Shown here: positions 1 through 64,000 of the stretch, one piece after another
How positions within the stretch are numbered: position 1 is the stretch's first letter
Layout: every line of letters starts with the position of its first letter
IMG/VR virus record: IMGVR_UViG_3300017987_000005
Location: 105,157 to 169,156 of that record
DNA length: 64,000 nt
DNA from: a virus
Direction: 5' to 3' (one strand)
Translations under genes and position numbers: made by a program
The notes under the pieces: model-generated
What the model was told of the DNA's origin: nothing
Databases searched by the model: none
The model's input: only the letters and a program-made list of their open reading frames with translations

Positions 1-1
1 C

Positions 2-2755
2 GTACTCGCTAGGCGTCCCGGAAGCAAGTTCAGTAATATTAATATTTCTAAAAATACATCCGTTTCCTGGAGCTGTTATAGTTACACATGTCCCACCACC
101 AGAAGCACAGTTAAATTCTTTAATTGTAACATCTTGTATGGAAATTTCCTCATAAGCAACTCCGCTATAAATAGCATTATATGTATAATCATTACCATCA
201 ATAATAACATTATGTATCTTTGTTCTCGCTCCATTTATCGAGATTACTTTTGATTTGGTACTTCCGGTAAGAATAATAGTACAATCAATTAAAGCTGAGT
301 CAGCCGCCATAGTTATTTTATTAGTATCCGACGTCGGGGTAAAATATAGCTCTAATCCCCTAACTACACATCCAGCACTCAGGGCAAGAGTATTATTTCC
401 CATAACAAGTCTTGAAACATGATTAGGGGTACCTGACGGACCATTGCCGACTAGCGCAACATCTTGAGGAAGGGTAACATTCCCCGACTCAGTAGTACTC
501 CCTATGACAGACCACACTGAACCAGCTTGACTGGGACTTCCGGAAACGGCTGCTCCTACTGTAGAAAAATCGCCGTTCCCTCCGGCATCAATCAAAGTGT
601 CCCAATCGCCCTGATGCTTATGGAGTGTAACTTTACTTCCATCAGTAAGGGAATCTAACTCTGCTCCGGTTGCTGATGTATCTGAATGCGATGCTATCGT
701 ATGAGATGGAGCAGAATGTGAATGCAATGCATCAGCATTACCACCACCAGTCAACGTATTAAGCTCCGCTCCAGTTGCAGTTGTATCGCTATGAGACGCT
801 ATTGTATGAGATTCTGCGTGTCTCGCTGCGGTATTAGCGGAAACGTTGGTATTATTAGACACTTCAGTATCAAAATCAGATATTTGAGAAGCTGTACCTA
901 TAGTTCCGGAATGGTTTGCAGACCCGTGACTCGAAGGAGCTGCTCCTACGTCAGCAGCATCTAAGCTGTGTGGATTTCCCGTAGTTACTTGGCTGTGATT
1001 ATATGCGGTAGACAGGTTGGTGCGCTCTCCGGACGTAATTATTTGTCCAGAACCGGCACTAGAAACATCATCAAGCTCAGTTACGTTATGTCCAGATAAA
1101 TCTAAACTAACTGGGACAAGTTGCGTCCACACAGCAGCTCCGGTAGAATTATCTACACACACCCATAATGAATCAGTAGATTCCTGTATCCAAAAATCTC
1201 CGCGCTCATATCCATCATCAACATCATAAGCAGACGAAGGTGTTCCAGAAGCATCTCTATGAACTCGTGAATTCCATTTAGTATGTATTCCTCCATCTGT
1301 TTCCGAACCGAATACTTTAACATCGATGAAAACATTTCTATCGTCGGTACTCCCTTCACCTATAGTAAGGTCACCTTCGATAGTCCCAAAGGCATAAACA
1401 TTGTCAGCACCGCTTAAACTACAGTCACCAGCGCAGTGAAAATTACTTATAACATTTCTTTGCCCACTAGGATTGCGAATATCCCAAGAACCGGAAACTG
1501 TATTCGATATTGATATGTTTGATATGTTACATCTCCACGACCCTATATACATACCATAACCGCTAGTAGTCCCGTCGCCGCATCCCCGAGCAACTATATT
1601 AGAGCCTTGAACTGCTCCGGAGAAATAAAACCCTCTATCACAATCATAAGCTGTTACGTTACTTAAAGCGCATCTTCCAGAAGTTACTTGCATTCCGATA
1701 AAACACTGCGTGAAACTGCAATCTGAAACGCTCATTGCTCCTTCTATATCGCTGTAAATATACAGCCCTACATTTACATTACTTCCGCCGTTGATATGCA
1801 AATGCTCTACAGAACAAGGTTTAGTTGCGGTATTTCCTGATAAGTATACTGCATCGTTAGCGGACGAGGCAGTAGCAAAATCTTCCATCGTAATTCTTTG
1901 TATGGTTGAGCCGCCTACATTCGGAGATAGTAAATATACCCCTCGACCGTAATCAGTATCTACTCCAGATATATAAATATCTCTCAAACTGAAATTCTCT
2001 GCTCCGTTACATTCAAGAGCATTATATAAGTAATTGTTTCCAAGTATCCGCGTATTACTGATAATACACCCGGAGTTGAAATATATCCCTTGGCTACCGA
2101 CGGTTCCGGAATAGTCAAGAACACAGTTTTCGAATATAGTATCTATAGATAATGTTATTTTATTGGAATCTGAATTTGGAGTTATATCAAAATATATTCC
2201 ATCAATCCTTGAACCAGCACCTCCTTGGAATGAATAACTCCCTAAAACAACTCTAACAGGTTGGTTGCTATCGCGCTGGCTGGCTAAAGCAAACATAGTA
2301 ACTCCTGCCTGGAGCGTTATATTACTAGTTTCAGTATACGTTCCGGGAGCTAACGCTATAACATCTCCTTGGGCAGGAGAGTCTGCTACATATGCTGATA
2401 TAGAAGTATAATTTCCTCCTGAAGGCGCGATGAGATAATCATACGGCATCTGATGTTCATGCAAAGCAGATTTACTTCCATCAGTCAACTCTTCCAGTTC
2501 AGCCCCGGTAACATCGGTGGCTCCGTCAGCTCCCGACACGTCAGAATAATCAAGACTATGCGGATTACCTGTCGTCTGCTGAGTATGTTCTACAACTGCT
2601 TTACCGCCCATCTGGACGTTGGCGTTGTTAATTGCTACATATAATTTTTCATCATCGGTGTCATCAGTAACTATCGGTCTACCATCGGCACCAGTAGCGG
2701 ATGGAATACTTGCTTCCGCTCCGTATAAAAATCTAATCGGGACTTCTTCAGCCAT
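2..2755 (-). CDS. Tailspike/tail fibre, >=918 aa, runs off the left edge; two beta-helix-like domains separated by a His-rich stalk
   Basis: Absent from the ORF track because it has no stop in the window. Manual translation from ATG 2755 (SD GGAGG; MAEEVPIRFLYGAEAS...) stays open to base 2. It contains repeated TGAELxxLTxG..LHxH and SHTIASHSDT motifs and G/N/C-rich beta-strand repeats. Confidence 0.85.
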   Translation of the reverse strand, partial: MAEEVPIRFLYGAEASIPSATGADGRPIVTDDTDDEKLYVAINNANVQMGGKAVVEHTQQTTGNPHSLDYSDVSGADGATDVTGAELEELTDGSKSALHEHQMPYDYLIAPSGGNYTSISAYVADSPAQGDVIALAPGTYTETSNITLQAGVTMFALASQRDSNQPVRVVLGSYSFQGGAGSRIDGIYFDITPNSDSNKITLSIDTIFENCVLDYSGTVGSQGIYFNSGCIISNTRILGNNYLYNALECNGAENFSLRDIYISGVDTDYGRGVYLLSPNVGGSTIQRITMEDFATASSANDAVYLSGNTATKPCSVEHLHINGGSNVNVGLYIYSDIEGAMSVSDCSFTQCFIGMQVTSGRCALSNVTAYDCDRGFYFSGAVQGSNIVARGCGDGTTSGYGMYIGSWRCNISNISISNTVSGSWDIRNPSGQRNVISNFHCAGDCSLSGADNVYAFGTIEGDLTIGEGSTDDRNVFIDVKVFGSETDGGIHTKWNSRVHRDASGTPSSAYDVDDGYERGDFWIQESTDSLWVCVDNSTGAAVWTQLVPVSLDLSGHNVTELDDVSSAGSGQIITSGERTNLSTAYNHSQVTTGNPHSLDAADVGAAPSSHGSANHSGTIGTASQISDFDTEVSNNTNVSANTAARHAESHTIASHSDTTATGAELNTLTGGGNADALHSHSAPSHTIASHSDTSATGAELDSLTDGSKVTLHKHQGDWDTLIDAGGNGDFSTVGAAVSGSPSQAGSVWSVIGSTTESGNVTLPQDVALVGNGPSGTPNHVSRLVMGNNTLALSAGCVVRGLELYFTPTSDTNKITMAADSALIDCTIILTGSTKSKVISINGARTKIHNVIIDGNDYTYNAIYSGVAYEEISIQDVTIKEFNCASGGGTCVTITAPGNGCIFRNINITELASGTPSEY

Positions 2756-2789
2756 TCTCTATATCCTCCGTGCAATCACCTGCAATTTT

Positions 2790-2817
2790 GGGAGGGGAGG
2801 CTCATTCCTCCCCTCCC
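2790..2817 (-). other. 11-bp GC-rich hairpin without a U-tract (mRNA stabiliser or factor-dependent terminator)
   Basis: GGGAGGGGAGG-6 nt-CCTCCCCTCCC between the two fibre genes. Confidence 0.6.
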
Positions 2818-2831
2818 TATGATTGCTCGTT

Positions 2832-4295
2832 TTAGAAGGTTCCTCCTGCCACCGGACCCCATTTAATTCCGAGAGTTTCCCCGGAATCAGCAATCAGAAC
2901 ATAATTGTCTGTCCCGGCTGCAAGAATTCCAGGGGTATCATCAGCAGACGCTCCAATAAGTTCACCCTTCCCGGAAAAGGATGTTCCCATAATAGCACCA
3001 GCCGCAGCAACATTGGTCGCATCAGTCACATCGGCACTGTCTTCAATCCCATCCAGTTTACTTGCGTAAGTGGAGGTCATGTAACCATTCTGTCCAGATG
3101 TAGCGGCTTGTGTCGCAACAGTATGCTGAGCATTGGTCAAATGGTAACGCTCTGATGCAGTTCCGCCCTGAATGTTAGCCATATCATTGTGGTTCTCAGT
3201 AGCAGCGCGTTTCACCCATGCGGACCCATTGTATACGCGAGTCTCATTGGTATCCTCTACCCACGCAGCCCAACCTTCATTCGGCGTATAGGCATCCCAA
3301 GTAGACCCGTTGAACTCAACGAGGTCTCCGGCAGAAGCACCGTCCCAGTTCGCATGAGGAGCACCGCCGTCGCCGGCGAGGATGAAACGATTTCCAGTAG
3401 TTTCACTCGGAGGAGCGACTGTATTGTCGGTAATATAACTGAGGACAGAGTCCTGCCAGTCGAGTCCGTCAATAGCTGACTGAATCTCGGAGTCAATTTT
3501 CGATGCTGACCAGAGGTCGGCAGAAGTATCACCAGAGTCATTCAGCTTGTAACTCGCGTCAGTCGGAAGTCCATTCGCATCCGCTTCAAGCAGATTACCG
3601 GTCGTCGCGGTACCCGTATGGTCGGATGCACTGTCAATCGCATGCTGGCGAGTGTGTAAGTCCGAGTGGTCATACGTACTTTCGTGCGAAGTCACGGCTC
3701 CAGCATCTTCATAATCAGAATCACTCTTCCCCGAATCTTTAGGCAGACCATTCGAGTCAAAAGATACGAAATTGTCCTCAGTAGCTCCTGACACTCCGTC
3801 GTGGTCAGAAGTACTGTCAATCGCGTGGTCACGATTGTGGTGGTCATCAGCTCCTACGCCACCAAGGTCATCGTGCTGCAATACTGCGGACTCCCAACTG
3901 TCACCGTCACCGCGAAGAACATTACCATCAGTCGGAGTCGCAACTCCAACATCAGTAAGGTCACTCAACTGCTGAGCACCAGTGGAAATCGTCTCCCAGG
4001 TCGAACCGTTCGAAATGTACAGCGTATCGCTGGACGTGTCAAAAATCAACAGACCGCTGGCAGCTCCGAACGCATCGGCAGCACTGTCAGTCGGTGTCGA
4101 ACCTGTGGACTGGGTCTTAACTGCTCCACGGAGAAAGTTAAGGTTCCCGGAACTAGGCGCATCGGTAGAATGCGCAACAACAATTGCGTTTAGGTCAGTC
4201 AAAAAATAAGGCTGACCTATTTCGGATGCATCACTTACTGAATCAAATCCGGAACGCGTACCGTAATAAAATCTAATCGGAACAGCTTCAGCCAT
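2832..4295 (-). CDS. Fibre protein with Mtd-N-like N-terminus, His-rich stalk and DUF2793-like domain
   Basis: The segment WQDSV...PP..TGNRFI...W.G...W...TPNEGWAAWVED...YNGSAW matches the DUF2793 pattern; HxxxH repeats; C-terminal GGTF. Confidence 0.75.
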   Translation of the reverse strand: MAEAVPIRFYYGTRSGFDSVSDASEIGQPYFLTDLNAIVVAHSTDAPSSGNLNFLRGAVKTQSTGSTPTDSAADAFGAASGLLIFDTSSDTLYISNGSTWETISTGAQQLSDLTDVGVATPTDGNVLRGDGDSWESAVLQHDDLGGVGADDHHNRDHAIDSTSDHDGVSGATEDNFVSFDSNGLPKDSGKSDSDYEDAGAVTSHESTYDHSDLHTRQHAIDSASDHTGTATTGNLLEADANGLPTDASYKLNDSGDTSADLWSASKIDSEIQSAIDGLDWQDSVLSYITDNTVAPPSETTGNRFILAGDGGAPHANWDGASAGDLVEFNGSTWDAYTPNEGWAAWVEDTNETRVYNGSAWVKRAATENHNDMANIQGGTASERYHLTNAQHTVATQAATSGQNGYMTSTYASKLDGIEDSADVTDATNVAAAGAIMGTSFSGKGELIGASADDTPGILAAGTDNYVLIADSGETLGIKWGPVAGGTF

Positions 4296-4326
4296 AGCTA
4301 TATCTCCTTAAACAATATGGCCTTTA

Positions 4327-4659
4327 TTAAAAAGTGCCTCCATAAATTATCATGTCAGCAGGCGGCGTACCAATATGGTCCCGAACAATCGGAGTATATC
4401 CAAACTTGGTAATCTCCACCTTAATCAATCCTTCAAACTCTATCCAAAACTGAAAATACCCATTAGCATCGGTCTTCAAACCTGCGCCAGGAGGACTGGG
4501 CCAAAATGGTGTTCCCCCTGTCTTCGTAGCATACATGGGTATCGCAGTAGTAGTCCCTGCTTCATAACATTTAACGTCAGCGACGTCGAGCATAACCATC
4601 TCGCTGCTAGTACCTTTATAGAACGCGGTACCTTGAATCTTCTTTCGTGTTAATGCCAT
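4327..4659 (-). CDS. Small virion protein, possible fibre/tailspike attachment domain
   Basis: YEAGTTT..MY...TDANGYFQFW resembles tailspike particle-binding beta-sandwich domains; ends in GGTF. Confidence 0.55.
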   Translation of the reverse strand: MALTRKKIQGTAFYKGTSSEMVMLDVADVKCYEAGTTTAIPMYATKTGGTPFWPSPPGAGLKTDANGYFQFWIEFEGLIKVEITKFGYTPIVRDHIGTPPADMIIYGGTF

Positions 4660-6614
4660 TAGCTTACTCCCAACGAACTGACAACTTCCGTCATACCGGT
4701 CTCTTCTCCTTCAACATCGGTTATAACATCCCACCACAACTCACTCTCGAAAGTTCCGTGATAGATATCCCCTTCACCGGTACTATCAGCGATGCTTTCC
4801 TGCACAACAACGTCAGTTTCATCCGGACTGGAACTATACGTCGCACTTACAACGGTATAATATCCGTTAACTCCGGCAGTCGGTGCATTTCTAACTTCAA
4901 TCACATGACCGACTCCTATAATACTACTATAGTCGCCACTGACCTTTATCGTCTTCGTGGACGCAACGGTGCTAATTATGTTGATAATTCTGAGATAATA
5001 TGCGAACGCGCTTCGCGCGGTATAACTGTTTGTAACATTAATTGGCGTAGGCCCGTACGCTATCTCGCCTTCACTAAACGTATCGGGCGGCCCCGGTATA
5101 GATTCGACTGTCCCTATAAATGAAACTGGTCCTGGATTCAATCCGGGAGACACCCACGCCACAGTGTAAATTCCGTTCTGCGACGGATTCGACGTTATCC
5201 CGGAGATTGTAAACTTATCACCCGGACTTAAATCATTCGCTGCATCATACCCGTCTATTTCGAACTTCGGGCCTCCATAATCACTATAATTCACTTGCCA
5301 CTTACTAAATGAAGCGTACGACATATAATATTGCGACGAATCAAAACCTACCCCGATTTCTTCAGTATCATCACTAATAATAGTATCGAGGTCAATGTCT
5401 TCAATTTCAAGGTTGATATCTTCCTCAACGGCTGTCGGTAACAACGTCACGAACCCGGTCGTACATACTGGGCTAAAGTTATCCATTACGCGCTCAATCT
5501 TCGCAAGCACGATAGCACTTACTGTATCCGTATCAGAAACAAATAAACGAAGCTCAAATGTATAAGGATTGAATACTTCACTCCATGAACGAGGATTGAC
5601 AATCTTATACGGGTCATATACTCCGAACTCATCCAAGTACAAATCCGGATAATCGGTAATTGTCCGAGCACTCAATCGCTCCGTATTATTTGAGCACAGT
5701 AAGAAATCCTTATATTCGATAAGTTCTATCTGCTTAACGCTTGTAATCAATCGAGCTGCTGCGGTAAATCCGAGCGGCGTTCCTTTTATCTTATATAGCC
5801 CGACGGCATCAAGAATCTCACGCCGCTGCCTATCAACGCTAAACTCTGTATTCAAACTCAGTCCGATAAGAGCTGCTATATAAGGAAGAACTCCATCAGT
5901 CGATTTCTCAGGGTTCCTCATATTATTGAACATCAAATCAATCATACCCTTGACGTCATCAAGCTCGAACCCGATAAGTTTGAAGAATCTCTGAAGCTGT
6001 CCTCTGGCAGTCTCGCCGTCCTCGGTTATATTATATGTCTCCCCTAAAGCTTCAGTCTCTTCGAGAACAGTCGCTACAGCATCAGGTCCCTGCTCGTCCT
6101 TAACCTGCTCGTTAAGCGGCATCTGACCCCACAACTTCTGTGGAAAATAGTTCCCCTGGTATGTAATAGCTGACTTCTGTACTCTGCGTCCCGAAATCCA
6201 TCCGCCGTTTACTTCAGAAAAGCATGTATAAAAGTACGGGACAAACGGCTCAACATTCAAGTCAGAATGGTAATATTCCCCCTCCTGCATAATATCATCT
6301 TCAAGGATAATATCTCCATCATTCTCATTCACGGGAAAAGTATACGCTCTTCTGACTACTCTTAATTTAGTTACATCTTTTGCAAGAGGTATCTGATATG
6401 TTATCTTAATCTGCGGCTGCTCTCCGGCACGCTCGACTTCAAATACTTCCGCGAACCAATCGTCAGGATAATGCAGACGAAGCGTCGGTCCACTCGGCAC
6501 TAAGTCAATCTTAAGATGACCGTACGTGATGAACTCTTCGATTATGCCGTTGTCGTAATCCGAATGCGGCGTAACCGTTAAGCCTATGTCACCAACATAT
6601 GTTATTATCGCCAT
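4659..6614 (-). CDS. Baseplate wedge protein (P2 gpI-like core with extra N- and C-terminal domains)
   Basis: LPYIAALIGL...RQRREILDAVGLYKIKGTPLG motif; follows the baseplate J-like gene. Confidence 0.8.
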   Translation of the reverse strand: MAIITYVGDIGLTVTPHSDYDNGIIEEFITYGHLKIDLVPSGPTLRLHYPDDWFAEVFEVERAGEQPQIKITYQIPLAKDVTKLRVVRRAYTFPVNENDGDIILEDDIMQEGEYYHSDLNVEPFVPYFYTCFSEVNGGWISGRRVQKSAITYQGNYFPQKLWGQMPLNEQVKDEQGPDAVATVLEETEALGETYNITEDGETARGQLQRFFKLIGFELDDVKGMIDLMFNNMRNPEKSTDGVLPYIAALIGLSLNTEFSVDRQRREILDAVGLYKIKGTPLGFTAAARLITSVKQIELIEYKDFLLCSNNTERLSARTITDYPDLYLDEFGVYDPYKIVNPRSWSEVFNPYTFELRLFVSDTDTVSAIVLAKIERVMDNFSPVCTTGFVTLLPTAVEEDINLEIEDIDLDTIISDDTEEIGVGFDSSQYYMSYASFSKWQVNYSDYGGPKFEIDGYDAANDLSPGDKFTISGITSNPSQNGIYTVAWVSPGLNPGPVSFIGTVESIPGPPDTFSEGEIAYGPTPINVTNSYTARSAFAYYLRIINIISTVASTKTIKVSGDYSSIIGVGHVIEVRNAPTAGVNGYYTVVSATYSSSPDETDVVVQESIADSTGEGDIYHGTFESELWWDVITDVEGEETGMTEVVSSLGVS

Positions 6615-6617
6615 ATT

Positions 6618-8591
6618 TTATCCACAAGGTCCAGACGTTCTTCCGCCTTCTTCGGGTATAATTACTTCGAGTTCGATATCCCCTTCGACAGGTATCTCAG
6701 CTCCCGTAGTAGATATATTCCCGATTTTAGGCGAAGTTACAAAACTAAACTCGTCTCCCTGAGCAGCATCCTGCTCACCGGAGTTAACAACAAAAGAAAT
6801 CTCTTCATTATCAGAACTATATGGAACATCGATAGTCCCATTCGCATGGTCTCCGGTTTCAGAGCCGGTCACTTTGAACTCGTCTTTATTGATAAACGTA
6901 CAGGTAAAAGTCTCGTCAACAGAATCTTTTCCGACTTCAAACCCCGTAACTGTCCAACCGCCGCTATTAATCCGATAAGTAGGATTCGGCTTGCGTGTTA
7001 TTTCTGTAAGGTCAACGTGGTCAACTCCCTCAACCCCGTCGAGCATCGCCATAACATCACTAAGATAAACAGGCTGAGTCAAGTCAGCATTAACGCGCGT
7101 TTCTTCAAAATAAAGTTCAATAGCATCAGCAAGATTATTTTCAACATCCTCCTGGAGATAGTTGACATAACCGTACACACTCCCCTTCATATTGATTTCG
7201 ACATCGTCAGCACGCTGTATTACTACTGAGGTGCATACCATGCGTTTTTCCTCAATCTCATTGAGTATGCGCTGCTCAAGCTCGCTTGATAACGGTCCGC
7301 CACCTTCGGGATAGACTGCAAGTGTTATGGCGCAGAATCCGCAAGATTCTATCTGCCCGCCTTGAATGACGGCGCAACGTGATACTCCCGGCACAGATTC
7401 ACATATAGTCTTAAAGTCTTCGGCAGTAACGGCACGATACAGCGTACGTAAACTCTGTGGTCCTTTTCTTCGGGCCTCGTCAATAGATTCCTCGTCAGCT
7501 CCCCCGGACGCTTGTAACGGATTGGTGCATCCCGCGACTACTTTCGTATTGTAATCGATTACCCAATATATAGATTGAGGGGTGTTGATATTAACTATGG
7601 TATGCGCTCCGACATTCCCCTCTTCCCCGCCACCTACTCGATAAGTGGCTCTGACAACATTCCCGGCATTGAGCTGCTTCCCTTGTATGTTGTTTCCGAA
7701 TTCGAGGTCTACATTTCCGTCAGCATCCGTATACAGCACAGTATTCTTATCGTCAAAATCTGCCTCGAGCCATGATTGTATAATAGGCCACTCATTAAAA
7801 CCACCGCCTTCATCAACATAACTTTTTGTTGAATCCTGAATAATCCCCGTTTCCGGTATCCTAAAACGTAAAAACGCTTCGCTCTGAGATACTGCTGGAA
7901 ACGTGTAAACTTTTGAAAGTCCTTCTTCCGCGCTAACACTATAAACATAGTCACCGACACTAACGGAATCGGGAGGAGTAACATTAAGTAATTCCCAATT
8001 ACCGGTATTATTGACACGATAATACGCATCCTCGGCTACAACAAAATAAACAGTGTTTACTTCAAGCGAATCCTCTGCATCAGGTAAAGACGTATCAGTC
8101 GGAAGGTCATTATATTCCTGAACGACGGCTGCGATAGATTCATTGCCAAGCGTCCCGGCGCGAATAATGAGGTCATCGAGCGTCTCAAACAAGATACCCG
8201 TATCCCCTTCGAACAACGGATTCGTAAGCAACTGCGTCCCCTGCGCTACAACGGTATCTTCAGTCTGAACTGAAGCGAGTGCGAACACCATATCAACAGT
8301 AGCAGCAGACGGCCTGCTCATCTGATAATCAATCAAGTTCAATATGTTTATAGCAGATTCCCGCTTAATCAGCGTAGGCAGGTACGACTCATTATGAACA
8401 CGGTCAATGTAATAATGAAGTACATCACCCATCATCGAGAAAAGACGAATTAGCGCAATACCGAAATCATTCTCGTTATGCTGAGTCCATTCTGGCAGGA
8501 AAAATGGGATAGTCGCTATCATATCATCTTTGATAGCTTCAAAATCCCTGCTAGAATAATCTATCGTGGGAATACGTCCCCTTGTTACCAT
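6618..8591 (-). CDS. Baseplate J-like wedge protein (T4 gp6/P2 gpJ family)
   Basis: IDYSSRDF, PEWTQHNENDFG, YRVGGGEEGNV, GGADEES, RAVTAEDF motifs. Confidence 0.92.
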   Translation of the reverse strand: MVTRGRIPTIDYSSRDFEAIKDDMIATIPFFLPEWTQHNENDFGIALIRLFSMMGDVLHYYIDRVHNESYLPTLIKRESAINILNLIDYQMSRPSAATVDMVFALASVQTEDTVVAQGTQLLTNPLFEGDTGILFETLDDLIIRAGTLGNESIAAVVQEYNDLPTDTSLPDAEDSLEVNTVYFVVAEDAYYRVNNTGNWELLNVTPPDSVSVGDYVYSVSAEEGLSKVYTFPAVSQSEAFLRFRIPETGIIQDSTKSYVDEGGGFNEWPIIQSWLEADFDDKNTVLYTDADGNVDLEFGNNIQGKQLNAGNVVRATYRVGGGEEGNVGAHTIVNINTPQSIYWVIDYNTKVVAGCTNPLQASGGADEESIDEARRKGPQSLRTLYRAVTAEDFKTICESVPGVSRCAVIQGGQIESCGFCAITLAVYPEGGGPLSSELEQRILNEIEEKRMVCTSVVIQRADDVEINMKGSVYGYVNYLQEDVENNLADAIELYFEETRVNADLTQPVYLSDVMAMLDGVEGVDHVDLTEITRKPNPTYRINSGGWTVTGFEVGKDSVDETFTCTFINKDEFKVTGSETGDHANGTIDVPYSSDNEEISFVVNSGEQDAAQGDEFSFVTSPKIGNISTTGAEIPVEGDIELEVIIPEEGGRTSGPCG

Positions 8592-8592
8592 A

Positions 8593-9015
8593 CTAAGCCT
8601 CCTGCGGCAGATAGAACGGATACACCATTGAAGTAGGCTGATGTGTCTGTAATATAAAAAAGTCGATGCCTATCTCAAGGATTCCTTCCTTGTACCTACC
8701 TCTATTTACTGTAACTGAAATAACTTGTACTCGCGGCTCCCAGCGCTCGAGCGATTCAATAATAAAATGCTGTAACAATGAATCGTTAGAAGGGTCATTA
8801 ATCGTGAATACCAAGTCATAGATACTGCTACCAAAATCCCGCGTCCCCGGATACTCGCCGAAGCTTACGTCAAGAATATGAACAATACTCTGAACGATAT
8901 TTGTATCGCCCTCAGTACTATTCACTCCCCCATTATTGGGGTTGATGCTGAAAGGATATTGAAAACCCCTTCCAATTACATCATTCGACGGTAATTGCCC
9001 GTTCCCGTTGGACAT
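8593..9015 (-). CDS. Baseplate wedge subunit, gp25/GPW family
   Basis: IVQSIVHIL...GEYPGTRDFGS...LERWEPRV...MVYPFYL. Confidence 0.92.
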   Translation of the reverse strand: MSNGNGQLPSNDVIGRGFQYPFSINPNNGGVNSTEGDTNIVQSIVHILDVSFGEYPGTRDFGSSIYDLVFTINDPSNDSLLQHFIIESLERWEPRVQVISVTVNRGRYKEGILEIGIDFFILQTHQPTSMVYPFYLPQEA

Positions 9016-9472
9016 TCTGCGGTCCTCTCTTCTTAATTATTAAATGAAGTACGTGATTTATCTTAGAAAACGATGCGATATCATCGCGCATCTCACGTAA
9101 CTTTGATTTCAATGCATACTTTTCTTTCAAAAGCTCATCAGGTTTTAAGTCAGCTATCTTCTGACGAAGATTATCTTCAGCAAGACTGAAGAACTTCTTT
9201 ATCAGAACAATCTCGATAGCATAATTCTTATTGCCATCCATAAACTCCTGAAGCTTTCCGGCAAAATCGGCAAGACGATTAGCTTTATTACTTAACATCT
9301 CGCGTTTAGAATTAACTTTGTTGATTTCGGCAATAACTTCTTTGAGTCTCGTCTCCACCGATTCCTTCACAGCGGGTGCGACAGTCATACTCGATTCCGA
9401 AACCATCTGTACGAACGCGTCTTTATCGGCACTGCCGAGCTGCTCGTAAAATGTTCTTAGTCCGTCCATCAT
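8981..9472 (-). CDS. Hypothetical coiled-coil protein
   Basis: 163-aa helical, charged ORF, translationally coupled within the baseplate cluster. Confidence 0.65.
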   Translation of the reverse strand: MMDGLRTFYEQLGSADKDAFVQMVSESSMTVAPAVKESVETRLKEVIAEINKVNSKREMLSNKANRLADFAGKLQEFMDGNKNYAIEIVLIKKFFSLAEDNLRQKIADLKPDELLKEKYALKSKLREMRDDIASFSKINHVLHLIIKKRGPQNVQRERAITVE

Positions 9473-9482
9473 TGACCTTTCT

Positions 9483-10352
9483 CTACGCTCCTATTCCTGG
9501 ATATACTTTAGGCTCTGGTGATTTCCATTTTGGAATGGGCTTTGCAAACTTCTCAAAAGCAGCCATCTTAGCTGCGTTCTGGTTCTGAACATCCGATGCC
9601 CACTTACCCATGAACGAATCACTCAATCCACCTTCAGTGGTTCCGACCGCCCATTCCTTCCACTTCTTCAAGTGTTCGGCTAGAGGACTCGATTCGATAG
9701 CATCACATATTGCTTGTATACATTTAATAATAGATTCCATTACTTTAATAAATCCGTATATCTGCGCTTTAAGAACATTGGCACTCTGGTTAATTTTATC
9801 AACGGCATTCGTAAGTCTCTTAAATGCTTTGCTCTCACGAACAGAGTTAAGCAGTCCGTTTATGTCCGCCTGCATACTCGATGTTAACGTATTAAGCGTA
9901 CCATCAATAAAATTCGCGAGATTATCCTTTGGAAGAACTGACATAACAAACGGGCACGCTGCTGCAAGGTCACCAAACGCATCAGTAAATTTCGGTGTCG
10001 GAGGAAAGTTCGGCACCTTTACTGAAAAATTCTGAACTGCGTTCATTCCCTGATTCATCTTATTCTGTCCTGCGTTTATGTAATAAGCTATCTCTTGACA
10101 AAAATAGTTCATCTTCTTAAACAAATCCAAAAGAATATTACACGCCTCATGAGCAGCATCTCGTAAACTCCGGTCTTCAGGAACGTTTCCTGGAATCTCC
10201 GGCGGAGGCGAAGCAGCCGGCTGAGGTCCAGTAGCATCCGGGTCAGGAGTCTCTGGCGTGGAATCCCTCGGGTCTTCCGGAGTTTCCGAATACCCCAGTT
10301 CGGTAGAGAACTGGTCACGTAAATCAGATGATGAGTATGACGGTACTAACAT
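9483..10352 (-). CDS. Hypothetical protein (Pro-rich N-terminus, helical)
   Basis: 289-aa ORF abutting its neighbours. Confidence 0.7.
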   Translation of the reverse strand: MLVPSYSSSDLRDQFSTELGYSETPEDPRDSTPETPDPDATGPQPAASPPPEIPGNVPEDRSLRDAAHEACNILLDLFKKMNYFCQEIAYYINAGQNKMNQGMNAVQNFSVKVPNFPPTPKFTDAFGDLAAACPFVMSVLPKDNLANFIDGTLNTLTSSMQADINGLLNSVRESKAFKRLTNAVDKINQSANVLKAQIYGFIKVMESIIKCIQAICDAIESSPLAEHLKKWKEWAVGTTEGGLSDSFMGKWASDVQNQNAAKMAAFEKFAKPIPKWKSPEPKVYPGIGA

Positions 10353-12365
10353 CTATGACTCCAAATCATAAGCATCAACAATAGAATCGTAATATTCTTT
10401 CTTAGAAAGAACATCCGCACGTTTATTAAAAATTTCATCATATGTCTGGCAAATCTGAACAACTTCTGCTCGAGTCCCATCAGGATTATACCGAGTTTCA
10501 ACAATCACTCCGTCGTCAAACTCAAACTCCTGCGGATTCTCGCGAATCTGCCACGCCCCATTAAATACGATATCCCACTTATCGTCATTCCATGCGTCTG
10601 CAATCGCTTGCAAAAATTCACTAACTGTCGAATACCCCGATGGGGCGGAACAGCTCCAGTTACTCCCGGACGTAATAGCGCTCGTGGCATCTTTTGTATA
10701 CATATACAACTTTCCTGTCTTATCGACAGAAGAGTCAGGCAAATCAACATCCATATCTGATAATATGGCCGATTCGAATTCCGGATTCCATCCGTTAGTA
10801 ACTACCCGCCAGTAATCAATATTCTCCATATACGGAACAACGTACGGGTCATCACTAAGATAGTCCGGGTCAAACGTCTCTCTGACAGACGGGTCGGGAA
10901 AATAAATATCAGTAAGCTTCAGCATCCGGTATCCAATCCGGGCACTATCCGTATTATCACGAACAAAAGTCTTCGGGATTCCCGAAGCAGGCGGGTGGTC
11001 ACCAGGATACGTCCAATGAATCAAACTGTAATCAGTCTTATACTCAATCTCTACTTTAGCTGGTATTGTTGGAATAGGAGGATAGGGCGCGTTCCAATCC
11101 TTAACTACCACTTCGTATGCTGATACAGACTCAATAAACGGAGTCACGTCAACATCATCAATCTCAAGAAGAGTAATATTCGCAGCACTTGCTCCGAGTA
11201 TGGGCCAATACGTCTTAATACGCATGCGCTCTACGTGAGGAGGAGTAGGGGGTGTCGGGCTAGTAAAAAATGACCATACGGCTTCATACCCAGTCTCAGC
11301 AGGAGGCTGGTTCGGAGAATCGTCAAATATCTGCGCACCAGTCCACTGGTGATATTCGCGTATCTGTGCGCTATTATACATCGCCTCGGTTTTACTTTGA
11401 AAATCATCCATAATATCGAATCCATCCTGCATCGTCTGACGATTCGAATCATCTTCAATAATAACTCCCTGTAAATCCTGCTCCGTATTCTTGAGTGTTT
11501 TCTCAAACTGCGGAAGTATCATAAGTTTATATAATTCAGACGCGGGGTCAGCCGGGTCACCACTAACGAGATAATTATAACGCAAATCTCCGACAGTAAC
11601 GAGATAACCATCACCATTAGCCTCAATAAGCTGATTAATAGCGTTCTCAAGCGCAGCCCCCTGGTCAACGTACATATACTCCTGGTCAAGGTCGGGATAA
11701 CGAAGTACGTCTCCCTCTTCAGGGTCAACAGAATGTACGATAGCCATTAACTGCTCAATAGCTGTGACATATTCTGTAGCAGTAGTCGGGGGCGTGATTC
11801 CCTCCTCGTTCATGAAATATTCTTGAATCGTTCTTATTACTCCGCCGGCTACCCACTCTATCTCGGTATGCGTATCTGCATTATTCGGCAAATAATATCC
11901 GCGAGCATCCCCAAGAACTTCATGGAATTTTACTCCGCTGTGATATAACCACTTGCTCGTGCTAACAATCTCGAACCCGAGATTCTTAAACCACTCCTCG
12001 AGTATCGTTACATCAGATGAGCCGGTAAATGAATCCTTAAAATCCTGCTCAATAAAATTCTCATATATAGATTTATTTTCAAAATATATCCAAGCAGCTC
12101 CATCAGAATAATAACCGCCGCTTAAAATCGTCGGAAGCATCTCTTCCAGAACTACCCACATCTCATCAGGAGTAACAAGTGTCGGGTCCGGCAAATCCCC
12201 ATACGTATCAACAGTACGCTCCTCTACCCCAACAATATTGTTGAGATTCACAGCGAACAACTGCGTATCAGCAGTCACTCCACGCATCCCATCAACCAAC
12301 CCGAGCTGCTGAATAAACTCAGTCTGGTCTAAGAATTTTGCTTTCTGTGTTTCGTTAAGTGCCAT
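10353..12365 (-). CDS. Hypothetical large acidic protein, probably virion-associated
   Basis: Long ORF; start moved to ATG 12365 (MALNETQK), downstream of a separate small ORF. Confidence 0.7.
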   Translation of the reverse strand: MALNETQKAKFLDQTEFIQQLGLVDGMRGVTADTQLFAVNLNNIVGVEERTVDTYGDLPDPTLVTPDEMWVVLEEMLPTILSGGYYSDGAAWIYFENKSIYENFIEQDFKDSFTGSSDVTILEEWFKNLGFEIVSTSKWLYHSGVKFHEVLGDARGYYLPNNADTHTEIEWVAGGVIRTIQEYFMNEEGITPPTTATEYVTAIEQLMAIVHSVDPEEGDVLRYPDLDQEYMYVDQGAALENAINQLIEANGDGYLVTVGDLRYNYLVSGDPADPASELYKLMILPQFEKTLKNTEQDLQGVIIEDDSNRQTMQDGFDIMDDFQSKTEAMYNSAQIREYHQWTGAQIFDDSPNQPPAETGYEAVWSFFTSPTPPTPPHVERMRIKTYWPILGASAANITLLEIDDVDVTPFIESVSAYEVVVKDWNAPYPPIPTIPAKVEIEYKTDYSLIHWTYPGDHPPASGIPKTFVRDNTDSARIGYRMLKLTDIYFPDPSVRETFDPDYLSDDPYVVPYMENIDYWRVVTNGWNPEFESAILSDMDVDLPDSSVDKTGKLYMYTKDATSAITSGSNWSCSAPSGYSTVSEFLQAIADAWNDDKWDIVFNGAWQIRENPQEFEFDDGVIVETRYNPDGTRAEVVQICQTYDEIFNKRADVLSKKEYYDSIVDAYDLES

Positions 12366-12372
12366 ACCTACC

Positions 12373-12552
12373 CTACATATGCTTATTGCCCTGCGAATCC
12401 ATAAGAGTCGCACGCAAATGTTTAACAACGGCTTTAGCAATAGCCTTAGCCAGTTTCAGCCGATACTTGGCGACATCTTTTCCGCCACCGCCCATCTCCT
12501 TATTCAGGGCATCGTTTATCTCCGCAGCAAGCTGCGCTTCGTTCATCGGCAT
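12373..12552 (-). CDS. 59-aa protein downstream of the spike gene
   Basis: MPMNEAQLAAEINDALNKEMGGGGKDVAKYRLKLAKAIAKAVVKHL...; TAATG overlap with the spike stop; below the ORF-track cutoff. Confidence 0.7.
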   Translation of the reverse strand: MPMNEAQLAAEINDALNKEMGGGGKDVAKYRLKLAKAIAKAVVKHLRATLMDSQGNKHM

Positions 12553-13412
12553 TAGTTACTACATCCTACTTTAGAAGAACCTTCAGGATGAGGCGACCCC
12601 GTGTACGGACAGATACTCTGCGTCGTAACAACATTTCCGTACGGCCCTCCACCGCCATCCCAAGTGAAATCATTTGCAACGGCAACAAAAGAACCATCAG
12701 CCTCAACCCTGAAATCTCCGCCAACGCGGATTGTCAAGCTTCCATCAATATCAACAACACTGTCCCCGGAGGCTGCTATGGACAGCAAATCCTCTATCAT
12801 GACTTTCAACGCTCCCCCGATATGCACAGAAGCGTCCTCAGACACTACAGAATAGCTTGAGAGCGACTTTTGTACAACTTTCCCATCAGGGTGTATCTCA
12901 AAAAAAGTCCCTGTAGGATGGAATACGTGGAACCTGGGGCCATCCTCATTACTCTCATCTATCTCTACGATTAGTCCTGACGGGAACTTTATGGAGCGCA
13001 CCTTGGGATATACTCCCTGATACGGGTTCTCCGGCTCATCTACTTTCCCGGTATTCCCCGGATTTATGCTATCACTTCCCTTAACCCCGCTCATCGCGCT
13101 ATCTTCTTCCCCGATTACGCGAGAATGGTACTTGTACAGCGCATCATCCCCTTTACCAAACCATACTCCGGAGTAAAGAGGTCTCTCGACATTCCCGGCT
13201 TCAAATTCAATATAAACTACAGTATCAATAGCCGGAACCCCAAAAAAATCTATGGGGAAGCAGGGGTACGCCCAAGGAAGCAACTCCTCTCCCATAATAG
13301 AGGGGACCTGTGCCCTGATACGTCCTAACTGCTCCGGGTCCTCAACTTCACGCACAATACCCCGGTATTTCCCCAGGTATTCGCGGTCTTTGTAAGGAAT
13401 TCCTTCGCTCAT
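12552..13412 (-). CDS. Baseplate central spike (gp5/gpV/VgrG OB-fold)
   Basis: GKYRGIV..VEDPEQLGRIRAQVP, VYIEFEAGNVERPLYSG, beta-repeat C-terminus ending CPYTGSPH. Confidence 0.92.
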   Translation of the reverse strand: MSEGIPYKDREYLGKYRGIVREVEDPEQLGRIRAQVPSIMGEELLPWAYPCFPIDFFGVPAIDTVVYIEFEAGNVERPLYSGVWFGKGDDALYKYHSRVIGEEDSAMSGVKGSDSINPGNTGKVDEPENPYQGVYPKVRSIKFPSGLIVEIDESNEDGPRFHVFHPTGTFFEIHPDGKVVQKSLSSYSVVSEDASVHIGGALKVMIEDLLSIAASGDSVVDIDGSLTIRVGGDFRVEADGSFVAVANDFTWDGGGGPYGNVVTTQSICPYTGSPHPEGSSKVGCSN

Positions 13413-14713
13413 GCTACCAGCACCTCTCCAGCACTTCCGCTGCTGCTTAATGTGTCATCTTTATTCATTCCGGTCTCGGCATTCGTACGCTTCTTCTCAG
13501 CTTCCGTCGCACTCGCTGTCCAAGTCCGAGTTACGTCAAAATATATCTTATACCCGCCACCGACATAATCGTGCACCACTTTGGTCATAAGGTATTCCCC
13601 GCTCCATCTTCCAATTCCGAGCAGGTTTATCGTATCGCCGGCATTAAGATTCTGCAAACCTATACAAGCTCCGGTTCCGCTTAGTATCCATCTGGATACT
13701 TTTGCGCGAGCATCAACATAAGCTTGATAACGTTCTTTTGTCTGACTATGTCCCTGATTTACAAGGAACCCATATGGGCTCTGCTGATTAACCTGCATCA
13801 GCTTATCCCACATATCGACATTATCAAATTTTGATGATGTCGTTTCAGATATCTCATCTTGAAGGTCACTCCCTTCCACCTGAAAATATTCATGAGTAAT
13901 CGGGTCCATCTGAGATGCAGCATACTGTTTTGCACGATAATCACGAAGAGTATCGACAGAAAATCCTGAAAGTGTTGACTGCTCCCCTTGACGATAACGA
14001 AGATTAACTTCTGAAAATGTGTACTTCGGCGCATGGAAATGAAGTGTACTAAATTTAACATACACGACATAACCGTAAAGACGGGCGCGCTTAATGAGAA
14101 AGTTCATATCACTTTCGTTAGCCTGAGTAATCTGATTAAACTGCTCATCAGTCTCATCTATAACTGCTTCGAATCCATATGAATCCGCTATCTCCTGAGC
14201 TATGTCGCTATCTTTCATGTCATTCCATATGCGACGTTTCTCCGGAAAACTCAGTAAAACTTCTTCGCCCCACCCTTCAATAATTACTTGAGGCTTCTCG
14301 CTAAATATCATCTTTGCAGGTCGAGTATAAAATGTCCCGACTTTTGATTCAATTCCGGCTTCTGGATATCCGACATATACTTTGAGCTTTTTATCGGCAT
14401 CCCACAGCGGTTCGTTCGTGAAGCGCCCATCTTCATTATTAAATACAACACGTGCAATAGGAATCTTATCACACGTATCTTCAACGTAGACACTTTCAAT
14501 AAATTCGGTGTAGTGATGCTTCTCCATATCCTGTCCCTCGAGTTCAACAATGAACTGCGGGTTAGCTCGAGAAGGAGGCTGGTTTACTCCTGACTTCTTC
14601 TCAGGCGATTGGGCAGCATCAGTCGAAATTCTCGACTGCTGAGTAGTGGGGATAGATTCCCCGGTATACTCTATACTACATACTTCATACTGTTCGTCTA
14701 CCAATTTTTGCAA
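13409..14713 (-). CDS. Baseplate hub (P2 gpD-like)
   Basis: KDSDIAQEIA, QANESDMNFLIKRA, GIGRWSGEYLMTKVVH. Confidence 0.88.
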   Translation of the reverse strand: MQKLVDEQYEVCSIEYTGESIPTTQQSRISTDAAQSPEKKSGVNQPPSRANPQFIVELEGQDMEKHHYTEFIESVYVEDTCDKIPIARVVFNNEDGRFTNEPLWDADKKLKVYVGYPEAGIESKVGTFYTRPAKMIFSEKPQVIIEGWGEEVLLSFPEKRRIWNDMKDSDIAQEIADSYGFEAVIDETDEQFNQITQANESDMNFLIKRARLYGYVVYVKFSTLHFHAPKYTFSEVNLRYRQGEQSTLSGFSVDTLRDYRAKQYAASQMDPITHEYFQVEGSDLQDEISETTSSKFDNVDMWDKLMQVNQQSPYGFLVNQGHSQTKERYQAYVDARAKVSRWILSGTGACIGLQNLNAGDTINLLGIGRWSGEYLMTKVVHDYVGGGYKIYFDVTRTWTASATEAEKKRTNAETGMNKDDTLSSSGSAGEVLVA

Positions 14714-14999
14714 ACTCCTGCTGTTCTGGAATATAGATTTCTCCCTCCCCCATCTCGAGGGGAAAAAGAACCTCGTTTATATCGGCAATAAGCCACCACT
14801 TACGCTCATCTTTTCCATGCGAATGGGCTACCATGTCAATCATATCGCGTTCCCGGACAAACCGCACCTTCAACGGAGTAGAGATATCTGTACGCTTGAC
14901 TGGAGTGCGTGAGTGTATAAACACTTTGACTGAACCATCAAGATGCTTAACACTCGTATACTTCAATCCGCGATATCTGCTATTTCCATATACCGGCAT
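14685..14999 (-). CDS. LysM/gpX-like tail protein
   Basis: SRY...DMIDMVAH...WWLIADIN...GEIYIP. Confidence 0.8.
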   Translation of the reverse strand: MPVYGNSRYRGLKYTSVKHLDGSVKVFIHSRTPVKRTDISTPLKVRFVRERDMIDMVAHSHGKDERKWWLIADINEVLFPLEMGEGEIYIPEQQEFAKIGRRTV

Positions 15000-15008
15000 A
15001 TAAAATCC

Positions 15009-15701
15009 TTAAATCGGTGATTCCAGGAACTCTTTAAGTTCTATATCTACATTAGCTCTCTTTATTATCCACGGGTTGTATGACCGCTGAACAAGAGGCG
15101 TTATATCAACTTTTGTAATAACACATGTGAACAGCTTCGGAGAACGGTGATGCTTCAGCCCATTGAATACTAAAATGGGCGGAGAATCCCATAATCCCGG
15201 TATAGTCATCGAACGCATGCGCAACCATTCGATACTTCCCTGCGTAGGTCTCATTCCACGAGTACTATTCGACGTTCCGCCGCGAACATGCCTGTCACCA
15301 CGGCTTCCAAGCGCGTGAACACTCTTTTCAGGCGATACGTTATAACGAACTCCGTGAGTAAGAACATTCGGACCACGCCATCCGGCACGACCTGAAGCTT
15401 CCGGCATATTATCGCCAAGCGAAAAGTCATCAAAAAACAACGTCATCGTAACAATACGCTGACCGGTTCCGTCATACTGCGGACGAACACCTTCCCACTC
15501 ACTTACTTCTTCCTCTTCATATTTAGTCTGGCGGGTATCGCTCCAAGTAGTCGGGTTATAGTGGAACAGCATTAAATCAGACGGGTCATCACGCTGGAAT
15601 AACGCCATCTTATACGTATTGGCATTTAACGGTCTCGTCTTCTGCTCATCGTCTGCGCCGAACTTTTTCGGCATCGTAGCTTTACGAGGATAATCAGCCA
15701 T
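15009..15701 (-). CDS. Tail tube initiator (gpU/CIS-tube-like)
   Basis: FHYNPTT...QYDGTGQR..TMTLFFD...PPILVF...CVITKVDI...RANVDIELKE; lies after the tape measure gene with a TAATG overlap. Confidence 0.8.
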   Translation of the reverse strand: MADYPRKATMPKKFGADDEQKTRPLNANTYKMALFQRDDPSDLMLFHYNPTTWSDTRQTKYEEEEVSEWEGVRPQYDGTGQRIVTMTLFFDDFSLGDNMPEASGRAGWRGPNVLTHGVRYNVSPEKSVHALGSRGDRHVRGGTSNSTRGMRPTQGSIEWLRMRSMTIPGLWDSPPILVFNGLKHHRSPKLFTCVITKVDITPLVQRSYNPWIIKRANVDIELKEFLESPI

Positions 15702-18700
15702 TATTTCCAACTCCCAACACCAGGCGGTTTCCTATCACCTTCGGTATGTCTGCGAAGAAGGTCCTCACCCGAATACTGAAGAACAGTTTCATATATCTTA
15801 CGTCCGTCAAGATTCAAAACAACAGGTATAACTACAGTCGGCATTGTAGAAGCTCCGCCTCCTGAAGCTGCGGCGGCTGCGGCGGCTGCTCCTCCTCCGC
15901 CTCCTCGCCCTACAGACATGTCATTATCAATACCGATACTCGCTACTGCGCTGGAGTCCCCGAGTCCTGATATCGGCGCCACGATATTTCCAGCAACAAT
16001 ATTCATTGACATATTAGCTGACATATCGCCACCACCTCCGAATATCGAACTGATTATCTTTCCAATCAATCCGAATATCCCGAATATGGATGTCAAAACT
16101 TTCAAAAATACTTTGAACAAATCAGTAACAATCTTCACTCCCTCGATAAGCTCAGGGAATAATGAATTTCCAAATAATAAATCGTATATCCACTTAAAAA
16201 CTTTATACGCTAAGTATAGCGGAGCTAAAAATGGAAAAAACAAGAAGGCAACCTTTTTCAACGCCCAGCTAAGTTTTTCAAAAAGTCCGAGCAACCACTT
16301 AAATCCGGCAACTATCCATCCGAATAATATTTTTCCGAACCACAGTAAGAATTTACCAGCATACCATATAGCAGCTCCTACTATAAACAGTATCCCGGCT
16401 ATAAGCAATATTATCGGAGCAAGCCCACTCGCCCACATAGCGGTAGCAAAATTCCACGTAGCAACTACGGCACTCCATACCATAGGAACGAGAGCTATCA
16501 ATCCAGAGATAGCTGCTGCTATCGCTTTTGCCGCTAACCCTATAAGATTAAACTTCAAAATAGCAACAGCAGCTATGAGAGCAACAATCGGTTTAGCGAG
16601 TACTTCGAATGCTTTTATCAACCCCTTTGTCGGCTTCAAAAAATCTTTGGCTGCATCTATCCACTCATTAAATTTATCCACGGCGGGAGATACAAAATCT
16701 ACTAAATCATTCCATAAATCGACAAACGGTGTCATCATATCAATCAGAACATTTATTATCCCCATAATCAATAGATTAAGAAGCTTAATAAGTATCCTGA
16801 TAATATATACTGCTGCGACTATCGGGAAAAACAGTGCTCCGAGGAATACTCCGGCAACGATAGCGACAGCCTTAAACACTTGAGCAAGTATTGATACGAG
16901 CGACCTGAACATATGCACTAGTTTCTGAACAGCTAATCCAATGGTGCGCATCAAATCAAAAAACGGCTCCAGTACAACTTTTATCAGTCCCCATGCTTTA
17001 TAAAATACGTACCCCAAGAACGCTACGGCAGCGGCTATCCCTAAAACTATCCAAGTTACAGGATTAGTAAGTAATGCCCACGTAAACTTCAGTACGGCTG
17101 CGGTAGCTCCCCATAAAGCAATAATCATTTTCTTAATAGCTACGCCCGCAGCAAATAACTGTGCTTTTCCAAACGCTATTGTCGCTGCTTCTCCAGCCAC
17201 TAACCCCGGTATGTATTTGTTCCATATCAATAAAACGTTATTCCACTGCGCTGCCCACCACGCTTTTGACGCTACGGTATTCATCACTGTAGCAGTAAAC
17301 AATCCCCAGTATTTAGCAATCAATGCTTGAGTAGAAAGTATGTGATACAGTAATGGAGTAATAAGAATCCAGAAAGCTAATGCTAACGCTCCTATGGCAG
17401 CTAAAACCCCGCCCTTTCCGAGTACTCTCATTAAAGACTGTGTCCACGATATTACTTGCTTTACAGCTCTAATGACTAGCTTAATAGCTGCAACGGCGGC
17501 AGTTATTGGGAAGAATATTACGGCAATCGCTTTCTGAAAATCAGTACTGTTCCCACTAACTACGTCGAGAATAGAATTCAATATTTTAATAGAAGCAATT
17601 AAAGCGAACACTACTCCGACTACCGATGCTATCGCAGCCCCCGCAAACCCGAACACCTGAGACAGTTTTGATAAAACTGCTGACCCTATCCTCCCCTGGG
17701 CAATCCAGTTCTGAGTAAAAGTCCCGAGCTTTCCGATATACTTTGTTACAAACGCAGTAACCTTACCCCACTGCTTTAACACTTTATTCCAAATACTCTG
17801 CCACCATACTACGGACATAATATTTGCTTTTAGTATAATGAGCTGCCCCCACAAATACTTAACTCCCTTTGAAGCTGCCGACCATGCTACTTTCCCGAAG
17901 GCAAGCATCTTTGCTCCAGCCCACTTAAGCAGATTTCCAAGTTCAGTAACAGCCTTCCCCTGCATTACCCATACTTTCCAGGTCATCCTCAGTTGCTTAG
18001 TAAACGCTGCATATACCGTGCCCATCTTCTCAGTAGTACGGACTAACAGTTTCTTAGCTAATGTCAATATTCCCATTTTATTAGCCATCATTGCAGCAGC
18101 CCAGCTTCCGCGATTCACAGCGCTCGCCCACTTAATAAGAAGTACTCTGGAAAGCATAAACAGCGTCAGTAGGGCAGATAACCCCGCCATTACTATTGTA
18201 ATAACAGTTACTAACCCTGCGGTAAGTCCTACGAGCATCCATATGGGACGAGGAATCATAAGAAGTGCGGCAAAAAATGCTATGAAAACATTTATGACAG
18301 CTCTCAGCGGAGGAAGTAATGCGGAACCAACGATAATCGCAAGGTTCTTAATAGACCCTATTAAAATCATAATTTTAGCGTGTACTGACGTAGCTGTAAT
18401 TGCATACTGCTCATTAAGTTCGGTCCCCTGGCGAAATGCGTTATTAGCAACGCCGACCTGCTTTTCAATATCGCGAACACGAGCAGTCAAACCCATGAAT
18501 ACACGAATAGCACGAGCAGCGTTCAGACCGAGTACCTCAATCGCAGGAGCAACTTCGCTCCTACTCAAGTTACCGAGTCGAGTCAACACTCTGACAAGAA
18601 TTTCCATCGGTCGTGTCTGGAGCATTGTCGAATATACTTCCTGAGTTACTCCGATAAAATCTGCAAATGCTTTTTGGCGCTTGGACATCATCGTCATAAA

Positions 18701-19417
18701 TTTAATCATCTGTGTAGCAGCAACGGTCGGCTGTTCACCGAGGTCCCTGATTACACCGGCAAGACCGATGACTTCAGGAGCAGTGAATCCCATCTGACGA
18801 GCCATACCACCCATCCTCATTGTGGTCTTAGCGAGGATGTCAGCAGTAGCAGTCGTAGTCGTCGCTACCTTAACCATAGCAGACGCAACTTTATCAGCAT
18901 TCTTCGTCAGGTCCATCCCGAATACTTTTGAGATACGACCAATAGCGATAGCAGATTCAGCTTCAGACATCACTGTCGTTTTAGACAGCTTCGCGGCAGT
19001 AAGAGCACCTTGTTTCAATGCGTCCATTCCACGGACACCGAGACGAGCAAGTTCAACAGCAGTGTTTCCAAGTTCTGCTGCGGACATCGGTAAGGTAGCT
19101 GACATCTCAAGATACGCTTTAGACAGCGAGTTAATATCAGAGACGTGCATCCGGGTAATTCGGCGAAGGTCAGTCATTATGCGTTCCATCTCGATTGCTT
19201 CGCTAACGACCTTTCCCAATCCAACGGCAAGACCTGCCGCTGCGACAGACGCTACGGCAGAGACGGCTGTCGATAAACCCATTACGGCAGACTGTGCTTT
19301 AAGCGCGCTGACAGCAGTCATGCCGAGATATTTATTGGTGCGCAGGATATTCTCCAAACCTTTCGGTTTTTCAGCGAATACCCGAATGCCCATTCCAATT
19401 AAACCACGTACTGCCAT
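15701..19417 (-). CDS. Tail tape measure protein
   Basis: 1238-aa Ala/Leu/Ile-rich helical protein with TP901-type N-terminal core; canonical position. Confidence 0.93.
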   Translation of the reverse strand: MAVRGLIGMGIRVFAEKPKGLENILRTNKYLGMTAVSALKAQSAVMGLSTAVSAVASVAAAGLAVGLGKVVSEAIEMERIMTDLRRITRMHVSDINSLSKAYLEMSATLPMSAAELGNTAVELARLGVRGMDALKQGALTAAKLSKTTVMSEAESAIAIGRISKVFGMDLTKNADKVASAMVKVATTTTATADILAKTTMRMGGMARQMGFTAPEVIGLAGVIRDLGEQPTVAATQMIKFMTMMSKRQKAFADFIGVTQEVYSTMLQTRPMEILVRVLTRLGNLSRSEVAPAIEVLGLNAARAIRVFMGLTARVRDIEKQVGVANNAFRQGTELNEQYAITATSVHAKIMILIGSIKNLAIIVGSALLPPLRAVINVFIAFFAALLMIPRPIWMLVGLTAGLVTVITIVMAGLSALLTLFMLSRVLLIKWASAVNRGSWAAAMMANKMGILTLAKKLLVRTTEKMGTVYAAFTKQLRMTWKVWVMQGKAVTELGNLLKWAGAKMLAFGKVAWSAASKGVKYLWGQLIILKANIMSVVWWQSIWNKVLKQWGKVTAFVTKYIGKLGTFTQNWIAQGRIGSAVLSKLSQVFGFAGAAIASVVGVVFALIASIKILNSILDVVSGNSTDFQKAIAVIFFPITAAVAAIKLVIRAVKQVISWTQSLMRVLGKGGVLAAIGALALAFWILITPLLYHILSTQALIAKYWGLFTATVMNTVASKAWWAAQWNNVLLIWNKYIPGLVAGEAATIAFGKAQLFAAGVAIKKMIIALWGATAAVLKFTWALLTNPVTWIVLGIAAAVAFLGYVFYKAWGLIKVVLEPFFDLMRTIGLAVQKLVHMFRSLVSILAQVFKAVAIVAGVFLGALFFPIVAAVYIIRILIKLLNLLIMGIINVLIDMMTPFVDLWNDLVDFVSPAVDKFNEWIDAAKDFLKPTKGLIKAFEVLAKPIVALIAAVAILKFNLIGLAAKAIAAAISGLIALVPMVWSAVVATWNFATAMWASGLAPIILLIAGILFIVGAAIWYAGKFLLWFGKILFGWIVAGFKWLLGLFEKLSWALKKVAFLFFPFLAPLYLAYKVFKWIYDLLFGNSLFPELIEGVKIVTDLFKVFLKVLTSIFGIFGLIGKIISSIFGGGGDMSANMSMNIVAGNIVAPISGLGDSSAVASIGIDNDMSVGRGGGGGAAAAAAAASGGGASTMPTVVIPVVLNLDGRKIYETVLQYSGEDLLRRHTEGDRKPPGVGSWK

Positions 19418-19424
19418 TAGTTAT

Positions 19425-19660
19425 CTACCTTTTACGTCCTCTTGCTCGTGCCGACCGTGCGGATGCTTCAGCTTTCCGCGCCTGCTCGTTCTTTTTATCT
19501 ATCCGTTCCATCGCTTTATCCGCAAACCACTTCAACGTAGGAAGCGGCATATTGATACATTCCGCATACCCAAAGCGAAACTCGAGTGCAATAACTGCTA
19601 TTCTTGAGTTTATCCAATCGTTGACTTTCCTTTCGTTCGAGCTTTGGGTCTCGAGAATAA
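19425..19660 (-). CDS. -1 frameshift extension of the tail assembly chaperone (gpGT-like)
   Basis: Slippery T TTT TTA at 19664-19658. The -1 frame reads ILETQSSNERKVNDWINSRIAVIALEFRFGYAECINMPLPTLKWF...GRKR to TAG 19425, 7 nt before the tape measure start. Confidence 0.75.
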
Positions 19661-20398
19661 AAAATCCGCGCCACTAACCTCCATTGTGACTTCCTGTCCA
19701 CAACTCGGGCAATCGGCGCTATGAGAAGTCTCCACTCCCGGAAGATTCTCATTAATTCCATCAGTAAGTTCGTCAATGTACTTAACAGGAAGCCCGTCAA
19801 GCTGCTTCATGAGTTCTTTTCCATCGACTTTCTTCCCGTCAGAAGTTAATATCGTACGGGCGTACATCTGGTGCTGTGCTGCGATAGGATTGTTCTGCGC
19901 AAGCTTGGCAATAATCTTCTGGTCCTCACAGTTCGGAAGACGTACAGTACAATCCCAGTTTTCGGTTTTAACATTAAACTTCGCTTCGAAATCCTCGATT
20001 TTGAAATCATCGTCATCCATCGGAAAACATTCTATGTCTCCGATTTCAAGCGTACCGCCCCACGAATTCCCGCATGCGGGACATTTAAGGTCGAGGTCGA
20101 TATGGTCACCGAGGGAAAGCTGACGTATCTTCAGAAGAAGATAGTCCGAGTCAGCCATGAGTAAACGTTTTGCCTCACGGCTCGGGGTAAAGGGATTACC
20201 ACCCACAGAAACAACACATGCGTCCAGGACAGCATTTATAATCTTATATCCGTCCTTACGCATTTCAGGCTGCGCTACTTTTTTGCGCAGCCCACCAGTC
20301 ATAGACTTAATGGTGCAGCTCTTTTCGAGCGACCCATCCTCATTGAGCACTCCACAGAGAAGCTCAATATCTACAGTGTCTTCATCAAACTTTGCCAT
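19610..20398 (-). CDS. Tail assembly chaperone (T4 gp26-like with CxxC motifs)
   Basis: LLMADSDYLLLKIRQLSLGD, CPACG, CPSCG; lies between the tube and tape measure genes. Confidence 0.8.
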   Translation of the reverse strand: MAKFDEDTVDIELLCGVLNEDGSLEKSCTIKSMTGGLRKKVAQPEMRKDGYKIINAVLDACVVSVGGNPFTPSREAKRLLMADSDYLLLKIRQLSLGDHIDLDLKCPACGNSWGGTLEIGDIECFPMDDDDFKIEDFEAKFNVKTENWDCTVRLPNCEDQKIIAKLAQNNPIAAQHQMYARTILTSDGKKVDGKELMKQLDGLPVKYIDELTDGINENLPGVETSHSADCPSCGQEVTMEVSGADFLFSRPKARTKGKSTIG

Positions 20399-20427
20399 GT
20401 TAATTCCCCTTCAAGAGAATAAGGTTG

Positions 20428-20459
20428 AGGGAGAGCCGCCTGACAAAACGACTCTCCCT
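20428..20459 (-). other. 11-bp hairpin after the tail tube gene, no U-tract
   Basis: AGGGAGAGTCG-10 nt-CGGCTCTCCCT, with a G-U pair on the minus strand. Confidence 0.55.
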
Positions 20460-20478
20460 GAAGTAACGGTCTTTTTAC

Positions 20479-20976
20479 TTAGAAACTGTCGAGCTGCGCG
20501 AAGCTGGTCCTCTCGGAAACGACGGTCAGCGTGTGAATCAGAACTTCTGATGCACCTGCATCGAGGTCGCCTACTTCAACGGCAGAAGGCCATGCATTCT
20601 CAAGCTTATACGACAGTATAACAGCCTGGTCGATTTCACCCTGAACTCTGATGATGATATCCTCGCGAATATCTTCCATAGACAACGGAGAACCGGGTTC
20701 CCCTGCGTCCATGATTGTCTTCGCAGTCTCTCTCCATCCGAGGAGCGCTGCGGTAGCCTCGTCATCGCCGGCACCGCGCTCAAGCGTAACATCCCCGGAA
20801 CTCGCCTGACCGACAAGTTTCCTCGGGTATGCAGCCATATTTCCCTCACGGTACTCAATGACCTCAGATTCATCAGAGAGACCGGATACCATAGAGAATC
20901 CAAAGGTACCGATGGCACCTATCTCTACTTCATATTTGTAGTTCCGTGAAACCTCTCTTTGTCCTATATTCGCCAT
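20479..20976 (-). CDS. Tail tube protein (T4 gp19-like family)
   Basis: FSMVSGL...IEYREGN...DVTLERG...LENAWPS...LDAGASEV. Confidence 0.95.
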   Translation of the reverse strand: MANIGQREVSRNYKYEVEIGAIGTFGFSMVSGLSDESEVIEYREGNMAAYPRKLVGQASSGDVTLERGAGDDEATAALLGWRETAKTIMDAGEPGSPLSMEDIREDIIIRVQGEIDQAVILSYKLENAWPSAVEVGDLDAGASEVLIHTLTVVSERTSFAQLDSF

Positions 20977-20992
20977 ACTATGACTCCTTCAA

Positions 20993-22963
20993 TTAAACGG
21001 TCTCAGTGATAGACCCACCACCATCCCACAGACCGATTTTGAATACAACAAACTCGGCGGGTAGCGGCGGGTTAACGCCAATTTCACAGACGACTTTCCC
21101 CTGGTTGCGTACTTCTTCGGGATTGTTTTCTGCGTCACACTTAACGTAGAAAGCACGACCCATATCATCTGACGGGTAAAGCATACCCTCCTGCCACAGG
21201 CCACGGAGGAATTTTGTCACAACGTTGCGTATCTGTCCCCACAGTTTCGGGTCGCTGTTTTTGAAAACAGCCCACTGCGTTCCTTCAAAGACTGTAGCCT
21301 TGATGAAATTCAGCAGCCCGCGAACGTTCGTGTAATGACGTCCATCGGTAAGAGAGGTGAGAGTACGCACACCCCAAATACGAATACCGCGAGTTCCGAA
21401 GTCACGGATGCAGTTAATTCCGAGCGGGTTCAGGATGTCCTGCTCACCGTTCGATACATCGTATTCGAGACTCTTAGCGTTCGCAACAACAACATTCGCA
21501 GGAGCAACAGAAATATTCTGCTGTCCGGCTACACGAGCCCATATTCCCTGGAAAGCTCCGTCCGGAGATATGAGTTTATTTCCGCCGAGACCATCATCAA
21601 TGTTGTACCACGGGTACAGAAGGATAGCATGACTGCTGTCCACATTGACAACCTGGCTCCTCCACTGCTTAATCTGAGTGGGATTATAGCCAGCCGGTCC
21701 AGCATAAATATAAGAAATGGTCCCGCGCTGAATCTCACAATAACGAACACCTTCCAGAATCACAGCTTCCGTCGTGACACCCGGAACTGAAAGCATGTTC
21801 ACTTCGCGAACATCTTCCAGAAGACCCATGCCGGTCCGAGGAGCGGTCTGAGTCCCGATGTAGTCATCATTGCTCGGAGTTCCACCGGCATTTCCGCCAG
21901 CCATCGCTACAGCGCTTCCGTCATACGGCGATGCCATATTAAACGGAATGTTATCGCCGACACTCGAACCACCGCCAGTATAACTCAGCTCGACATACTG
22001 CGAGATATTCTGTGAACCGGTCGTAGCATTCACGATAGTCCCGTAGAATCGAGGACTCTGAGCACTTGCTGAAAGATTGTCAAGAGTATCTTCAATAACA
22101 ACGCCGTTATTCGAAACGACAACACTGAACTCAAGTGATGCGACATACGGAGTCATGTCTGCACCCGGAGTTATCGAGGAATCGATTGTCACTATATTAC
22201 CGTTGATAGCGGTAATTCTGCGAGTCCACTGATAGGCGGCGCCACCGACGCTATCCCAGTAAACAATGCTTACAGCATCACCGATTTCCAGCGCGCCGAT
22301 GCTCTGAAGCGTAAGCTGCGTAACAGCCACGCCGTTGCTCAGAACACCGTTAACCCGAGTGGAAATCTTATGTGTCGTAGCACATACACCGGGGTAAGTC
22401 TGAGTCGTAACTCCGTTGACGGTGCCTGAGAAAGTAACGGCAGCGTGGTAAATCTTGTTTCCAACAATATCTACAACGTGAACCTCTACCCATGCAGCTC
22501 CGTCCCAAAAGTTGATGATGTCCCCAATCTCGACATTGGAAGCATCTACGAGGTCAACTTCAGTCCCCGTTGCGGATACGAGGTCATCTGACGGGTCAAT
22601 CAGACACGTATACCGCGTAGTTGTAATTGTTGCTCCGTTCATCTCTGTACCGACGTACCTCGCGTCAGCGTCCATATCATCCAGAGATGCACTTGCAGCA
22701 AGTGCGCCGGTCCCTACGACGCGAATGACGTAACACCTGGTTCCGCCATTATCAAAAAACGCTTTGACAGCTTCATCGAGATTTCCACCGTCAGGTCCGA
22801 ATGTGCTTTCATACTGGGCATAGTTGGTGACCAGTACAGCGACATTCGTAGGACCGCTAGGAGCAGTCCCTATGAAGGAACCGGTTCCCGTTCCAACTCC
22901 GAGGAGAGTCGGACGTCCACCGATTTCTTCAACGTAAACATCCGGATGTAATCTTTGCGCCAT
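20993..22963 (-). CDS. Contractile tail sheath protein
   Basis: PDVYVEE, FFDNGG, APAN, LNPLGINCIRDF..RGIRIWGVRTL, FYVKCDAENNP, PAEFVVF. Confidence 0.97.
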   Translation of the reverse strand: MAQRLHPDVYVEEIGGRPTLLGVGTGTGSFIGTAPSGPTNVAVLVTNYAQYESTFGPDGGNLDEAVKAFFDNGGTRCYVIRVVGTGALAASASLDDMDADARYVGTEMNGATITTTRYTCLIDPSDDLVSATGTEVDLVDASNVEIGDIINFWDGAAWVEVHVVDIVGNKIYHAAVTFSGTVNGVTTQTYPGVCATTHKISTRVNGVLSNGVAVTQLTLQSIGALEIGDAVSIVYWDSVGGAAYQWTRRITAINGNIVTIDSSITPGADMTPYVASLEFSVVVSNNGVVIEDTLDNLSASAQSPRFYGTIVNATTGSQNISQYVELSYTGGGSSVGDNIPFNMASPYDGSAVAMAGGNAGGTPSNDDYIGTQTAPRTGMGLLEDVREVNMLSVPGVTTEAVILEGVRYCEIQRGTISYIYAGPAGYNPTQIKQWRSQVVNVDSSHAILLYPWYNIDDGLGGNKLISPDGAFQGIWARVAGQQNISVAPANVVVANAKSLEYDVSNGEQDILNPLGINCIRDFGTRGIRIWGVRTLTSLTDGRHYTNVRGLLNFIKATVFEGTQWAVFKNSDPKLWGQIRNVVTKFLRGLWQEGMLYPSDDMGRAFYVKCDAENNPEEVRNQGKVVCEIGVNPPLPAEFVVFKIGLWDGGGSITETV

Positions 22964-23262
22964 TACTTATCCTCCTTATCTTTAGGTTTACTACTTGATT
23001 TTTTTGCAGGTTTTTTTGACTCGCCACTCTCTTCTTTCTTATCTTCCTTATCTTCCTTAGCAGCTTTTGCATCCTCAATCGAAATTTCTTTACGGTCAAG
23101 GGCTGCTACAAGCTGTCTCGATGCAGCGTCATCGTTCTTCAAAGATACGCTTTCACCTGGAGCAAGATGTACGGCTCTGCGTCTACCGTTCTCGTCGAAA
23201 GAGTCTAAGTCATACGCTCTCAAATTTTTTGTGAGATTAGTAACTTGCTTCATATTGAGCAC
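22963..23262 (-). CDS. Small hypothetical protein upstream of the sheath gene
   Basis: Coupled ORF with a Lys/Glu-rich tail. Confidence 0.7.
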   Translation of the reverse strand: MLNMKQVTNLTKNLRAYDLDSFDENGRRRAVHLAPGESVSLKNDDAASRQLVAALDRKEISIEDAKAAKEDKEDKKEESGESKKPAKKSSSKPKDKEDK

Positions 23263-24547
23263 TCCTTTCTATTACAATTACGTTAATATCAATATCGGTA
23301 GCAAGCTTAGACTCTTTAACCGCTCCGATACTACGGTACCTCCCGAACCGTAGTGGAACGTCCACGACGGTAAGTTCATCAATAACTCTGGAAGGTGTCG
23401 TGACTTCATCATACCGCAAAGTCCACTTCAATCTTCTTCCAAGCCCTTCAGAATAAACTGAGCGTCGTTCAATGAGCCTACGTATCCCTTCCTCCATTCT
23501 AACAGCCTGCTCTGTACGATGAGCTTGGCATAAGAGGTCGAAACGAAATTCTGCCCAACGCTCCAGGTATGTTCGCGAAGAAAAGTCCCACCAGTTTATT
23601 TCAACTTTATCTTCATAGGGACCCCACTCTTCTTCATTAATAGTTGCTATAACAAGAGCAACTTCATCAGATAACTGGACAATAGGCTTCGTTTCAACAT
23701 GAACTGGTGGCCTATGACCAAACTGGAATTCAACATATCCATCCTGCTCTGATGTAAATGTAATGTTTCCGTCAGAACTCCAATCAGAAACGACGTTGGT
23801 CGTTTTCTGCGGGTCGTCATCTATATTGTATGCTCTGACGTACTCGACAATCGTAGACGCCGGGACCGTATTCCCTTCAGGGTCAGTCCTGGTCGTATAC
23901 GGAAGCCTATATGTATCGGCTCTATCTAATTCTTTGACGACACGGTCATCAAAATAATAGTAATTCTGTAGGTGCATAGATATTGAACGAATACTATCAT
24001 CAAGAAAATTATCCCGGATACTTTCGACAAAATCAATAGCTATCCAGTTAAACTTAGGCTTAGTATCCAAATCAACCGGGTACATCTTAATCCACATCAT
24101 TATATTACGCTCGCCGGGCGAAAGACTCTGTATCCCCTGATGGAATTTGTTCTCATTCATCCACTCAGGCTCATCGTAGTCGTCCCCAAGAAGCATGTGA
24201 ATCCCAAGTCCTCCAACATAATCTCCGCCGCCACCCCTGGCTCCCCCGATAGTCACCCAACGCTGACCATTAAAATACTGCCAATGATTGCCTCCATCAG
24301 TAGATATCCTAAATCCTAATTTGCAATCACTTGCACTAACAGTTAACCCGAAAAAACTATCGATAAGCGACGCCCGTAATGAATAACTCTTGAAGTCAGC
24401 AGGGTAATACATACCTCCACGCGCGTAGTTTCCGTATACATCCGTCTTACGCAACGATATAAAACGGGATGAAGTATCAAGGTAGGCATCCCTACTTGAC
24501 ATCTCCCATCCATCAAATCTGTTTGCGCAAAAAACTAGACTAGCCAT
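23237..24547 (-). CDS. Putative tail terminator/neck protein
   Basis: 436-aa ORF; function inferred from position only. Confidence 0.5.
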   Translation of the reverse strand: MASLVFCANRFDGWEMSSRDAYLDTSSRFISLRKTDVYGNYARGGMYYPADFKSYSLRASLIDSFFGLTVSASDCKLGFRISTDGGNHWQYFNGQRWVTIGGARGGGGDYVGGLGIHMLLGDDYDEPEWMNENKFHQGIQSLSPGERNIMMWIKMYPVDLDTKPKFNWIAIDFVESIRDNFLDDSIRSISMHLQNYYYFDDRVVKELDRADTYRLPYTTRTDPEGNTVPASTIVEYVRAYNIDDDPQKTTNVVSDWSSDGNITFTSEQDGYVEFQFGHRPPVHVETKPIVQLSDEVALVIATINEEEWGPYEDKVEINWWDFSSRTYLERWAEFRFDLLCQAHRTEQAVRMEEGIRRLIERRSVYSEGLGRRLKWTLRYDEVTTPSRVIDELTVVDVPLRFGRYRSIGAVKESKLATDIDINVIVIERSAQYEASY

Positions 24548-25257
24548 TAGAACGGTATAACCTCCGCAGCAGCACCATCAATTTCTTTTTCAGTCTCTTT
24601 CAAACCGACATCATAAATATATTGTATCGTTACTCGAGCAGTTTTATCCATGAAGGGTCTCGGCTTAACATAAAGAGCTTTACGCTTCTTCGTGTTCAGC
24701 TTTAATCCAGCATTGGCAAACAGCTCCTTCACAGTACTATCAATCGGAATAACAAATCCCGATTCAATTCTACGAGCTACGTCAGCATAGGATAATCCGC
24801 TATGCGGCGTCTTTACAGGAACGGGTGACCGCAATCTCGCAGAAAACCCGACCCACAAGCTGAAGTTTTTCCCTTTTCCGGTAGCTCCGACATCTATCCC
24901 GTCAGTTAACATACGCCCGCTATGCACCATCACTTTATCAGACGATGCCATAGGATATCCTAACTCACTATTCATATACTCACGTATACGGATTGTCGCT
25001 TCACGTAAAGGCACTTGCGATGCTGCTGCTTGAGCAGTATTTGCAAATACTGTCTTCAATCCTTTAACAAACGTCGCACGTCCAGTCGCTCTCTTAAAAG
25101 ATAACATCAAAACATCAGGAAGCTTAACCAAAGCCTTCTGTGCACGGCGGATATCACTCTTATAATAACGACTAGTCCGCCCCAAACGGAAATTGATACT
25201 AAGAGCTTTGCGTGCTCCCTTAGTAGCTTTGATTTTTCCGAGTGTTGCGAGTGCCAT
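24547..25257 (-). CDS. Putative tail completion/neck protein (basic)
   Basis: Basic protein ending in VKPRPFM, typical of virion morphogenesis/HK97 gp10-like proteins; synteny. Confidence 0.6.
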   Translation of the reverse strand: MALATLGKIKATKGARKALSINFRLGRTSRYYKSDIRRAQKALVKLPDVLMLSFKRATGRATFVKGLKTVFANTAQAAASQVPLREATIRIREYMNSELGYPMASSDKVMVHSGRMLTDGIDVGATGKGKNFSLWVGFSARLRSPVPVKTPHSGLSYADVARRIESGFVIPIDSTVKELFANAGLKLNTKKRKALYVKPRPFMDKTARVTIQYIYDVGLKETEKEIDGAAAEVIPF

Positions 25258-25682
25258 TATACTGACGACCTTTCTTTTGCAGCCATGTAGTCTGCATATA
25301 TTAAACGCTGTTTCCCCCCGAGAATACTCTCAGGGCGAACTTCGACAATTTCAAAATTTACTTTTGCTCCGGCAATTTCTATAATATAATCACCGGTTCT
25401 TAAAACTACTCCGGCATCGTCCAGGTCCTTCTTCTTGAATACAAGATGCCCGGCAGTATTAATCCTATCACCAGTAGAAGTCGCTGTTTTCCGCTTAATC
25501 GCTGCGGAGTTGTTCTGACCATATACAGTAACAGTCTTGCGCTCTTCTTTCCCTACGGCTTCTCCGTAAACTCTATCAACATGAGTGTGGCTCATACGGA
25601 GCTGTGCTATCTTGATTTTAGCTAATGCCATCCTCATCGGAAGAGCATCATAATCAATCGAAGATACTAACGGGTCACTCAT
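25257..25682 (-). CDS. Putative head closure protein
   Basis: DRVYGE...LRTGDYI...FEIVEVRP beta-barrel pattern; synteny. Confidence 0.6.
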   Translation of the reverse strand: MSDPLVSSIDYDALPMRMALAKIKIAQLRMSHTHVDRVYGEAVGKEERKTVTVYGQNNSAAIKRKTATSTGDRINTAGHLVFKKKDLDDAGVVLRTGDYIIEIAGAKVNFEIVEVRPESILGGKQRLIYADYMAAKERSSV

Positions 25683-26521
25683 TATATAAGCCTCACGTCA
25701 ACGTTCGTACGATACCTCATCAAAATCTTATCAACTTCGTTAATTCCTGTTCCGACAGAATTAATCCCGTATGCCGAAGCTCCTGGGTCAGCTAAGCGGT
25801 ACGTATAACTATCCGTAGTCTCACTTACCATCATCTGCTGAAACTGGTAACTCCGTTGCGCTTGGAGACCTCCGCCTTTCTTGGCTACGAGTTCCTGTGT
25901 ACAATAAACTATATCCCGAGGTATGCGTCCAAACACGATAACCTCGTCGTCAACTGCGACGCTTTCGGCTAGCGGGTCAACTTTAACAATATGGTCATCG
26001 CATACTTCGCAAATAATAGCAGAAACATAATTATCAATGAGCACGACACTTCCTTTGCTCATTCCCGCAGTCGAGTCGAACACAAGAGTGTCCGAACCTT
26101 CCGCAGCAGCAGTCGTAACGGTAGTGGTTACTTTGGTACGTGCATGATTAAGCCAACCAAAGTAACCAGCTACCGAGACTTGACTGTATAAAAGCGAACT
26201 GTATTCAGCATTATCCTCAGCACTCTGAACAACTACGTGCTCAGTATCGAAAGGCAAATCCTTGTATCCGCCGTTAGGCGAAAAGTCCGCTTCGACTGGT
26301 TCCGATATCTCAATGATAGGAACCTTACCACGCATAACAAACCGTCCATCATACAACTGCTCCATCTGTCCCGCAAAGTAAAGCGGGGTAAACCACTTCC
26401 CTGTAATACGGTTAATGGTTTCACTCCAAAGCTCAATTTGGCGGAGTATTTCGTCCACCCCTTGTTCCGTTCCGGAATAGGCTTTGGCTTCAGCAACAGT
26501 GCAATATCTGAACGGATACAT
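25682..26521 (-). CDS. Head-tail adaptor
   Basis: YCTVAEAKAY...INRITGKWF...IPRDIVYCTQELV...SETTDSYTY...VDKILMRYR. Confidence 0.8.
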   Translation of the reverse strand: MYPFRYCTVAEAKAYSGTEQGVDEILRQIELWSETINRITGKWFTPLYFAGQMEQLYDGRFVMRGKVPIIEISEPVEADFSPNGGYKDLPFDTEHVVVQSAEDNAEYSSLLYSQVSVAGYFGWLNHARTKVTTTVTTAAAEGSDTLVFDSTAGMSKGSVVLIDNYVSAIICEVCDDHIVKVDPLAESVAVDDEVIVFGRIPRDIVYCTQELVAKKGGGLQAQRSYQFQQMMVSETTDSYTYRLADPGASAYGINSVGTGINEVDKILMRYRTNVDVRLI

Positions 26522-26530
26522 CAGCGTCTC

Positions 26531-26899
26531 CTACTTCCCTGCGCTCTTCTTGGCGCTCTTTTTCTTAGCGCTGGAAGTTTTTTTCTTGGGTTCAGCAGGC
26601 TTCTCCTCTGCTTTGGGTTCAGGGGGTGTGGCTGCCGGAGCAGGTTTCTCCCCTCCCATCGTCACATAAGAGATAGCACCAGCGGGGCCATTGTTCGTAG
26701 GAAGTTCGCTGTTTTCGACGGGCTTACCTTTCTTATCCGTCTCAATAAAATCCGGGTTTCCCGCGAATTTCATCTGGTCATTGAAGTTTTTCACTTCTAC
26801 CGGACTACCAGGTCTGAACTGGTAAACGGCTGACCCATCATCAGCAATCTTCGAATACGAAGCAGAGCCCTGATACACAAAATATCTTGATTCTGCCAT
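26531..26899 (-). CDS. Hypothetical protein after the major capsid gene (Pro/Lys-rich tail)
   Basis: ORF with SD GAGGAG. Confidence 0.75.
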   Translation of the reverse strand: MAESRYFVYQGSASYSKIADDGSAVYQFRPGSPVEVKNFNDQMKFAGNPDFIETDKKGKPVENSELPTNNGPAGAISYVTMGGEKPAPAATPPEPKAEEKPAEPKKKTSSAKKKSAKKSAGK

Positions 26900-26932
26900 C
26901 GAAACTACTCCTCTTCAAAAGGAAAACAATTT

Positions 26933-27037
26933 GGGACACTTATCGGAAGGAGGTACAGCACTCCTACACTGTTAGTGCAAGAGTGCTGCCCATTCCCTAT
27001 CACGTTAAGGTATCCCGTAAATTAGGCTACGAGCCTA
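26933..27037 (-). other. Long structured 3' UTR of the major capsid gene
   Basis: 16-bp stem GCAGCACTCTTGCACT/AGTGTAGGAGTGCTGT (three G-U pairs) nested in GGGATAC/GTGTCCC, plus a TAGGCT/AGCCTA hairpin. Confidence 0.65.
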
Positions 27038-27039
27038 CC

Positions 27040-28353
27040 TTAGATTGAAGCCAGGCGGACGTTCTTAGCCTTCACGATGGCATCGAGGTTCTCAACCTTC
27101 ACGTCGAGCTGGTTGTACACGATATTTTCAATCGTGTCTTTCTTCTCGTTGAATTTCGTGAAGATACGAGTTCCGGCAAGAATACCACAGATGAAGTTCT
27201 GCGGGTTGCCGAGCCAGATGAAGGAACCTTCCAAAACGGTCCCGCCGCTGTCAGTACCGTCCACATCGATACCATTGATACCGAGAGTGGTTTCAGCACC
27301 GTTCGCCGGAGTGTTAACGATGACCTCGGTGTCCACACCGGTTTCAGTCGTTTTCAGCTTCAGGCGGTTGTCAGCGGTTGCTTCCGCAAGACCGGCAGCG
27401 CCAGCAGTTGCGATAGCAGCATTGATTTCCTTAGCCACCTGACCAGCGTGCAGCGTACCTTCTGACAGAGTCAGGGTTACGTTGACGGTGACGTCAGACG
27501 AGTCAGTGAAATCGATGTCAAGCGCATCGTTGGAACCAGCAACAATTACGAACGGGTCGTATTTGTAACCGATTGCTTCAGCCGCAGTAGCAGCTCCAGC
27601 AGAAACGGGGAGGTCTTCAGGAATCATCTCAACAGTCAGGATAGGAATCCCGAGCGGGTTGAGACCCTGTCCTTCGACAGCGTTCCCGTAGACACCAGCA
27701 ACTTTGTCAGCAGCCAGGCTAGCTACCCAGTCATCCAGCAGCGCGTCAGACATAATCCAGCGAAGGCCGGGGTCATTGCGGTACTGTTTCGGAAGCTGAC
27801 GTTTCATGACGCGGAACACATCTTTCGAAATGCTTGCGCCGGCAACGTCGAGAATATGAGAATTCTCAGTCTGGAGGTCCCAGCCGTCGAGACGGTTGAG
27901 CAGGCGGGCAACTTTCGTTGCAGAACCAGCAGTGGTATCACCCTGGATACCGAGCATCTCGAGGTCAGTCGCGATGCGCTGAGTCATGCCCTGCATCATG
28001 GTGTCTTCAAAGCCGGCCTGTTCGATGTTATTCTGGAGCGTTTCCGTAGAAATATTCCAGGTTGACCGAACCTTAACGGCAGTCAGTGTCACCTTGTTGT
28101 ATTTGGGCTCACCTTCGTTGTTCGGGGACCCCTGTTCCGTTGCTTCAGCAGCGGATTCAGTGATAGGCTCACCGATGTGAACTTTATCAATGTCCTCGAG
28201 TTTCTGAGTCATCGTGATTGTGCGGCAATTGTCAAGCATTGTTGAGAACTGCTTTACGTACATGATGAACTTGTCCTGCTGCTTCGGATGAAGCAAACCG
28301 CCATGCAGGAAATCAGCGGTTTCGATTGTTTTAAGGATTTCTTCGTTGTCCAT
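27040..28353 (-). CDS. Major capsid protein (HK97 fold) with an inserted domain
   Basis: GGLLHPKQQDKFI, ISTETLQNNIE, IATDLEMLGIQGD, LPKQYR; follows the protease gene. Confidence 0.93.
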   Translation of the reverse strand: MDNEEILKTIETADFLHGGLLHPKQQDKFIMYVKQFSTMLDNCRTITMTQKLEDIDKVHIGEPITESAAEATEQGSPNNEGEPKYNKVTLTAVKVRSTWNISTETLQNNIEQAGFEDTMMQGMTQRIATDLEMLGIQGDTTAGSATKVARLLNRLDGWDLQTENSHILDVAGASISKDVFRVMKRQLPKQYRNDPGLRWIMSDALLDDWVASLAADKVAGVYGNAVEGQGLNPLGIPILTVEMIPEDLPVSAGAATAAEAIGYKYDPFVIVAGSNDALDIDFTDSSDVTVNVTLTLSEGTLHAGQVAKEINAAIATAGAAGLAEATADNRLKLKTTETGVDTEVIVNTPANGAETTLGINGIDVDGTDSGGTVLEGSFIWLGNPQNFICGILAGTRIFTKFNEKKDTIENIVYNQLDVKVENLDAIVKAKNVRLASI

Positions 28354-28403
28354 CCTATAAACTCCTTTTCAAAAAGCAATTAGGAATAAAAAGTAAAATC
28401 AAA

Positions 28404-31400
28404 TTACTGCTTCTGACCTCTCATGCCAAAAGCCTGTTTTGCAGGATTGCCGAACATTCCACGGAAAACGTTATCTTCATCGATTTCGTCTCCGCCCTCG
28501 CCACCGGCGTCTTCTTTGTTCTGGTTACTCCCACTTGACCCATCCTCAAGGTCAGCAATTCTGTTCGAGAGTCCGGACAGGGTTTTCTTTACCTCAGCAT
28601 TCTGTTCGCTTGACACGGAGATTGCTTTCGCAATATCTTCCAGCGTCTTCACGAAGCCACCAGCGACATCCTTCAGCACAGCTTCAGTTTTCTCAGTAAC
28701 CGCTTTGTTAATATCCTCAGCAGTTACAGAGCTGTCGGGCAGACCTTTCTCTGTGAGATACTTATCCATAGACTCAAGCAGATTTTTAAGCTCGGGACTC
28801 ACAGCCTGACCACCGAGGGCCAGAGCAATAGCCTGCTGGAGAGCAGACCTGAATCCGTCAATACCGTCAAGAACAGGAGGAAGCTCTTTTTCTTCAGCGT
28901 CACCTTCACCATCAGCGTCAGAATCGCTGCCAGCTTCTCCTTCTGCATCGCCCGCGTCACCTTCAGCGTTTCCGCCTTCAGCTTCGCCCTCTTCGTCATC
29001 GCCTCCTTCGTCGGAAGCATCTTCCTCATCTTCTTTGGTTTTCAGATGAGATTTGAGGATAGAGTCAAAGATGGACTTTTCTTCTCCACCCTCGGCATCA
29101 TCCCCTTCGCCTTCAGCTTCGCCGTCACCGGCATCAGCATCAGCATCGCCTTCGGCAGCGTCACCACCTTCGGCAGCGTCGTCACCTTCAGCAGGCGCAT
29201 CACCATCACCTTCAGCAGGTGCGGCGTCATCACTTTCAGCGTCTCCTTCAGCAGGAGCATCGCCTTCACCTTCAGCAGGAGCATCGTCACCGCCTTCAGC
29301 AGGTGCGTCATCTCCTCCTTCAGTAGCGTCACCGTCAGAAGCATCCGCAGCTTCATCCTCTTTGGTAACGTCTTTGTCTGCGTCCTCGGTCGGAGCATCG
29401 TTATTATCCTTATCAGTAGTAACGACATCCTCCTGGACTTCGTCTTCGATTTTCTTGCCCATATTGGATTCTCCTTCAATTAATTCACTAAACCATAGCA
29501 TTTCTATGCCTTGCGTCTCAAAATGCATTGCAAAATTGTTGAGCGTAATACTTTCGCTCACTTCTCCCGGCGAATCACTGCCCATCAAAGCAGTACCGCA
29601 CTCAGGACAATCAATAGTCCTGCAAGGAACACCGGCTTCTTTATCCTGAGTAAATCCACAGTCCGGGCATACACAATAAGCCCAGCCTTGTTTCGCGATA
29701 GAAGCAAGCTTTTCGGGAGGAGTTATATCAAATTCTTCAAAATGCTTATTCAAATGAGCAGCTACCTCCTTGGCATCATCCGAACCGACTCTACCGCCAT
29801 CCTTAACACCAAGAAGTTCTGCGGCTGATACAATCAATCCGCGAAGAATTGTCTTACCGTCAGAATGGTGTTGATATTTCAAAACATCTCCGTCAGCCCA
29901 CGCGTAATCGTTGACTTCTTTCGAAGCACTGATATTATCTTCGACATCCGCGAGCGGAAGAGAAACAAAAGCAATTATATTGTCCGACATGACGTCACCT
30001 CCTAATTTATGGACATGGTTTTCGACTTCTTCCATAAACCTGTGGTCACTTATTGAATGAGTGTGTCCGAGGGATTTCAACGCAATACCCTTACCGTCAC
30101 GATTCCGGACAATATATTTATGGAAGTGCCCACCGGCAGCTTTTGACGTGCCGACAGTGTAGTCGTCGGACAACCTGCTTACTTGTCCGGTAATCCCATC
30201 TGCAATAACTGATGTACGCATGATGGCATCACCGATTGGACCGTTAGGCATTGGGAATTTTATTCCCTTTATTGTAAATGGGCTCTTCACTTCAGTAAGT
30301 GCGAACGATGCAGACTCTTCATCGTAGTAGCCCGTCTTTTCAAAAGCATCTGACAAGAACCTGAGAATTGTTCCGAAAAAATCCTGGTCTTCCAGCGTCG
30401 TATCAGACATAACTTCGCTGCGTTTCTTTGCATGATTTATGTCATCAACAATCTGGCGGGCGACTTTCGCTACACGCTTAACGTCATCGTCCGTAGTCTC
30501 AACGCTCTTATCAGTAATAATATTTCCGAGGTACAAGCCATACTCATACATATCTGCGCACTGCTGCCTTACCTCATCATAAACTTCTTTATCGCTGCAT
30601 TTTCCGCTACACGCACATTCCAGGACATCCTTAAAACGGCGCTCTGCGGAATCAACGAACTTCTCAACACTCTTGACATCAAAAGTCCTGCGAAATTTAT
30701 CGTAATCAGATTTGAATGCATCGGCGCGTGCGCTGAGCTGCTTCATATAAGCATACATTAAATCGTCAGAGATTTCATTTTTCGCGTACATGTTGTGAAC
30801 TTTCGTTGCCCACTCATCATACGAAGCTCCGTCACCAAAAAGAGTTTCTTCAGGAAGAGCTTTGACAGTCAAACGATTATCAACAGAAAGTTCCACAACA
30901 CCCATCATCAGAATGTGCGTGTGCTCACGCGCAGTATCAGTTTTCATAAGGTCACTGATAGTATGCGTATGTTCTGTCCCTTCGAATCCCCATATCGACA
31001 TCCCGGTCTCTCCGGCTACGACTTCCCCGTCCACTACGTACATAGCGAACTCGTGGAAATGCTCGTCCATATCAGCGTTACCGGTAAGACCAGTAATAAT
31101 CTTCCCGTTACCGCCATTCTCTTTCTGAATAGCGACGAGAGCTTTGCGGTATTTCGCAGGGTTGAACTCAGGTATCCCGCCAAGGATATCCTTAATCATC
31201 GCCTGCAAGAATCCTGCGCGCTGATTGCAAGCTTGATTCTTTCGAGTACAAGCAATATGGTCCAGCTCGATTCCATGAATAACACGGACGCGAATACCTT
31301 CACTATTAATCTCATACTCAATCCCGGCATCGGGGTCAAGATAACCACCAATGCTCATCTGCCACTCCGCCCTGCCCTCGAGAACATCCTGGAACAGGCG

Positions 31401-31715
31401 GGTGCTCTGCGGGAAGGTTTCGTCCAGCTCGATATCAATAACGAGATTTACCTTATCGGCTTCCTCTTCCTTCCAGGCTTCGCTGGTAACGCCTATCGGG
31501 AATGTTGAGCGATGGTTGTCGAGAATATCGACTCCCCTATTACACTGTTCGACGAACCCGTCAATGCACCGCTCGCTCATGCGGTCATTTTCGCAGTCCG
31601 GCTTAGAATCGCTGGCAATAGCCACGACATGCATTTTCTCTTCGCCGGTAGAATCGTCCTTTTTCGTGTACGCTTTGAATACTCGCGTATTAAAAGCAAC
31701 TTTTTTTCTACTCAT
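28404..31715 (-). CDS. Prohead protease-scaffold fusion (~1100 aa)
   Basis: N-terminal HK97-type protease (IASD..PDCENDRMS, LDNH, MSIGG, IELDHIA), HxH clusters, CPDCG/CPECG, acidic repeats and a coiled-coil C-terminus. Start moved to ATG 31715 (SD AAGGAG). Confidence 0.88.
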   Translation of the reverse strand: MSRKKVAFNTRVFKAYTKKDDSTGEEKMHVVAIASDSKPDCENDRMSERCIDGFVEQCNRGVDILDNHRSTFPIGVTSEAWKEEEADKVNLVIDIELDETFPQSTRLFQDVLEGRAEWQMSIGGYLDPDAGIEYEINSEGIRVRVIHGIELDHIACTRKNQACNQRAGFLQAMIKDILGGIPEFNPAKYRKALVAIQKENGGNGKIITGLTGNADMDEHFHEFAMYVVDGEVVAGETGMSIWGFEGTEHTHTISDLMKTDTAREHTHILMMGVVELSVDNRLTVKALPEETLFGDGASYDEWATKVHNMYAKNEISDDLMYAYMKQLSARADAFKSDYDKFRRTFDVKSVEKFVDSAERRFKDVLECACSGKCSDKEVYDEVRQQCADMYEYGLYLGNIITDKSVETTDDDVKRVAKVARQIVDDINHAKKRSEVMSDTTLEDQDFFGTILRFLSDAFEKTGYYDEESASFALTEVKSPFTIKGIKFPMPNGPIGDAIMRTSVIADGITGQVSRLSDDYTVGTSKAAGGHFHKYIVRNRDGKGIALKSLGHTHSISDHRFMEEVENHVHKLGGDVMSDNIIAFVSLPLADVEDNISASKEVNDYAWADGDVLKYQHHSDGKTILRGLIVSAAELLGVKDGGRVGSDDAKEVAAHLNKHFEEFDITPPEKLASIAKQGWAYCVCPDCGFTQDKEAGVPCRTIDCPECGTALMGSDSPGEVSESITLNNFAMHFETQGIEMLWFSELIEGESNMGKKIEDEVQEDVVTTDKDNNDAPTEDADKDVTKEDEAADASDGDATEGGDDAPAEGGDDAPAEGEGDAPAEGDAESDDAAPAEGDGDAPAEGDDAAEGGDAAEGDADADAGDGEAEGEGDDAEGGEEKSIFDSILKSHLKTKEDEEDASDEGGDDEEGEAEGGNAEGDAGDAEGEAGSDSDADGEGDAEEKELPPVLDGIDGFRSALQQAIALALGGQAVSPELKNLLESMDKYLTEKGLPDSSVTAEDINKAVTEKTEAVLKDVAGGFVKTLEDIAKAISVSSEQNAEVKKTLSGLSNRIADLEDGSSGSNQNKEDAGGEGGDEIDEDNVFRGMFGNPAKQAFGMRGQKQ
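28900..29400 (-). repeat. Coding low-complexity acidic repeat (EG(G/E)(D/G)DAPA-type units)
   Basis: Imperfect ~24-nt units such as ccttcagcagg in the scaffold region. Confidence 0.8.
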
Positions 31716-33531
31716 TGTTATTATCTCCTTCATCCGGATTAATGTCTACATCCGTTCCATCCTCGTCATCTTCATCGTCCGGTTCAGCAGCAGGCTCTAC
31801 CGCCTGACTTCCTGTACCGGTATAGACTCCGACCTTATCGAAATATGGAATCGGAGTATCGCCGAAATCGAGGTCATCGGGATAACGTTCTAAACCCAAC
31901 TCCTGACGAACTTCATTAGGAGTTACAACTCCATTCTCGAGATAAATCTCGTGAACTTCTGCTTTATCGGCTTCATCCAGAACTTTCGGACGCTCGAACT
32001 CAAGCTTTACTAACGGGAGCGACTCGAACATAAGTATATCATTATTCTCATCATCCTTACGAATCCGATTAAACTTCATAAGTCCAGTAGCCTGAAGTAC
32101 ATCGATAACATAATCATTGCGCTTACGACGCGTTTCATGCTGGCACATCTCTTCTTCAGACAGGGAGGACTTCGAAAAGAATATGCCGCCGAAATGTCTG
32201 CGCTGTATGCGCTCGAGAACTCCGTCATCTAAAAACTGCTTGGCTTTATTAATTACTGAATAGAAGTCTTTCTGATTCACTCCTTCGGAACTTGAGAACA
32301 TATCCATGATAACCGTATGGTAAAATGTGTGCTCTACCTGTTTCTGCGTCGGGTCAAACTCCTGCTCATTGGTAATTTCCTTGGTAGCATATGCAACTGC
32401 TTTATTGACGTCCTCGGGAGTAAAAAACGCTTTCGCAATCCCAAATGCTTCGCGAACTTCCTCATCGTTCTGCATGCGATAATTCTGAAAACTGGCGTCA
32501 TCCGTCTCACCAACGGTCAACGGCTTCAACTGAACGTCCGGCTTTGCTTGAGATGTGAACTGAGTAGCTTCGCTATCCACCTGAATAATCATCATGCGAT
32601 GCGCATTAGAAACTCCTTTGGATGCTTTGAAGAATTTCTGAATTGTGTCCACAGAATCTTGCGAAAGCTTCCCACCAGATATTGTAAGAGCCATTCTCGG
32701 AACAGCATCGTTACGAAAGAAATTCAGGTTACGTTCAGCCGCAGCCCTATTACCCATTATAGCAGGTGCGGTTGATTTATAACGAGGTACTCCATAAAAG
32801 TCATCTACAGTATTGTATTCTTTGAAATGAATCATCTCTGAAGCGCGCTTCTTAATTCCCACGCTTCCACCGAGTTCCCCGGTGTCCATATCCATATTAC
32901 GGGTTTCTCCGAAATGTTTGAAATAACGAAGAGTGTTTCCACGTAACTGGACAAAACCATTCCCGTTCTTAAGAACACGAATTGTTCTGGATTTAGCATG
33001 ATATAACTCTACGATGTCACCTTTTCGATTACGGACAACTTCTATATAACCATTTCCAATAAGCAATCTGTCAGTCATGAACATATTGCATAAATCAGAA
33101 AACGGCGTATCCGTATTCGGTTTTAACAACAAGTCTAGTAACATCATTTTTTCAAGCTCATAACGCTGCTTAAGCTCATCGGGTGCTTCCCGATTAATAG
33201 TAACTGTAGAAGTAACTTTCCACCCCAGCCCCACAGTATTGCGCGAATACAACCGCACACACTGAGCAAGACGAGTATTGAACTCCATCATCGAAGCCCA
33301 CAAATCAATATCAAAAGTAGGCTTCGCTATTTCGTTCTCTTTGAACGTCTTGGTCTGCTGCTGGGCGGGTTTCTTCTGCGTCGAACCCTCAGTGGGTTGC
33401 GACAAAGATTTCTCCTCAAAGATGCCTCCGAAATCGTTGCCTTCAATGACAACAGCTTCGTACACTATCCCGGCATCCTTGGCAGTACCCTTCTCCACAC
33501 CTTCAAGTGTACTTGTTCCAGGTTCAGCCAT
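31708..33531 (-). CDS. Portal protein
   Basis: GNGYIEVVRN, EMIHFK...FYGVP, FFRNDAVP, GVVTPNEVRQELGL. Confidence 0.95.
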   Translation of the reverse strand: MAEPGTSTLEGVEKGTAKDAGIVYEAVVIEGNDFGGIFEEKSLSQPTEGSTQKKPAQQQTKTFKENEIAKPTFDIDLWASMMEFNTRLAQCVRLYSRNTVGLGWKVTSTVTINREAPDELKQRYELEKMMLLDLLLKPNTDTPFSDLCNMFMTDRLLIGNGYIEVVRNRKGDIVELYHAKSRTIRVLKNGNGFVQLRGNTLRYFKHFGETRNMDMDTGELGGSVGIKKRASEMIHFKEYNTVDDFYGVPRYKSTAPAIMGNRAAAERNLNFFRNDAVPRMALTISGGKLSQDSVDTIQKFFKASKGVSNAHRMMIIQVDSEATQFTSQAKPDVQLKPLTVGETDDASFQNYRMQNDEEVREAFGIAKAFFTPEDVNKAVAYATKEITNEQEFDPTQKQVEHTFYHTVIMDMFSSSEGVNQKDFYSVINKAKQFLDDGVLERIQRRHFGGIFFSKSSLSEEEMCQHETRRKRNDYVIDVLQATGLMKFNRIRKDDENNDILMFESLPLVKLEFERPKVLDEADKAEVHEIYLENGVVTPNEVRQELGLERYPDDLDFGDTPIPYFDKVGVYTGTGSQAVEPAAEPDDEDDEDGTDVDINPDEGDNNNE

Positions 33532-33572
33532 ACCTTATACTACCTCGTAAAAAACGCCACAAAAAATAAATA

Positions 33573-34187
33573 TTATCCGAAGAGGCGTACGTTACGTACT
33601 TGCGGATTCGGGGGAACTTCCCCTCCGGTCATGGCAAATGATGCCATGTTTTTCTTACGACCTCTTCCTCCACCGCCAAAAGCGAATGTTATTCCGCTTA
33701 CATCTTTTTCTTTCCGGTCTTCTTCAGACATCTTCCCGATAAGGGCGTAGATATCACGACCGAGCCTGATAATACGAATACTGTCCACCTTAATATTAGA
33801 ATTAAGGATGAACTCACGTCCTTCGTCCCTGTCCACAACTTCGGCATCATCCAAACCTGCGGTAACTGATTCGCGAAGAACACGGAACTTCTTGTCATAC
33901 TCACGACGAGTTTCCGAGTAGTTCCTAAGCACGATAACTGATAGCGGAACAAAGTCCTCAATCTTATTATCATGTCTGTAAATGCTGTCGGCACTGTAAC
34001 TCAATGACTTATTAAAGTCGAGCCACGCACTTTTCAAAAACGTCCCACAGGAGGAACACGTAAATCCCTTTCCGGGATATATTCCGTGGTTACGTTCTAC
34101 GTGCCGGAGACAGCATGGACTGATAACCGCGTCATGCATCGGCTTAAAAGTTTTCAGTCTACTCTCCATATTAGTCTCCCATATCAA
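33573..34187 (-). CDS. Hypothetical protein between terminase and portal
   Basis: 204-aa ORF with CC...CxxC; overlaps the TerL stop. Confidence 0.65.
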   Translation of the reverse strand: MIWETNMESRLKTFKPMHDAVISPCCLRHVERNHGIYPGKGFTCSSCGTFLKSAWLDFNKSLSYSADSIYRHDNKIEDFVPLSVIVLRNYSETRREYDKKFRVLRESVTAGLDDAEVVDRDEGREFILNSNIKVDSIRIIRLGRDIYALIGKMSEEDRKEKDVSGITFAFGGGGRGRKKNMASFAMTGGEVPPNPQVRNVRLFG

Positions 34188-37015
34188 ATTAAGATTACTT
34201 GCTGATTGGCGTCGATTTTGCTTCTTTTCTGCTCTCCATCAATCGAGCCGTCCTTATCCTGGTACTGCTCCGGATGCATCTTCCTCAGATTCGGAGAGCC
34301 AGCAAACATTTCAAAATATCTCCAGTTAAGCATAGCACACATCAGAGCATCAGGTCCGTGGTCATCCTTTTTTATCGGCTTACCGTTTCCGTCAGCACGG
34401 TATCTCCTCAACTGAGAAAGTAACTGGTCATTACCTTCTCCGTCTTTAAGAAATTGAAGACGTCCGGTAGTAAGGAACTTCGATACGTTTTGTATTCCGA
34501 ACTCTTTCCATTTCTTAAAAACAACAGGAATTACTTTGAACCCTTCTTCATGCAGCTCGCGATTACTGAACTGGTCCGATGAGTCGGCAAACACTACAAA
34601 GTTACCGTACTCTTCTCTAAGTTTATTCAGGTATCCGATAATCTCCCCGATTTTTTGCTCATGAAACCATGCTGTCTCGAGAACTCCGACACCTATCTCA
34701 CTTCGAACAGTCATGCATATTGCCGTCTGTCCTACATAACCCCAGTCCAGTCCTACTGATTTCTCAATCTCTTCATACCATGTAATATCTTCCCACTCCG
34801 ATTCCGCTAAAGCTTCAATGTCATAAATGCTTCCGTAAAATTTCGGGCGCTCGCATTCAAACTCGACTGTATAAACGCTCGAACCCTCATTTACTTTTTT
34901 AATATCACATACAGCTTCAAACGACTGGTAACCTTCTGCTTTCCGCGCAGTTCCGTTGCATCCTTTTACGGTCGTTCCGATTACGCGTCCGCGCTCATCG
35001 TGTTCATTCACTACCTCAGACAAATAACAGTCGGCGCAGTCGATATCAAGTTCACACTTGACCATCGTGTCGTACACAGACCATTTATATCTAGTAAATC
35101 CATGAGTCTCTGCGTCGTCCCAATACTCCTGGAAAAATCCTTCAGGATGATGAAACGTACTGAGTATGAGGATAAGATGTTCCGGCTGAGTAAGTGCGTT
35201 CTGGAGAGCTGTTTTCATCACTTCGCCGGCTTTCAAGTCTTCCTGACAGTTATGCACAACAGCATTCATCATCATAAATGATTCACCGTCTTTGACTTCT
35301 ATATCCCACACTTCTCCGGAATAATGCCTAGACTCTACGCTTTTAACAGGGACAGCAATATAATTATCAATCTCCACCCATGAATTAAAAGCCTTCTGCT
35401 TTCTATCAGAATCATCGGTATCTGTAAATAAGCTCATTGCCTTTCCATTTATATCAATAACCCATGATTCTTTAGTACAGTACTCTTTACCACGTATATT
35501 AGATATTTTCGCCGGACGCTCTCTATAAGAAGCAGCTACTCCAAGTTTAGCCAGACATGTAAATATAGAAGCTGCCAGGGCTTCTGATGAGGTCTGTATC
35601 GAGGCTCTTTTGCAAACTCCTCCTGAAGAGGCTTTCCCTTCCCATACGGTTCCATCGGAAGCTATAAGTCCGCTTATAACTCCACGGACAAAATCTTTAG
35701 ATTGCCCAGCTATAAAGTCAAAAGGCATTCCTTTTTCTGTAGACTTTGTTCCGAAAGTAGTATCGAGAAAATCTGCTAATTCCTTATGAGTAAATAAGGC
35801 AGTATCAGTATTAATTCTATTCTCAACTGACGAATTATCAAAGCAAACCTCACGCCCAAACAAATCTTTACTTATTGATACATATTCATCTATATTACGC
35901 TTATCTTTAGAATTGAATACGACATAAATTCCTCTTGAACGCTGTTTACCGGTCCAGCCGTCCCCCAACCAATATCCAAGCCACTTCCCTCCGTCGTATG
36001 TATCAGCGAGTATACAATCATCTATATCGCTCGTCTTTATTTTTGGAATGAGGACATAATCTCTATCACTTATATCTTCGGCGTGAACCCACTCAGCACT
36101 AGACTCGTTAACAGAATCTTTTCTTTTTGGATTTCCTTTATCGAGTCCTCGAATTATCTTTACTCTGTGGTCATGAGTCAACTCTAATCCTGTAGACCAT
36201 CCATTAAGTGATATATTTACTACTCGATTATCCCAATCCTTGCTCCATACATTCTTAACAGAAGTTATAATTCCATCTTGATTGACTACACAATCTCCTG
36301 GAACAACATCTTCCACGTTAATAATCCCACGCTCTGTAATTACTTTCGAACCTGGGAGTAAACACCCCTCATCAATAATAAGACCGGAATCGTGACGACT
36401 CCGGACCTGCTTATCGGTCGCATTGATACAATGGAGCTTTGCTCCATTATAAAAATGCGTTCTGGATATCAAAGGGTCACCATCTATAAGATACTGATAA
36501 ACCTGGGGGTTACAACTACAAAACTCGACAACTTTTTCATAAATTGAACGAGCCTGACTACCAGAACCAGCAAGGTTGGTGAACTCTTTTGACTTGTAAA
36601 CCATCATCAAAAAGATGAGTACTGCGGCTGATGTGCTTCCTCCTCCGCCGCGAGATTTCCAGAGGATAGCTTTATTAACACGTTCGTAAAAAATGTCAGC
36701 GATAAGACGACGTGCTTCAGGGACTAGTTTAATGTATTGGCGTTTTCCATCTTTGACTAAATAAAGTGTTGACGATACAAAATCATAGATGGCTTGCTGT
36801 TGTCTAAGTGCGTGTTCTTTATCTGACTCGGTGTGTCGTTTGTTAACGAGTTCTTCGCCGAGCAAGTCGGCAAATCCATGCTCCAGGGGTGAGCGCACTT
36901 TCTTTATTTCAAGAAGACGGCTCTCCATGACACGCAGAGCTTCTAGCGCATCACTTTTTTCCGCTGACCCATGAAGGGACTCAATTGTTGAAGTTTTGTC
37001 CGGCACCCTCGTCAA
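34184..37015 (-). CDS. terL: Terminase large subunit, intein-containing
   Basis: Walker A-like KSRGGGGST, Walker B LIIDE, nuclease motifs GLDWG and DDHGPDA; upstream of the portal gene. Confidence 0.92.
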   Translation of the reverse strand: MTRVPDKTSTIESLHGSAEKSDALEALRVMESRLLEIKKVRSPLEHGFADLLGEELVNKRHTESDKEHALRQQQAIYDFVSSTLYLVKDGKRQYIKLVPEARRLIADIFYERVNKAILWKSRGGGGSTSAAVLIFLMMVYKSKEFTNLAGSGSQARSIYEKVVEFCSCNPQVYQYLIDGDPLISRTHFYNGAKLHCINATDKQVRSRHDSGLIIDEGCLLPGSKVITERGIINVEDVVPGDCVVNQDGIITSVKNVWSKDWDNRVVNISLNGWSTGLELTHDHRVKIIRGLDKGNPKRKDSVNESSAEWVHAEDISDRDYVLIPKIKTSDIDDCILADTYDGGKWLGYWLGDGWTGKQRSRGIYVVFNSKDKRNIDEYVSISKDLFGREVCFDNSSVENRINTDTALFTHKELADFLDTTFGTKSTEKGMPFDFIAGQSKDFVRGVISGLIASDGTVWEGKASSGGVCKRASIQTSSEALAASIFTCLAKLGVAASYRERPAKISNIRGKEYCTKESWVIDINGKAMSLFTDTDDSDRKQKAFNSWVEIDNYIAVPVKSVESRHYSGEVWDIEVKDGESFMMMNAVVHNCQEDLKAGEVMKTALQNALTQPEHLILILSTFHHPEGFFQEYWDDAETHGFTRYKWSVYDTMVKCELDIDCADCYLSEVVNEHDERGRVIGTTVKGCNGTARKAEGYQSFEAVCDIKKVNEGSSVYTVEFECERPKFYGSIYDIEALAESEWEDITWYEEIEKSVGLDWGYVGQTAICMTVRSEIGVGVLETAWFHEQKIGEIIGYLNKLREEYGNFVVFADSSDQFSNRELHEEGFKVIPVVFKKWKEFGIQNVSKFLTTGRLQFLKDGEGNDQLLSQLRRYRADGNGKPIKKDDHGPDALMCAMLNWRYFEMFAGSPNLRKMHPEQYQDKDGSIDGEQKRSKIDANQQVILI
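35249..36364 (-). mobile_element. Intein with LAGLIDADG homing endonuclease (372 aa)
   Basis: Starts CLLPGS; block B LELTHDHRV; LGYWLGDG and ISGLIASDG; ends VWDIEV...VVHN followed by +1 Cys. Confidence 0.95.
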
Positions 37016-37532
37016 ACTCCCCGCTCGTTATACGTTGAACCAATCTATCTCTTTGAGATAGCAGTTCAGCCTCGGACATCTCTTGGACTTCCTTCGCTAT
37101 AACTTCAATCTTCGAGCGGGAAGCTGCTCGTGGCATCAACCCCACATCCAACTTGAATGCGGCGAGGTCCTTCTGAACTTTATGAAATAATTCTAAGTAA
37201 CGCTGCTTATCAATATCCTTCTTAGCAGCAGTATAATTCATCCATAGTTCAGACATGGTTGCTTGCATTCGTTCACACGTTTCAAAAATTTGAACGTCAA
37301 CATCACCATGTCCATGCTTCTTAGCCATGTGCTCGCGAATGTATTTCAAATCACTACCCACTGTGTTGTAGTGGCAGGTCACGACGTTCGCGATTGCTCT
37401 TTGTGACATGTTACGCATATAATACAATTCGAAGACTGTTTCTCTGCGTAACTGAATTTTTTTCTGCTCGGGGGACATTACGGCGTCGGCTTTTTCATCA
37501 AACCAAGCACCATCTTTGTCTTTTTCTGCCAC
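36981..37532 (-). CDS. Terminase small subunit (HTH)
   Basis: HTH (MSQRAIA...TVGSDL); directly upstream of TerL. Confidence 0.75.
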   Translation of the reverse strand: MAEKDKDGAWFDEKADAVMSPEQKKIQLRRETVFELYYMRNMSQRAIANVVTCHYNTVGSDLKYIREHMAKKHGHGDVDVQIFETCERMQATMSELWMNYTAAKKDIDKQRYLELFHKVQKDLAAFKLDVGLMPRAASRSKIEVIAKEVQEMSEAELLSQRDRLVQRITSGEFDEGAGQNFNN

Positions 37533-37583
37533 GTCGGACGTCCTCCCTGTGAATGTGATTTCAATATCCGGACATTCACAAGC

Positions 37584-37612
37584 AGTATAGCATATAGACT
37601 AAATTTTGTCAA
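37584..37612 (-). promoter_or_regulatory. Sigma70-type promoter of the packaging/structural operon
   Basis: TTGACA-17 nt-TATACT with extended TG. An inverted repeat AAAAATGAAA/TTTCATTTTT lies just upstream at 37616-37639. Confidence 0.75.
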
Positions 37613-37649
37613 GAAAAAAATGAAATTTTTTTCATTTTTCCGGAAACCG

Positions 37650-38414
37650 TCACTTTTTAGACGACTCCTTCACTGCTTTTTCAAGCACTGCCTTGAAAAA
37701 CTCAGCCGCGTCCATAGAGTTATCATTGATGTGTCCCACGGTTTTTGATACAGTCTTCGCGAGTGCGTCATCGCACGTCACGATGAGATGCATCTTCTTC
37801 TTGTACATGAAGAACAGATAACTCCGGTCAATGCTATCTCCCTCATGATTACTGAAGATATCGTTGACTGCCACCGTAACATTATCGACCATCTGTAGTT
37901 CTTTGGGGATATCGTCATGAGAATAAGCTTCCTTACGCTCTTTTGCGCGCTTTTCTATCTCTTCCTTGCGATACCGCTTATCAAACTCACCTTTACTGGC
38001 GAATCCCATTTTCTTGGCGACTTCGTCCTCAGTTATCTTCTCACGGCGTTTAATGCTGTTTACAAGGGTGCTGAAGCGTCTTTCGTCCAGGTCTCCGTGG
38101 ATGATGTTGCGACGTACGGCTTTGATTTTGGCTTCTTCTTCGTCCCAATCCTTGATAATACAGGGTAATTCGGTCATTCCGATGACTTTCCCCGCGTCGT
38201 ACCGGTGATTCCCGGCGACAATCAGAAACCGGTCCTCTTTATCCGGATGCTTGATAACGACAAGAGGCTCATCAAATCCGTCAGATTCAATCTCAGCTAC
38301 CAGTTCGTTAAACGTCTCAGTTGACTGTACTTGCGGATTCCAGTCAGCTTTGATTAATTTCTCAATCGGGATATTGACCACATCTTCTACGTTATTCTTA
38401 ACTTCGTCTGCCAT
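37650..38414 (-). CDS. ParB/Srx N-terminal domain protein
   Basis: WNP...IESDGFDEPLVV...IVAGNHRYDA (GxxRxxA), then an HTH-like segment; SD AAAGGAGG before ATG 38414. Confidence 0.88.
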   Translation of the reverse strand: MADEVKNNVEDVVNIPIEKLIKADWNPQVQSTETFNELVAEIESDGFDEPLVVIKHPDKEDRFLIVAGNHRYDAGKVIGMTELPCIIKDWDEEEAKIKAVRRNIIHGDLDERRFSTLVNSIKRREKITEDEVAKKMGFASKGEFDKRYRKEEIEKRAKERKEAYSHDDIPKELQMVDNVTVAVNDIFSNHEGDSIDRSYLFFMYKKKMHLIVTCDDALAKTVSKTVGHINDNSMDAAEFFKAVLEKAVKESSKK

Positions 38415-38533
38415 ATTGCCTCCTTTTGCAATCGATTGCACCGCCATTGGTGACATTTTTGTCACATATTGAATGCATACCTAAAAATAAAAAATACTAT
38501 TTTATGCATACCGATTTTAACGACCGCATAAAT

Positions 38534-39031
38534 TTACGCGACGTCTTCCGGTTTATGCGTAACGAGGTCATTCTTGAGTTCAATAATCGTATTCGCTAAT
38601 ATCTTAGCAAGCTGCGGAGATAATCCGAAACGCTCGGTATTCTTTTCGATACTCGTCATTATATCCCCATCAGCATGGCGCTCTGTCGCAGCCCACCAGT
38701 CGCAAAGCATCTCGGTAACATCCAGAAGGGTCATGTCCTCAATCCCCTTCTCATGGTGCTCAGGATGGTGCGCATTATTCGCATAATGATGGTCCAGGGC
38801 TGGTTTCATCTCCTTTAAGCACTTCTGATACTCACTGTCAGGATTGACGTCATACGTCATACCGCGTAGTTTTGGAGTATATTTGAGAAACGTCTCAAAC
38901 TCCGGCTCTTCCAGCTTACTATCATCATGATGATACGCTCTCATATGCATGCGATTACAGAACTTCAAAATCTTACAGCATACGCTTGAAATATGCTTAA
39001 GAGTCTCTTTTATAACATCTCTCTCGTTCAT
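38534..39031 (-). CDS. DUF5662-like HD-type protein
   Basis: HHDDSKL, HHYANNAHHPEHH, EMLCDWWAA. Confidence 0.8.
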   Translation of the reverse strand: MNERDVIKETLKHISSVCCKILKFCNRMHMRAYHHDDSKLEEPEFETFLKYTPKLRGMTYDVNPDSEYQKCLKEMKPALDHHYANNAHHPEHHEKGIEDMTLLDVTEMLCDWWAATERHADGDIMTSIEKNTERFGLSPQLAKILANTIIELKNDLVTHKPEDVA

Positions 39032-39043
39032 CTGAACCTCCTA

Positions 39044-39059
39044 TGTTTCACGTGAAACA
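39044..39059. promoter_or_regulatory. parS: parS site, perfect consensus
   Basis: TGTTTCACGTGAAACA (18-bp palindrome 39043-39060), intergenic. Confidence 0.9.
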
Positions 39060-39611
39060 TCAATCATCAAAAATATCACTATATCCATAATCGACAGGTA
39101 TCCCGTCTCCGAGCGAAACATCGCTATAATGCTCCTTAAACCACTCAGAATCGGCTATGCGGTCATACCGCGCTTTAAGGCTAGTATCACGTCTCGATTT
39201 ACGGAGCTGCATCAGAAGGCGTCCTAACATGTTCTGACCGAACCCTCGAATAAGGTCAAACCCCCAAAAAGCATCTCCCCAGGTATTCCCCTCAACAAGC
39301 AGCGAATCCCCGGTAGAAAGCAGCCGGCGCTCCATTTCCGGATAACTGAATTTCGAATGCAAAACCTTAGCCATTACCGGTATTTTTATGCATTCCCAGT
39401 CATCACGAAGAATAACTCTCCTCCCACGCTTTTTCGCGGACCCTGGTGATGGTGCGTCTACGATATCTTGGCGACGCTCGGCGTCCAACGTCTTCTCACG
39501 CTGGTATGCATGTTCCCCGGACTTAAGCAGCTCTCCGTCCATCTCAAACTCCATCTCGTAAAAGTTTGACAGGAAAAAGTACTTTCCTTTGAATTCAAGA
39601 ATCGGCTTCAT
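39060..39611 (-). CDS. NADAR (YbiA-like) ADP-ribosylhydrolase family protein
   Basis: FLSNFY, EHAYQ..K, AKKRGR, KF, LLSTG...LVEGNTWGDAFWG, GQNMLGRLLMQLR. Confidence 0.95.
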   Translation of the reverse strand: MKPILEFKGKYFFLSNFYEMEFEMDGELLKSGEHAYQREKTLDAERRQDIVDAPSPGSAKKRGRRVILRDDWECIKIPVMAKVLHSKFSYPEMERRLLSTGDSLLVEGNTWGDAFWGFDLIRGFGQNMLGRLLMQLRKSRRDTSLKARYDRIADSEWFKEHYSDVSLGDGIPVDYGYSDIFDD

Positions 39612-40017
39612 CTTGCGATTCCTTCTCCGGAATACTTTTGTCCTGCGGAGGTTCGTCCACCTTGATATCCTTCGGAGGCGCTGCGTGCTGAGACGGGGCT
39701 TGAGGCACTTTCGGCTTCTTGGGAACTATGATAACTTTGAACTCATCCCCTATCGACTTAAAGCACTTAGCGCAATACAATCCGATTATATTGTTATGCT
39801 TTACAAGCTCCCAATGAGCGCCGCAGCATTTTGAATGCATGTAGATATTATCTCCGGCAATGCATTTACATACTATCCGAGGCTTATCGTGCTCCTCACA
39901 CCACCCACAATGGTCATGCCCAGGTACTCCGACAATCTCACAATTAACTCGTGATAATTCATCTTCAGTAGGTTCCCGACCAACTTTCTCAATAAACTCC
40001 TCTTTCGTTATAGGCAT
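39595..40017 (-). CDS. Cys/His-rich hypothetical protein
   Basis: Coupled ORF with HxxCGWC and CxxC. Confidence 0.7.
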   Translation of the reverse strand: MPITKEEFIEKVGREPTEDELSRVNCEIVGVPGHDHCGWCEEHDKPRIVCKCIAGDNIYMHSKCCGAHWELVKHNNIIGLYCAKCFKSIGDEFKVIIVPKKPKVPQAPSQHAAPPKDIKVDEPPQDKSIPEKESQDEADS

Positions 40018-40020
40018 AAA

Positions 40021-40212
40021 TCATTTCTCCTGATTACTGCGTTTTTCGATATGCTCAACTTCCACCTGATGACGTGCTGCCCATCCCGCTTTCCACCCGA
40101 GCTTCCAAGCTCCATATAAAAGCGCGGACAAAATAAGAACAGAAATAAACAGCGGTCCCGCAACAGCCATCCAGCACAACGGGTCTTTCCAACTCCAATT
40201 ATACAAACTCAT
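40021..40212 (-). CDS. Small membrane protein
   Basis: One hydrophobic segment; start moved to ATG 40212. Confidence 0.6.
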   Translation of the reverse strand: MSLYNWSWKDPLCWMAVAGPLFISVLILSALLYGAWKLGWKAGWAARHQVEVEHIEKRSNQEK

Positions 40213-40214
40213 GA

Positions 40215-40364
40215 CTAATCCTTGACGTCCCACATAACGTCTTCGATATCTTCCTCGACAGCTTCAACGTTAATGTCGTCGTCCTTTCCATACGCTCCCG
40301 ATTCGACCTTGTCAAGAATTTCCCTGAGCCCCTCAGCTAACGTTTTCTGTAATCCGCCCATCAT
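40215..40364 (-). CDS. 49-aa acidic protein
   Basis: ATGA overlap with the pncB stop; MMGGLQKTLAEGLREILDKVESG... Confidence 0.6.
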   Translation of the reverse strand: MMGGLQKTLAEGLREILDKVESGAYGKDDDINVEAVEEDIEDVMWDVKD

Positions 40365-41539
40365 ATCACTTTCTTCAAATAGTCCACATAATCCTTATCC
40401 CGACACATCTCCTTCCCCGTAGAATCGGACAGCTTTGCTACAGGCTGAAGATTCTCGGGGTCTCTGCCGGCTTCAATAACTTTCATTACAATCTGAATCG
40501 GTTCTGGCCCGAGGTTGTTTGTCAAATGAGTCCCAACTCCATAAGCATCTTTTATACGTCCCCGGACATAGGTATGAATCTTGGCAACATTCTTGAAATC
40601 CAATCCATCACTGAATACAGCGCTCTTCGTTGTGGGGTCGATTCCCATATCTTCGTAATGACGGATGACTTTCTCTACCCAGTCAGTTGGGCTCCCGGAA
40701 TCCTGACGAACTCCATCGAACAGCTTTGCAAAATACATGTCGAAGTCTTTGAGGAATTTCTGCAATCCTAGGGTGTCCGACAAAGCAATCCCCAGGTCGC
40801 CACGATACTCGTCAGCCCACGTCTGGAGCGCGTACCGCTGGCTCCATTCCGGCTTCGTCAATGCTTGGCATACTTGGAATACTTCATGCGCCATCGTTCC
40901 GATAGGCTTAAGTCCGTACTCCTTTGCAAATAGGACGTTACTCGTCCCAATAAATCCGGGGAATATCTCAGGCTGAGTCAGCAACTTTATAACGCGCGCA
41001 TGCCATTCCGGAGAGAATGCGCGTCGCGTTCCGAAATCAGCAAAACTGACTCCCTTCATCGTCTGTATGTTCGATAGACTGGCTGACAGCTTCTTCTCCC
41101 CCTCCTTAAATAACTCGTTGCGGTCTTTAGAAGAACAAAGGTTGTCAAAATATAACGCATTAACTGTACGTAGAATATAAATCTCATACAAAATAGTCTG
41201 CACCCACGGCCCTTCGACAATAATGCTGAGTCCTTCCGAATCAGAATCGCTGATGTGTACATATCTTGAATGAAGCTTGAACGTTCTGAGGAAATCAATA
41301 AAATCGCGCTTCATAAATCTCAGGTCACGGAGATACATCAACTCATCTTCCTTGAAGCTCAGACGATTCATGTAATTTATCTCGTCCTGTATCCGGGCTT
41401 TAATAGGAGAAAAATCCACTCCCTCAGTCCGGCACTTAAACGCATACTTCACGTATACGTCAGGGCACTGATGCAAAGCAAACTGCATCATTGTGAGTTT
41501 ATATAAATCGGTATCTAGTAAACTACGTATCACTGGCAT
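40361..41539 (-). CDS. pncB: Nicotinate phosphoribosyltransferase
   Basis: LLDTDLYKLTMMQ, DFGTRR, GTSNV, GTMAHE (phospho-His), GVRQDSG, FSDGL, GVGTHL, VAKLSD. Confidence 0.97.
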   Translation of the reverse strand: MPVIRSLLDTDLYKLTMMQFALHQCPDVYVKYAFKCRTEGVDFSPIKARIQDEINYMNRLSFKEDELMYLRDLRFMKRDFIDFLRTFKLHSRYVHISDSDSEGLSIIVEGPWVQTILYEIYILRTVNALYFDNLCSSKDRNELFKEGEKKLSASLSNIQTMKGVSFADFGTRRAFSPEWHARVIKLLTQPEIFPGFIGTSNVLFAKEYGLKPIGTMAHEVFQVCQALTKPEWSQRYALQTWADEYRGDLGIALSDTLGLQKFLKDFDMYFAKLFDGVRQDSGSPTDWVEKVIRHYEDMGIDPTTKSAVFSDGLDFKNVAKIHTYVRGRIKDAYGVGTHLTNNLGPEPIQIVMKVIEAGRDPENLQPVAKLSDSTGKEMCRDKDYVDYLKKVI

Positions 41540-41894
41540 CTTCTTCTCCTAAATGTCCGTGCATCCTTTTCCACTCTTTGATGTACTGAGCATGCTGTTC
41601 CGGATAAAAGTGTTCTATAAAATCAATCAGACGATAATCGTGTGGCTCGTCAGTAAATATATCTCCTGTCGTATCTGTAAAACAAAATATCTCGTTTTCA
41701 AAATGATGTTCGCTTTTGTGCTTCCCGCAGTTCCCGCATATCGGGTCCTCGATACATTCCAAAGCAGTGAAGCACATCTCAGTCAACTGCTGCATACGCT
41801 CATCGTCATTCAACAATATCTCGACAAGCTTGAGGACGCGGCACTTCGCAGAACGTCGCGCATTCCGCAACTTCCATGAGGCAAAACTTCCCAT
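41523..41894 (-). CDS. Hypothetical protein
   Basis: Coupled ORF, CGNCGKHKSEH. Confidence 0.65.
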   Translation of the reverse strand: MGSFASWKLRNARRSAKCRVLKLVEILLNDDERMQQLTEMCFTALECIEDPICGNCGKHKSEHHFENEIFCFTDTTGDIFTDEPHDYRLIDFIEHFYPEQHAQYIKEWKRMHGHLGEEDASDT

Positions 41895-41895
41895 C

Positions 41896-42294
41896 TTATT
41901 TCCCGTACCACATATAGGCGGGCTTTATAGCAACGATAGCATAAAAATCGTCATCAACATGCCCCCAGTCCTCGCAATAAACTCTCCATCCGAGTTCGTT
42001 GCTTCCGTCATGGTCAGCATTCGCGTCCCAATCCTTCATCTCGATATCCTCGGCTTTTTCAAGATACTTCTTAACTGCGGGAAACACTTCCTCTGCGGTA
42101 AGCTCTGACGGGAACTGGTTATAATTCTCCGGACTTGAATCCGGAATAGTCCAGCATAAAATGAGTCCATGCTTCTTAGTTTCCCTCCACGCATTAGCAG
42201 TCGTGTTCCGCCCCTCCTGAGCAAACGCGAGCTTCAACGTTTGGAGTAGAAGTTCGTCTCCGGTCCCGTTGACATTAAATACTCTGTTATCCAT
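41896..42294 (-). CDS. Hypothetical phage protein
   Basis: Coupled ORF (DHDGS..GWRVY...YGK). Confidence 0.75.
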   Translation of the reverse strand: MDNRVFNVNGTGDELLLQTLKLAFAQEGRNTTANAWRETKKHGLILCWTIPDSSPENYNQFPSELTAEEVFPAVKKYLEKAEDIEMKDWDANADHDGSNELGWRVYCEDWGHVDDDFYAIVAIKPAYMWYGK

Positions 42295-42908
42295 TACTCA
42301 CTACCTACACTCAAAAATTCATTAATAACTCCCATATCAGGCTCTTTCGCGTAGCTTCGCGGGTCGTTATATTCTGGCTTAAAATATTTTATAAAAGCAG
42401 ATTCCACTGCGTCTAGTCTAGTTTTCGGGACATGCATATAAAATACATAATTAAAATCCTTATCTTCACGATGCCTCTCTATACGCGTAGGCAGCGACGT
42501 AGTCTGACCAACATACACTATTAACTTATCGCGCACAAGAAAATAAACGCACGGAGGAAAATACCCTAACGGATATTCTTTCAAACACTCAAATAACGGC
42601 TGTATCCCATAAGGTAAATCAGTCGGCACTAAGCTTCTTGGATTATTCGTAATAACCTGTATACAATTAGGCGGTAACGGAGAACCTTTGTAATGGTGAA
42701 TCATGTTAACTTTTATCCAATCTCGAATCGCCCTCAACTCAAACACGGGCTCTGGATGAATGTCAACCTTAACACATGGCGCAAAACCTTGTTCCGCTAA
42801 CTCTACTAGTCGAGAAGGGCTAATAAAATCTTTTAATCCTTTTGGCAATTTTGCACACACCTCTTCTGCCGTATACAGTGACGGTATCGTCGTATTTCCT
42901 CTAGCCAC
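42294..42908 (-). CDS. GIY-YIG nuclease domain protein with N-terminal HTH-like region
   Basis: CVYFL...VYVGQT..L..RI..H...E..FIKYFKPEYN. Confidence 0.85.
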   Translation of the reverse strand: MARGNTTIPSLYTAEEVCAKLPKGLKDFISPSRLVELAEQGFAPCVKVDIHPEPVFELRAIRDWIKVNMIHHYKGSPLPPNCIQVITNNPRSLVPTDLPYGIQPLFECLKEYPLGYFPPCVYFLVRDKLIVYVGQTTSLPTRIERHREDKDFNYVFYMHVPKTRLDAVESAFIKYFKPEYNDPRSYAKEPDMGVINEFLSVGSE

Positions 42909-43096
42909 TAGTCTACGCTCCTCTCATTATCGAACCACTTCTTTTTCGGTTCTTCGGCTCTATGAAAATCACCGTGATAATCTATGCACGGCTTCGTCTT
43001 CCTGCACGACTCGCACAGCCCAACTGATACGTTCGGCATTATAAACCAGAACGTATCTACTCCGTTCTCAATGCAACACTTCTCGCAGATAAACAT
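42908..43096 (-). CDS. Zn-finger microprotein (WFDN motif)
   Basis: CxxC...CxxC; coupled to both neighbours. Confidence 0.7.
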   Translation of the reverse strand: MFICEKCCIENGVDTFWFIMPNVSVGLCESCRKTKPCIDYHGDFHRAEEPKKKWFDNERSVD

Positions 43097-43401
43097 TAAT
43101 AATCTTCATCAATAATATCATTAGGGTCAAGAGGATTTTCAGTCGGGTCGTAATCATCCGGATTCAGCTCATCATCCTCATCATCCATATGACTACGGTC
43201 ATCGAGCATCTGAATCGCTGCTACGGCTGAGCCGCGTATCGATTCGAAAAAATCCCGAAGCTCATCCTCATCAGTAATCGCATGATACGACTTTGCCATG
43301 ATTTCCTCAAAATCATCAAAAAGCTTATCGTAATTTTCACTGCTTTCTCCAGCAGTCCGGTCCTCACTCATCACCATTCTCCCGCACATACTTAAATCCA
43401 C
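43096..43401 (-). CDS. Acidic hypothetical protein
   Basis: Asp/Glu-rich ORF; start uncertain. Confidence 0.65.
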   Translation of the reverse strand: MDLSMCGRMVMSEDRTAGESSENYDKLFDDFEEIMAKSYHAITDEDELRDFFESIRGSAVAAIQMLDDRSHMDDEDDELNPDDYDPTENPLDPNDIIDEDY

Positions 43402-43642
43402 GAGTGGGAGGCTTAGTCGGAGCTTTATAATCTACTTTCTTTAACGGCTCCATTACAATACGTCCAGGCTCGATGCTTATAACTTCCCCTTCAGCATGTA
43501 CTCTCCCTTTATACGCAAACATAACTTTATCATACTCAAATAACTGGCGGGGCGTTCCCGACACGTCCCACCAACACTCATAAATATCAGAAGCCGTCTT
43601 ATGTTCCACTACCTCCGGCTTGGCATGAATAATGATATCCAT
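43364..43642 (-). CDS. Hypothetical protein (PUA/ASCH-like pattern)
   Basis: Start moved to ATG 43642 (MDIIIHAK); ends PTRGFKY. Confidence 0.6.
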   Translation of the reverse strand: MDIIIHAKPEVVEHKTASDIYECWWDVSGTPRQLFEYDKVMFAYKGRVHAEGEVISIEPGRIVMEPLKKVDYKAPTKPPTRGFKYVRENGDE

Positions 43643-43643
43643 A

Positions 43644-44039
43644 CTACATTCCTTTTCCGTCGTTAAACCATTCCCCGTTAGCTTCCACTTTGTTCCCGCT
43701 CTTCTGGCGCTCCGCCCAACGTACTCCGGCATCAAACGCTTCTTCCGGAGTAGGTCTTCCGTCAGATGCACGCCCTAGCATCGGATGCTGGCACATAAAT
43801 AATTTCTCCACACGAAGACGTACTTCATGGCCATAATATCCCGCTACGTATCCAAGATTTTTCCGCTCTATGCTCTCAGCTTCTACTCTGGATTTTCCAG
43901 CTATTCGCATAGTATGTTCGACAAGCACTTCGAAATACTCGTCAGCAGTAGCTTGGTCCATTATCGACATAGCAGGTTTATACTTCTCTCCGAGAGTAGT
44001 CTCATCAGGAAGTCTCTCGGGCAGTACTACTTTCTCCAT
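43644..44039 (-). CDS. Hypothetical protein (WFND motif)
   Basis: TAATG-coupled to nadE. Confidence 0.7.
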   Translation of the reverse strand: MEKVVLPERLPDETTLGEKYKPAMSIMDQATADEYFEVLVEHTMRIAGKSRVEAESIERKNLGYVAGYYGHEVRLRVEKLFMCQHPMLGRASDGRPTPEEAFDAGVRWAERQKSGNKVEANGEWFNDGKGM

Positions 44040-44776
44040 TACTCGTCCACCCTTCCTAAAAGTTTCTCATCAACAAAACAACACGGAGGCATCTGACGCT
44101 TATGTTGGCTCTGCAACATGCGCTTCGATAATGTCCCATCCTGGCAATCAATTCCTGCTAGCGCCCTATCCATCTGAGTATACGTCATTCCGATTTCCTT
44201 CTCATCCGTCTGCCCTTCCCATAATCCGGCTGAAGGTGCTTTTGTGAGGATTCGCTCGGGAACTCCGAGATGCTCAGCAAACTTTCGAACATGAGTCTTA
44301 TATAGACTTCCAATAGGTTCGATGTCAACTCCCCCATCCCCATATTTCGTATAATACCCGAGTTCTATCTCAGTCAGATTGCTCGTCCCGGCTACAAGAT
44401 AATTGCAAGTGTTTGCAACGTAATACAGGGCACACATACGAAGACGCGATTTCAGATTTGCTCTGGCAAGCTTACAATCAAACGTTTCCGGGAACAGCTT
44501 GAGCATACTATTATACGTATCTCCGAGTTCCACTACTTCGGAATAGATGGCAAACGTACTGCACAGCGTAGCTGCGTCAATCCCATCATCATCCAAAGAC
44601 TCGCACGGCATTATCAGCCCGGTCACATTTTCGTCAAACTCGCGCTTACATAGGACGGCAGTAACAGCAGAGTCTATTCCACCACTCACTCCGACTACGA
44701 CTCCCCGTGCTCCTGCTTTTGTTACTCGCTCCCTCATCCATCGCTGAATGGTATCGGCTACTTTCTCACATTGCAT
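44039..44776 (-). CDS. nadE: NH3-dependent NAD+ synthetase
   Basis: VGVSGGIDSAV, NLKSRLRM, GYYTKYGDGG, KAPSAGLWEGQTDE, SQHKR; no glutaminase domain. Confidence 0.97.
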   Translation of the reverse strand: MQCEKVADTIQRWMRERVTKAGARGVVVGVSGGIDSAVTAVLCKREFDENVTGLIMPCESLDDDGIDAATLCSTFAIYSEVVELGDTYNSMLKLFPETFDCKLARANLKSRLRMCALYYVANTCNYLVAGTSNLTEIELGYYTKYGDGGVDIEPIGSLYKTHVRKFAEHLGVPERILTKAPSAGLWEGQTDEKEIGMTYTQMDRALAGIDCQDGTLSKRMLQSQHKRQMPPCCFVDEKLLGRVDE

Positions 44777-45354
44777 TACTCTTCTCCTTTGGTGACTGCT
44801 TCCAGCTCTGCGATTACGGCTCCTTTTTCTTCCATCTCCTGAAGAGCTTCGTCAGAACTCTTTTCATCCACTCCGGCAATAGCATCGCGAACTACAGTGA
44901 CTTCGATTCCACGTTCCAGGAGTCCGAGTACAGCAGATTTCACGCAGTAATCGGTCGCTACTCCGTAAACAACGGCTGAAGAGACTTTCTTATCCTTAAG
45001 ATATTTGACAATCTCATCGTTGCCGCCCTTCTCAGCAAACACGTCGTACGTATTCTTGCGGAATATATCTGCGTCGTTATTCTTAGTTTCCTGAATAGAC
45101 TTCGCTCCCGCTGTTCCGCACATGCAATGCTCAGGAAACGGTCCGCCATTGACCTCAAGCTCACCCTCAACGTCTTTATACGCAGGAGTTCCAAAATGAA
45201 CGTCCATTGTCTTCACAACCTTAATGCCTTTCTCGACAGCATAATCATTCAGTCGCTTAAGAGCTGGTTTTATAGATTCGGCATTCGGAACATATAGTGC
45301 TCCTCCCTCATTCATAAAATCTCTCTGAGTATCCACGTCTACAAAAATCAACAT
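44776..45354 (-). CDS. pncA: Nicotinamidase
   Basis: DTQRDF..GGALYV, DVH, FPEHC..GT.GA, FRK, GVATDYCV (Asp-Lys-Cys triad). Confidence 0.93.
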   Translation of the reverse strand: MLIFVDVDTQRDFMNEGGALYVPNAESIKPALKRLNDYAVEKGIKVVKTMDVHFGTPAYKDVEGELEVNGGPFPEHCMCGTAGAKSIQETKNNDADIFRKNTYDVFAEKGGNDEIVKYLKDKKVSSAVVYGVATDYCVKSAVLGLLERGIEVTVVRDAIAGVDEKSSDEALQEMEEKGAVIAELEAVTKGEE

Positions 45355-45692
45355 GGTAATTCTCCTTCAAAACAAGTGCGATACATCAAGCACCGTAACT
45401 TACATTTTTCAATATGGTCTATCAATATACTCTGCACAATACAAGGCAGCATGTTTGCTTTATTTTCGAGGTCAATCTGATGCTCCTTATAATACTCATA
45501 AGCAAGTATTATAATAACTGCGTCAGTGCAACCGGTGGGACGCACATGGTCTTTAAGTTCTTCCATGTGCGCCTCCACCCAGTCAAGATATCCTTTGAAG
45601 AATCCCGGCTCGGTTTTAATGCGAATATTCTGTTTGCTCCAAACAATATATTCTTCCAGTTCAGGTCTATTCCGAGGTCCAGGTCCTTCCAT
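45348..45692 (-). CDS. Hypothetical protein
   Basis: Coupled ORF. Confidence 0.65.
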   Translation of the reverse strand: MEGPGPRNRPELEEYIVWSKQNIRIKTEPGFFKGYLDWVEAHMEELKDHVRPTGCTDAVIIILAYEYYKEHQIDLENKANMLPCIVQSILIDHIEKCKLRCLMYRTCFEGELPC

Positions 45693-45695
45693 AGG

Positions 45696-46514
45696 TCAAT
45701 CCATAAAAACAACGTTAGAACGAGAAATAGAAAGAGCTTCCGTATTCACAATTACTTCGTGCCAAATATTCCCCAGGTCTACAGTAGCGTGTTCGATGTG
45801 ACGGATTTTCCCTTTCACAAACGCACGCATTCCAGTAGTACGCTGGTCCCATCTTCCGCGCGCTCTTTCGTCGCGCTCTTTCACGAGTTTATTATACTTG
45901 TGAACATCTACCCCTTCTGGAAAATTCGTATGGAAGTAACGAGTAGTTCCTCCCGTACGATACAAAAAATCAGCGACATGCGGATTCCCGCGCTGAGCTA
46001 AAGGCTCCTTTTTCTGAACGAGCCAATCCTTCACAGCCATATCAGGCATGGGAACAAAAGTAAACTCCCCCTGACGATGAATGGTTCCTCCGGCAGCTTT
46101 ACGATGACGCTTCTGACGGTTTTTACGTTTTACTCCGCGCTTATTTTCTATTTCGCGAAGTGCAGCAGGTTTCAAAGCTTCTTTAGCTTCTGCTACGTTA
46201 GAAGCTCCCGCAGTCTCAGGAATAGCTGCGGTAAACCAGTGGCGTTCATCGTGTCCACACAGAAAACGCGCTTTAGGATTCTCCGGGTCACGAACCATTA
46301 TAAGAAGATGGCGGTCTTTGGGTTTTACGTCAAGAATCTGAGTTCCGACTCCATCACGAAGAAGAATTTCAAAGAACTCTCCTTTGCGGTCACGGCGAAC
46401 ATCCATAGCAACATTCCCGTCCATGCGCGTACGACGTACCCACCGCACATCATCGGAAACGCGCTCAACTTTTACGCGCGCCCCCATTTTCTCAAATGCA
46501 GTGTTAATATTCAT
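45696..46514 (-). CDS. Basic hypothetical protein
   Basis: 272-aa ORF with RQGE and RHIEHAT motifs. Confidence 0.75.
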   Translation of the reverse strand: MNINTAFEKMGARVKVERVSDDVRWVRRTRMDGNVAMDVRRDRKGEFFEILLRDGVGTQILDVKPKDRHLLIMVRDPENPKARFLCGHDERHWFTAAIPETAGASNVAEAKEALKPAALREIENKRGVKRKNRQKRHRKAAGGTIHRQGEFTFVPMPDMAVKDWLVQKKEPLAQRGNPHVADFLYRTGGTTRYFHTNFPEGVDVHKYNKLVKERDERARGRWDQRTTGMRAFVKGKIRHIEHATVDLGNIWHEVIVNTEALSISRSNVVFMD

Positions 46515-46517
46515 AAA

Positions 46518-46865
46518 TTATCCTCGAAACGGAGAAGATGGCGGCCCACCAGGAGGCATTTCTCCGGGCAGTATGATTCGATTATCCAACTTATGTTTCA
46601 AGTCTTTCTGCGCTTCGTCTGCTAACTCATCAAACTTCTCAAACGCTTCCTCGATAAATCTGGCGGGTATGTCGAAATCAATCGGCATACTCATTTCAGC
46701 CGGGCCCATCGGAGTATCCGTCATACGGGCTAATCCAGTGTGTCCAACATAGCGGGTCACAGGATTCTTCGGGTCAACACGCATAAACATAGTAATCAAG
46801 TCAACTCGTCCATCAGGCATAGTCCTTTTGAATACGCGAAGCTCTTCGATAATCGGGTCGCTCAT
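46518..46865 (-). CDS. Hypothetical protein
   Basis: ORF with SD GGGAG. Confidence 0.7.
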   Translation of the reverse strand: MSDPIIEELRVFKRTMPDGRVDLITMFMRVDPKNPVTRYVGHTGLARMTDTPMGPAEMSMPIDFDIPARFIEEAFEKFDELADEAQKDLKHKLDNRIILPGEMPPGGPPSSPFRG

Positions 46866-46879
46866 CGCTCTCCCTATAA

Positions 46880-48289
46880 TTAAAGTCTAAACATGACTTC
46901 CGGTCCGTCGAACAAGTCCTCGACGATTCCGTTGTCAGTCAAAGTACGGTAAAAACAATAACGTCCAGGATATATCAGCAAATTATTCGGGCACCCAATC
47001 TGGTCAACATCCGTCACGGCTGTCCCGAAATACCTTGATATAAACTGGTTCAAATGAGCTGTATCAGCTCCTTCCTTCTTCAACTGGTCTCGAATACTGG
47101 ACAACTTGTCCACATCTGCATGAAAGTAGAGCGTGTCCTTTATAGCATCCTTCATAATGCCGTACATCCGATTCACGTTCTCCTTACGGTCATGCTCCTT
47201 CACGAACCTCTTTCTCCAGTCATCGTGCTTCTTCAAAGCGACTGGATAATCCTCCTTGATTCGCTTTAACATAGCTACTGTATGGTCCTTCTTCTTCATC
47301 GAATAGATGAACGGGCATTCGGAATACATTCCGTTAGCAACCCACGGTTTCTCCGGAAGCATACATACAGTATTCATCGATACTGCTTCAACAGTAGTCA
47401 GTGAGTAACTCTCATGTAGTGACGAGCTAAAAAACACATGCGCTCTTCTCAGCATATCCTTAAATTCTGCTGACTGAACTCCCTCTTTGAACTGAATAAG
47501 CGGATGCTTGTCCTTCAGCTCAGTCGGGAACTGTGTTTGAGTCGTCACGATAGCGGTTATCTTATACAGTATAATCGCTTTTTCTAAAACTTCAAAGAAC
47601 GCATCAAAATTCTTTACTGAGTTGAAGCGACCGCCAAACATCACAGTAAACTTCTTATTCTTATCCTCGAGCTTTGCAGGCTCTATACTCTTAATATCGA
47701 TTCCCCGATGCACTGCATGGCATCGCTCCTCAGCTTCGAGAACAAGATTCGGTTTAAGGTAATCAGACATCAATTTCACAGCATGGCGTTTCTCAATCTC
47801 AGAATTGAAAAAATTCGCAGCACTATAATAATATCCGAATGCTTTATCACGGTACAGCGAGGGATGGACAGTATCATGGATGTATCCCGGATACGCTACG
47901 GCGGTATCGCGGACGAATATTGGTGTCGGTCGTCTCAAAGAACGCATAAGATTGTCCATCCCCGGATTCGCTGCACTGGATTCGCATAACAGTCCATCAG
48001 CAAGTCCCTTCCCGAATCGTCTGTTACACATTGACGATATAATCTCGGGTGAGAATGTCTGAATAAAATGCCAATCATAAAAAAGAACAGGGTAGAACTG
48101 ATGCTGTATCTTTCCGGGTATGTCCTCAACTGCTCCCCGGTATTTCAACGGCATCAGGTAATAGAAGAAACACTTTCCTCCCGAAAGTTTATCAACCCAG
48201 TCACAAAAGTTGCGAAGTAACAAATAGTTACTGTCCCCCATAATCATCTTGGGGGACGTCATGGTAATTGGTCTAACAATCAGTCTCAT
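46880..48289 (-). CDS. GT-B (GT4-like) glycosyltransferase
   Basis: VHRGID, VMFGGRFNSVKN, AHVFFSSSLHESYSLTTVEA (EX7E). Confidence 0.85.
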   Translation of the reverse strand: MRLIVRPITMTSPKMIMGDSNYLLLRNFCDWVDKLSGGKCFFYYLMPLKYRGAVEDIPGKIQHQFYPVLFYDWHFIQTFSPEIISSMCNRRFGKGLADGLLCESSAANPGMDNLMRSLRRPTPIFVRDTAVAYPGYIHDTVHPSLYRDKAFGYYYSAANFFNSEIEKRHAVKLMSDYLKPNLVLEAEERCHAVHRGIDIKSIEPAKLEDKNKKFTVMFGGRFNSVKNFDAFFEVLEKAIILYKITAIVTTQTQFPTELKDKHPLIQFKEGVQSAEFKDMLRRAHVFFSSSLHESYSLTTVEAVSMNTVCMLPEKPWVANGMYSECPFIYSMKKKDHTVAMLKRIKEDYPVALKKHDDWRKRFVKEHDRKENVNRMYGIMKDAIKDTLYFHADVDKLSSIRDQLKKEGADTAHLNQFISRYFGTAVTDVDQIGCPNNLLIYPGRYCFYRTLTDNGIVEDLFDGPEVMFRL

Positions 48290-48594
48290 TTGGCATCTTC
48301 CCGAAGCTGGTCAAGCTCATAAGTGGTGTGGTCAATGGCGCACTTCATCGAGCAGAAAACTTTATCACTGTGTATCTTCTGGCGGTCATACTTCGAATCG
48401 TCCTCACTGTTCTTATCCGCATGGACAAGCTTGTTGAACGAAACCTGAACGTGTCCGCCTACCCATCCTTCCGGAAAGGCATCTGACATATGTACGCGCT
48501 CATCATGCGGAAGCTCCTCACTGAGTGCGCCCTTCTCCGCTCCGCAATGAGCACATTTGAACATATAATTAACTGTCTTCGTTACTGGCATCAT
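48286..48594 (-). CDS. Zn-binding hypothetical protein
   Basis: CAHCG...FCSMKC. Confidence 0.7.
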   Translation of the reverse strand: MMPVTKTVNYMFKCAHCGAEKGALSEELPHDERVHMSDAFPEGWVGGHVQVSFNKLVHADKNSEDDSKYDRQKIHSDKVFCSMKCAIDHTTYELDQLREDAK

Positions 48595-49126
48595 TGTCCT
48601 CCTTTCCAGACTCCGCAGCTACCATCGCTTTCAGAACTTGAACATACGGAACGTTTTCAATATCCGCATCTGTAATCATGCGGTCAACGTCGTCATCGTC
48701 CTTCAGTTCAGCCCACCAGCTCTCGCATCCGAAAATGACGGTGCTGAGTTCAAAAACATAAAAAGCACAATTATTGTATGTCCTGACGTGCAGAACTCCG
48801 GTAGCTTTCTCACGCTCATATACGACATCAATCGGAATCTCTCCGATATACATCCCAAGGAACGTCTGCTCCTTATACTGTTCTGCACACGGTCTGATTC
48901 GGACAAGCGCCCCTACTTCAATTCCAGTCATAACCCCCTTCTTGGGGCGTGAAAAGTGTCCCTTAACATCACTGATTTCAACAGGAAACTTGATATCATC
49001 CATAGTATCAAACTTCTGTTTATGCTCAGCAATACCGTTGCTCAACTTCCCGATAAGTCCAGCCAACGCTTCTCCATCATTCTTAGCTTCAGACTTCTCT
49101 TCACTCGGTGCATTTGACTTTGCCAT
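48569..49126 (-). CDS. Hypothetical protein
   Basis: SD GGAGAGTGA before ATG 49126. Confidence 0.75.
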   Translation of the reverse strand: MAKSNAPSEEKSEAKNDGEALAGLIGKLSNGIAEHKQKFDTMDDIKFPVEISDVKGHFSRPKKGVMTGIEVGALVRIRPCAEQYKEQTFLGMYIGEIPIDVVYEREKATGVLHVRTYNNCAFYVFELSTVIFGCESWWAELKDDDDVDRMITDADIENVPYVQVLKAMVAAESGKEDNDASNEDS

Positions 49127-49544
49127 ACGTGTCACTCTCCTTCTGATTATCGAACCAGCGGGGCTTCCGCTTCAAAATAACGATATACGGCATCCCTCCG
49201 GGAAACAACGTCCACATATCTCGGGACGTACAATATTTTACTCGGCTGACTCCGATTCCAAGCACCATGAGCTGCTCCATGTAAAGATGCTCTCCCCACT
49301 GTTCGTCATCTTTGTTCTGACACATGTTGAGGAAGGTCCATCCCCCGCCCTTACCCTCATGAAACTGTTCGGGTAACTGGTTGAGGAGTCCGTCAATATC
49401 ATTAAAATGACTCTTCAGTCGCTCCGGGTGTAATCCATAAGTATGAGCTATTCCGCGAACTATAACTGCTTTTGATGTGCTCTCCCCCTCATTGAACAAA
49501 CAATCCTTAAATACCGACTCTACATTAGCTATTGTAAGTTCCAT
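49101..49544 (-). CDS. Hypothetical protein (WFDN motif)
   Basis: GGGWTFLNMC...QWGEH; SD GGAGAGTGA; start moved to ATG 49544. Confidence 0.75.
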   Translation of the reverse strand: MELTIANVESVFKDCLFNEGESTSKAVIVRGIAHTYGLHPERLKSHFNDIDGLLNQLPEQFHEGKGGGWTFLNMCQNKDDEQWGEHLYMEQLMVLGIGVSRVKYCTSRDMWTLFPGGMPYIVILKRKPRWFDNQKESDTYGKVKCTE

Positions 49545-49546
49545 GC

Positions 49547-49783
49547 TCACTCTCCCATAATAATACATTCGTCCTGAGTGTCGGTCATAGGCATAATCCC
49601 GATACTGGTAATCGCTACTCCCTCATAACCATTCTGACGGCACAGCTCTTTTGCGAATCGCTTCAACGCAGCAACCATCTTCAGATTCTTCGCAGTCTCC
49701 GGCGTCAAAGTAGCTTCCAGTCCAAAGCTCCCGGACCAGTGCTCTCCTTTGGGCTTTTTCTTGAAAAATGTTAAAGAATCCAT
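49547..49783 (-). CDS. Hypothetical protein, first gene after a strong promoter
   Basis: SD AAGGAGAGTGA. Confidence 0.75.
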   Translation of the reverse strand: MDSLTFFKKKPKGEHWSGSFGLEATLTPETAKNLKMVAALKRFAKELCRQNGYEGVAITSIGIMPMTDTQDECIIMGE

Positions 49784-49785
49784 GC

Positions 49786-49842
49786 TTCACTCTCCTTTTT
49801 TAGTCTACGCTTATATTATATCATATATTTATGATTTGTCAA
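49786..49842 (-). promoter_or_regulatory. Strong sigma70-type promoter/RBS module, copy 1
   Basis: TTGACA-16 nt-TATAAT with extended TG, then ATAAGCGTA...AAGGAGAGTGAA. Confidence 0.85.
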
Positions 49843-49859
49843 GAACAATCTTAAAAAAC

Positions 49860-50153
49860 TTATTTCGTAGACACAACCTCAAGTTCATCTTTATACAGCT
49901 TTATAGCCTCGATGACAACTTCCTCCCAGTAATCATCAAATTCATGCGCAGTCCAGTCGTCGCACAGCCCGCTCTCGCGCATCATGTTGCGAACATGCAT
50001 CCCGTCACGAAAATGAACTGGGTGCGGTATCTTTCCTGGAATAACGCAGTTAAGTGTTCCGAATGTATCGAGTATCCCGACAAAATACATCAATCCTTGG
50101 ACACTCATATTCTCCATGATATATTTAACAAGTTCTTCAGATACTTTTCCCAT
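49860..50153 (-). CDS. Hypothetical protein
   Basis: Start moved to ATG 50153 (SD GGAGG). Confidence 0.65.
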   Translation of the reverse strand: MGKVSEELVKYIMENMSVQGLMYFVGILDTFGTLNCVIPGKIPHPVHFRDGMHVRNMMRESGLCDDWTAHEFDDYWEEVVIEAIKLYKDELEVVSTK

Positions 50154-50403
50154 CTTCAGCTTCCTCCGATTTGCTTTTGTTTTTAAGATTTTCAAATACT
50201 TTTTTAATGCACGACTGTAATATCTTATCCGGATAGCCGCACTCCATGCACCACGGAGCGCCCCAACGATGGAGCCCAAGCTTGCACCAGAAACTTCTGT
50301 TCCTCCACCTTAACGGCGCGCCTACCCACCCCTTTTCATTGTCCCAATATCCTTCAGCCACGTTTACTCCTCTCTTTTTTCCACTTCTCGCACTTTCGTC
50401 CAT
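50137..50403 (-). CDS. Hypothetical protein (CxxGxHxW)
   Basis: Overlapping small ORF; start uncertain. Confidence 0.55.
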   Translation of the reverse strand: MDESARSGKKRGVNVAEGYWDNEKGWVGAPLRWRNRSFWCKLGLHRWGAPWCMECGYPDKILQSCIKKVFENLKNKSKSEEAEDGKSI

Positions 50404-50587
50404 CGCAAGAGGAGTTACCGACTATCGTGGTCATCCCCACTTGGTTATGAACTACTCGAGCTTTACAGATATACAGGCAACACCCGTTCCATTCGCGGTC
50501 TTTGCAATCACGTGCAAATACTTGAAATGGGTGAGTACTCTTATCCACTCGGTCTTTATGTTTACTCATAGTGCTGACAATTACCAC
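50354..50587 (-). CDS. Cys-rich hypothetical protein
   Basis: Small ORF; start uncertain. Confidence 0.55.
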   Translation of the reverse strand: MVIVSTMSKHKDRVDKSTHPFQVFARDCKDREWNGCCLYICKARVVHNQVGMTTIVGNSSCDGRKCEKWKKERSKRG

Positions 50588-50843
50588 TAATATTCAAACG
50601 CATCGCAGTAATCTCCCTGTCTGCTGTCTGCGAGGTAGTACTACAGTCTATCTCCTGATTGAATTTCCAACATTCGACGTATCCCCAAAAGTTAACTTCG
50701 CCATGCTTACACTTCCGGCATTCTCTTGAAACTTCCGGAACTTTCCGGAATATTCCGTACAATGCTAGAACTATCCCAACAATGCATAACGGTAACATGA
50801 CGTACATTAAAAACCAATCGGGCGTTCCGGCTGGTATCTTCAT
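50562..50843 (-). CDS. Membrane-anchored Cys-rich protein
   Basis: N-terminal TM segment, CxxC. Confidence 0.65.
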   Translation of the reverse strand: MKIPAGTPDWFLMYVMLPLCIVGIVLALYGIFRKVPEVSRECRKCKHGEVNFWGYVECWKFNQEIDCSTTSQTADREITAMRLNISGNCQHYE

Positions 50844-51286
50844 TCCGAACTCCAGTATTTAAGCATGGCTATAAGCGCAGGGTACGTCGTTAAAAAATGA
50901 ATCAAGAAATCGACTACGACGTATACAACTGCGGTAAATGATATGTAAATGACGGCATCCCGCCTCGGAGGTACTTCTCGCTGCCCAACTGACATCGGCT
51001 CATACTGCTCATGCACTTTATCAATAGACTCGAATGAACGTCCCCCTATCAGGCGCAGCCAAACATTCCCGAGTCCGAAAATATCAACAATCCCATGCAT
51101 ACAAGCTACCGGTACGATAATCAAGACATTCTGGAACATAGCTCCCATCGTCAATCCGTAAATAACCGTATGGACAATAATCGGAAGCCCGAGCTTCCTA
51201 GTCTTATTCAGCGCCATCCAGTTATTCTGGAGAAGAAAATCTGCAATCAGATGCGCTATTACGAATTTTTCAAAAGTATTCATCAC
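50840..51286 (-). CDS. DUF3307-like membrane protein
   Basis: AHLIADFLLQ..WMA..K, H, H..VD, D..IH. Confidence 0.85.
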   Translation of the reverse strand: MMNTFEKFVIAHLIADFLLQNNWMALNKTRKLGLPIIVHTVIYGLTMGAMFQNVLIIVPVACMHGIVDIFGLGNVWLRLIGGRSFESIDKVHEQYEPMSVGQREVPPRRDAVIYISFTAVVYVVVDFLIHFLTTYPALIAMLKYWSSE

Positions 51287-51480
51287 GCCTCCCTAAATTT
51301 GCGAGATACTTCGCTCTCCTGTCCGCATCGTTTGCAGTACATGCGAGCATAATCCTTGAACCCCTTGATTCCGGAATTCAACTGCTCATCCGTTGCAGGG
51401 ATTCCTTCCTGCGCGGCGCACGTCCACGCATGGCTCCCCATAAGCTTACAGAAAAACAGGATTGCAAGTATTCTACGCAT
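51283..51480 (-). CDS. Small Zn-binding protein
   Basis: CKLMGSHAW...CKRCG. Confidence 0.65.
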   Translation of the reverse strand: MRRILAILFFCKLMGSHAWTCAAQEGIPATDEQLNSGIKGFKDYARMYCKRCGQESEVSRKFREA

Positions 51481-52655
51481 CAGTAACGGCTCCTATGAAA
51501 AGCATATCTAACTCCCTGCTCGTTTGTCGGCATCTTCGCTTCGAGTAAAAAGAATAGCCCTATATTCACAGCTATCCCGATAAATACAGCTAACAACTTC
51601 CACGCCCAGTGTATACTTATTTTGATATATTCGAAATCAGCGAACTCTTTACGCTCCCACTGTTCAGGAACAAATTCTCGTAAAGCTCGGGCATAATCAT
51701 TAATATTCCAAACCTCACCAACCAGCTCGTTCTCAATACTTTTATGTATAGTAGTATTATCCATCCAACTCTGGACGGAACACCACTGGACTCTGCTTTC
51801 CGTAACTCCGACGAACGTAACAAGCTCATTCTTATTCGGCCCCTGCCACGCTGACATTACATCATCAACAACACTCCTGTCCTGTCCATGAAATAACATC
51901 AGTATAGTATGTATCTGATATTTCGGTCCAAACTCAGCATTAATTCGTCGCAGCAAAAGCTCATCTTCCTGAGATGCTCCTCCGAGCACTGGTGACGTAT
52001 TCCCTTTATCAGCAGGGCGGGGATATTTCTTGATAAGCTCCTCCGTCGGCTCCTTAAACTTGAATATCGAATTAGATTCGCGTACTTTATTCTTATATGT
52101 ATGAATAGAAGAATTCGGAAACATGGTCTCAAAAGTTCCGGGCCACTTGCACTCAAATATCCCTCCGGTTATAGGAGTCTTAAGCATTGTTGCACTTCCT
52201 TTGTGCTCCCCAGTACGTTTCTCGTTTCCCCACAACGATTTCCATTTATTATACGTCCCCTGGTTACACGTGGACCAATTCCCATACTCATCTTTAATAC
52301 TCCAGTAAGGTCCGTAATACGCAGTAACATAGTAAGTCTCTGTCCGATAACGCGTATTTCCTTTGCTATCAGTTCCACACGGAACTTGTCGAGTGCGAGA
52401 TTCCTTCTTACTCCACTTCTCCTCATGCTTTATTCGAGTAACTTTATAATTCCATACTTCAGAATCGTATATCTTCATTATTCCGATGAAATATAAAGAT
52501 ATTCCAAGAATAACCCCTATCCCGATTCCTGAAGAAATCAGAATTAGAAACTTCTTCTTATTACGCTCCTCCTTCAAAGGCCATGTCGGAAGCACTAATA
52601 AAACAAAAGCTGTCAATAGAGGTACGAATATCCCTATTAAAATTAATCCGCTCAT
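51480..52655 (-). CDS. Membrane protein with a large extracytoplasmic domain (TPM-like C-terminal part)
   Basis: Two N-terminal and one C-terminal TM segments; WQGPNKNELV. Confidence 0.75.
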   Translation of the reverse strand: MSGLILIGIFVPLLTAFVLLVLPTWPLKEERNKKKFLILISSGIGIGVILGISLYFIGIMKIYDSEVWNYKVTRIKHEEKWSKKESRTRQVPCGTDSKGNTRYRTETYYVTAYYGPYWSIKDEYGNWSTCNQGTYNKWKSLWGNEKRTGEHKGSATMLKTPITGGIFECKWPGTFETMFPNSSIHTYKNKVRESNSIFKFKEPTEELIKKYPRPADKGNTSPVLGGASQEDELLLRRINAEFGPKYQIHTILMLFHGQDRSVVDDVMSAWQGPNKNELVTFVGVTESRVQWCSVQSWMDNTTIHKSIENELVGEVWNINDYARALREFVPEQWERKEFADFEYIKISIHWAWKLLAVFIGIAVNIGLFFLLEAKMPTNEQGVRYAFHRSRY

Positions 52656-52658
52656 TCT

Positions 52659-52964
52659 TCACTCTCCTTCGATATCTTCCTTGATGGCTAGTGCGAGCAG
52701 CATCAACGCCTTCCTCACTCTAAGATGATTCCCACCACCTACGCTGGTACGTGCTCTAAATGTTGGGACTCCCAATGTAGTATTGTGTGACGGAGACATA
52801 CTCAGATGCAAATCACCATCACTCGATATCAAAACACGCATAATCCCACATCGGTCATCACACTCTACTTCATATGATTCACTGGAGTTAAGTCTCTCCC
52901 ACAGCCGCCCCCACTCGATAGAAATCATATTATCGAATAATGATTTAGAGGAGGTCATCTTCAA
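52659..52964 (-). CDS. Hypothetical protein
   Basis: Small ORF. Confidence 0.6.
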   Translation of the reverse strand: MKMTSSKSLFDNMISIEWGRLWERLNSSESYEVECDDRCGIMRVLISSDGDLHLSMSPSHNTTLGVPTFRARTSVGGGNHLRVRKALMLLALAIKEDIEGE

Positions 52965-53493
52965 GCTCTTTAGTCTCGACGGCTTTCTTAGCTTTAGCTC
53001 CTGAAATCATCTCCGGCTTATCCTTGATTTTACCCTCATAACTCAACCACAGAATATTATGCCACGGGTCTTCACAAAAGGTGTTATACTGACGCCATAC
53101 GTCCGTAAGAGTATCCTGGCTTCGCTTGAACTGGTCGAGTTCTCCGGCAATAGAGTTAGCGAGCTTGGTATAAAGTTCCGGAGTTATTCCGAGCATATTA
53201 GCAGACTCGTTCTGCATCTTCAGAAGCGAACCTCCCTTACGCCCTTCGGCTTGAGCCATTACAACAGCAATAAAATCCTTCGCGAAATCATCCTTGACTT
53301 TTGCTTGGTTCTTAATGGTTTTAATCATATTATCGAGCGTGGTTTCGACTTCATTGAACTGCGCTTCATAGCGGTTCTTCAGCCCAACATAATCACGCTT
53401 AACCCCCATCCCATAAAACCAGAACGAAATGAAAAACAAGACAATAAGTCCCACAACAGACAGCGTAATAATGACTGATTTATTCATCGTCAC
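52945..53493 (-). CDS. LemA-like membrane-anchored helical protein
   Basis: N-terminal TM segment followed by a helical bundle ending YN...P.N. Confidence 0.65.
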   Translation of the reverse strand: MTMNKSVIITLSVVGLIVLFFISFWFYGMGVKRDYVGLKNRYEAQFNEVETTLDNMIKTIKNQAKVKDDFAKDFIAVVMAQAEGRKGGSLLKMQNESANMLGITPELYTKLANSIAGELDQFKRSQDTLTDVWRQYNTFCEDPWHNILWLSYEGKIKDKPEMISGAKAKKAVETKELEDDLL

Positions 53494-54016
53494 TCTCCTC
53501 CGAAAAAATTATGTCAAACTTATCCTTCAACTTAGGATATACACGATACAACTCACTCTTGTATTCATCAGAAATCTCCGTTAGATTCCCGTCAAGAATC
53601 TTCTGATAATCATCCAGCCACTTCTCCGGAACTTTGAATACGAACGTACAATACGTGCAGTCAAAGTCATCGTCAAAGCGCTCAACAAAACATTCATGAT
53701 TTTCCAGTTTATCTGCTTCGCATGCTGGGCAGTCGCAATCCGGCTCACCGTCCTCCCAACACTCGGAGTTTCCTCCGCCCATCCTGGTGAATACGCATAT
53801 AACGGGTTCCGGGTCAGATTTGAATTCGTTGTCAAACCATTTCGGGCTATCCTCATCTATGGACATTAACGGCAATCCGTCTTTATTAAGCTTGAACTTC
53901 CGCTTCTGAACAAAGCAGTCCCGGAATCGCGGATAATCATCCGCGTGCTTCCCGAGCATAGGAAGAATAAAAAATGCGGCAGGGTTTACTCCCTCTATCA
54001 TATTATAAAGACTCAT
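53480..54016 (-). CDS. Hypothetical protein (WFDN motif)
   Basis: MSLYNM...RFRDCF...TRMGGGN...DDDFDCTY. Confidence 0.75.
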   Translation of the reverse strand: MSLYNMIEGVNPAAFFILPMLGKHADDYPRFRDCFVQKRKFKLNKDGLPLMSIDEDSPKWFDNEFKSDPEPVICVFTRMGGGNSECWEDGEPDCDCPACEADKLENHECFVERFDDDFDCTYCTFVFKVPEKWLDDYQKILDGNLTEISDEYKSELYRVYPKLKDKFDIIFSEESDDE

Positions 54017-54879
54017 ATAAACTCACTTTCATCATCCATCTTCTTCAGCCAATTCTGGTAAGTAGTCTGTGTCCCGTTCCACTCAAACTTCTTAATACTA
54101 TGCTTCTGATACCAGTCCCACAGCTTATCAATTTGTCGGTTGCTGATTTTATGGCGCGACCCGTAATGTATCAGGACAATATGCTTCCCAGTCATATATC
54201 GTCCGACTTTAATCCATCCACGATTCAAAAGAACGTCAGGTCCGTTATCGTCAAATTCGTATCCGAACTTGTCGATAATCTGTCCGGCTGTTTCGGTGTG
54301 CTCCCAATATCCGCATGAATACCAACCTCCATGCGGAGACAGCCACCCTGACTCAAGCTCGATATCATCAGTCTGAATCTCAGGTTCTTCCTCTTCTTCC
54401 TCTTCCGGCTCAATAGTCTTAGCAGTAGCGGTTCCGGTCCAGAAATCGACTGTCCCCTTAATGAGACTCTTTGTAGTCTCCTTGGCATACTCGTACGCGT
54501 CCTCACGTGCTCCGCCGTTGTACAAACGGATAAGTTCTGCTCTATCCCTCTTCAAAGTCTCAATCTCGTCCTTGAGCGACGTGAAGGCTTCCTGGAGCGA
54601 TGGCATCTCTACGTCATCCTCTACGAGATATAACGGTTCCAGTCCTTTACACTGCTTACATTTCGGGTCTTCGCAGATGCCCCATCCCGACATCCGCAAC
54701 TTGCCGGCAAGAATAGCAATACACTGTCCATCATCCAGCCCTTCGAAACACTGGACCATGTTCAACGCTTTCGCGTAGTTCCCTTCCCGGACAATATCTC
54801 GGGCAAGGTCTGTGATAAAATCCCCACTTACGAGGAAATGAAGCGTTTCGCGCAGCTCCCTTTTAGTCGCCGTAGTCAT
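54013..54879 (-). CDS. Hypothetical protein
   Basis: 288-aa ORF; GWLSPHG...H...GWIKV. Confidence 0.75.
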   Translation of the reverse strand: MTTATKRELRETLHFLVSGDFITDLARDIVREGNYAKALNMVQCFEGLDDGQCIAILAGKLRMSGWGICEDPKCKQCKGLEPLYLVEDDVEMPSLQEAFTSLKDEIETLKRDRAELIRLYNGGAREDAYEYAKETTKSLIKGTVDFWTGTATAKTIEPEEEEEEEPEIQTDDIELESGWLSPHGGWYSCGYWEHTETAGQIIDKFGYEFDDNGPDVLLNRGWIKVGRYMTGKHIVLIHYGSRHKISNRQIDKLWDWYQKHSIKKFEWNGTQTTYQNWLKKMDDESEFI

Positions 54880-54894
54880 TACTTTCTCCTCAAT

Positions 54895-55188
54895 TTACTC
54901 AGCATCCGCCTCGCTGTTGCAATCACTTTCAACGTCGGCTTTCGCAGAAACGGAATCTCCGTCATCCCCTTCGGCACTTTTAACGCTATCAGCATCTCGT
55001 CCCTTCCGAACAGCATGGCATCCCTCCTCAATAACAAATCCGAGCTGTTCCAGCGTCCGGTACATGTTCTTGAAAAATCTCCGCGCGCAAGGTCCACAAA
55101 TGCATTTATTTCCCCCGAACTTCGTCACATCGGACTCAAATCGAGGCTTTGAACATAACGAACAAATTCTATCTGGCTTAGCTCCCAT
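54895..55188 (-). CDS. C4 Zn-finger protein resembling the ClpX N-terminal domain
   Basis: CSLCSK...ICGPC; start moved to ATG 55188. Confidence 0.55.
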   Translation of the reverse strand: MGAKPDRICSLCSKPRFESDVTKFGGNKCICGPCARRFFKNMYRTLEQLGFVIEEGCHAVRKGRDADSVKSAEGDDGDSVSAKADVESDCNSEADAE

Positions 55189-55189
55189 A

Positions 55190-55528
55190 TTACATGTTCT
55201 CCTGTATCTCTTCATCAGTCCATTCGAATAAACGGGTTCCGTCATCAAGCTCCAGGCATAAAAACGCCATCGGTCCACTGGACCACGGGTCAGCTTGAAC
55301 AACTTCCTTAACAGTTCCTCCGTTTTTCAAACGATACGTTATAAGGTCTGGCCCATCCCCGGCAAACATATCAACGTGTTCACTCGAAAGCTCGACCTGT
55401 ACTTTAGTAGTATCTTCATGTCCGCACTTAGAACATCTGTGCGTAACAATATCCTTAACGGCAACGTGCTCCTCGAGCCATCCCGCTGCTCCGTCCTTTA
55501 ATCCAACATATTGGAAACAACGCATCAC
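55190..55528 (-). CDS. Hypothetical protein
   Basis: SD AAGGAGG; CSKCG. Confidence 0.7.
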   Translation of the reverse strand: MMRCFQYVGLKDGAAGWLEEHVAVKDIVTHRCSKCGHEDTTKVQVELSSEHVDMFAGDGPDLITYRLKNGGTVKEVVQADPWSSGPMAFLCLELDDGTRLFEWTDEEIQENM

Positions 55529-55728
55529 TTATCCTCCTTTTGCAAGTGATTGCAATCAGCTCCGACAGGCTTATCCCCCGGAGCGAGTAGTACAATCTTC
55601 CCGCAACGCTTACATCTCCACTTATTCCTCGCCATGATAAATCCTACATCATCATCTTTACATTTTTCCCACTCATCGTGCAGACAAAATATCCGCGCAA
55701 ATAACCGAGATAATAATCTCTTAATCAT
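55525..55728 (-). CDS. Small Zn-binding protein
   Basis: FCLH...CKRCG. Confidence 0.65.
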   Translation of the reverse strand: MIKRLLSRLFARIFCLHDEWEKCKDDDVGFIMARNKWRCKRCGKIVLLAPGDKPVGADCNHLQKEDK

Positions 55729-56609
55729 CGGTGCCGAGTCAGCACTTCTTCGATATCACGAATAAGCATGGACTTGTTATTTACGTCCTTACTGATAAGC
55801 TCATCCAGGTTTCCAAAGTGCTCCTCTAAACAACGATGGAGCAAATCAATAATAGCATCATGGTCAGGACGCTCCCGAAGCGGAGAAGACTCATACAAAC
55901 CTTCCAGATACTTCTCCTTACGCTTGAACAAGTCTTCAATCTCATCCAGAGTCATGTCTCCACGATGAACAGCTTTAATCTGCTCCCGAGCGCGAGTCAG
56001 GTCAACATCTCCATCCTTAAGAATCTGCTCGCATTCATCAAGCAGACGGATGATATGTCCGGCAAACTTTACATCGAATCCGAACTTCTCAACAATAGCT
56101 TTGCGCTTCCCCTGACGGTTCTGCGATTTCGCTTTATTCAACTGGCTCCAAGCGTATCCTTTGAACTTGAAGAATGCTCCCTTATGAAGAAACATCTTAC
56201 GATTCACGCGAACCATCTCCCCGATACGCGTGGACTTCAGAACATACTCCTGTTTCGTAAACAGGCTGTCAACCATGTTCGGATTGTTCTCCGCAAGCAG
56301 TTTGAAGTATTTTACAATATTAAACAACTGGATATCGACATCGAGTCCGTCATACGACATTCCGTGCTTTTGAAGTTGGTCGAAATTCGGGAACTTCTTG
56401 TGGTATCCGTAAATGAATCCGTGATGAAACGGGAACACAATATCCTTCGGCGGAATCGTGAAACCGTACAGGTCATAATCCGATTTCTCGGTATACGTAT
56501 CATAAGCACGGCTCCCCATCATCGTGATATACTGGGCATTCTCCAGAATCCACGCTTGAACTGAGGGGTCGCTCTTAATCCCCTGATTTACGGTGTTCAT
56601 TACGCTCAT
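55725..56609 (-). CDS. Pol-beta superfamily nucleotidyltransferase (YcgL/RlaP-like)
   Basis: GSRAY...SDYDLYG, NPNMVDSLF, FKGYA, GFDVKFAGHIIRLL. Confidence 0.9.
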   Translation of the reverse strand: MSVMNTVNQGIKSDPSVQAWILENAQYITMMGSRAYDTYTEKSDYDLYGFTIPPKDIVFPFHHGFIYGYHKKFPNFDQLQKHGMSYDGLDVDIQLFNIVKYFKLLAENNPNMVDSLFTKQEYVLKSTRIGEMVRVNRKMFLHKGAFFKFKGYAWSQLNKAKSQNRQGKRKAIVEKFGFDVKFAGHIIRLLDECEQILKDGDVDLTRAREQIKAVHRGDMTLDEIEDLFKRKEKYLEGLYESSPLRERPDHDAIIDLLHRCLEEHFGNLDELISKDVNNKSMLIRDIEEVLTRHR

Positions 56610-56844
56610 TTATCTTCCGCTCAAAATAACTGTAAACACTATTGACTTCTTCCGTAGATGATAACATCGTACGCTTAAGCATATCGCTGTAATCCACTTT
56701 GAATTCGATGAAATTGATTATGCAGAACTCAATCATATGTCCGACTAAGTTCTGTTTGGCGTTCTCCCGGTTATGGTTCATCCAGTGGAATTCGTTAAAT
56801 CCTGTTTTATGCTGGAACCACTCCCAAAAATCTTTCATGCTCAC
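56575..56844 (-). CDS. Hypothetical protein
   Basis: SD GGAGAGTGA. Confidence 0.6.
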   Translation of the reverse strand: MSMKDFWEWFQHKTGFNEFHWMNHNRENAKQNLVGHMIEFCIINFIEFKVDYSDMLKRTMLSSTEEVNSVYSYFERKINERNEHRKSGD

Positions 56845-57130
56845 TCTCCTTGAAGTTATTAAACCATGCTCGCGGCTGTTTATTTTCCGGGACTTTATAC
56901 TCTCCAGTAAAATCCGGATAAAGAACAGTCAATCCGTCACGCTCCGCTTGCTCCGGAGTATACGGGTCATTAATCCCTATTACAATGCACGCTTCAAAAT
57001 CAATCCCATAAAGATATGCAAGTTTAGGCGCATTAATATAATGCTCATCGCCATCATTCTTACTAATGACTTTTCCGGGAACGAGGGCATATCGCTTAGG
57101 CTTCAGTGTCTTCATCCTCTTGCTCCTCAA
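56807..57130 (-). CDS. Hypothetical protein (WFNN motif)
   Basis: PG.VISKNDGDEHYI...LYG. Confidence 0.7.
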   Translation of the reverse strand: MRSKRMKTLKPKRYALVPGKVISKNDGDEHYINAPKLAYLYGIDFEACIVIGINDPYTPEQAERDGLTVLYPDFTGEYKVPENKQPRAWFNNFKESEHERFLGVVPA

Positions 57131-57467
57131 GCTCTCCCTTCAACCCTTCAGCTACAGCGTCCTCGATATCCTCTGACACAGCGTCTACAATATCCCCGAT
57201 TGTTTCCTCCGTAATAACGTGGCTATATCGTACTCGACGCGTCCTCGATTCATTGTTAGTAAGACATTGGTCACAGATAACGAGCTGGAGTGCGACTCCC
57301 TCCCCCTCAACAAGCGAATCAAAGAAACTCGAACCAAACGTCCCGTCAGCACTGAAGCGGAGTCCGTCGCCGGGACTCTTCCAGGGGTCTTCTCCCCGCA
57401 TCGCTGAGGAGAGTTCTTCTCCGCAACAAAAGCACGTAACTACTCGAGGGGGTCGTATAGTTGCCAA
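57096..57467 (-). CDS. Zn-binding hypothetical protein
   Basis: CFCCG...ICDQC. Confidence 0.7.
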   Translation of the reverse strand: MATIRPPRVVTCFCCGEELSSAMRGEDPWKSPGDGLRFSADGTFGSSFFDSLVEGEGVALQLVICDQCLTNNESRTRRVRYSHVITEETIGDIVDAVSEDIEDAVAEGLKGELEEQEDEDTEA

Positions 57468-57476
57468 ATCATTCTC

Positions 57477-57770
57477 CTATCTGTTTGTCTGAGGAATCGC
57501 AGTGACCGGCCCGCCGGTCTTATTCTTCGGCTTTTTGACTTCTTTCTTCACAATTTTCAACTGCGGTTCATCGAAGAACTTGTCATCATGCGTCGAGCCG
57601 TCGTCTTTCAGCTTTGTTGAACGCACTCCGTACGTGTTACAGTTATAAAGCCACTGAGTTCTGGCTACGACTATTCCGGTAAATCCGGCAATAGTATCTT
57701 CAACTTCATCGCCCAGGTTGAACTTAAACTTCGGCTCCTTCGGCTTCCTCTTTCTAATCGGCATCTGCAA
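57477..57770 (-). CDS. Hypothetical protein (SH3/KOW-like)
   Basis: FNLGDEVEDTIAGFTGIVVART. Confidence 0.7.
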   Translation of the reverse strand: MQMPIRKRKPKEPKFKFNLGDEVEDTIAGFTGIVVARTQWLYNCNTYGVRSTKLKDDGSTHDDKFFDEPQLKIVKKEVKKPKNKTGGPVTAIPQTNR

Positions 57771-57778
57771 TTCCTTTA

Positions 57779-58204
57779 CTAAGTTCCAGGTCTTTGCTTA
57801 ACATCGGGAAAATGCTCACTCAACAACTCGTCAGGTGTTTTCCCGTCCATTGGATATTTCTCTTTCAATTTCTTGCACATATCACAATTATCCGGGTGCG
57901 TACGGTATGGGTCTTTATTGCACCAGATATGATGACGATTCTTATATAAATCCTCCGACATCAATGCTCCTCCGAGACGAAGCGTCGTCGGGTCACACTG
58001 CTTCGCTGCAATCGCAATCTCGGCTCCGCGAATACGGTCAACAAACTCTCCGGTATTCGTTATAAATCCTTGATTCGAAGTCCCTTTTCCCTTGAACTTC
58101 CCGTCCGCTCCGTACTGAATAATTATCCGTGAATGGTTGCGACCGGTGTAGACTTTCCCGTCATTCCCGAGAATCGCTGCATCCTCTATTCTGAGGTCGG
58201 ACAC
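57779..58204 (-). CDS. Hypothetical protein
   Basis: QGFITNTGEFVDR...SEDLY. Confidence 0.75.
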   Translation of the reverse strand: MSDLRIEDAAILGNDGKVYTGRNHSRIIIQYGADGKFKGKGTSNQGFITNTGEFVDRIRGAEIAIAAKQCDPTTLRLGGALMSEDLYKNRHHIWCNKDPYRTHPDNCDMCKKLKEKYPMDGKTPDELLSEHFPDVKQRPGT

Positions 58205-58443
58205 GCCCCTACCTCCTCCCGCAGATAATACAGACGAGCATCCGGCTCATTATCCACAGACTTATCCTCGACAATGAGCATGATTTTGACATCGCTGGAA
58301 TCCGATATTTTCAGGTCTTCGTTTTCGCTGAAAAACAGATTGTTAGCTTGGATAATCCGAGTGACTTCTTCATCGGTCGGTATATGACTAAGCTCAGTCA
58401 CTATCCGCTCTTTCCACGAGTCGTATACAGCGTATCTTGACAT
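58186..58443 (-). CDS. Hypothetical protein
   Basis: SD GGAGAGTGA before ATG 58443. Confidence 0.65.
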   Translation of the reverse strand: MSRYAVYDSWKERIVTELSHIPTDEEVTRIIQANNLFFSENEDLKISDSSDVKIMLIVEDKSVDNEPDARLYYLREEVGACPTSE

Positions 58444-58459
58444 ATTCACTCTCCGCAAA

Positions 58460-58972
58460 TTAAATATTTGTGTATATTTTTCTATTAATTATTTCTGATA
58501 TATGACCTTTAGAGGTCTTAAAATCTTTAGCAATACTTTTCAAAGAATCTCCCCCGACCCTACGTTTACGTATTTCCTTTATTTGAGAATCAGAAAAGCG
58601 CCGTCTCACAGAAGCGGCTTTGAAAGCTGTCTTAATCCTGGCGTCAGAAGGTGCGTCCATCATATTCTCGCTATGCGTCCCAATTCCAATATTATCCCAA
58701 CTATTATCTAATTTATCACTATTAAAATGCCTTACTTCAATCTCGTCATCAAAAATACTATCTCCAAATTTCTGGTATGCTTGTAAACAATGGACCGATA
58801 ATCCACAAGTTTTTTTGCCAACCTTGACAGATATAGTATGATATCCTTTCGAATTCACTCCTCCGATAAGCTTCTTACCTAACGGGTTATGGGGAATTCC
58901 GTCTTTAGATACTCTATACCCATCCCTGTAAACACGCAAAAGTATCTTCGACATTTTACTATCTCTGCGCAT
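58460..58972 (-). CDS. Free-standing HNH homing endonuclease with C-terminal HTH
   Basis: VH...EVRHFNSDKLDNSWDNI..GTHSENM; AT-rich gene. Confidence 0.9.
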   Translation of the reverse strand: MRRDSKMSKILLRVYRDGYRVSKDGIPHNPLGKKLIGGVNSKGYHTISVKVGKKTCGLSVHCLQAYQKFGDSIFDDEIEVRHFNSDKLDNSWDNIGIGTHSENMMDAPSDARIKTAFKAASVRRRFSDSQIKEIRKRRVGGDSLKSIAKDFKTSKGHISEIINRKIYTNI

Positions 58973-58992
58973 ACCGCCCCTTAATTAAAAAC

Positions 58993-59080
58993 TTGCGGAG
59001 GGAGGATTCGAACCTCCGAGGACTTGTGGTCCTACGAGCTTATGAGACTCGCGAGCTAAACCAGACTACTCTACTCCGCA
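58993..59080 (-). tRNA. tRNA with CAU anticodon (Met/Ile2-like) and a long variable arm, 88 nt, CCA not encoded
   Basis: Acceptor TGCGGAG/CTCCGCA, D stem GAGT/GCTC, anticodon stem CGAGT/GCTCG with loop CTCATAA, V arm AGGAC-CACAA-GTCCT, T arm GGAGG-TTCGAAT-CCTCC. Confidence 0.92.
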
Positions 59081-59086
59081 TCATAT

Positions 59087-59461
59087 TCAGTTATTCAGAA
59101 ACTTATTCCTCAACGCTAAGGCTTCCTCGTAATACTTCATCACTTTCTCAGTATCTTCTTTATTCAAAGTACGCATACTCATAAAGCAGGGGAATCCATT
59201 GACTGCTCCGGGTCCCGCTTTATCCATATACTCATAAATCATACATATATTCTGATGCTTCAACTGGTCAGCGGTCTTATCATCCATAAGAGCGAGAATC
59301 ATAAAAACATGTGGGAGCAAATCCTTATTCTCAACCTGACGGTCGCAGAATATCTTCCCTTCAACAATCCCGAGCGCTATCTCCTTAAGCACCGAATCCT
59401 CCTTCGGCACATAATCAAGCGGTTCTTCTTTGTCTGTTTTCTTATCGCTCTCGTCGGTCAT
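59087..59461 (-). CDS. Hypothetical protein
   Basis: YEYMDKAGP..VNGFP; start likely ATG 59461. Confidence 0.7.
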   Translation of the reverse strand: MTDESDKKTDKEEPLDYVPKEDSVLKEIALGIVEGKIFCDRQVENKDLLPHVFMILALMDDKTADQLKHQNICMIYEYMDKAGPGAVNGFPCFMSMRTLNKEDTEKVMKYYEEALALRNKFLNN

Positions 59462-59462
59462 A

Positions 59463-60593
59463 TCATTCCTTATCAGGAACATCCAGTTTGAATAATTCTC
59501 GACACACGTAAAACACTTTCTCAATAGCGTCGTCGCGCATCTTCGCCCACTTCTTTTTGAAACTCAGTTCACGAACTCCGATATACTTCTTATATTCGGG
59601 AGTAGGGTCTGCTTCCGGAATACGGAGCGATGCTTCCCCGAACCACCAGCTCCAGCTTACTGCTCCCTGCTTAACATGGTGGTCTTTTGAAAGCAAGTTC
59701 ATTACAATGCGTCCCGGAAACGTATGCATATCATACGCAAACCAGTCCACTTCATCAATGTGAAGCGGTTCGATAGCATCGATAAAACTATCATCCTTCA
59801 ATGCAGTATCTTCGTATCCGTCACGGAGCATCCTGAGTAATGCTACGAGTGTTAAATCAATATCGACTTTGCTGTTACTTAAAAGCTCGTCCATAACTGC
59901 ACGAGGAGCTTCCTGTTTCCCAATAGGTTCGTCAAACACGCGTCCGATAGCTTCGAGTCCATCTTCCTTCCTGGCGACTGCGAACATAGTCGAAATGACT
60001 TTCGACAAATCCCCGTCCTTCCAATGGTCTTTGAAAAACATCAGGTCAGTAATCTTCTCGTATTCCTTTGTATCTTTGACTTCGTTAAAAGCACGACAAC
60101 AATGTCCGTCCTTCTGCGACTTCGCAAGAGTATAAGTTACTCTTAGAGGATGCTCCTCAACATGTTGATACAGGTTCATACACGTATATACATCTTCAGG
60201 AATAATAACTTTCAAACGACGAATAAGTGATGCTGGCTGCATGTCGTGAAGCGCTTTCGCTGCGCGGACGGCTTTCTCAGCATATCCCCGGCGAATATAT
60301 TTCTGCATCGCACTCTTATATATCCCGACAGTCGCCATGTAGTCGAGATAATACTCCCCGACAATCTCCTCGCGGGAGATGCATTCACGGAGGAAGCGCA
60401 ACATCGATTTGCGGTTCTTCCCGTCCTTCTCAAGCTGAACGAGTTCTTTCATCTCCTTGACGGTGATTTTCTTCTTCTCGTCCTGCGCGCGCAGAGACTT
60501 CTGAATCTGCGGGATAGGCTTCTGCATCAAGTCGTCGTATACTGGCTTTCCCCTGTGCTTAGAGATAATATCATCCATTGATTCGAAAGGCAT
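59463..60593 (-). CDS. RarA/MgsA C-terminal-like protein lacking the AAA+ domain
   Basis: SAMQKYIRRG...A...RRLKVIIPEDV and AYDMHT..GR; no Walker A. Confidence 0.7.
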   Translation of the reverse strand: MPFESMDDIISKHRGKPVYDDLMQKPIPQIQKSLRAQDEKKKITVKEMKELVQLEKDGKNRKSMLRFLRECISREEIVGEYYLDYMATVGIYKSAMQKYIRRGYAEKAVRAAKALHDMQPASLIRRLKVIIPEDVYTCMNLYQHVEEHPLRVTYTLAKSQKDGHCCRAFNEVKDTKEYEKITDLMFFKDHWKDGDLSKVISTMFAVARKEDGLEAIGRVFDEPIGKQEAPRAVMDELLSNSKVDIDLTLVALLRMLRDGYEDTALKDDSFIDAIEPLHIDEVDWFAYDMHTFPGRIVMNLLSKDHHVKQGAVSWSWWFGEASLRIPEADPTPEYKKYIGVRELSFKKKWAKMRDDAIEKVFYVCRELFKLDVPDKE

Positions 60594-60648
60594 TTCACTC
60601 TCCTTTTAACGTACGCTTGTATTATATCATATATTTAGTATATGTCAA
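60594..60648 (-). promoter_or_regulatory. Strong sigma70-type promoter/RBS module, copy 2
   Basis: TTGACA-16 nt-TATAAT with extended TG, then ACAAGCGTA...AAGGAGAGTGAA. Confidence 0.85.
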
Positions 60649-60688
60649 GTATAAAATTGAAAAAATATGGCTTTTCGTAAGTGTAAAA

Positions 60689-60752
60689 TCCCCCGCCGGC
60701 CCGGAGAGTGAATAACGACCCGTTAAAGGGCCGAGGTAGGCCGTGCGGGGGA
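60689..60752 (-). terminator. Complex stem-loop/terminator with internal anti-SD sequence
   Basis: TCCCCCGC/GCGGGGGA closing stem followed by TTTT; inner CGGCC/GGCCG. Confidence 0.6.
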
Positions 60753-60756
60753 GTTA

Positions 60757-61326
60757 TTATATCCAACCTAAATTAGCAGCTCGCCATAGAACAAGGTCAA
60801 CAACTCCTATGCGCTCACCCAGCCGCTCTGCAAGTCCTTCGCATAATTCCGAAGGGGTCATTCCATAATTATCAGCAATCCGAACAATATGTCTGTCAGG
60901 CTTGAACACTTCTAGTCCGCAATTCTTCGCTAAATGGAACTTAGTAATTTTACCGAGTCCGTCTAATGTTTCAAAGTATTTTATTTTTTCTTCGTCCGTC
61001 TGAAGACTTTCGTATATATCGAATCGCTCATCACGCTCATCCCACGCTGATTGGATGGCGCGGGCTTTGTTTTTATTTTTGAACACATCCTTTACTGGAA
61101 CACCTTCCTTGATGGCATCGATAACTTTCTTGAATATCTGAACGGCTATTTGGTACTTCATTCCGGAATTGCATATTACAAAGATGGTCTCATACGCGAG
61201 AATGACTGAATTATGCGGAGCCTTCACTTCGTCGGCCCAGTCAATCTCATCCGCATATCCGGCGTCGATTATACGTTTTTTCAAATCAAGATATGTATCA
61301 GGACTCACAGAAAACATCATCCACAA
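60757..61326 (-). CDS. HhH-GPD DNA glycosylase-like protein
   Basis: LDGLGKITKFHLAKNCG...KPDRHIVR...VDLVLW. Confidence 0.75.
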   Translation of the reverse strand: MWMMFSVSPDTYLDLKKRIIDAGYADEIDWADEVKAPHNSVILAYETIFVICNSGMKYQIAVQIFKKVIDAIKEGVPVKDVFKNKNKARAIQSAWDERDERFDIYESLQTDEEKIKYFETLDGLGKITKFHLAKNCGLEVFKPDRHIVRIADNYGMTPSELCEGLAERLGERIGVVDLVLWRAANLGWI

Positions 61327-61531
61327 CAGTCAATTCAAAACTCGGTCCAGGAACAATATCCCCAAACCCATCATACGGAACAAGCAATCCGTCCTCCAGG
61401 CGATAATAACAAACAGCATCGAAATTAAATCCGTGGAACTCGGGCCACTCCCCTCCAAGAAAACGCTTTACTAATGCGGGACTGATTTTAGTAAGGTCTT
61501 GTTTATTGTTGAACCATTCGGTCATATTCAT
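61298..61531 (-). CDS. Hypothetical protein (N-terminal WFNN)
   Basis: ATGA-coupled ORF. Confidence 0.65.
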   Translation of the reverse strand: MNMTEWFNNKQDLTKISPALVKRFLGGEWPEFHGFNFDAVCYYRLEDGLLVPYDGFGDIVPGPSFELTVVDDVFCES

Positions 61532-61758
61532 ACTCTCGAATTATTGAACCAACCAGACAACTGTAGCATCCTTTGCTTCCTTTCCGTCAAACATACTTTT
61601 GATGAGCACTGCTGTTTATATTTATCACACATAATTATCTCTTCGTCACCCATAAGTCGCGGTGAACGTACTTTCGTATTATATGCTATTCCAGTAGCCC
61701 TGCATTCAAGATACTGCTCACGGAACGAACGCGGCTTACTTCTTATCTTCCGGACCAT
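61528..61758 (-). CDS. Cys-containing hypothetical protein (C-terminal WFNN)
   Basis: Coupled ORF. Confidence 0.65.
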   Translation of the reverse strand: MVRKIRSKPRSFREQYLECRATGIAYNTKVRSPRLMGDEEIIMCDKYKQQCSSKVCLTERKQRMLQLSGWFNNSRV

Positions 61759-61951
61759 CTATCAGCTTCGCTCCTGGCGGAAGAAGAATTCGTCCGCGTC
61801 TGCGAATCTCAACGCTCCCGTTAACAAAGAATGGTTTTGTAGGCTTCACTCCCCTACGCAATGCATCAAAATGCTGAGCCAATCGTCCGAATGCTTGATA
61901 TATATCCTCGGCTTCAAATTCAGCATCACCTACTAAACGGTATACTGTCAT
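61736..61951 (-). CDS. Hypothetical protein
   Basis: SD GGAGAGTGA. Confidence 0.7.
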   Translation of the reverse strand: MTVYRLVGDAEFEAEDIYQAFGRLAQHFDALRRGVKPTKPFFVNGSVEIRRRGRILLPPGAKLIDGPEDKK

Positions 61952-61969
61952 CTCACTCTCCTAAAAAAC

Positions 61970-62119
61970 TGGCGGGGCAAGGTCTGTTTACGATGGTCCC
62001 GTCGATAAACTCGAGGACACGCAAACATTCCAGGGGACGGCTCGGTCACTACGTCAATGCTGATAATCCAAGATGCTGACCGCCCACGTACTCGCTCCAG
62101 AGCCGGTTGACGCCCCCGC
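61970..62119 (-). ncRNA. Putative structured ncRNA (~150 nt) ending in CCA
   Basis: Closing stem GCGGGG/CCCCGC, two internal arms, followed by a T6 run; intergenic. Confidence 0.55.
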
Positions 62120-62256
62120 TCTCATTGCAAACAAACGCTAACCATTAATATCAGCAGCGAACTATGGCGTACGAGAAAAACACAATATAGTTTAATGATG
62201 AATACTACTCGCAAGTACTTCGCAGTCCGCTGAACCTAAGTACCAAGGCATAAAAA

Positions 62257-62544
62257 CTAACACCACACTACTTTATTGTCACGAATAAAATAGTGAGACT
62301 TGCACGGCTCATGTGAATTATAAACAGATGGGGATAAAGTAACATTATCCCCGCTCCGGGCATAAGTCCAACAATAAATCCCATCCTGTGCAATCGGAGT
62401 AACTGTCAACGCTCCGCACCCACAGCAGCACAAGTGGATAGCTGTCCCGTAATATTCTGAAACATATAGTTTTCCATGCTCTTTATCCTTCGGAATCTCT
62501 TTAACAAAAACAGGTTCCAATTCAGTAAGTCTTTCCATCGTCAC
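62257..62544 (-). CDS. DUF6527-like protein
   Basis: HLCCCGCG...VTLSPSV...CKSHYFIRD.KVVW. Confidence 0.8.
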   Translation of the reverse strand: MTMERLTELEPVFVKEIPKDKEHGKLYVSEYYGTAIHLCCCGCGALTVTPIAQDGIYCWTYARSGDNVTLSPSVYNSHEPCKSHYFIRDNKVVWC

Positions 62545-62804
62545 CTGTTCTGATTAACAACTGACCACGCCTGGGCAATAGCGCTACCCTCGCAGTCACT
62601 CGTATTCCCGCCATCGGCAATACAACTGTCGTAAGCGCTATTAAATACATTCACCCATATCTCACGAAGACGCTGAGATAATGCTTGGACATTATCCGGA
62701 AGGTCGGGGTCATCAGGACCACTGTACGGTTTAATCACGTCCAATGGTCCCCCCTCAGAGACTTCCTTTTCTTCTTTTTTAAGTATTCCTTTGAACTTAG
62801 CCAT
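62541..62804 (-). CDS. ChaB family protein
   Basis: DLPDNV..L....REIWVNVFNSAY...A.AQAWSVV. Confidence 0.85.
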   Translation of the reverse strand: MAKFKGILKKEEKEVSEGGPLDVIKPYSGPDDPDLPDNVQALSQRLREIWVNVFNSAYDSCIADGGNTSDCEGSAIAQAWSVVNQNR

Positions 62805-63064
62805 GCTATGTTCTCCTCAGTATTACATTCGTAACAGAGAAAATCCCCGTTCTCCGCGTACCATCCATATCTATCAAGACTTCCCTGCATATCATCAATA
62901 TTAAGCAGGAGTTTTCCAGTGCAACGGCACTTATCGCAAACTAAAGTTACATGAACTTTATAATCTTCACCGAATATCCCTTCCATTTGGTCGCTCATTA
63001 GGCTTATCCTTATCAAAAGCTTGAGGATAATCCCGCCTGAGCACTTCAAGCTCTGCTGTACCAA
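62735..63064 (-). CDS. Zn-binding hypothetical protein
   Basis: CDKC...GW...CYEC; true start probably internal. Confidence 0.5.
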   Translation of the reverse strand: MVQQSLKCSGGIILKLLIRISLMSDQMEGIFGEDYKVHVTLVCDKCRCTGKLLLNIDDMQGSLDRYGWYAENGDFLCYECNTEENIAWLSSKEYLKKKKRKSLRGDHWT

Positions 63065-63173
63065 CTAGGCGATGTCCCGAGCACGGCTTACGATGTCCAC
63101 AATTCGGACACGGAACTTTCCCAGTCTTCCCCGTGAATACTTTTTTACAGTATCGGCAGATGAAATGTTTCAT
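62967..63173 (-). CDS. Zn-ribbon microprotein
   Basis: CRYC...CPNCG. Confidence 0.65.
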   Translation of the reverse strand: MKHFICRYCKKVFTGKTGKVPCPNCGHRKPCSGHRLVGTAELEVLRRDYPQAFDKDKPNERPNGRDIR

Positions 63174-63319
63174 TTTTCAACGTACTCTCTGTTATCGCCT
63201 TTCCTCGGATTCTCGGGTTTACGCGCGGCATCTATGGCGCGCTTACATGTCCCGCACATATCCTTACCTTCAAACGTTATCAGAGTATCCGTTTCTTTTC
63301 CACAAATCTCACATTTCAT
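63170..63319 (-). CDS. 49-aa Zn-finger microprotein
   Basis: MKCEICGK...MCGTCK; ATGA overlaps at both ends; not in the ORF track. Confidence 0.65.
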   Translation of the reverse strand: MKCEICGKETDTLITFEGKDMCGTCKRAIDAARKPENPRKGDNREYVEK

Positions 63320-63669
63320 TTTGGCGGCTCCTTCAATTCATTAACGTGCATACGAATCAGGGTGAGAAACTCTCCCTCGTGATGTAACTTCACGAGATAG
63401 TTATTCCCGTCCTTTACAACATAAACCTGCCCGACCATGTAAAACTCCATGTTAAAATATCGGGCAACAACTTTCCTTACTTTTTTTGAGAGAGTATCGC
63501 GTACTCCCTTCTTCTCGATATTTTTCCCCTTAAGCCAATGAACACATTCGCTCAAATCCGATTGAAATTTGTCGAACTGTTCCTTAGCAGCGCCCTCCTC
63601 TCCGACGAACGGCTCCTGCTCAACAATATCGAGTGCTTCACTTATCTCAACTCTCTTCTCCTCCATCAC
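63316..63669 (-). CDS. Hypothetical protein
   Basis: Coupled ORF. Confidence 0.65.
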   Translation of the reverse strand: MMEEKRVEISEALDIVEQEPFVGEEGAAKEQFDKFQSDLSECVHWLKGKNIEKKGVRDTLSKKVRKVVARYFNMEFYMVGQVYVVKDGNNYLVKLHHEGEFLTLIRMHVNELKEPPK

Positions 63670-63670
63670 A

Positions 63671-63985
63671 CTACGCCTTTGCGTAATACTTGCTCAGATG
63701 GAGGCTCCCACCGTTCCTGGGGTCCTTTGATACGGGGACTTTCCCTACGGCGTACGAATTTTTATCTCGCCCCTTCCCCTTTTGCTTCTTAAGAGAATCT
63801 ACTCCACACGCTTCACGAAGCTCGGCAATACGTGCAGATTCGCTCTGAGTAATCGGTATCTTAAACTTGATATAAAACTGACCACCTGTCTCATCAACTC
63901 CGGTACAATCCTTACCGACAAGGTTTTTAGCTCTGCGTAAACTCATTCCTGGCATGCTTCTTCTCCTTTTAACCAGTCCCAACAT
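63671..63985 (-). CDS. Basic hypothetical protein
   Basis: ORF; start uncertain. Confidence 0.55.
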   Translation of the reverse strand: MLGLVKRRRSMPGMSLRRAKNLVGKDCTGVDETGGQFYIKFKIPITQSESARIAELREACGVDSLKKQKGKGRDKNSYAVGKVPVSKDPRNGGSLHLSKYYAKA

Positions 63986-64000
63986 TTATAAGTAACGATA

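Follow-up and report, generated by a model that had tools for sequence, protein, structure and literature searches.

Phage genes for a deamidating route from nicotinamide to NAD+: a candidate salvage module that would rely on a host adenylyltransferase

The genome of the uncultured phage described here carries intact genes for PncA, PncB and NadE, three of the four enzymes that lead from nicotinamide to NAD+ via nicotinic acid, and we think it rather probable that the block holding them is a genuine phage auxiliary module feeding nicotinamide into NAD+ via deamidated intermediates. Bacterial immunity commonly ends in the depletion of NAD+, and proof exists for three routes by which phages rebuild it. 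The products of the three genes are predicted to cover together the steps from nicotinamide over nicotinate to NaMN and from NaAD to NAD, a reading that is supported by the analysis. The positions and common orientation that a preliminary description had given for pncA, nadE, pncB and a NADAR gene have been confirmed for all four, which lie on the minus strand of the window (the whole 64,000-nucleotide stretch analysed), and the catalytic motifs that it had called intact are all present, i.e., the triad and metal site of PncA, the SGGxDS loop of NadE and the GTMAHE histidine of PncB. The features of the region are:

49815-49842, minus strand: predicted sigma-70-type promoter (TTGACA, 16 nt, TG-TATAAT; 12/12 matches)
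45696-46514: orf272, member of a large family without assigned function
44776-45354, minus strand: PncA, archaeal-type nicotinamidase, 192 aa (predicted reaction: nicotinamide + H2O -> nicotinate + NH3)
44039-44776, minus strand: NadE, NH3-dependent NAD synthetase of the short single-domain kind, 245 aa; TAATG overlap of its start codon with the end of pncA
43644-44039, minus strand: orf131, no assigned function; 1-nt overlap with nadE (translationally coupled), C-terminal W-F-N-D tag
42294-42908, minus strand: GIY-YIG-like free-standing endonuclease gene, 204 aa, between nadE and pncB
40361-41539, minus strand: PncB, nicotinate phosphoribosyltransferase, 392 aa (predicted reaction: nicotinate + PRPP (+ATP) -> NaMN)
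39060-39611, minus strand: NADAR domain protein, YbiA subfamily, 183 aa (Pfam NADAR and YbiA structure match)

The window is part of a 183,648-bp virus record (DTR) with an exact 123-bp terminal repeat, which CheckV rates as 100% complete. GC amounts to 45.7% in the block and 46.1% in the genome, with GC content and GC skew uniform across the block, and structural genes adjoin it on the same strand. PncB is of the proteobacterial type and about 50% identical to enzymes of Desulfobacterota and Proteobacteria; apart from this bacterial character, nothing has been found in favour of host DNA or a chimeric assembly as the source of the block. Such an origin is nevertheless extremely improbable, as it is opposed by the single complete sequence with its repeats, the even composition, the same-strand phage genes with overlapping reading frames on either side, and the PncB tree, in which the phage enzyme groups with viral contigs in a clade supported at 97/89, separate from the cellular clade. 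Since the composition matches and PncB belongs to a phage-associated clade, the block is phage DNA, and the earlier claim that the genes are phage-encoded has been borne out. For the phage itself, no near-identical DNA has been found in the phage collection, the portal has at most 32% identity to cultured relatives, and a search of IMG/VR via the flanking ParB-like and glycosyltransferase-like genes has yielded no syntenic relatives; the phage with the closest viral PncA and PncB (G001) shows no match to this portal.

The NAD genes belong to a string of about 12 kb (49783 down to 38534) in which gaps do not exceed 28 nt and overlaps of 1-4 nt are frequent, and the sigma-70-type promoter is located at its head. 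The proposed translational coupling of pncA and nadE holds in so far as the stop/start overlap is real and an AAAGGAG ribosome site precedes it, and it is supported that pncA, pncB and nadE are phage-borne and, by prediction, co-transcribed. A regulator gene of the NrtR or NiaR type has not been recognised in the block, and an Rfam scan of positions 36000-51000 for riboswitches and regulatory RNAs has returned one sub-threshold chance match only. A complex prediction for PncA and NadE, made with ammonia channelling in mind, has given a score of 0.01, which speaks neither for nor against such a complex. Pfam domains of the vWA, phosphatase or kinase kind are absent from the block. The distance between pncB and nadE is 2.5 kb and is filled by eight unrelated ORFs, among them the GIY-YIG-like gene (GIY-YIG E 5e-4, just under the cut-off; phrog_1111 endonuclease match), presumably a selfish insertion. 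In phage G001, pncA and pncB flank an unambiguous GIY-YIG gene.

PncA is assigned to the Isochorismatase family of Pfam (E 1e-27), and its best NCBIfam model, the nicotinamidase NF008623, scores 79 bits and thus stays under its 174-bit cut-off; the model derives from the E. coli type, whereas the phage enzyme is of the archaeal type. Because of this low score, the substrate has been deduced from the active-site residues and the nearest structures. The top eight PDB matches are all nicotinamidases, led by that of P. horikoshii (1IM5, E 4e-24), to whose D10, K94 and C133 the phage residues D8, K100 and C137 align, while D51, H53 and H76 match its Zn ligands in position; both sets are invariant in 24 relatives. 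An Asp/His/His metal site sets nicotinamidases apart from other isochorismatase-like hydrolases. One might still suppose that PncA, being under the NCBIfam cut-off, is another isochorismatase-type amidase, or that pncA-nadE, pncB and NADAR are independent passengers in a variable accessory region, which has many fast-evolving small ORFs and in which the eight ORFs with their homing-endonuclease-like gene separate pncB from nadE. That the genes would not form one pathway is, however, very improbable, given the invariant nicotinamidase-specific metal site and triad and the recurrent linkage of PncA with PncB (17 of 26 IMG/VR viral loci) and with NadE (about 11) in unrelated phages.

The assignments of the two other enzymes rest on scores above the model cut-offs. 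PncB contains both Pfam domains (NAPRTase_N and NAPRTase), reaches 484 bits with NF003704 (cut-off 379) and 414 bits with TIGR01514 (cut-off 270), and can be aligned from end to end with P. aeruginosa PncB (1YIR, E 3e-90), the GTMAHE histidine included. NadE matches NAD_synthase of Pfam (E 2e-70), NF010587 (257 bits, cut-off 255) and TIGR00552 (246 bits, cut-off 64), consists of a single synthetase domain without a glutaminase domain, and has a PP-loop (S31-G-G-x-D35-S36) that is invariant in the family alignment (A3). Among named organisms, its closest relatives (about 50% identity) come from Altiarchaeales, Aenigmatarchaeota and Dehalococcoidales, and other phage NadEs are only 28-36% identical to it. 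These mixed affinities, with PncA and NadE archaeal-like, PncB of the proteobacterial type within a phage clade, and NadE remote from its phage counterparts, argue for a gene set that may have been assembled under selection rather than captured as one host operon.

The short single-domain group to which NadE belongs includes the Francisella enzyme (3FIU; 131 bits, E 4e-37, similar to the scores for solved NAD synthetases), so NadE could in principle act as an NMN synthetase that converts NaMN to NMN, from which host NadR, NadM or a weakly acting NadD would lead to NAD+. The pairing of PncA and NadE with NadM-like adenylyltransferases (RxQPxHxGH motif) in several related phages would agree with such a route. 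We regard it as improbable, since the NAD synthetases of C. jejuni (153 bits), P. horikoshii (149) and H. pylori (133) score higher, since the archaeal-type enzyme for which tests exist, that of M. jannaschii, is a genuine NAD synthetase and lacks appreciable activity as an NMN synthetase (PMC3376133), and since a host adenylyltransferase would still be needed, and a less universal one than NadD.

The missing fourth step has been traced through the complete genome. The window lacks an HxGH adenylyltransferase, as had been noticed before, and none of the NAD type occurs in the rest of the genome, where NadD, NadM, NadR, Nampt, Prs, Nudix and PnuC are likewise absent; Pribosyltran_N and NMN_transporter give no match in the genome, and there is no second NAPRTase-family gene in it. 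The sole PF01467 (HIGH-type) nucleotidyltransferase is CoaD (TIGR01510 170 bits, cut-off 103; all 34 PDB matches are PPAT), and a custom phage-NMNAT profile run against all six frames has found nothing beyond it. Since the genome is complete, the absence is real, and the option that the adenylyltransferase gene might lie outside the window is ruled out for this 184-kb genome with its CoaD-type enzyme only. Consequently, a host adenylyltransferase is required on either route. Several candidates for a phage substitute have been rejected: orf131 and orf135, the ORFs after nadE, show no tblastn, phmmer or profile signal of a decayed adenylyltransferase (orf131 has no match in Pfam, NCBIfam or PHROG searches); orf272, with a mostly beta predicted structure (pLDDT 93), has no PDB match that would suggest a non-homologous replacement enzyme (best values: Foldseek E 0.23, VIA Z 4.5) and is unlinked to PncA elsewhere; and the CoaD-like gene is too clear a PPAT by NCBIfam and PDB to be taken for a moonlighting NaMN adenylyltransferase.

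A survey of 25 IMG/VR records with related PncA has revealed gene sets from PncA and PncB only up to all four enzymes. PncA and PncB stand alone in four near-complete genomes, and a further genome combines the trio with no adenylyltransferase; partial sets that depend on the host are thus common. The co-occurrence of pncA, pncB and nadE recurs in IMG/VR phages and in the GenBank phages Phosso and LR756501, the latter a 735-kb megaphage. In Sinorhizobium phage Phosso (PV764938) and four of the surveyed phages (G004, G010, G020 and G025), PncA, PncB and NadE lie within a few kb as here, but the cluster includes a NadD- or NadM-like adenylyltransferase, which the window phage lacks, and their NadE proteins, at 28-36% identity, belong to another subfamily. 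G004 shares the order PncA>NadE with the window; its NadD-like gene directly follows NadE, in the slot that is occupied here by the unrelated small orf131.

The deamidating route is not new to phages: a study of 2024 had already reported pncB-nadD-nadE (Preiss-Handler) clusters as well as pncA in phages (PMC11662467), and Phosso, LR756501 and many IMG/VR phages carry the same genes. The gene set in the window is a real but ordinary addition to this reported theme. The NAD-jumbo phages of that study (e.g., Kuafu_71 with pncB-nadD-nadE) resemble the window phage in their clustered PncB and NadE and the mention of pncA, and a role of their clusters in making NAD+ in the course of infection has been put forward solely on sequence grounds (PMC11662467). 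The window phage differs in its size (184 kb, under the 200-kb jumbo limit), in having PncA and in lacking NadD, and owing to the last point it falls outside the complete-pathway definition used there.

Among the proven routes, NARP1 (Adps and Namat) and NARP2 (Nampt and Nmnat) counter NADase defences (bioRxiv 10.1101/2024.02.11.579819), and NARP3 (PnuC and NadR) was reported later (PMC13464706). The separation from NARP1 and NARP2 claimed at the outset stands, as no enzyme is in common, and the same applies to NARP3: the genome has no Prs-like ADPR-PP synthetase and no Nampt-like Namat, no Nampt paralogue, NMNAT or NUDIX, and no PnuC or NadR-type nucleotidyltransferase. NARP1 and NARP3 have the same outcome, in that the phage rebuilds NAD+, but use other substrates (ADPR-PP, nicotinamide riboside) and enzymes. 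NARP2, as in Vibrio phage KVP40 with Nampt and a bifunctional Nmnat/Nudix, is likewise a phage-encoded path from nicotinamide to NAD+; it is amidated (via NMN), self-sufficient with two enzymes and experimentally anti-NADase, whereas the route predicted from the window set would cost more ATP and would not recycle ADP-ribose, which has been counted against our preferred explanation. Unlike NARP1-3, the pathway lacks one of its four steps and so cannot be completed with phage genes only. The salvage I operons of bacteria (pncA-pncB-nadE, in many cases regulated by NrtR) share its chemistry and enzyme families, but the window genes come without a recognised NrtR or NiaR, are of different lineages and stand among phage ORFs.

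From this gene content we infer how flux, the use of host NadD and any counter-defence effect might come about. Transcribed jointly from a host-type promoter, the NAD genes would provide PncA, which would deamidate nicotinamide to nicotinate, PncB, which would convert nicotinate with PRPP to NaMN, and NadE, which would amidate NaAD with ammonia to NAD+ once host NadD had adenylated NaMN. The phage would supply the entry steps and extra capacity at the last step, with the host trunk doing the step between. The entry steps from nicotinamide to NaMN are absent or limiting in many bacteria, and host NadD is near-universal, being required for de novo synthesis. As NaMN is where salvage joins the essential NadD-NadE trunk of the host, a phage adenylyltransferase would be unneeded. 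The most likely benefit would be an NAD+ pool that is held up in infection, including when NADase defences free nicotinamide. An anti-defence role of the trio is plausible; the specific proposal that PncA and PncB (with NadE as a reinforcement here) form a minimal, host-trunk-dependent reconstitution of NAD+ after such cleavage is put forward tentatively.

The NADAR gene product scores 75.8 bits with PF08719 (cut-off 35.1, E 6e-21), aligns to E. coli YbiA (2B3W, E 8e-19) with the LVE motif kept, and has YbiA-type motifs including the Glu in the last strand (LVEG...WGDAFWG) that serves as subfamily criterion (PMC11125620). It is probably an ADP-ribosyl-guanine glycohydrolase whose function, despite the linkage with the salvage genes, is more likely a separate one, namely counter-defence by removal of ADP-ribose from DNA (PMC11825919, PMC11125620). 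Stand-alone NADAR domains in phages are also known from AdfN of T4-like phages (PMC11825919) and from YbiA-family NADARs (PMC11125620); T4 gp30.3 has His in the last strand and is not closely related. A NADAR near PncA has also been found in the viral records G004, where it adjoins PncB (44% identity), and G005.

The usual reading of NAD-jumbo phages and of solitary cyanophage NadE genes is general NAD supply, and a supply for replication in a slow-growing sediment host, not counter-defence, is a conceivable if somewhat unlikely purpose of the genes discussed here as well. NadE occurs alone in cultured marine phages including P-TIM68, S-SSM7 and HTVC008M, gene sets are patchy among phages, the genome encodes further housekeeping-type functions (CoaD and 45 tRNAs), and phage and host pathways have been argued to be complementary (PMC11662467). 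On the other side, no NAD-consuming phage enzyme that would make a special demand has been found, neither an NAD-dependent ligase nor a macro domain having turned up when looked for; entry at nicotinamide, the NADase product, rather than at nicotinate fits recycling after cleavage; and the NADAR counter-defence candidate lies in the same operon. General supply and counter-defence are not mutually exclusive.

The deamidating route has been seen in phage genomes, and the complete genome offers a clean test case, for which a host-dependent module predicts that the phage enzymes work only via host NadD and matter most in hosts unable to recycle nicotinamide. Dependence on the host trunk, if true, would account for the frequent partial sets in large phages, and rescue from Thoeris, DSR or SIR2-HerA, if true, would add to NAD-reconstitution counter-defence a fourth class, one that proceeds by deamidation.

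All four NAD-related genes called in the preliminary description (PncA, NadE, PncB and NADAR) have been recovered by profile searches between 39060 and 45354:

39060-39611, minus strand: NADAR protein, found by profile search
40361-41539, minus strand: PncB, with both NAPRTase domains and above two curated NCBIfam cut-offs
44039-44776, minus strand: NadE, an NAD synthetase with one domain, scoring over the equivalog cut-offs
44776-45354, minus strand: PncA, an isochorismatase-fold protein

PncB aligns end to end with the P. aeruginosa PncB (1YIR, E 3e-90), and the SGGxDS loop is present in NadE. PncA reaches 79 bits and falls below the 174-bit cut-off of the E. coli-type nicotinamidase model. 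Since its eight best solved relatives are all nicotinamidases (top, P. horikoshii PncA, E 4e-24), and both the catalytic residues D8, K100 and C137 (Asp-Lys-Cys triad) and the metal ligands D51, H53 and H76 (Asp/His/His site) are unchanged in 24 relatives, we nevertheless accept it as a predicted archaeal-type nicotinamidase. NadE shares 28-36% identity with other phage NadEs and ∼50% with enzymes of Altiarchaeales, Aenigmatarchaeota and Dehalococcoidales, while PncA is archaeal-like and PncB of proteobacterial type. Such differing affinities indicate that the gene set has been put together from different sources, which would argue for selection on the pathway.

The block is phage DNA, and the host origin considered in the preliminary description is contradicted by several observations. 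The window covers bases 105157-169156 of an IMG/VR record of 183,648 bp, which carries direct terminal repeats and is rated 100% complete, and an exact 123-bp terminal repeat has been confirmed. The GC content of the block matches that of the genome (45.7% vs 46.1%), and tail fibre, baseplate, tape measure, sheath, capsid and portal genes follow directly below on the same strand. In a maximum-likelihood tree, in which cellular sequences are represented by best hits only (limited sampling), this PncB groups in a supported clade (97/89) together with unnamed metagenome sequences and two viral contigs, and the enzymes of Desulfobacterota and Proteobacteria form a separate one (100/96).

The window has its long reading frames all on the minus strand and is uniform in GC content and GC skew over its whole length. 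The TAATG coupling of pncA and nadE reported in the preliminary description is present, the A closing the stop codon of pncA and opening the start codon of nadE, with an AAAGGAG ribosome site ahead; the nadE 3' end overlaps the next ORF (orf131) in the same way. These genes belong to a series of 23 minus-strand ORFs running from 49783 down to 38534 with gaps of at most 28 nt and many overlaps of 1-4 nt, and two promoters bracket this ∼12-kb accessory gene string:

49842-49815, minus strand: perfect sigma-70 promoter (TTGACA, 16 nt, TG-TATAAT; extended -10; 12/12 matches) at the head of the string
37612-37584, minus strand: next strong promoter (11/12 match), below the block

No convincing terminator has been found between the two. 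Given the packed ORFs and the perfect upstream promoter, host RNA polymerase probably reads the NAD genes as part of one transcript, which also covers small ORFs of unknown function, a GIY-YIG-like endonuclease gene and the genes of a GT4-like protein, of a DUF5662 protein and, further down, of a ParB-N protein. Pfam recognises no vWA, phosphatase or kinase domain in the block. The strong sigma-70-type promoters flanking the string make it probable that the host relies on standard sigma-70 promoters and on strong Shine-Dalgarno sites.

Several neighbouring ORFs deserve mention. The free-standing GIY-YIG-like gene (42294-42908, minus strand; weak match) lies between nadE and pncB, and a clear counterpart (E 1e-8) lies between pncA and pncB in another viral record (G001, L003:9206-9952, plus strand); their presence within the NAD gene sets of two unrelated phages suggests homing endonucleases targeting this module. 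A W-F-[DN]-[DN] tag, encoded at 42926-42937 and 43659-43670 (minus strand), occurs near the C-termini of two small block ORFs, orf62 and orf131, the latter translationally coupled to nadE. The 469-aa product of 46880-48289 (minus strand), in the same operon, resembles GT4 glycosyltransferases weakly and below threshold, the 'GT4-conflict' family among them. A large uncharacterised family of 1146 representative clusters includes orf272 (45696-46514, minus strand), which lies two genes upstream of pncA; a GHDERHWF motif is invariant, as are several His, Glu and Asp residues. The AlphaFold model of orf272 is very confident (pLDDT 93, mostly beta) but finds no PDB counterpart (Foldseek best E 0.23; VIA best Z 4.5), and orf272 may represent an undescribed metal-dependent enzyme fold.

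As the genome is complete, the absence of a gene can be tested. Over the whole genome, the Pfam family spanning the NadD, NadM and NadR adenylyltransferases gives one match at E≤1 (genome 24491-25027), which is a CoaD equivalog (TIGR01510, 170 bits vs a cut-off of 103) with phosphopantetheine adenylyltransferases as all 34 of its PDB matches; by these two results it is clearly a CoaD. A custom profile built from the adenylyltransferases within other phages' NAD clusters and run unfiltered against every stop-to-stop frame has likewise returned CoaD and no NAD-type enzyme. The preliminary description had suggested a gene outside the window, and searching the rest of the genome for NadD/NadM/NadR, Prs and Nudix; this source is now excluded. 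In the complete genome PncB is also the sole NAPRTase-family member, which leaves no Nampt or Namat, and searches for a Prs N-domain, Nudix, PnuC, an NAD-dependent ligase and a macro domain found nothing. With CoaD alone, the phage must draw on an adenylyltransferase of its host, whichever route its NadE follows. The CoaD gene (L002:1381-1917, minus strand) lies outside the window near a family-4 uracil-DNA glycosylase (L002:130-699), and a CoaD-like gene occurs also in G020, a second large phage record.

In a collection of 50,697 phage records, PncB-like genes have been found in 31, NadE-like in 48 and PncA-like in 11, some of these records being small fragments of doubtful origin. The megaphage LR756501 (735 kb) carries PncA, PncB and NadE within 8 kb, and the Sinorhizobium phage Phosso cluster NadE, PncB, MutT, NMNAT and an isochorismatase. 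Searching IMG/VR with a PncA family alignment has given 26 loci, 25 of which were then searched as whole records.

Enzyme sets in IMG/VR viral records with related PncA
All four enzymes, adenylyltransferase within the cluster: G004, G010, G020, G025
Trio without adenylyltransferase: G019 (97% complete) and this phage
PncA and PncB only: G001, G006, G017 (each 100% complete), G009
PncA, NadE and adenylyltransferase, without PncB: G018, G022

The co-occurrence survey proposed earlier finds the trio in LR756501, Phosso and several IMG/VR records. The nearest analogue is G004 (264 kb, direct terminal repeats), in which PncA is followed by NadE, a NadE-overlapping NadD-like gene and, farther along, a NADAR of 44% identity adjoining PncB (L008 bases 7587-16683). 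In the slot after NadE, where G004 has its NadD-like gene, this phage has the unrelated 131-aa ORF.

In the proposed route, PncA would convert nicotinamide to nicotinate, PncB nicotinate to NaMN, host NadD NaMN to NaAD, and phage NadE NaAD to NAD+. NaMN is the junction of salvage with the de novo trunk needed by nearly all bacteria, and the phage could therefore do without an adenylyltransferase; its omission would rely on this host trunk, a reading that the PncA- and PncB-only genomes fit. Alternatively, a Francisella-type NadE would make NMN, still requiring a host adenylyltransferase. The NadE sequence, however, gives somewhat better scores with ordinary NAD synthetases than with the Francisella enzyme (3FIU), and the archaeal-type enzyme that was tested is a true NAD synthetase (PMC3376133).

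We take the NADAR protein (YbiA subfamily, Glu in the last strand) for a counter-defence candidate in its own right and not for a salvage enzyme, because published NADARs remove ADP-ribose from DNA guanine and those of phages neutralise DarTG1 (PMC11125620, PMC11825919). It is notable, though, that its position near PncA recurs in G004 and G005. For the salvage genes, the preliminary description had proposed a candidate anti-defence pathway distinct from NARP1 and NARP2. Indeed, no enzyme is shared with NARP1 (Adps and Namat), NARP2 (Nampt and Nmnat) or NARP3 (PnuC and NadR) (bioRxiv 10.1101/2024.02.11.579819; PMC13464706), but the route itself was already known in phages: metagenome-derived pncB-nadD-nadE Preiss-Handler clusters and phage pncA were described in 2024 (PMC11662467). 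A wide-ranging survey of viral NAD systems from 2022 dealt with the amidated route only (PMC9503650). A counter-defence benefit of the set seems possible, though less likely than not, and general NAD supply would fit the sequence equally well. This phage adds another example to the known deamidating gene sets; its usefulness lies in the complete genome, which proves the absence of the adenylyltransferase, and G004 is the natural comparator for whether that enzyme matters.

Follow-up and report, generated by a model that had tools for sequence, protein, structure and literature searches.

Seven tagged genes in one stretch of phage DNA

The stretch of DNA analyzed here (the window, 64,000 nucleotides) belongs to an uncultured phage with a genome of 183,648 bp, and it carries seven ORFs that encode the same four-residue string, W-F-[DN]-[DN], referred to below as the tag. 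The pattern TGGTTYRAYRAY, which represents this string at the DNA level, has exactly seven matches in the window, all on the minus (coding) strand, and each of them falls in frame within a long ORF, where it reads W-F-[DN]-[DN]. These matches and one near match are listed below.

42926-42937, minus strand: WFDN, residues 54-57 of the 62-residue ORF 42908-43096, five residues before the stop
43659-43670, minus strand: WFND, residues 124-127 of the 131-residue ORF 43644-44039, four before the stop
49146-49157, minus strand: WFDN, in the 24-residue C-terminal tail of ORF 49101-49568, whose core belongs to phrog_26039
53828-53839, minus strand: WFDN, residues 60-63 of the 178-residue ORF 53480-54016, in an inserted loop
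56855-56866, minus strand: WFNN, residues 84-87 of the 102-residue ORF 56807-57115, 15 before the stop, core of phrog_7644
61505-61516, minus strand: WFNN, N-terminal, residues 6-9 of the 77-residue ORF 61298-61531
61540-61551, minus strand: WFNN, residues 70-73 of the 76-residue ORF 61528-61758, three before the stop
37494-37505, minus strand: near match WFDE, residues 10-13 of the 183-residue ORF 36981-37532; doubtful member

All seven instances named in an initial annotation of this DNA were recovered in the scan, and its description of six of the seven as lying near a protein terminus also holds, since five are C-terminal (3-15 residues before the stop), one is N-terminal and one is internal. 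The near match, which the same annotation had ascribed to TerS, does exist, but the identity of its ORF as TerS is unconfirmed by PHROGs, and WFDE is a doubtful member because it is without the Asn that is otherwise near-invariant at position 4. The gene downstream of ORF 42908-43096 begins at that ORF's stop, and the tag at 61540-61551 sits only 35 nt upstream of the one at 61505-61516. ORF 49101-49568 encodes 155 residues, or 147 if started at the ATG at 49544.

The carriers had been described as unrelated accessory proteins, and BLASTP indeed found no mutual similarity among the seven; among the carriers of the whole genome it found similarity in one pair only. Family searches of 41 carriers gave no Pfam match (0/41) and three PHROG matches (3/41), with nothing assigned in either collection to ORF 42908-43096. 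No matches were obtained by tblastn with this ORF or with ORFs 43644-44039, 61298-61531 and 61528-61758 (for ORF 42908-43096, zero in 50,697 phage records), nor by megablast of 22 kb of this phage against 50,697 phage records. A protein elsewhere in the genome with the tag in its N-terminal arm (genome 54843-55343, with Met16, which a strong Shine-Dalgarno sequence precedes, as its probable start) has only a weak "RecE-like" PHROG match and uninformative Atlas neighbors. The idea that the tag is a copy of the N-terminal arm of a phage SSB found no confirmation: searches of the genome for gp32, SSB and gp2.5-like families returned nothing above threshold.

Occurrence across the genome

The whole genome contains 39 exact matches on the minus strand versus none on the plus strand. 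All 39 are in the coding frame; 34 of them lie 1-15 codons from the stop, and the other five are N-terminal or internal. The initial annotation had judged the motif enriched over chance and confined to the coding frame, and both judgments withstood the controls. In 100 dinucleotide shuffles of the window the mean number of matches was 0.26 and the maximum three, versus the seven observed, while the called proteome (55,387 residues) holds 35 matches versus 0.47 expected from composition and a mean of 0.42, with a maximum of four, in 500 per-protein shuffles. The density of the tag is 21 per 100 kb in this phage versus 0.85 per 100 kb in 1.41 Mb of other phages.

Out of 90 WF dipeptides in the proteome, 39 continue as NN, DN, EN or ND. 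Near variants beyond the exact matches (WFEN four times, WFSN and WYDN), 3-18 residues from the C-terminus, bring the carriers to about 45 small proteins genome-wide. By this count the seven instances first noticed are one seventh of the phenomenon. Asn occupies position 4 in 38 of the 39 tags, the sole Asp being that of WFND at 43659-43670. P-x-[A/G/K] often stands before the string W-F-[N/D/E/S]-N, and G-[R/K] after it; the profile of the 39 tags has P, K, S or T at position -3 and G, K, R or P at position -2. Some of the consensus after the tag (G-[R/K], K-E-S) probably stems from overlap with ribosome-binding sequences rather than from the tag itself, because in five of the seven window cases the Shine-Dalgarno sequence of the next gene follows the tag immediately, and the tag ends 8-20 nt before that gene's start codon.

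Peptide or nucleotide

That same placement could be taken to mean that the conserved object is a coding-strand RNA or DNA element (a stand-by site, an enhancer upstream of the ribosome-binding site or a protein-binding site) which is translated by chance. The strict strand bias (39 versus 0) would fit such an element, as would the choice of the Phe codon: TTT exceeds TTC by 33:6 in the tags, compared with 58% TTT in the genome, a mild nucleotide bias that is unexplained. The frame statistics, however, largely refute it. All 39 matches use one reading frame despite two others on offer, and the alternative frame that would supply TAA or TGA stops is never used. Some tags are distant from any downstream gene, and there are N-terminal and loop copies. 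The variation is only synonymous or conservative: AAT/AAC, GAT/GAC and Gly codons occur at about genome frequencies, and the one-mismatch DNA variants at the C-terminal position encode WFEN (4), WFSN and WYDN. Nucleotide information around the tags is limited to the 12 bases, with no conservation in the flanks. A nucleotide element is thus scarcely credible, and selection acts on the peptide and not on DNA or RNA, as the initial annotation had argued from synonymous variation.

Peptide-level selection could also operate on the nascent chain. If W-F-x-N modulated termination or re-initiation on a coupled downstream gene from within the ribosomal exit tunnel, as TnaC does, one could understand why 34 of 39 tags are found 1-15 codons before the stop, a distance that places them in the tunnel at termination, and why the next gene is abutted or overlapped by about two thirds of the tagged genes. 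The TnaC leader itself contains W-F-N-I-D, and so has in common with the tagged genes a short ORF with Trp-Phe-Asn close to its end. TnaC, however, needs a fixed spacing of Trp12, Asp16 and Pro24 before the stop, whereas the tag has no fixed spacing of the TnaC/SecM type: its distance to the stop varies over 1-15 codons and reaches 37 in an orthologue, and five copies, N-terminal or internal (one of them in a loop), are far away from it. About a third of the tagged genes, moreover, precede gaps of 60-280 nt, promoters or no coupled gene at all. We therefore give the nascent-peptide explanation very little weight.

Addition of the tag to existing protein families

Three of the window proteins belong to widespread phage families (phrog_26039, phrog_7644 and the family of ORF 53480-54016), and their homologues show that the tag was added to pre-existing families, twice as a C-terminal tail and once within an inserted loop of 32 residues. 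In ORF 49101-49568 the phrog_26039 profile stops at residue 131 and the tail lies beyond it; the tail is kept in orthologues of 73% and 67% identity and is missing in nine remoter homologues and in 80 of 80 IMG/VR homologues. The phrog_7644 profile stops at residue 75 of ORF 56807-57115, again short of the tag. Among the 150 representative homologues listed for this ORF, WFNN is kept only in an orthologue of 65% identity; a 67% orthologue likewise retains the tag, and one homologue of 49% identity has WYDNG as its end. The tag loop of ORF 53480-54016 is a lineage-specific insertion of roughly 32 residues, at a site where full-length homologues (MW202545, Xanthomonas phage phiXF1 and Geobacillus virus E3) have a connection of 4-7 residues. 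It had been asked whether homologues in other phages lack the tag, and for all three families the answer is affirmative.

AlphaFold2 places the tag on a flexible tail of a well-folded core in both C-terminal cases. For ORF 49101-49568 the predicted core has a pLDDT of 96-98 and the tail about 50; for ORF 56807-57115 the values are 93-95 and about 55. Foldseek found no fold match in the PDB for either of these well-modelled cores. The predicted lack of ordered structure in the tails bears on another possible role, tag-to-tag self-association, in which an aromatic-Asn-Gly turn would zip tagged proteins together or into a condensate with no dedicated reader. The sequence [D/E/N]-N-G-[K/R] is the classic one of type I' beta-turns, as in hairpins of the trpzip type, and the tag can match it; aromatic residues with Asn or Gly are also typical stickers of assemblies. 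Such a turn, however, is not what is predicted for the tails, and Gly is found at position +4 in only 20 of 39 tags, and in one of seven in the window. Self-association is accordingly a very improbable role for the tag.

Relatives

The true relatives available for comparison are short contigs only. One of them, L174, has 70-79% identity in the flanking genes and was the only true relative to emerge from two-tag DNA scans of IMG/VR; what else these returned was mostly AT-rich repeats from bins of giant viruses and a single paralogous family. In a fast-evolving orthologue on L174 (32% identity) the tag is kept while the linker is different, and its codons differ synonymously (TTC and AAT versus TTT and AAC). 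The same contig also holds a non-homologous ORF with the tag at its end, and another non-homologous ORF with the tag is found on contig L105 (81% marker identity). At 38-58% marker identity, neither the tag nor any other common tail was seen in 5-21 kb of syntenic sequence. Three other candidates were set aside: G001 (172 kb) is no relative, with only five proteins in common with this phage and no C-terminal motif, and L295 and L296, with NAMPT identities of 51% and 44%, are at best distant and have no tags.

In relatives, the corresponding slots can hold non-homologous genes that nevertheless have the tag at their ends, and this could be read as an evolutionary by-product, whereby new genes replace the body of a cassette and inherit its last codons, leaving the tail as a functionless recombination scar; the tagged regions are indeed hyperplastic. 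Yet the homology amounts to four codons with synonymous scatter, which is too short for a recombination substrate, and the tag is found at N-termini and in an internal insertion as well. Its invariance in the 32%-identity orthologue, where the linker has changed, is also at odds with a scar, and we regard this origin as a long shot.

Distribution and timing

Tagged genes share two genome regions, 16-77 kb and 148-178 kb, with 24 strong promoters of the host (sigma-70-like) type, and a block of roughly 80 kb for replication and structure has neither tags nor strong promoters of this kind. The structural module within the window (1-40 kb) is likewise free of matches, so the absence from structural proteins reported earlier is borne out. 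Because the tagged genes are confined to these promoter-bearing regions, they are presumably early. Capsid loading, one of the roles offered in the initial annotation, is disfavored by the same confinement.

Presumably early expression would also suit a degron or substrate tag, by which early proteins are handed to a protease or an AAA+ unfoldase for timed removal or remodelling rather than for localization. Candidate machines are host Lon or ClpXP, or a CobS/CobT-like pair of a MoxR AAA+ protein and a vWA protein at 71.8-75.6 kb of the phage genome, which encodes a CbbQ-type AAA+ protein and an 814-residue CobT/vWA protein. The tag is exposed and aromatic and may be N-terminal, C-terminal or in a loop, features that recall degrons of the Lon type, among which the beta-20 degron reportedly contains A-W-F. 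On the other hand, the near-invariant Asn (38/39) favors a specific pocket over generic hydrophobic recognition, and no phage protease was identified. We consider the degron explanation unlikely.

Comparison with known peptide signals

Sliding-clamp-binding motifs (Q-L-[S/D]-L-F in bacteria; the C-terminal tails by which gp43, gp33 and gp55 of phage T4 bind gp45) are read by one hub, whose hydrophobic pocket takes two adjacent hydrophobic residues. Like the tag, they are short and occur at flexible N- or C-termini of many unrelated proteins. Unlike them, the tag lacks Gln and has nothing hydrophobic two positions ahead of its aromatic pair, which is instead followed by a near-invariant Asn, and the carriers are about 45 small proteins with no annotated function rather than enzymes of replication or transcription. 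The residue profile of the 39 tags does not conform to Q-L-[S/D]-L-F and has no preference for Gln, and no clamp gene was identified in the phage genome.

The C-terminal tip of SSB (D-D-D-[I/L]-P-F-COOH) and the acidic tails of T7 gp2.5 and gp4 resemble the tag as terminal aromatic docking peptides on disordered tails. SSB, however, is one carrier with many partners, whereas the tag has many carriers and presumably one reader. The tag is also basic or neutral, flanked by K, R and P, with no acidic run leading to a C-terminal [I/L]-P-F, and 1-15 more residues come after it, so no free carboxylate is involved.

Encapsulin cargo-loading peptides, which serve few cargo types and have an HK97-fold shell as their reader, are likewise short C-terminal peptides on flexible linkers that can be grafted onto unrelated cargo; the disordered tails (pLDDT about 50-55) and confident cores described above have this same arrangement. 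The sequence is different, with no consensus of the L-T-V-G-S-L type and no adjacent shell gene; the tagged genes are scattered over two regions of 30-60 kb, and nothing here indicates an enclosed compartment. The capsid targeting sequence of T4 internal proteins, the subject of two reviews (PMC3012670, PMC9026906), is also a portable peptide that sends unrelated phage proteins to one destination, but it is reported to be N-terminal, cleaved by the prohead protease at an L/I-x-E site and carried by late, packaged virion proteins. In position and gene location the tag does not fit this pattern: it is C-terminal in 34 of 39 cases and is found on genes in promoter-rich, presumably early regions, with none in the structural block.

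A docking tag and its putative reader

We favor the view, at a probability of roughly 65%, that W-F-[N/D/E/S]-N is a portable short linear docking tag for one reader. It has the properties of such motifs in general, being short, disordered, convergently present on unrelated proteins and more conserved than its flanks. In this phage clade about 45 unrelated small proteins have acquired the tag, most of them at a flexible C-terminus and a minority at an N-terminus or within an inserted loop. A single reader protein would then have one pocket for both the exposed Trp-Phe pair and the Asn that hardly varies, and through it many different early effectors may be gathered at one site or passed to a common machine. 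Binding of the tags to one reader is what we infer from these patterns. We lean slightly towards a phage-encoded reader over a host protein, because relatives at about 50% marker identity are without tags in the syntenic region.

A more specific and more general proposal, that a dedicated phage machine such as the CobS/CobT-like pair recognizes the tag as a label on its cargo or substrates, and that clade-specific terminal tags are a general, undescribed organizing principle of large phages, is quite doubtful at present. A complex prediction for the 814-residue CobT/vWA-like protein with the tagged phrog_26039 member scored 0.00, which weighs neither way on binding. A literature search with the motif strings, and for common C-terminal motifs on phage early proteins, gave nothing relevant, and we found no description of such an address label in phages.

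The small early genes of large phages are mostly without a known function or a common feature to start from. With about 13% of the ORFs of this phage under one label, experiments have a single point of entry, and finding the one reader would tell where dozens of orphan proteins go or which pathway they serve. A host hub as reader would make the tagged proteins a set of effectors for host takeover or anti-defense; a phage machine in that role would point to a new layer of organization in infected cells. With its length of four to nine residues, and its use at both kinds of terminus and in a loop, the tag might also be turned into a portable handle for targeting.

Distribution of the tag

All seven occurrences of the peptide W-F-[DN]-[DN] that the initial annotation had placed in the window were confirmed by a scan with the degenerate DNA pattern, which matches seven times, always on the minus strand, the carrier of essentially all long ORFs. 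They were also confirmed to be enriched over shuffled DNA, as dinucleotide shuffles of the window averaged 0.26 matches, with a maximum of 3. Reading of the flanks placed every copy in frame with a long ORF:

42908-43096 (-), tagged ORF, tag near the stop
43644-44039 (-), tagged ORF, tag near the stop
49101-49568 (-), phrog_26039 member, tag near the stop
53480-54016 (-), 178-aa ORF, internal tag at residues 60-63
56807-57115 (-), phrog_7644 member, tag near the stop
61298-61531 (-), 77-aa ORF, N-terminal tag at residues 6-9
61528-61758 (-), tagged ORF, tag near the stop

With five tags 3-15 residues ahead of the stop and one at residues 6-9, six of the seven do lie near a terminus, as had been claimed, and the carriers are unrelated to the extent that BLASTP found no mutual similarity among the seven proteins.

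The source record is a complete genome of 183,648 bp with direct terminal repeats; the window covers its positions 105157-169156, and the window tags make up a third cluster, sparser than the others. The exact DNA pattern occurs 39 times on the minus strand and never on the plus strand, and a reversed control pattern matches once. A stop follows within 15 codons for 34 of the 39 copies; of the others, one is in a loop and the rest are close to an N-terminus. Allowing one mismatch in the DNA, while keeping to the C-terminal position, adds WFEN (four cases), WFSN and WYDN, so that the working motif becomes W-[F/Y]-[N/D/E/S]-N, present in about 45 ORFs that are 42-183 residues long.

From its composition, the proteome of 55,387 residues would be expected to have 0.47 occurrences; called genes have 35, and 500 per-protein shuffles never exceeded 4. 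The proteome has 90 W-F dipeptides, 39 of which continue as NN, DN, EN or ND. The density of the DNA pattern is 21 per 100 kb, compared with 0.85 per 100 kb in loci of unrelated phages (1.41 Mb), and WFN and FNN stand out in a count of C-terminal tripeptides, nothing comparable being seen in a 172-kb control phage.

Conservation of the peptide

That the peptide, rather than the nucleic acid, is the conserved entity is indicated by four lines of evidence. Of the three frames open to them, the 39 genomic copies all use a single one, and an unused frame with TAA or TGA inside the motif never serves as a stop; the motif is thus confined to the coding frame in the genome (39/39) as in the window (7/7). 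Asn, Asp and the Gly that comes next are encoded by their synonymous codons at about genome frequencies; the Phe codon alone is skewed (TTT 33, TTC 6; genome TTT 58%). Nucleotide information is limited to the 12 bases of the tag, the neighbouring codons giving only a weak signal. The selection on the peptide that had been proposed is borne out by this frame use, codon use and confined information.

For five of the seven window tags, the Shine-Dalgarno sequence and start of the next gene lie within 8-20 nt beyond the tag, so the recurrent G-[R/K] or K-E-S after it probably reflects these signals. Downstream of about one third of the tagged genes in the genome there is a promoter or a gap of 60-280 nt. 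An RNA element and a nascent-peptide signal are among the remaining alternatives, the one a nucleic-acid and the other a translation-level reading; what speaks most strongly against both is the frame statistics together with the copies at N-termini and in the loop.

One copy, at genome 55230-55480 (-; stretch L011:2230-2480), is unusual in its setting. A 67-codon ORF, served by a promoter and a ribosome-binding site of its own, terminates at a TAA five bases ahead of the tag, which is in the +1 frame; this frame is stop-free into the next gene, 54843-55343, where a strong Shine-Dalgarno sequence precedes an internal Met16. Either an overlapping start gives the next protein an N-terminal arm with the tag, or the place is a frameshift site.

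Addition of the tag to known families

None of 41 tagged proteins matched Pfam and three matched PHROG, two of them in the window. ORF 49101-49568 matches phrog_26039 over residues 9-131, and the tag falls within the 24 residues beyond. Tail and tag are kept in orthologues at 73% and 67% identity; they are missing from six more distant homologues at 40-50% identity and from all 80 IMG/VR homologues, both groups ending soon after the conserved core. ORF 56807-57115 matches phrog_7644 over residues 8-75 and has its tag further on, at 84-87. Of 802 representatives found, 150 were listed, and among these the match nearly always stops before residue 82; A-W-F-N-N is kept, among the matches listed, only in the 65% and 67% orthologues, with different residues preceding it. 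One 49% homologue has an unrelated linker and ends in P-P-P-W-Y-D-N-G.

ORF 53480-54016 has full-length homologues, all hypothetical proteins, in a spring-water siphovirus, Xanthomonas phage phiXF1 and Geobacillus virus E3. In these homologues a connection of 4-7 residues joins two invariant blocks; the phage protein has there an insertion of about 32 residues with many charged and Pro residues, and the tag lies midway along it. The initial annotation had proposed to check whether homologues in other phages lack the tag; beyond close orthologues, members of all three window families do lack it. The same four residues were thus joined, by three different routes, to families that function elsewhere without them.

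AlphaFold2 models with deep alignments have confident cores and low-confidence tag-bearing tails (pLDDT 96-98 and about 50 for the phrog_26039 member; 93-95 and about 55 for the phrog_7644 member). Foldseek matched neither core to a solved fold.

Relatives and turnover of carriers

Close relatives are available as short contigs only. The metagenome contig L105, with 81% identity in a 391-aa marker protein, has a 122-aa ORF, without a homologue in the genome, with G-W-F-N-N 15 residues ahead of its end. A scan of IMG/VR DNA for tag pairs spaced 320-350 nt gave one true relative, L174, which is 70-79% identical to the genes of genome 12-22 kb. Its orthologue of gene 16918-17370 is only 32% identical and has a different linker, and still ends in G-W-F-N-N-G, with tag codons that differ at synonymous sites; the adjoining slot holds a 112-aa ORF, again without a homologue in the genome, that ends in G-W-F-D-N-S-I. 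In the syntenic 5-21 kb of relatives at 38-58% marker identity the tag is absent, save for one possible WFEN tail. Because of this distribution the tag appears to be confined to a narrow clade and kept there while its carriers turn over.

The accessory region at window 50000-58500 is hyperplastic compared with L105, which lacks about 2 kb of it (53510-55561, including the loop-tagged gene) and holds in its place a UvsX-like recombinase block that is about 80 kb away in the genome. Two IMG/VR contigs of 35% GC, L198 and L176, encode tandem paralogues of about 115-130 aa whose common last 16 residues include K-W-F-D-N-L-I. We rejected them as a case of a shared tag on unrelated proteins, as they form a paralogous family on contigs that are no relatives of the phage.

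No SSB, gp32 or gp2.5-type protein was found in the genome, and Pfam SSB is unmatched in six frames; analysis of the protein with the tagged N-terminal arm, genome 54843-55343, did not mark it as such a protein either. Two metagenome relatives at 43-44% marker identity (L121, L122) encode, upstream of the marker gene, proteins of 139-145 aa with an acidic ...D-I-P-F tail of the canonical SSB type.

Genomic context and timing

Strong sigma-70-like promoters (near-consensus TTGAC[A/T/C]-N16-18-TAwwwT) number 24 on the coding strand of the whole genome and one on the other, and are confined to 16.5-77 kb and 152-178 kb. All tags lie within 16.5-68 kb or 148-167 kb. As tags and promoters occupy similar regions, the tagged proteins are presumed to be early ones. 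No tag falls in the roughly 80 kb that separate the two tagged regions, where recombination genes, the genes for portal, sheath, tape measure and baseplate, and a terminase with an intein are found; this agrees with the claim that the motif is absent from structural proteins. The presumed early timing of the carriers, encoded in promoter-rich regions, argues against capsid loading, one of the roles offered for the tag.

Other genes of the window deserve mention:

34184-37015 (-), 943-aa protein, probably the large terminase, adjoining the supposed TerS and interrupted by an intein with a LAGLIDADG homing endonuclease (Pfam Intein_splicing, LAGLIDADG_3)
40361-41539 (-), nicotinamide phosphoribosyltransferase-like gene (phrog_448) just before the first tagged gene, with homologues at 44-51% identity in two large IMG/VR phages

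A proposed portable docking tag

Trp, Phe and the fourth-position Asn (38 of 39) are near-invariant, which suggests that they dock into a specific pocket and are not recognised through hydrophobicity in general. Also among the remaining alternatives are self-association, a scar left by recombination, and a tag that acts as a degron or for an unfoldase. A CobT/vWA protein and a MoxR AAA+ protein of CbbQ type are encoded by the phage as neighbours:

genome 71775-75564 (-; stretch L143:3775-7564), CobT-like protein (814 aa; CobT N-domain and C-terminal vWA domain) adjoining a CobS/CbbQ-type MoxR AAA+ ATPase (393 aa)

Taken as they stand, the data fit a portable docking tag on these small accessory proteins, with one putative reader.

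Follow-up and report, generated by a model that had tools for sequence, protein, structure and literature searches.

An 88-nt tRNA gene carried by an uncultured phage joins a CAU anticodon and a body of the initiator type to a long, base-paired variable arm. We suggest, with a probability of about 0.6, that it encodes a functional phage tRNA from the bacterial-type initiator tRNA-Met lineage that is charged with methionine and used at AUG start codons, and that the arm may lessen attack on the initiator by host factors. Its sequence and that of its relatives place the gene, as a divergent member, in a large and phage-enriched class of long-arm initiator-like tRNAs. The pattern of changes, class-wide and in a syntenic orthologue, indicates that the cloverleaf, the extra arm and the CAU loop are kept by selection. 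Textbooks rank the initiator among the most conserved tRNAs and reserve long variable arms in bacterial systems for the tRNAs for Leu, Ser, Tyr and Sec.

The gene lies in a window of 64,000 nt (the whole stretch of DNA analysed), in which ARAGORN makes a single tRNA call, at 58993-59080 on the minus strand with anticodon CAT. The elements of the gene are as follows.

58993..59080, minus strand: tRNA gene, 88 nt, with CAU anticodon, initiator-type body and long variable arm, without encoded CCA (ARAGORN, Rfam RF00005 and fold).
59042..59044, minus strand: anticodon CAU, tRNA nucleotides 37-39, inside the loop CUCAUAA (ARAGORN and sequence).
59019..59033, minus strand: variable-arm hairpin AGGAC-CACAA-GUCCU, with U44 (59034) and C48 (59018) immediately on either side (fold and covariation).

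The gene is a well-formed tRNA. It scores 52.9 bits against Rfam RF00005 (gathering score 29), and the cloverleaf with a fifth hairpin is the minimum-free-energy fold (-34 kcal/mol, z = -3.6), with none of 200 shuffles as good. The acceptor and T stems are 7/5 and not of the 8/4 or 9/3 branch of allo-tRNA and tRNA-Sec. In the acceptor stem, U1-A72 is paired and followed by G2-C71, C3-G70, G4-C69 and G5-C68, with A73 as the discriminator. The D arm has a 4-bp stem with A11-U24, and G26 stands opposite U44. The anticodon stem reads A29-U41/G30-C40/U31.G39 and thus lacks three consecutive G-C pairs. The 17-nt variable region holds the 5-bp hairpin (U44-AGGAC-CACAA-GUCCU-C48), with zero unpaired bases before C48, while the core is of the class I type (U8, A14, G15-C48, G18G19 and the T loop UUCGAAU). 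CCA is absent from the gene, the discriminator being followed by GUUUUU. A preliminary description of this DNA had listed the 7/5 cloverleaf, the GCGGAG-type acceptor, U1-A72, A11-U24, CUCAUAA, A73, G26/U44 and the absence of the three G-C pairs; all of these details are confirmed, and the fold bears out the 5-bp variable stem that it had placed directly on C48. The minus-strand orientation and the lack of an encoded CCA go beyond that description.

The same description had proposed looking for phage tRNAs that combine CAU with a long variable arm, and the search recovered a large class in viral contigs. A scan for a CAU loop, a long spacer and a T arm returned at least 118 loci; among the matches listed, 101 of 118 parse as cloverleaves and 53 are unique and initiator-like. 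Among the matches listed, 41 of these 53 have a mismatch at position 1:72 and 11 a weak A-U/U-A pair there; 50 carry G30-C40, 44 carry A73 and none has G73. For the U31.G39 subfamily the scan was complete: it yielded 75 loci, with 50 unique initiator-like tRNAs, of which 21 share the arm geometry of the gene at 58993-59080. An alignment of these 21 has 96.5% of cells paired versus 73% in shuffles (0/500 shuffles as high) and two-sided changes in 19 of 26 pairs. The arm helix covaries throughout, with two-sided compensatory changes in 5/5 pairs and 99% of cells paired. G2-C71 and A11-U24 are invariant (21/21), and 18 of the 21 have no pair at 1:72; the Watson-Crick U1-A72 of this copy has a paired counterpart in just 3 of these 21 close relatives. 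When the anticodon was left out of the pattern (D arm, long spacer and T arm only), 29 of 36 unique matches carried CAU; the loop was CUCAUAA in 28 of the 29, and all 29 had an initiator-like N-G-C/U acceptor start.

The class is thus defined by an N-G-C-G-type acceptor start, A/U11:U/A24, CUCAUAA, G30-C40, A73 and an arm of 3-7 bp paired between position 44 and C48, all found in the phage tRNA(CAU). The carriers are scores of phage contigs, many from jumbo phages, and some relatives lie inside ordinary tRNA arrays. In cellular genomes the same long-arm CAU pattern returned, among the matches listed, chiefly intron-bearing tRNAs of archaea and another class, found in Burkholderiaceae, together with about four initiator-like tRNAs, which lie on MAG contigs. 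Viral contigs contained no match to a fixed-spacing pattern designed to find near-identical tRNA copies. In view of the widespread, structurally conserved phage class, the word "chimeric" that had been applied to this tRNA is misleading, as it is no one-off hybrid. Loss of the three G-C pairs was considered as a long-arm-specific trait and rejected because short-arm phage relatives with the same D-arm motif rarely keep them (3/70). A CAAAA-like arm loop was likewise rejected as essential; the closest orthologue has GAGA.

Long arms on tRNAs with anticodons outside Ser, Leu and Tyr have been described for allo-tRNAs and (8/4) phage tRNA-Ser/His, some of them phage-borne (Mukai et al. 2017, PMC5389517), and for eukaryotic noncanonical V-arm tRNAs, as the work of Hamashima et al. 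(2016) is cited there. The allo-tRNAs, however, are 8/4 or 9/3, have G73 or U73 and carry Ser identity (PMC5389517), whereas the tRNA discussed here is 7/5, has A73 and is of the Met/fMet type. The main text of Mukai et al. (PMC5389517) makes no mention of fMet, initiator or tRNAMet. A search of the literature on long variable arms in combination with initiator, tRNA-fMet or phage did not find the class described; subscription journals lay mostly outside this search, and the absence is accordingly unproven.

The operon around the gene is otherwise protein-coding, and both tRNA arrays of the genome lie elsewhere. The neighbouring features are given below.

60621..60648, minus strand: putative sigma-70-type promoter heading the tRNA-containing operon (TTGACA, 16-nt spacer, TG-extended TATAAT, 12/12; consensus match only).
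59463..60593, minus strand: 376-aa ORF, first gene of the operon and syntenic marker, without a match to any protein family (the L340 homologue, 84% identical, precedes the orthologous tRNA).
59087..59524, minus strand: 145-aa ORF whose end lies 6 nt before the tRNA 5' end (homologues in L340, 63% identical, and in L341).
58460..58972, minus strand: HNH homing-endonuclease gene with its own Shine-Dalgarno sequence, starting 21 nt past the tRNA (Pfam HNH_3 7e-07, phrog_59 2e-18).
57779..58204, minus strand: 141-aa ORF (phrog_839; homologue directly after the tRNA in L340 and directly after the 145-aa homologue in L341).

Here, L340 and L341 denote the orthologous loci of two relatives. At L340, where the neighbouring ORFs are 84% and 63% identical, a syntenic orthologous tRNA differs in its four canonical stems by four two-sided and one one-sided change, with no disruptive ones. 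Its arm has a different sequence with two further two-sided compensatory changes (six two-sided in total) and still pairs. U1-A72, A11-U24, G30-C40, U31.G39, U44, C48 and A73 are conserved, and CCA is encoded. The more distant relative has an empty site at L341, and the gene is therefore dispensable in at least this one relative. Since the HNH gene is absent at both loci, the three genomes form an evolutionary series from an empty site (L341) through the tRNA alone (L340) to the tRNA with the HNH gene in the 184-kb phage. No match to the HNH protein was seen by tblastn in any of the viral loci retrieved, so this gene does not travel with the long-arm tRNA class; within the phage genome it has only distant paralogues. 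In viral contigs, the 145-aa ORF has two distant loci, without the tRNA and without synteny, and a protein-anchored search with the 376-aa ORF gave no match. No intrinsic terminator-like site was seen near the tRNA gene. Against isolated phages, the DNA of the 6-kb neighbourhood gave only a weak and uninformative 110-bp match to a crAss-like phage, and the best match to the tail-sheath protein, from Bacillus phage BCD7 with 30% identity, is too remote for host assignment.

The phage genome is finished, and among its 45 tRNAs the three with CAU form a set that is complete and can be interpreted. One (179223-179300 of the genome) is Ile2-like with G3-C70, C4-G69, C5-G68 and C11-G24, and another (183218-183294) is elongator-like with G2-C71, C3-G70, U4-A69 and C11-G24. 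A11-U24 and G30-C40 occur only in the gene at 58993-59080, which is thus the sole initiator-type tRNA among the three. The genome also encodes tRNA-Ile(UAU), an RtcB ligase, an RlaP nucleotidyltransferase and a mini RNase P RNA. Searches of the genome for peptide deformylase, formyltransferase (Fmt), a CCA-adding enzyme, TilS and an Rnl2-type ligase found none.

The likeness to bacterial tRNA-fMet (E. coli metZWV/metY type) comprises CAU in CUCAUAA, A73, the four acceptor pairs from G2-C71 to G5-C68, A11-U24, G30-C40 and the class I core, and the phage relatives mostly have the 1:72 mismatch. The phage tRNA departs from tRNA-fMet in its 15-nt hairpin at positions 45-47, in U1-A72 for C1xA72, and in A29-U41 and U31.G39 for two G-C pairs. 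Its gene differs as well, being phage-borne, without encoded CCA, in a protein-coding operon and with an HNH neighbour. In terms of function, the formylase determinants G2-C71, C3-G70, G4-C69 and purine11:pyrimidine24 are all present. With respect to the initiator marks, the 1:72 mismatch (usually C1xA72) is replaced by a weak Watson-Crick pair, also in L340, the three consecutive G-C pairs (29:41, 30:40 and 31:39) are represented by the middle one, and the short 5-nt variable loop is missing. The formylase recognises its substrate by the 1:72 mismatch and by R11:Y24 (PMC9976931). It tolerates a weak 1:72 pair, and tRNA-fMet with A1-U72 supports growth of E. coli (Monestier et al. 2017, PMC5393177). 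Moreover, the middle G30-C40 suffices in E. coli, where an au/GC/gu mutant sustains the cell (Shetty et al. 2017, PMC5389676). By analogy, G30-C40 alone together with a weak 1:72 pair would match initiator variants that are functional in E. coli. The variants tested carry G31.U39 (PMC5389676) or A1-U72 (PMC5393177) on normal 5-nt variable loops, whereas the phage tRNA has U31.G39 and U1-A72; its pyrimidine at 31 differs from the au/GC/gu mutant, and the rules are those of E. coli and may not be those of the phage host.

These data suggest the following model. A stable hairpin would have taken over variable-loop positions 45-47 in an initiator-descended tRNA. The gene would be co-transcribed with the two upstream ORFs from the strong putative promoter, RNase P and 3' processing would excise the tRNA, and a host enzyme would add CCA. 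Host MetRS would then attach methionine through CAU and A73, the MetRS identity features of this tRNA, and host Fmt would probably formylate it, given G2-C71, C3-G70, G4-C69, A11-U24 and the weak 1:72 pair. The product would enter the P site at AUG start codons with G30-C40 as the minimal anticodon-stem signal; acceptance by EF-Tu and a role in elongation would also be possible since U1-A72 can pair. In this context, Schulman and Pelka reportedly found in 1975 that tRNA-fMet with U1-A72 becomes a substrate of peptidyl-tRNA hydrolase and binds EF-Tu, which would weaken exclusive use as an initiator.

An initiator-descended tRNA that is delivered by EF-Tu and serves mainly internal AUG codons, as an elongator or dual-purpose tRNA-Met, therefore has to be considered, and we regard it as unlikely. 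Rejection by EF-Tu stems from the absence of strong 1:72 pairing (PMC5393177), and here U1-A72 pairs and G30-C40 is the only one present in the set of three G-C pairs. Among short-arm phage tRNAs that share this D-arm motif, U1-A72 is frequent (21/70) and, as mentioned, the full set of G-C pairs is rare; initiator constraints may therefore be relaxed across the whole phage clade. However, the genome already holds an elongator-type tRNA-Met with C11-G24, the unpaired 1:72 and the invariant A11-U24 of the 21-member subfamily are both initiator/formylase marks (PMC9976931), and the nearly invariant G30-C40 is essential for initiator function (PMC5389676). Conversion of C34 to lysidine by host TilS, making a tRNA-Ile2 that reads AUA, is very improbable, although CAU and A73 would suit it. 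C4-G69 and C5-G68 are the TilS determinants, and the Met/fMet-type acceptor has G4-C69 and G5-C68 in their place as well as C3-G70. The AUA reading that the preliminary description had entertained is also made unlikely by the separate CAU tRNA with C4-G69/C5-G68 and the tRNA-Ile(UAU) in the same genome, and TilS was not found in the phage genome.

It had further been suggested that SerRS or LeuRS charges this tRNA by way of its arm and that AUG is misread as Ser or Leu. The anatomical part of that interpretation holds; the charging part is not supported, and we consider it scarcely credible. The arm resembles those of class II tRNAs (Ser, Leu, Tyr and Sec) in being long and base-paired, and the claim of Ser geometry is correct, inasmuch as one unpaired base on each side (N44 and N48) is modal among the phage tRNA-Ser collected (48/84) versus 2/93 for Leu. 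Three bases are left unpaired 3' of the arm in the commonest class of phage tRNA-Tyr (18/34), and phage tRNA-Leu has (0,1) or (1,2) geometry in 81 of 93, compared with (1,1) here. The Leu rule is A15-U48; A73 would be suitable for Leu, but the core has G15-C48. Serine identity comes chiefly from the arm and not from the anticodon, with E. coli SerRS reading tertiary shape (PMC9976931), and G2-C71 is present. On the other hand, 66 of 84 phage tRNA-Ser carry G73, which is lacking here and in the roughly 100 relatives examined (0/53 among the matches listed and 0/50 in the subfamily), the usual C11-G24 of tRNA-Ser is replaced by A11-U24 in a 4-bp, class I-type D stem, and the acceptor is Met-type. 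Profile HMMs built from phage tRNAs agree with these features, giving 64.3 bits for long-arm and 47.4 for short-arm initiator-like CAU tRNAs versus 16.2 for Ser, 13.7 for Tyr and 7.1 for Leu; the body scores as CAU/Met-type, which upholds an initiator-like body with a long arm. The conserved CAU is the dominant MetRS determinant and suffices for this enzyme (PMC9976931), and the wide spread of arm geometries across the class argues against selection for SerRS docking. The RNA might instead have no role in translation and act as a tRNA-shaped decoy or sponge for tRNA-fMet-directed toxins, nucleases or an RNA-surveillance protein; it would then retain the features by which it is recognised and would not have to be charged. 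The isolated position of the gene, its lack of CCA (encoded in about 39 of the 45 tRNAs of the genome), its absence from L341 and the investment of the phage in RNA repair (RtcB and RlaP) would fit such a role, which we nevertheless find improbable: the charging and decoding features (CUCAUAA, A73, G2-C71, C3-G70, the T loop, G15-C48 and G18G19) are intact and conserved, the L340 orthologue encodes CCA, and relatives carry the same tRNA type within ordinary tRNA arrays.

We return to the preferred reading of a methionine-charged initiator and to what its arm might do. Host factors by which canonical tRNA-fMet is inactivated would, with the arm in place, act poorly on the phage initiator, whose contacts to MetRS, Fmt and the ribosome would be left intact. 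Remodelling of a Met tRNA to evade host tRNA-directed toxins is perhaps the best available idea for the arm, based on the genomic context (RtcB, RlaP, the mini RNase P RNA and 45 tRNAs). There is precedent in phage tRNAs that deviate from those of the host to escape cleavage of the VapC, PrrC or colicin type, and phages of hosts with a tRNA-fMet-targeting VapC usually avoid encoding tRNA-fMet (van den Berg et al. 2023, PMC10264068). Those cases are point changes in the anticodon loop (PMC10264068), unlike the phage tRNA(CAU), which has a canonical loop and differs by its extra arm and its 31:39 pair. A more specific and tentative proposal, somewhat doubtful at present, is that the arm, together with U31.G39 next to the VapC-type cut site on tRNA-fMet, forms an anti-defence device that keeps the initiator usable by MetRS, Fmt and the ribosome yet invisible to host toxins that halt translation through destruction or blockage of the cellular initiator tRNA, and gives the phage a private supply of start-codon tRNA in abortive infection.

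An initiator-type tRNA with a compensatorily maintained long arm departs from the textbook restriction of such arms to Leu, Ser, Tyr and Sec. If the long-arm tRNAs initiate, then MetRS, Fmt, IF2/IF3 and the P site would tolerate a class II-shaped initiator, a property useful for orthogonal initiators. If the arm blocks host toxins directed at tRNA-fMet, phages would have a counter-defence of a new kind, one that acts where translation begins.

The only tRNA gene that ARAGORN finds in the window has the anticodon CAT and scores 52.9 bits against the Rfam model RF00005 (gathering score 29). The gene and the features discussed with it are:

58993-59080, minus strand: 88-nt tRNA(CAU) with a long variable arm, the gene under study
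60648-60621, minus strand: promoter ahead of the 376-aa ORF
59463-60593, minus strand: 376-aa ORF
59087-59524, minus strand: 145-aa ORF
58460-58972, minus strand: HNH gene
57779-58204, minus strand: 141-aa ORF
55725-56609: RlaP-family nucleotidyltransferase gene, three kilobases from the tRNA
62257-62544, minus strand: 95-aa ORF matching DUF6527 (1e-21), a family of unknown function

The cloverleaf together with a fifth hairpin is the minimum-free-energy fold (-34 kcal/mol, z = -3.6; 0 of 200 shuffles fold as well). The 7-bp acceptor stem, with U1-A72, G2-C71, C3-G70, G4-C69, and G5-C68, is followed by U8 and A9. The 4-bp D stem (with A11-U24 and U13·G22) has an 11-nt loop containing A14, G15, and G18G19, and is followed by G26. 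The anticodon stem (C-G, G-C, A29-U41, G30-C40, U31·G39) carries the loop CUCAUAA, and the variable arm consists of U44, the hairpin AGGAC-CACAA-GUCCU, and C48. A 5-bp T stem with the loop UUCGAAU and the discriminator A73 complete the structure; CCA is not encoded, and GUUUUU follows the discriminator. The standard core contacts (G15-C48, U8-A14, and G18G19 with the T loop) are left in place beside the arm. ARAGORN, Rfam, the fold, and the base-by-base reading bear out the anatomy given in the preliminary description in every detail.

A search of phage tRNAs for CAU combined with a long variable arm, as that description proposed, uncovered a class. Viral contigs were scanned for a CAU loop, a 23- to 31-nt spacer, and a GGTTCRAATCC T arm, and tRNAs with G2-C71, C/U3-G70, and A/U11:U/A24 were defined as initiator-like. 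This broad scan gave at least 118 viral loci; among the matches listed, 101 parse as cloverleaves, 53 unique sequences are initiator-like, and the arm hairpins are longer than in shuffled sequences (mean stem 4.04 bp vs 2.87 ± 0.15). Position 1:72 in the 53 listed initiator-like sequences is a mismatch in 41, a weak A-U or U-A pair in 11, and C-G in one; 50 have G30-C40, 44 have A73, none has G73, and 12 encode CCA. For the subfamily with U31·G39, a complete scan gave 75 loci and 50 unique initiator-like sequences, many on contigs of 150 to 500 kb. In cellular genomes, the matches listed for the broad pattern are mostly archaeal intron-containing tRNAs and a distinct Burkholderiaceae class with G1-C72; only about four are initiator-like, on MAG contigs. 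The matches listed in the two scans thus show an enrichment of long-armed initiator-like tRNA(CAU) in phages, and the gene under study is not a one-off but a member of this phage class.

The G1-C72 tRNAs form a second long-armed tRNA(CAU) class, with the 5′ start GGGCCGG-AC-GCCG, a CTCCGAAAGGACAYC-like arm, and an encoded CCA. It is conserved in Burkholderiaceae (L151, L164, L177, L178, L181, L200, L208, and L216, from Paraburkholderia, Ralstonia, and Cupriavidus) and also occurs on the phage loci L031, L060, L063, L116, and L121. In the jumbo-phage record G003 (253 kb; loci L337 and L339), some 63 kb separate a long-armed from a short-armed initiator-like tRNA(CAU).

In the metagenome contig L340, homologues of both upstream ORFs (84% and 63% identity) are followed by an orthologous 90-nt tRNA(CAU) that encodes CCA. 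Compared with the window copy, its acceptor, anticodon, and T stems have four two-sided changes, one one-sided change, and no disruptive change. The arm differs in sequence, with six pairs, a GAGA loop, and two further two-sided changes; U1-A72, A11-U24, U13·G22, G30-C40, U31·G39, U44, C48, and A73 are common to both copies. Directly after the L340 tRNA lies a homologue of the 141-aa ORF, with no HNH gene. In L341, a more distant contig, five bases separate the counterparts of the 145-aa gene and the 141-aa gene, and both the tRNA and the HNH gene are missing. The locus is variable (L340:1900-2310 and L341:640-1401 vs window 57779-59524): L340 has an extra 111-aa ORF and the tRNA, and the window has the tRNA, the HNH gene, and a 90-aa ORF. 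The loci thus form a series from an empty site, through one with only the tRNA, to one in which the HNH gene and the 90-aa ORF accompany it. On this comparison, the tRNA gene is accessory but its structure is held under constraint, and the HNH homing-endonuclease gene was inserted later or separately; it was not found alongside this tRNA class elsewhere in the fetched viral loci.

Pairing was also counted, against the cloverleaf-plus-arm structure, in an alignment of 21 subfamily members sharing the arm geometry (N44, a 5- to 6-bp stem, a loop, and C48). Cells are paired in 96.5% of cases vs 73.2% in shuffles, none of 500 shuffles reaching 96.5%, and sliding the 3′ partners as a control lowers pairing to 37 to 51%. 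Two-sided changes occur in 19 of 26 pairs; in the arm helix they occur in 5 of 5, each position showing four to six kinds of pair, and pairing there reaches 99% of cells. C48, G2-C71, and A11-U24 are invariant, and 18 of 21 members lack a 1:72 pair. Because the first scans had required a CAU loop, an anticodon-free scan was run with the D-arm motif, the long spacer, and the T arm only. It gave 36 unique matches, 29 with CAU and 28 with CUCAUAA; an initiator-like acceptor start goes with CAU in every case, and the seven matches without CAU are fortuitous or come from unrelated tRNAs. Since CAU is kept in all initiator-like matches, AUG decoding is under selection in the class.

The preliminary description suggested that the tRNA might be charged with serine or leucine and misread AUG. 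Profile HMMs were built from 2,201 tRNAs that ARAGORN had called in the fetched phage loci.

Scores of the gene under study against the profile HMMs
Long-arm initiator-like CAU: 64.3 bits
Short-arm initiator-like CAU: 47.4 bits
Ser: 16.2 bits
Tyr: 13.7 bits
Leu: 7.1 bits

The serine-type geometry of the arm stands: it is shared with 48 of 84 phage tRNA-Ser vs 2 of 93 tRNA-Leu, and the Tyr classes that occur most often do not include it. The proposed charging fits poorly with a body that scores as CAU type. Serylation, which the Ser-type arm geometry would favor, seems unlikely; arm geometry varies widely within the long-armed CAU class, and G73, present in 66 of 84 phage tRNA-Ser, occurs in none of about 100 class members among the matches listed. 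For E. coli MetRS a CAU anticodon is enough, the formylase recognizes R11:Y24 together with the 1:72 mismatch, and serine identity depends on the arm plus G73 (PMC9976931). Methionine is by far the most likely charge.

The window covers positions 105157-169156 of a complete virus record of 183,648 bp with direct terminal repeats. This is a tailed phage, with genes for sheath, baseplate, tape-measure, and portal, and among cultured phages even the nearest relative is remote (30% identity to Bacillus phage BCD7 in the sheath protein). ARAGORN finds 45 tRNA genes covering all 20 amino acids, in two arrays (0-5 kb and 178-183.5 kb), with the gene under study the sole tRNA outside them. Exactly three have the anticodon CAU.

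The tRNA(CAU) genes of the phage (genome coordinates; acceptor pairs; 11:24; 29:41/30:40/31:39; CCA; reading)
179223-179300; G1-C72, G3-C70, C4-G69, C5-G68; C-G; GC/CG/AU; CCA encoded; tRNA-Ile2 pattern
183218-183294; G2-C71, C3-G70, U4-A69; C-G; GC/CG/UG; CCA encoded; elongator tRNA-Met pattern
164149-164236 (gene under study); U1-A72, G2-C71, C3-G70, G4-C69, G5-C68; A-U; AU/GC/UG; no CCA; initiator type

C4-G69 and C5-G68 are marks of a TilS substrate. A11-U24 with G30-C40 occurs, among the three, only in the gene under study, which therefore supplies the initiator that the set, complete in other respects, would lack. The phage also carries a tRNA-Ile(UAU) (178893-178967) in addition to the Ile2-like tRNA, and AUA can therefore be read in two ways. 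Two tRNAs with Leu anticodons, both outside the window, have the short variable loop of class I (CAA, 3822-3894, 73 nt, without CCA; UAG, 183391-183466, 76 nt, with CCA), a mirror image of the long-armed tRNA(CAU).

Use of the tRNA may not be exclusively as an initiator. Three points count against exclusive initiator use: 1:72 is a U1-A72 pair in both the gene and L340; such a pair exposes fMet-tRNA to peptidyl-tRNA hydrolase and allows EF-Tu to bind it; and position 31 is a pyrimidine, unlike in the au/GC/gu mutant cited below. However, the class-wide 1:72 mismatch, the invariant A11-U24 and G2-C71, the near-invariant G30-C40, and the otherwise empty initiator slot speak for initiator use. 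A weak 1:72 pair is accepted by formylase, and tRNA-fMet with A1-U72 supports E. coli (PMC5393177); G30-C40 alone can suffice, as an au/GC/gu mutant sustains E. coli at some fitness cost (PMC5389676). In a matched comparison, phage tRNAs that share the D-arm motif but are short-armed have U1-A72 in 21 of 70 and three G-C pairs in only 3 of 70. U31·G39 is enriched in the long-armed set (20/26 vs 9/70 short-armed), which may be plain common descent. On these features, the gene is an initiator-type tRNA and a somewhat relaxed class member. We classify it as a variant of the bacterial-type initiator tRNA, the long-armed form of which we did not find described in the literature searched. The long-armed tRNAs of Mukai et al. 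differ in that they are 8/4 and 9/3 and of Ser identity; the main text of that paper uses none of the terms fMet, initiator, and tRNAMet.

The promoter matches the extended sigma-70 consensus at 12 of 12 positions (TTGACA, 16 nt, TG, TATAAT), an unusually perfect match that suggests an operon read early by host RNA polymerase. There is no terminator-like site between it and the tRNA, which starts 6 nt past the end of the 145-aa ORF; the ribosome-binding site and ATG of the HNH gene lie within about 21 nt after the tRNA. We infer that the tRNA is expressed and processed from the operon promoter. No CCA-adding enzyme, Fmt, deformylase, or TilS was found in the phage genome, and host enzymes must therefore serve. 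Adjoining the 0-5 kb array is a gene for an RtcB-family RNA ligase (genome 7849-8931, minus strand; loci L460/L461; 285.8 and 96.4 bits in one 395-aa open frame), which together with RlaP suggests a capacity for RNA repair. Between two array tRNAs lies a 199-nt RNase P class A-like RNA (L001:1578-1776, genome ~182485-182683, minus strand), with an RF00010 score of 52.5 bits (E = 1e-15) that is well below the gathering score of 100; spanning model positions 1-366, it is heavily shortened. With RtcB, RlaP, and this RNA, the phage therefore seems to invest heavily in making and repairing tRNAs.

Class II tRNAs routinely pass through the P site. Class I synthetases, MetRS among them, approach the tRNA from the D-arm side, and the arm should therefore face solvent. 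Phage tRNAs have been proposed to evade host tRNases, and tRNA-fMet is mostly not encoded by phages of hosts whose VapC targets tRNA-fMet (PMC10264068). By analogy, the best available idea for the arm, also raised in the preliminary description and judged here to be less likely than not, is that it would help the tRNA evade nucleases or toxins that the host directs at tRNAs.
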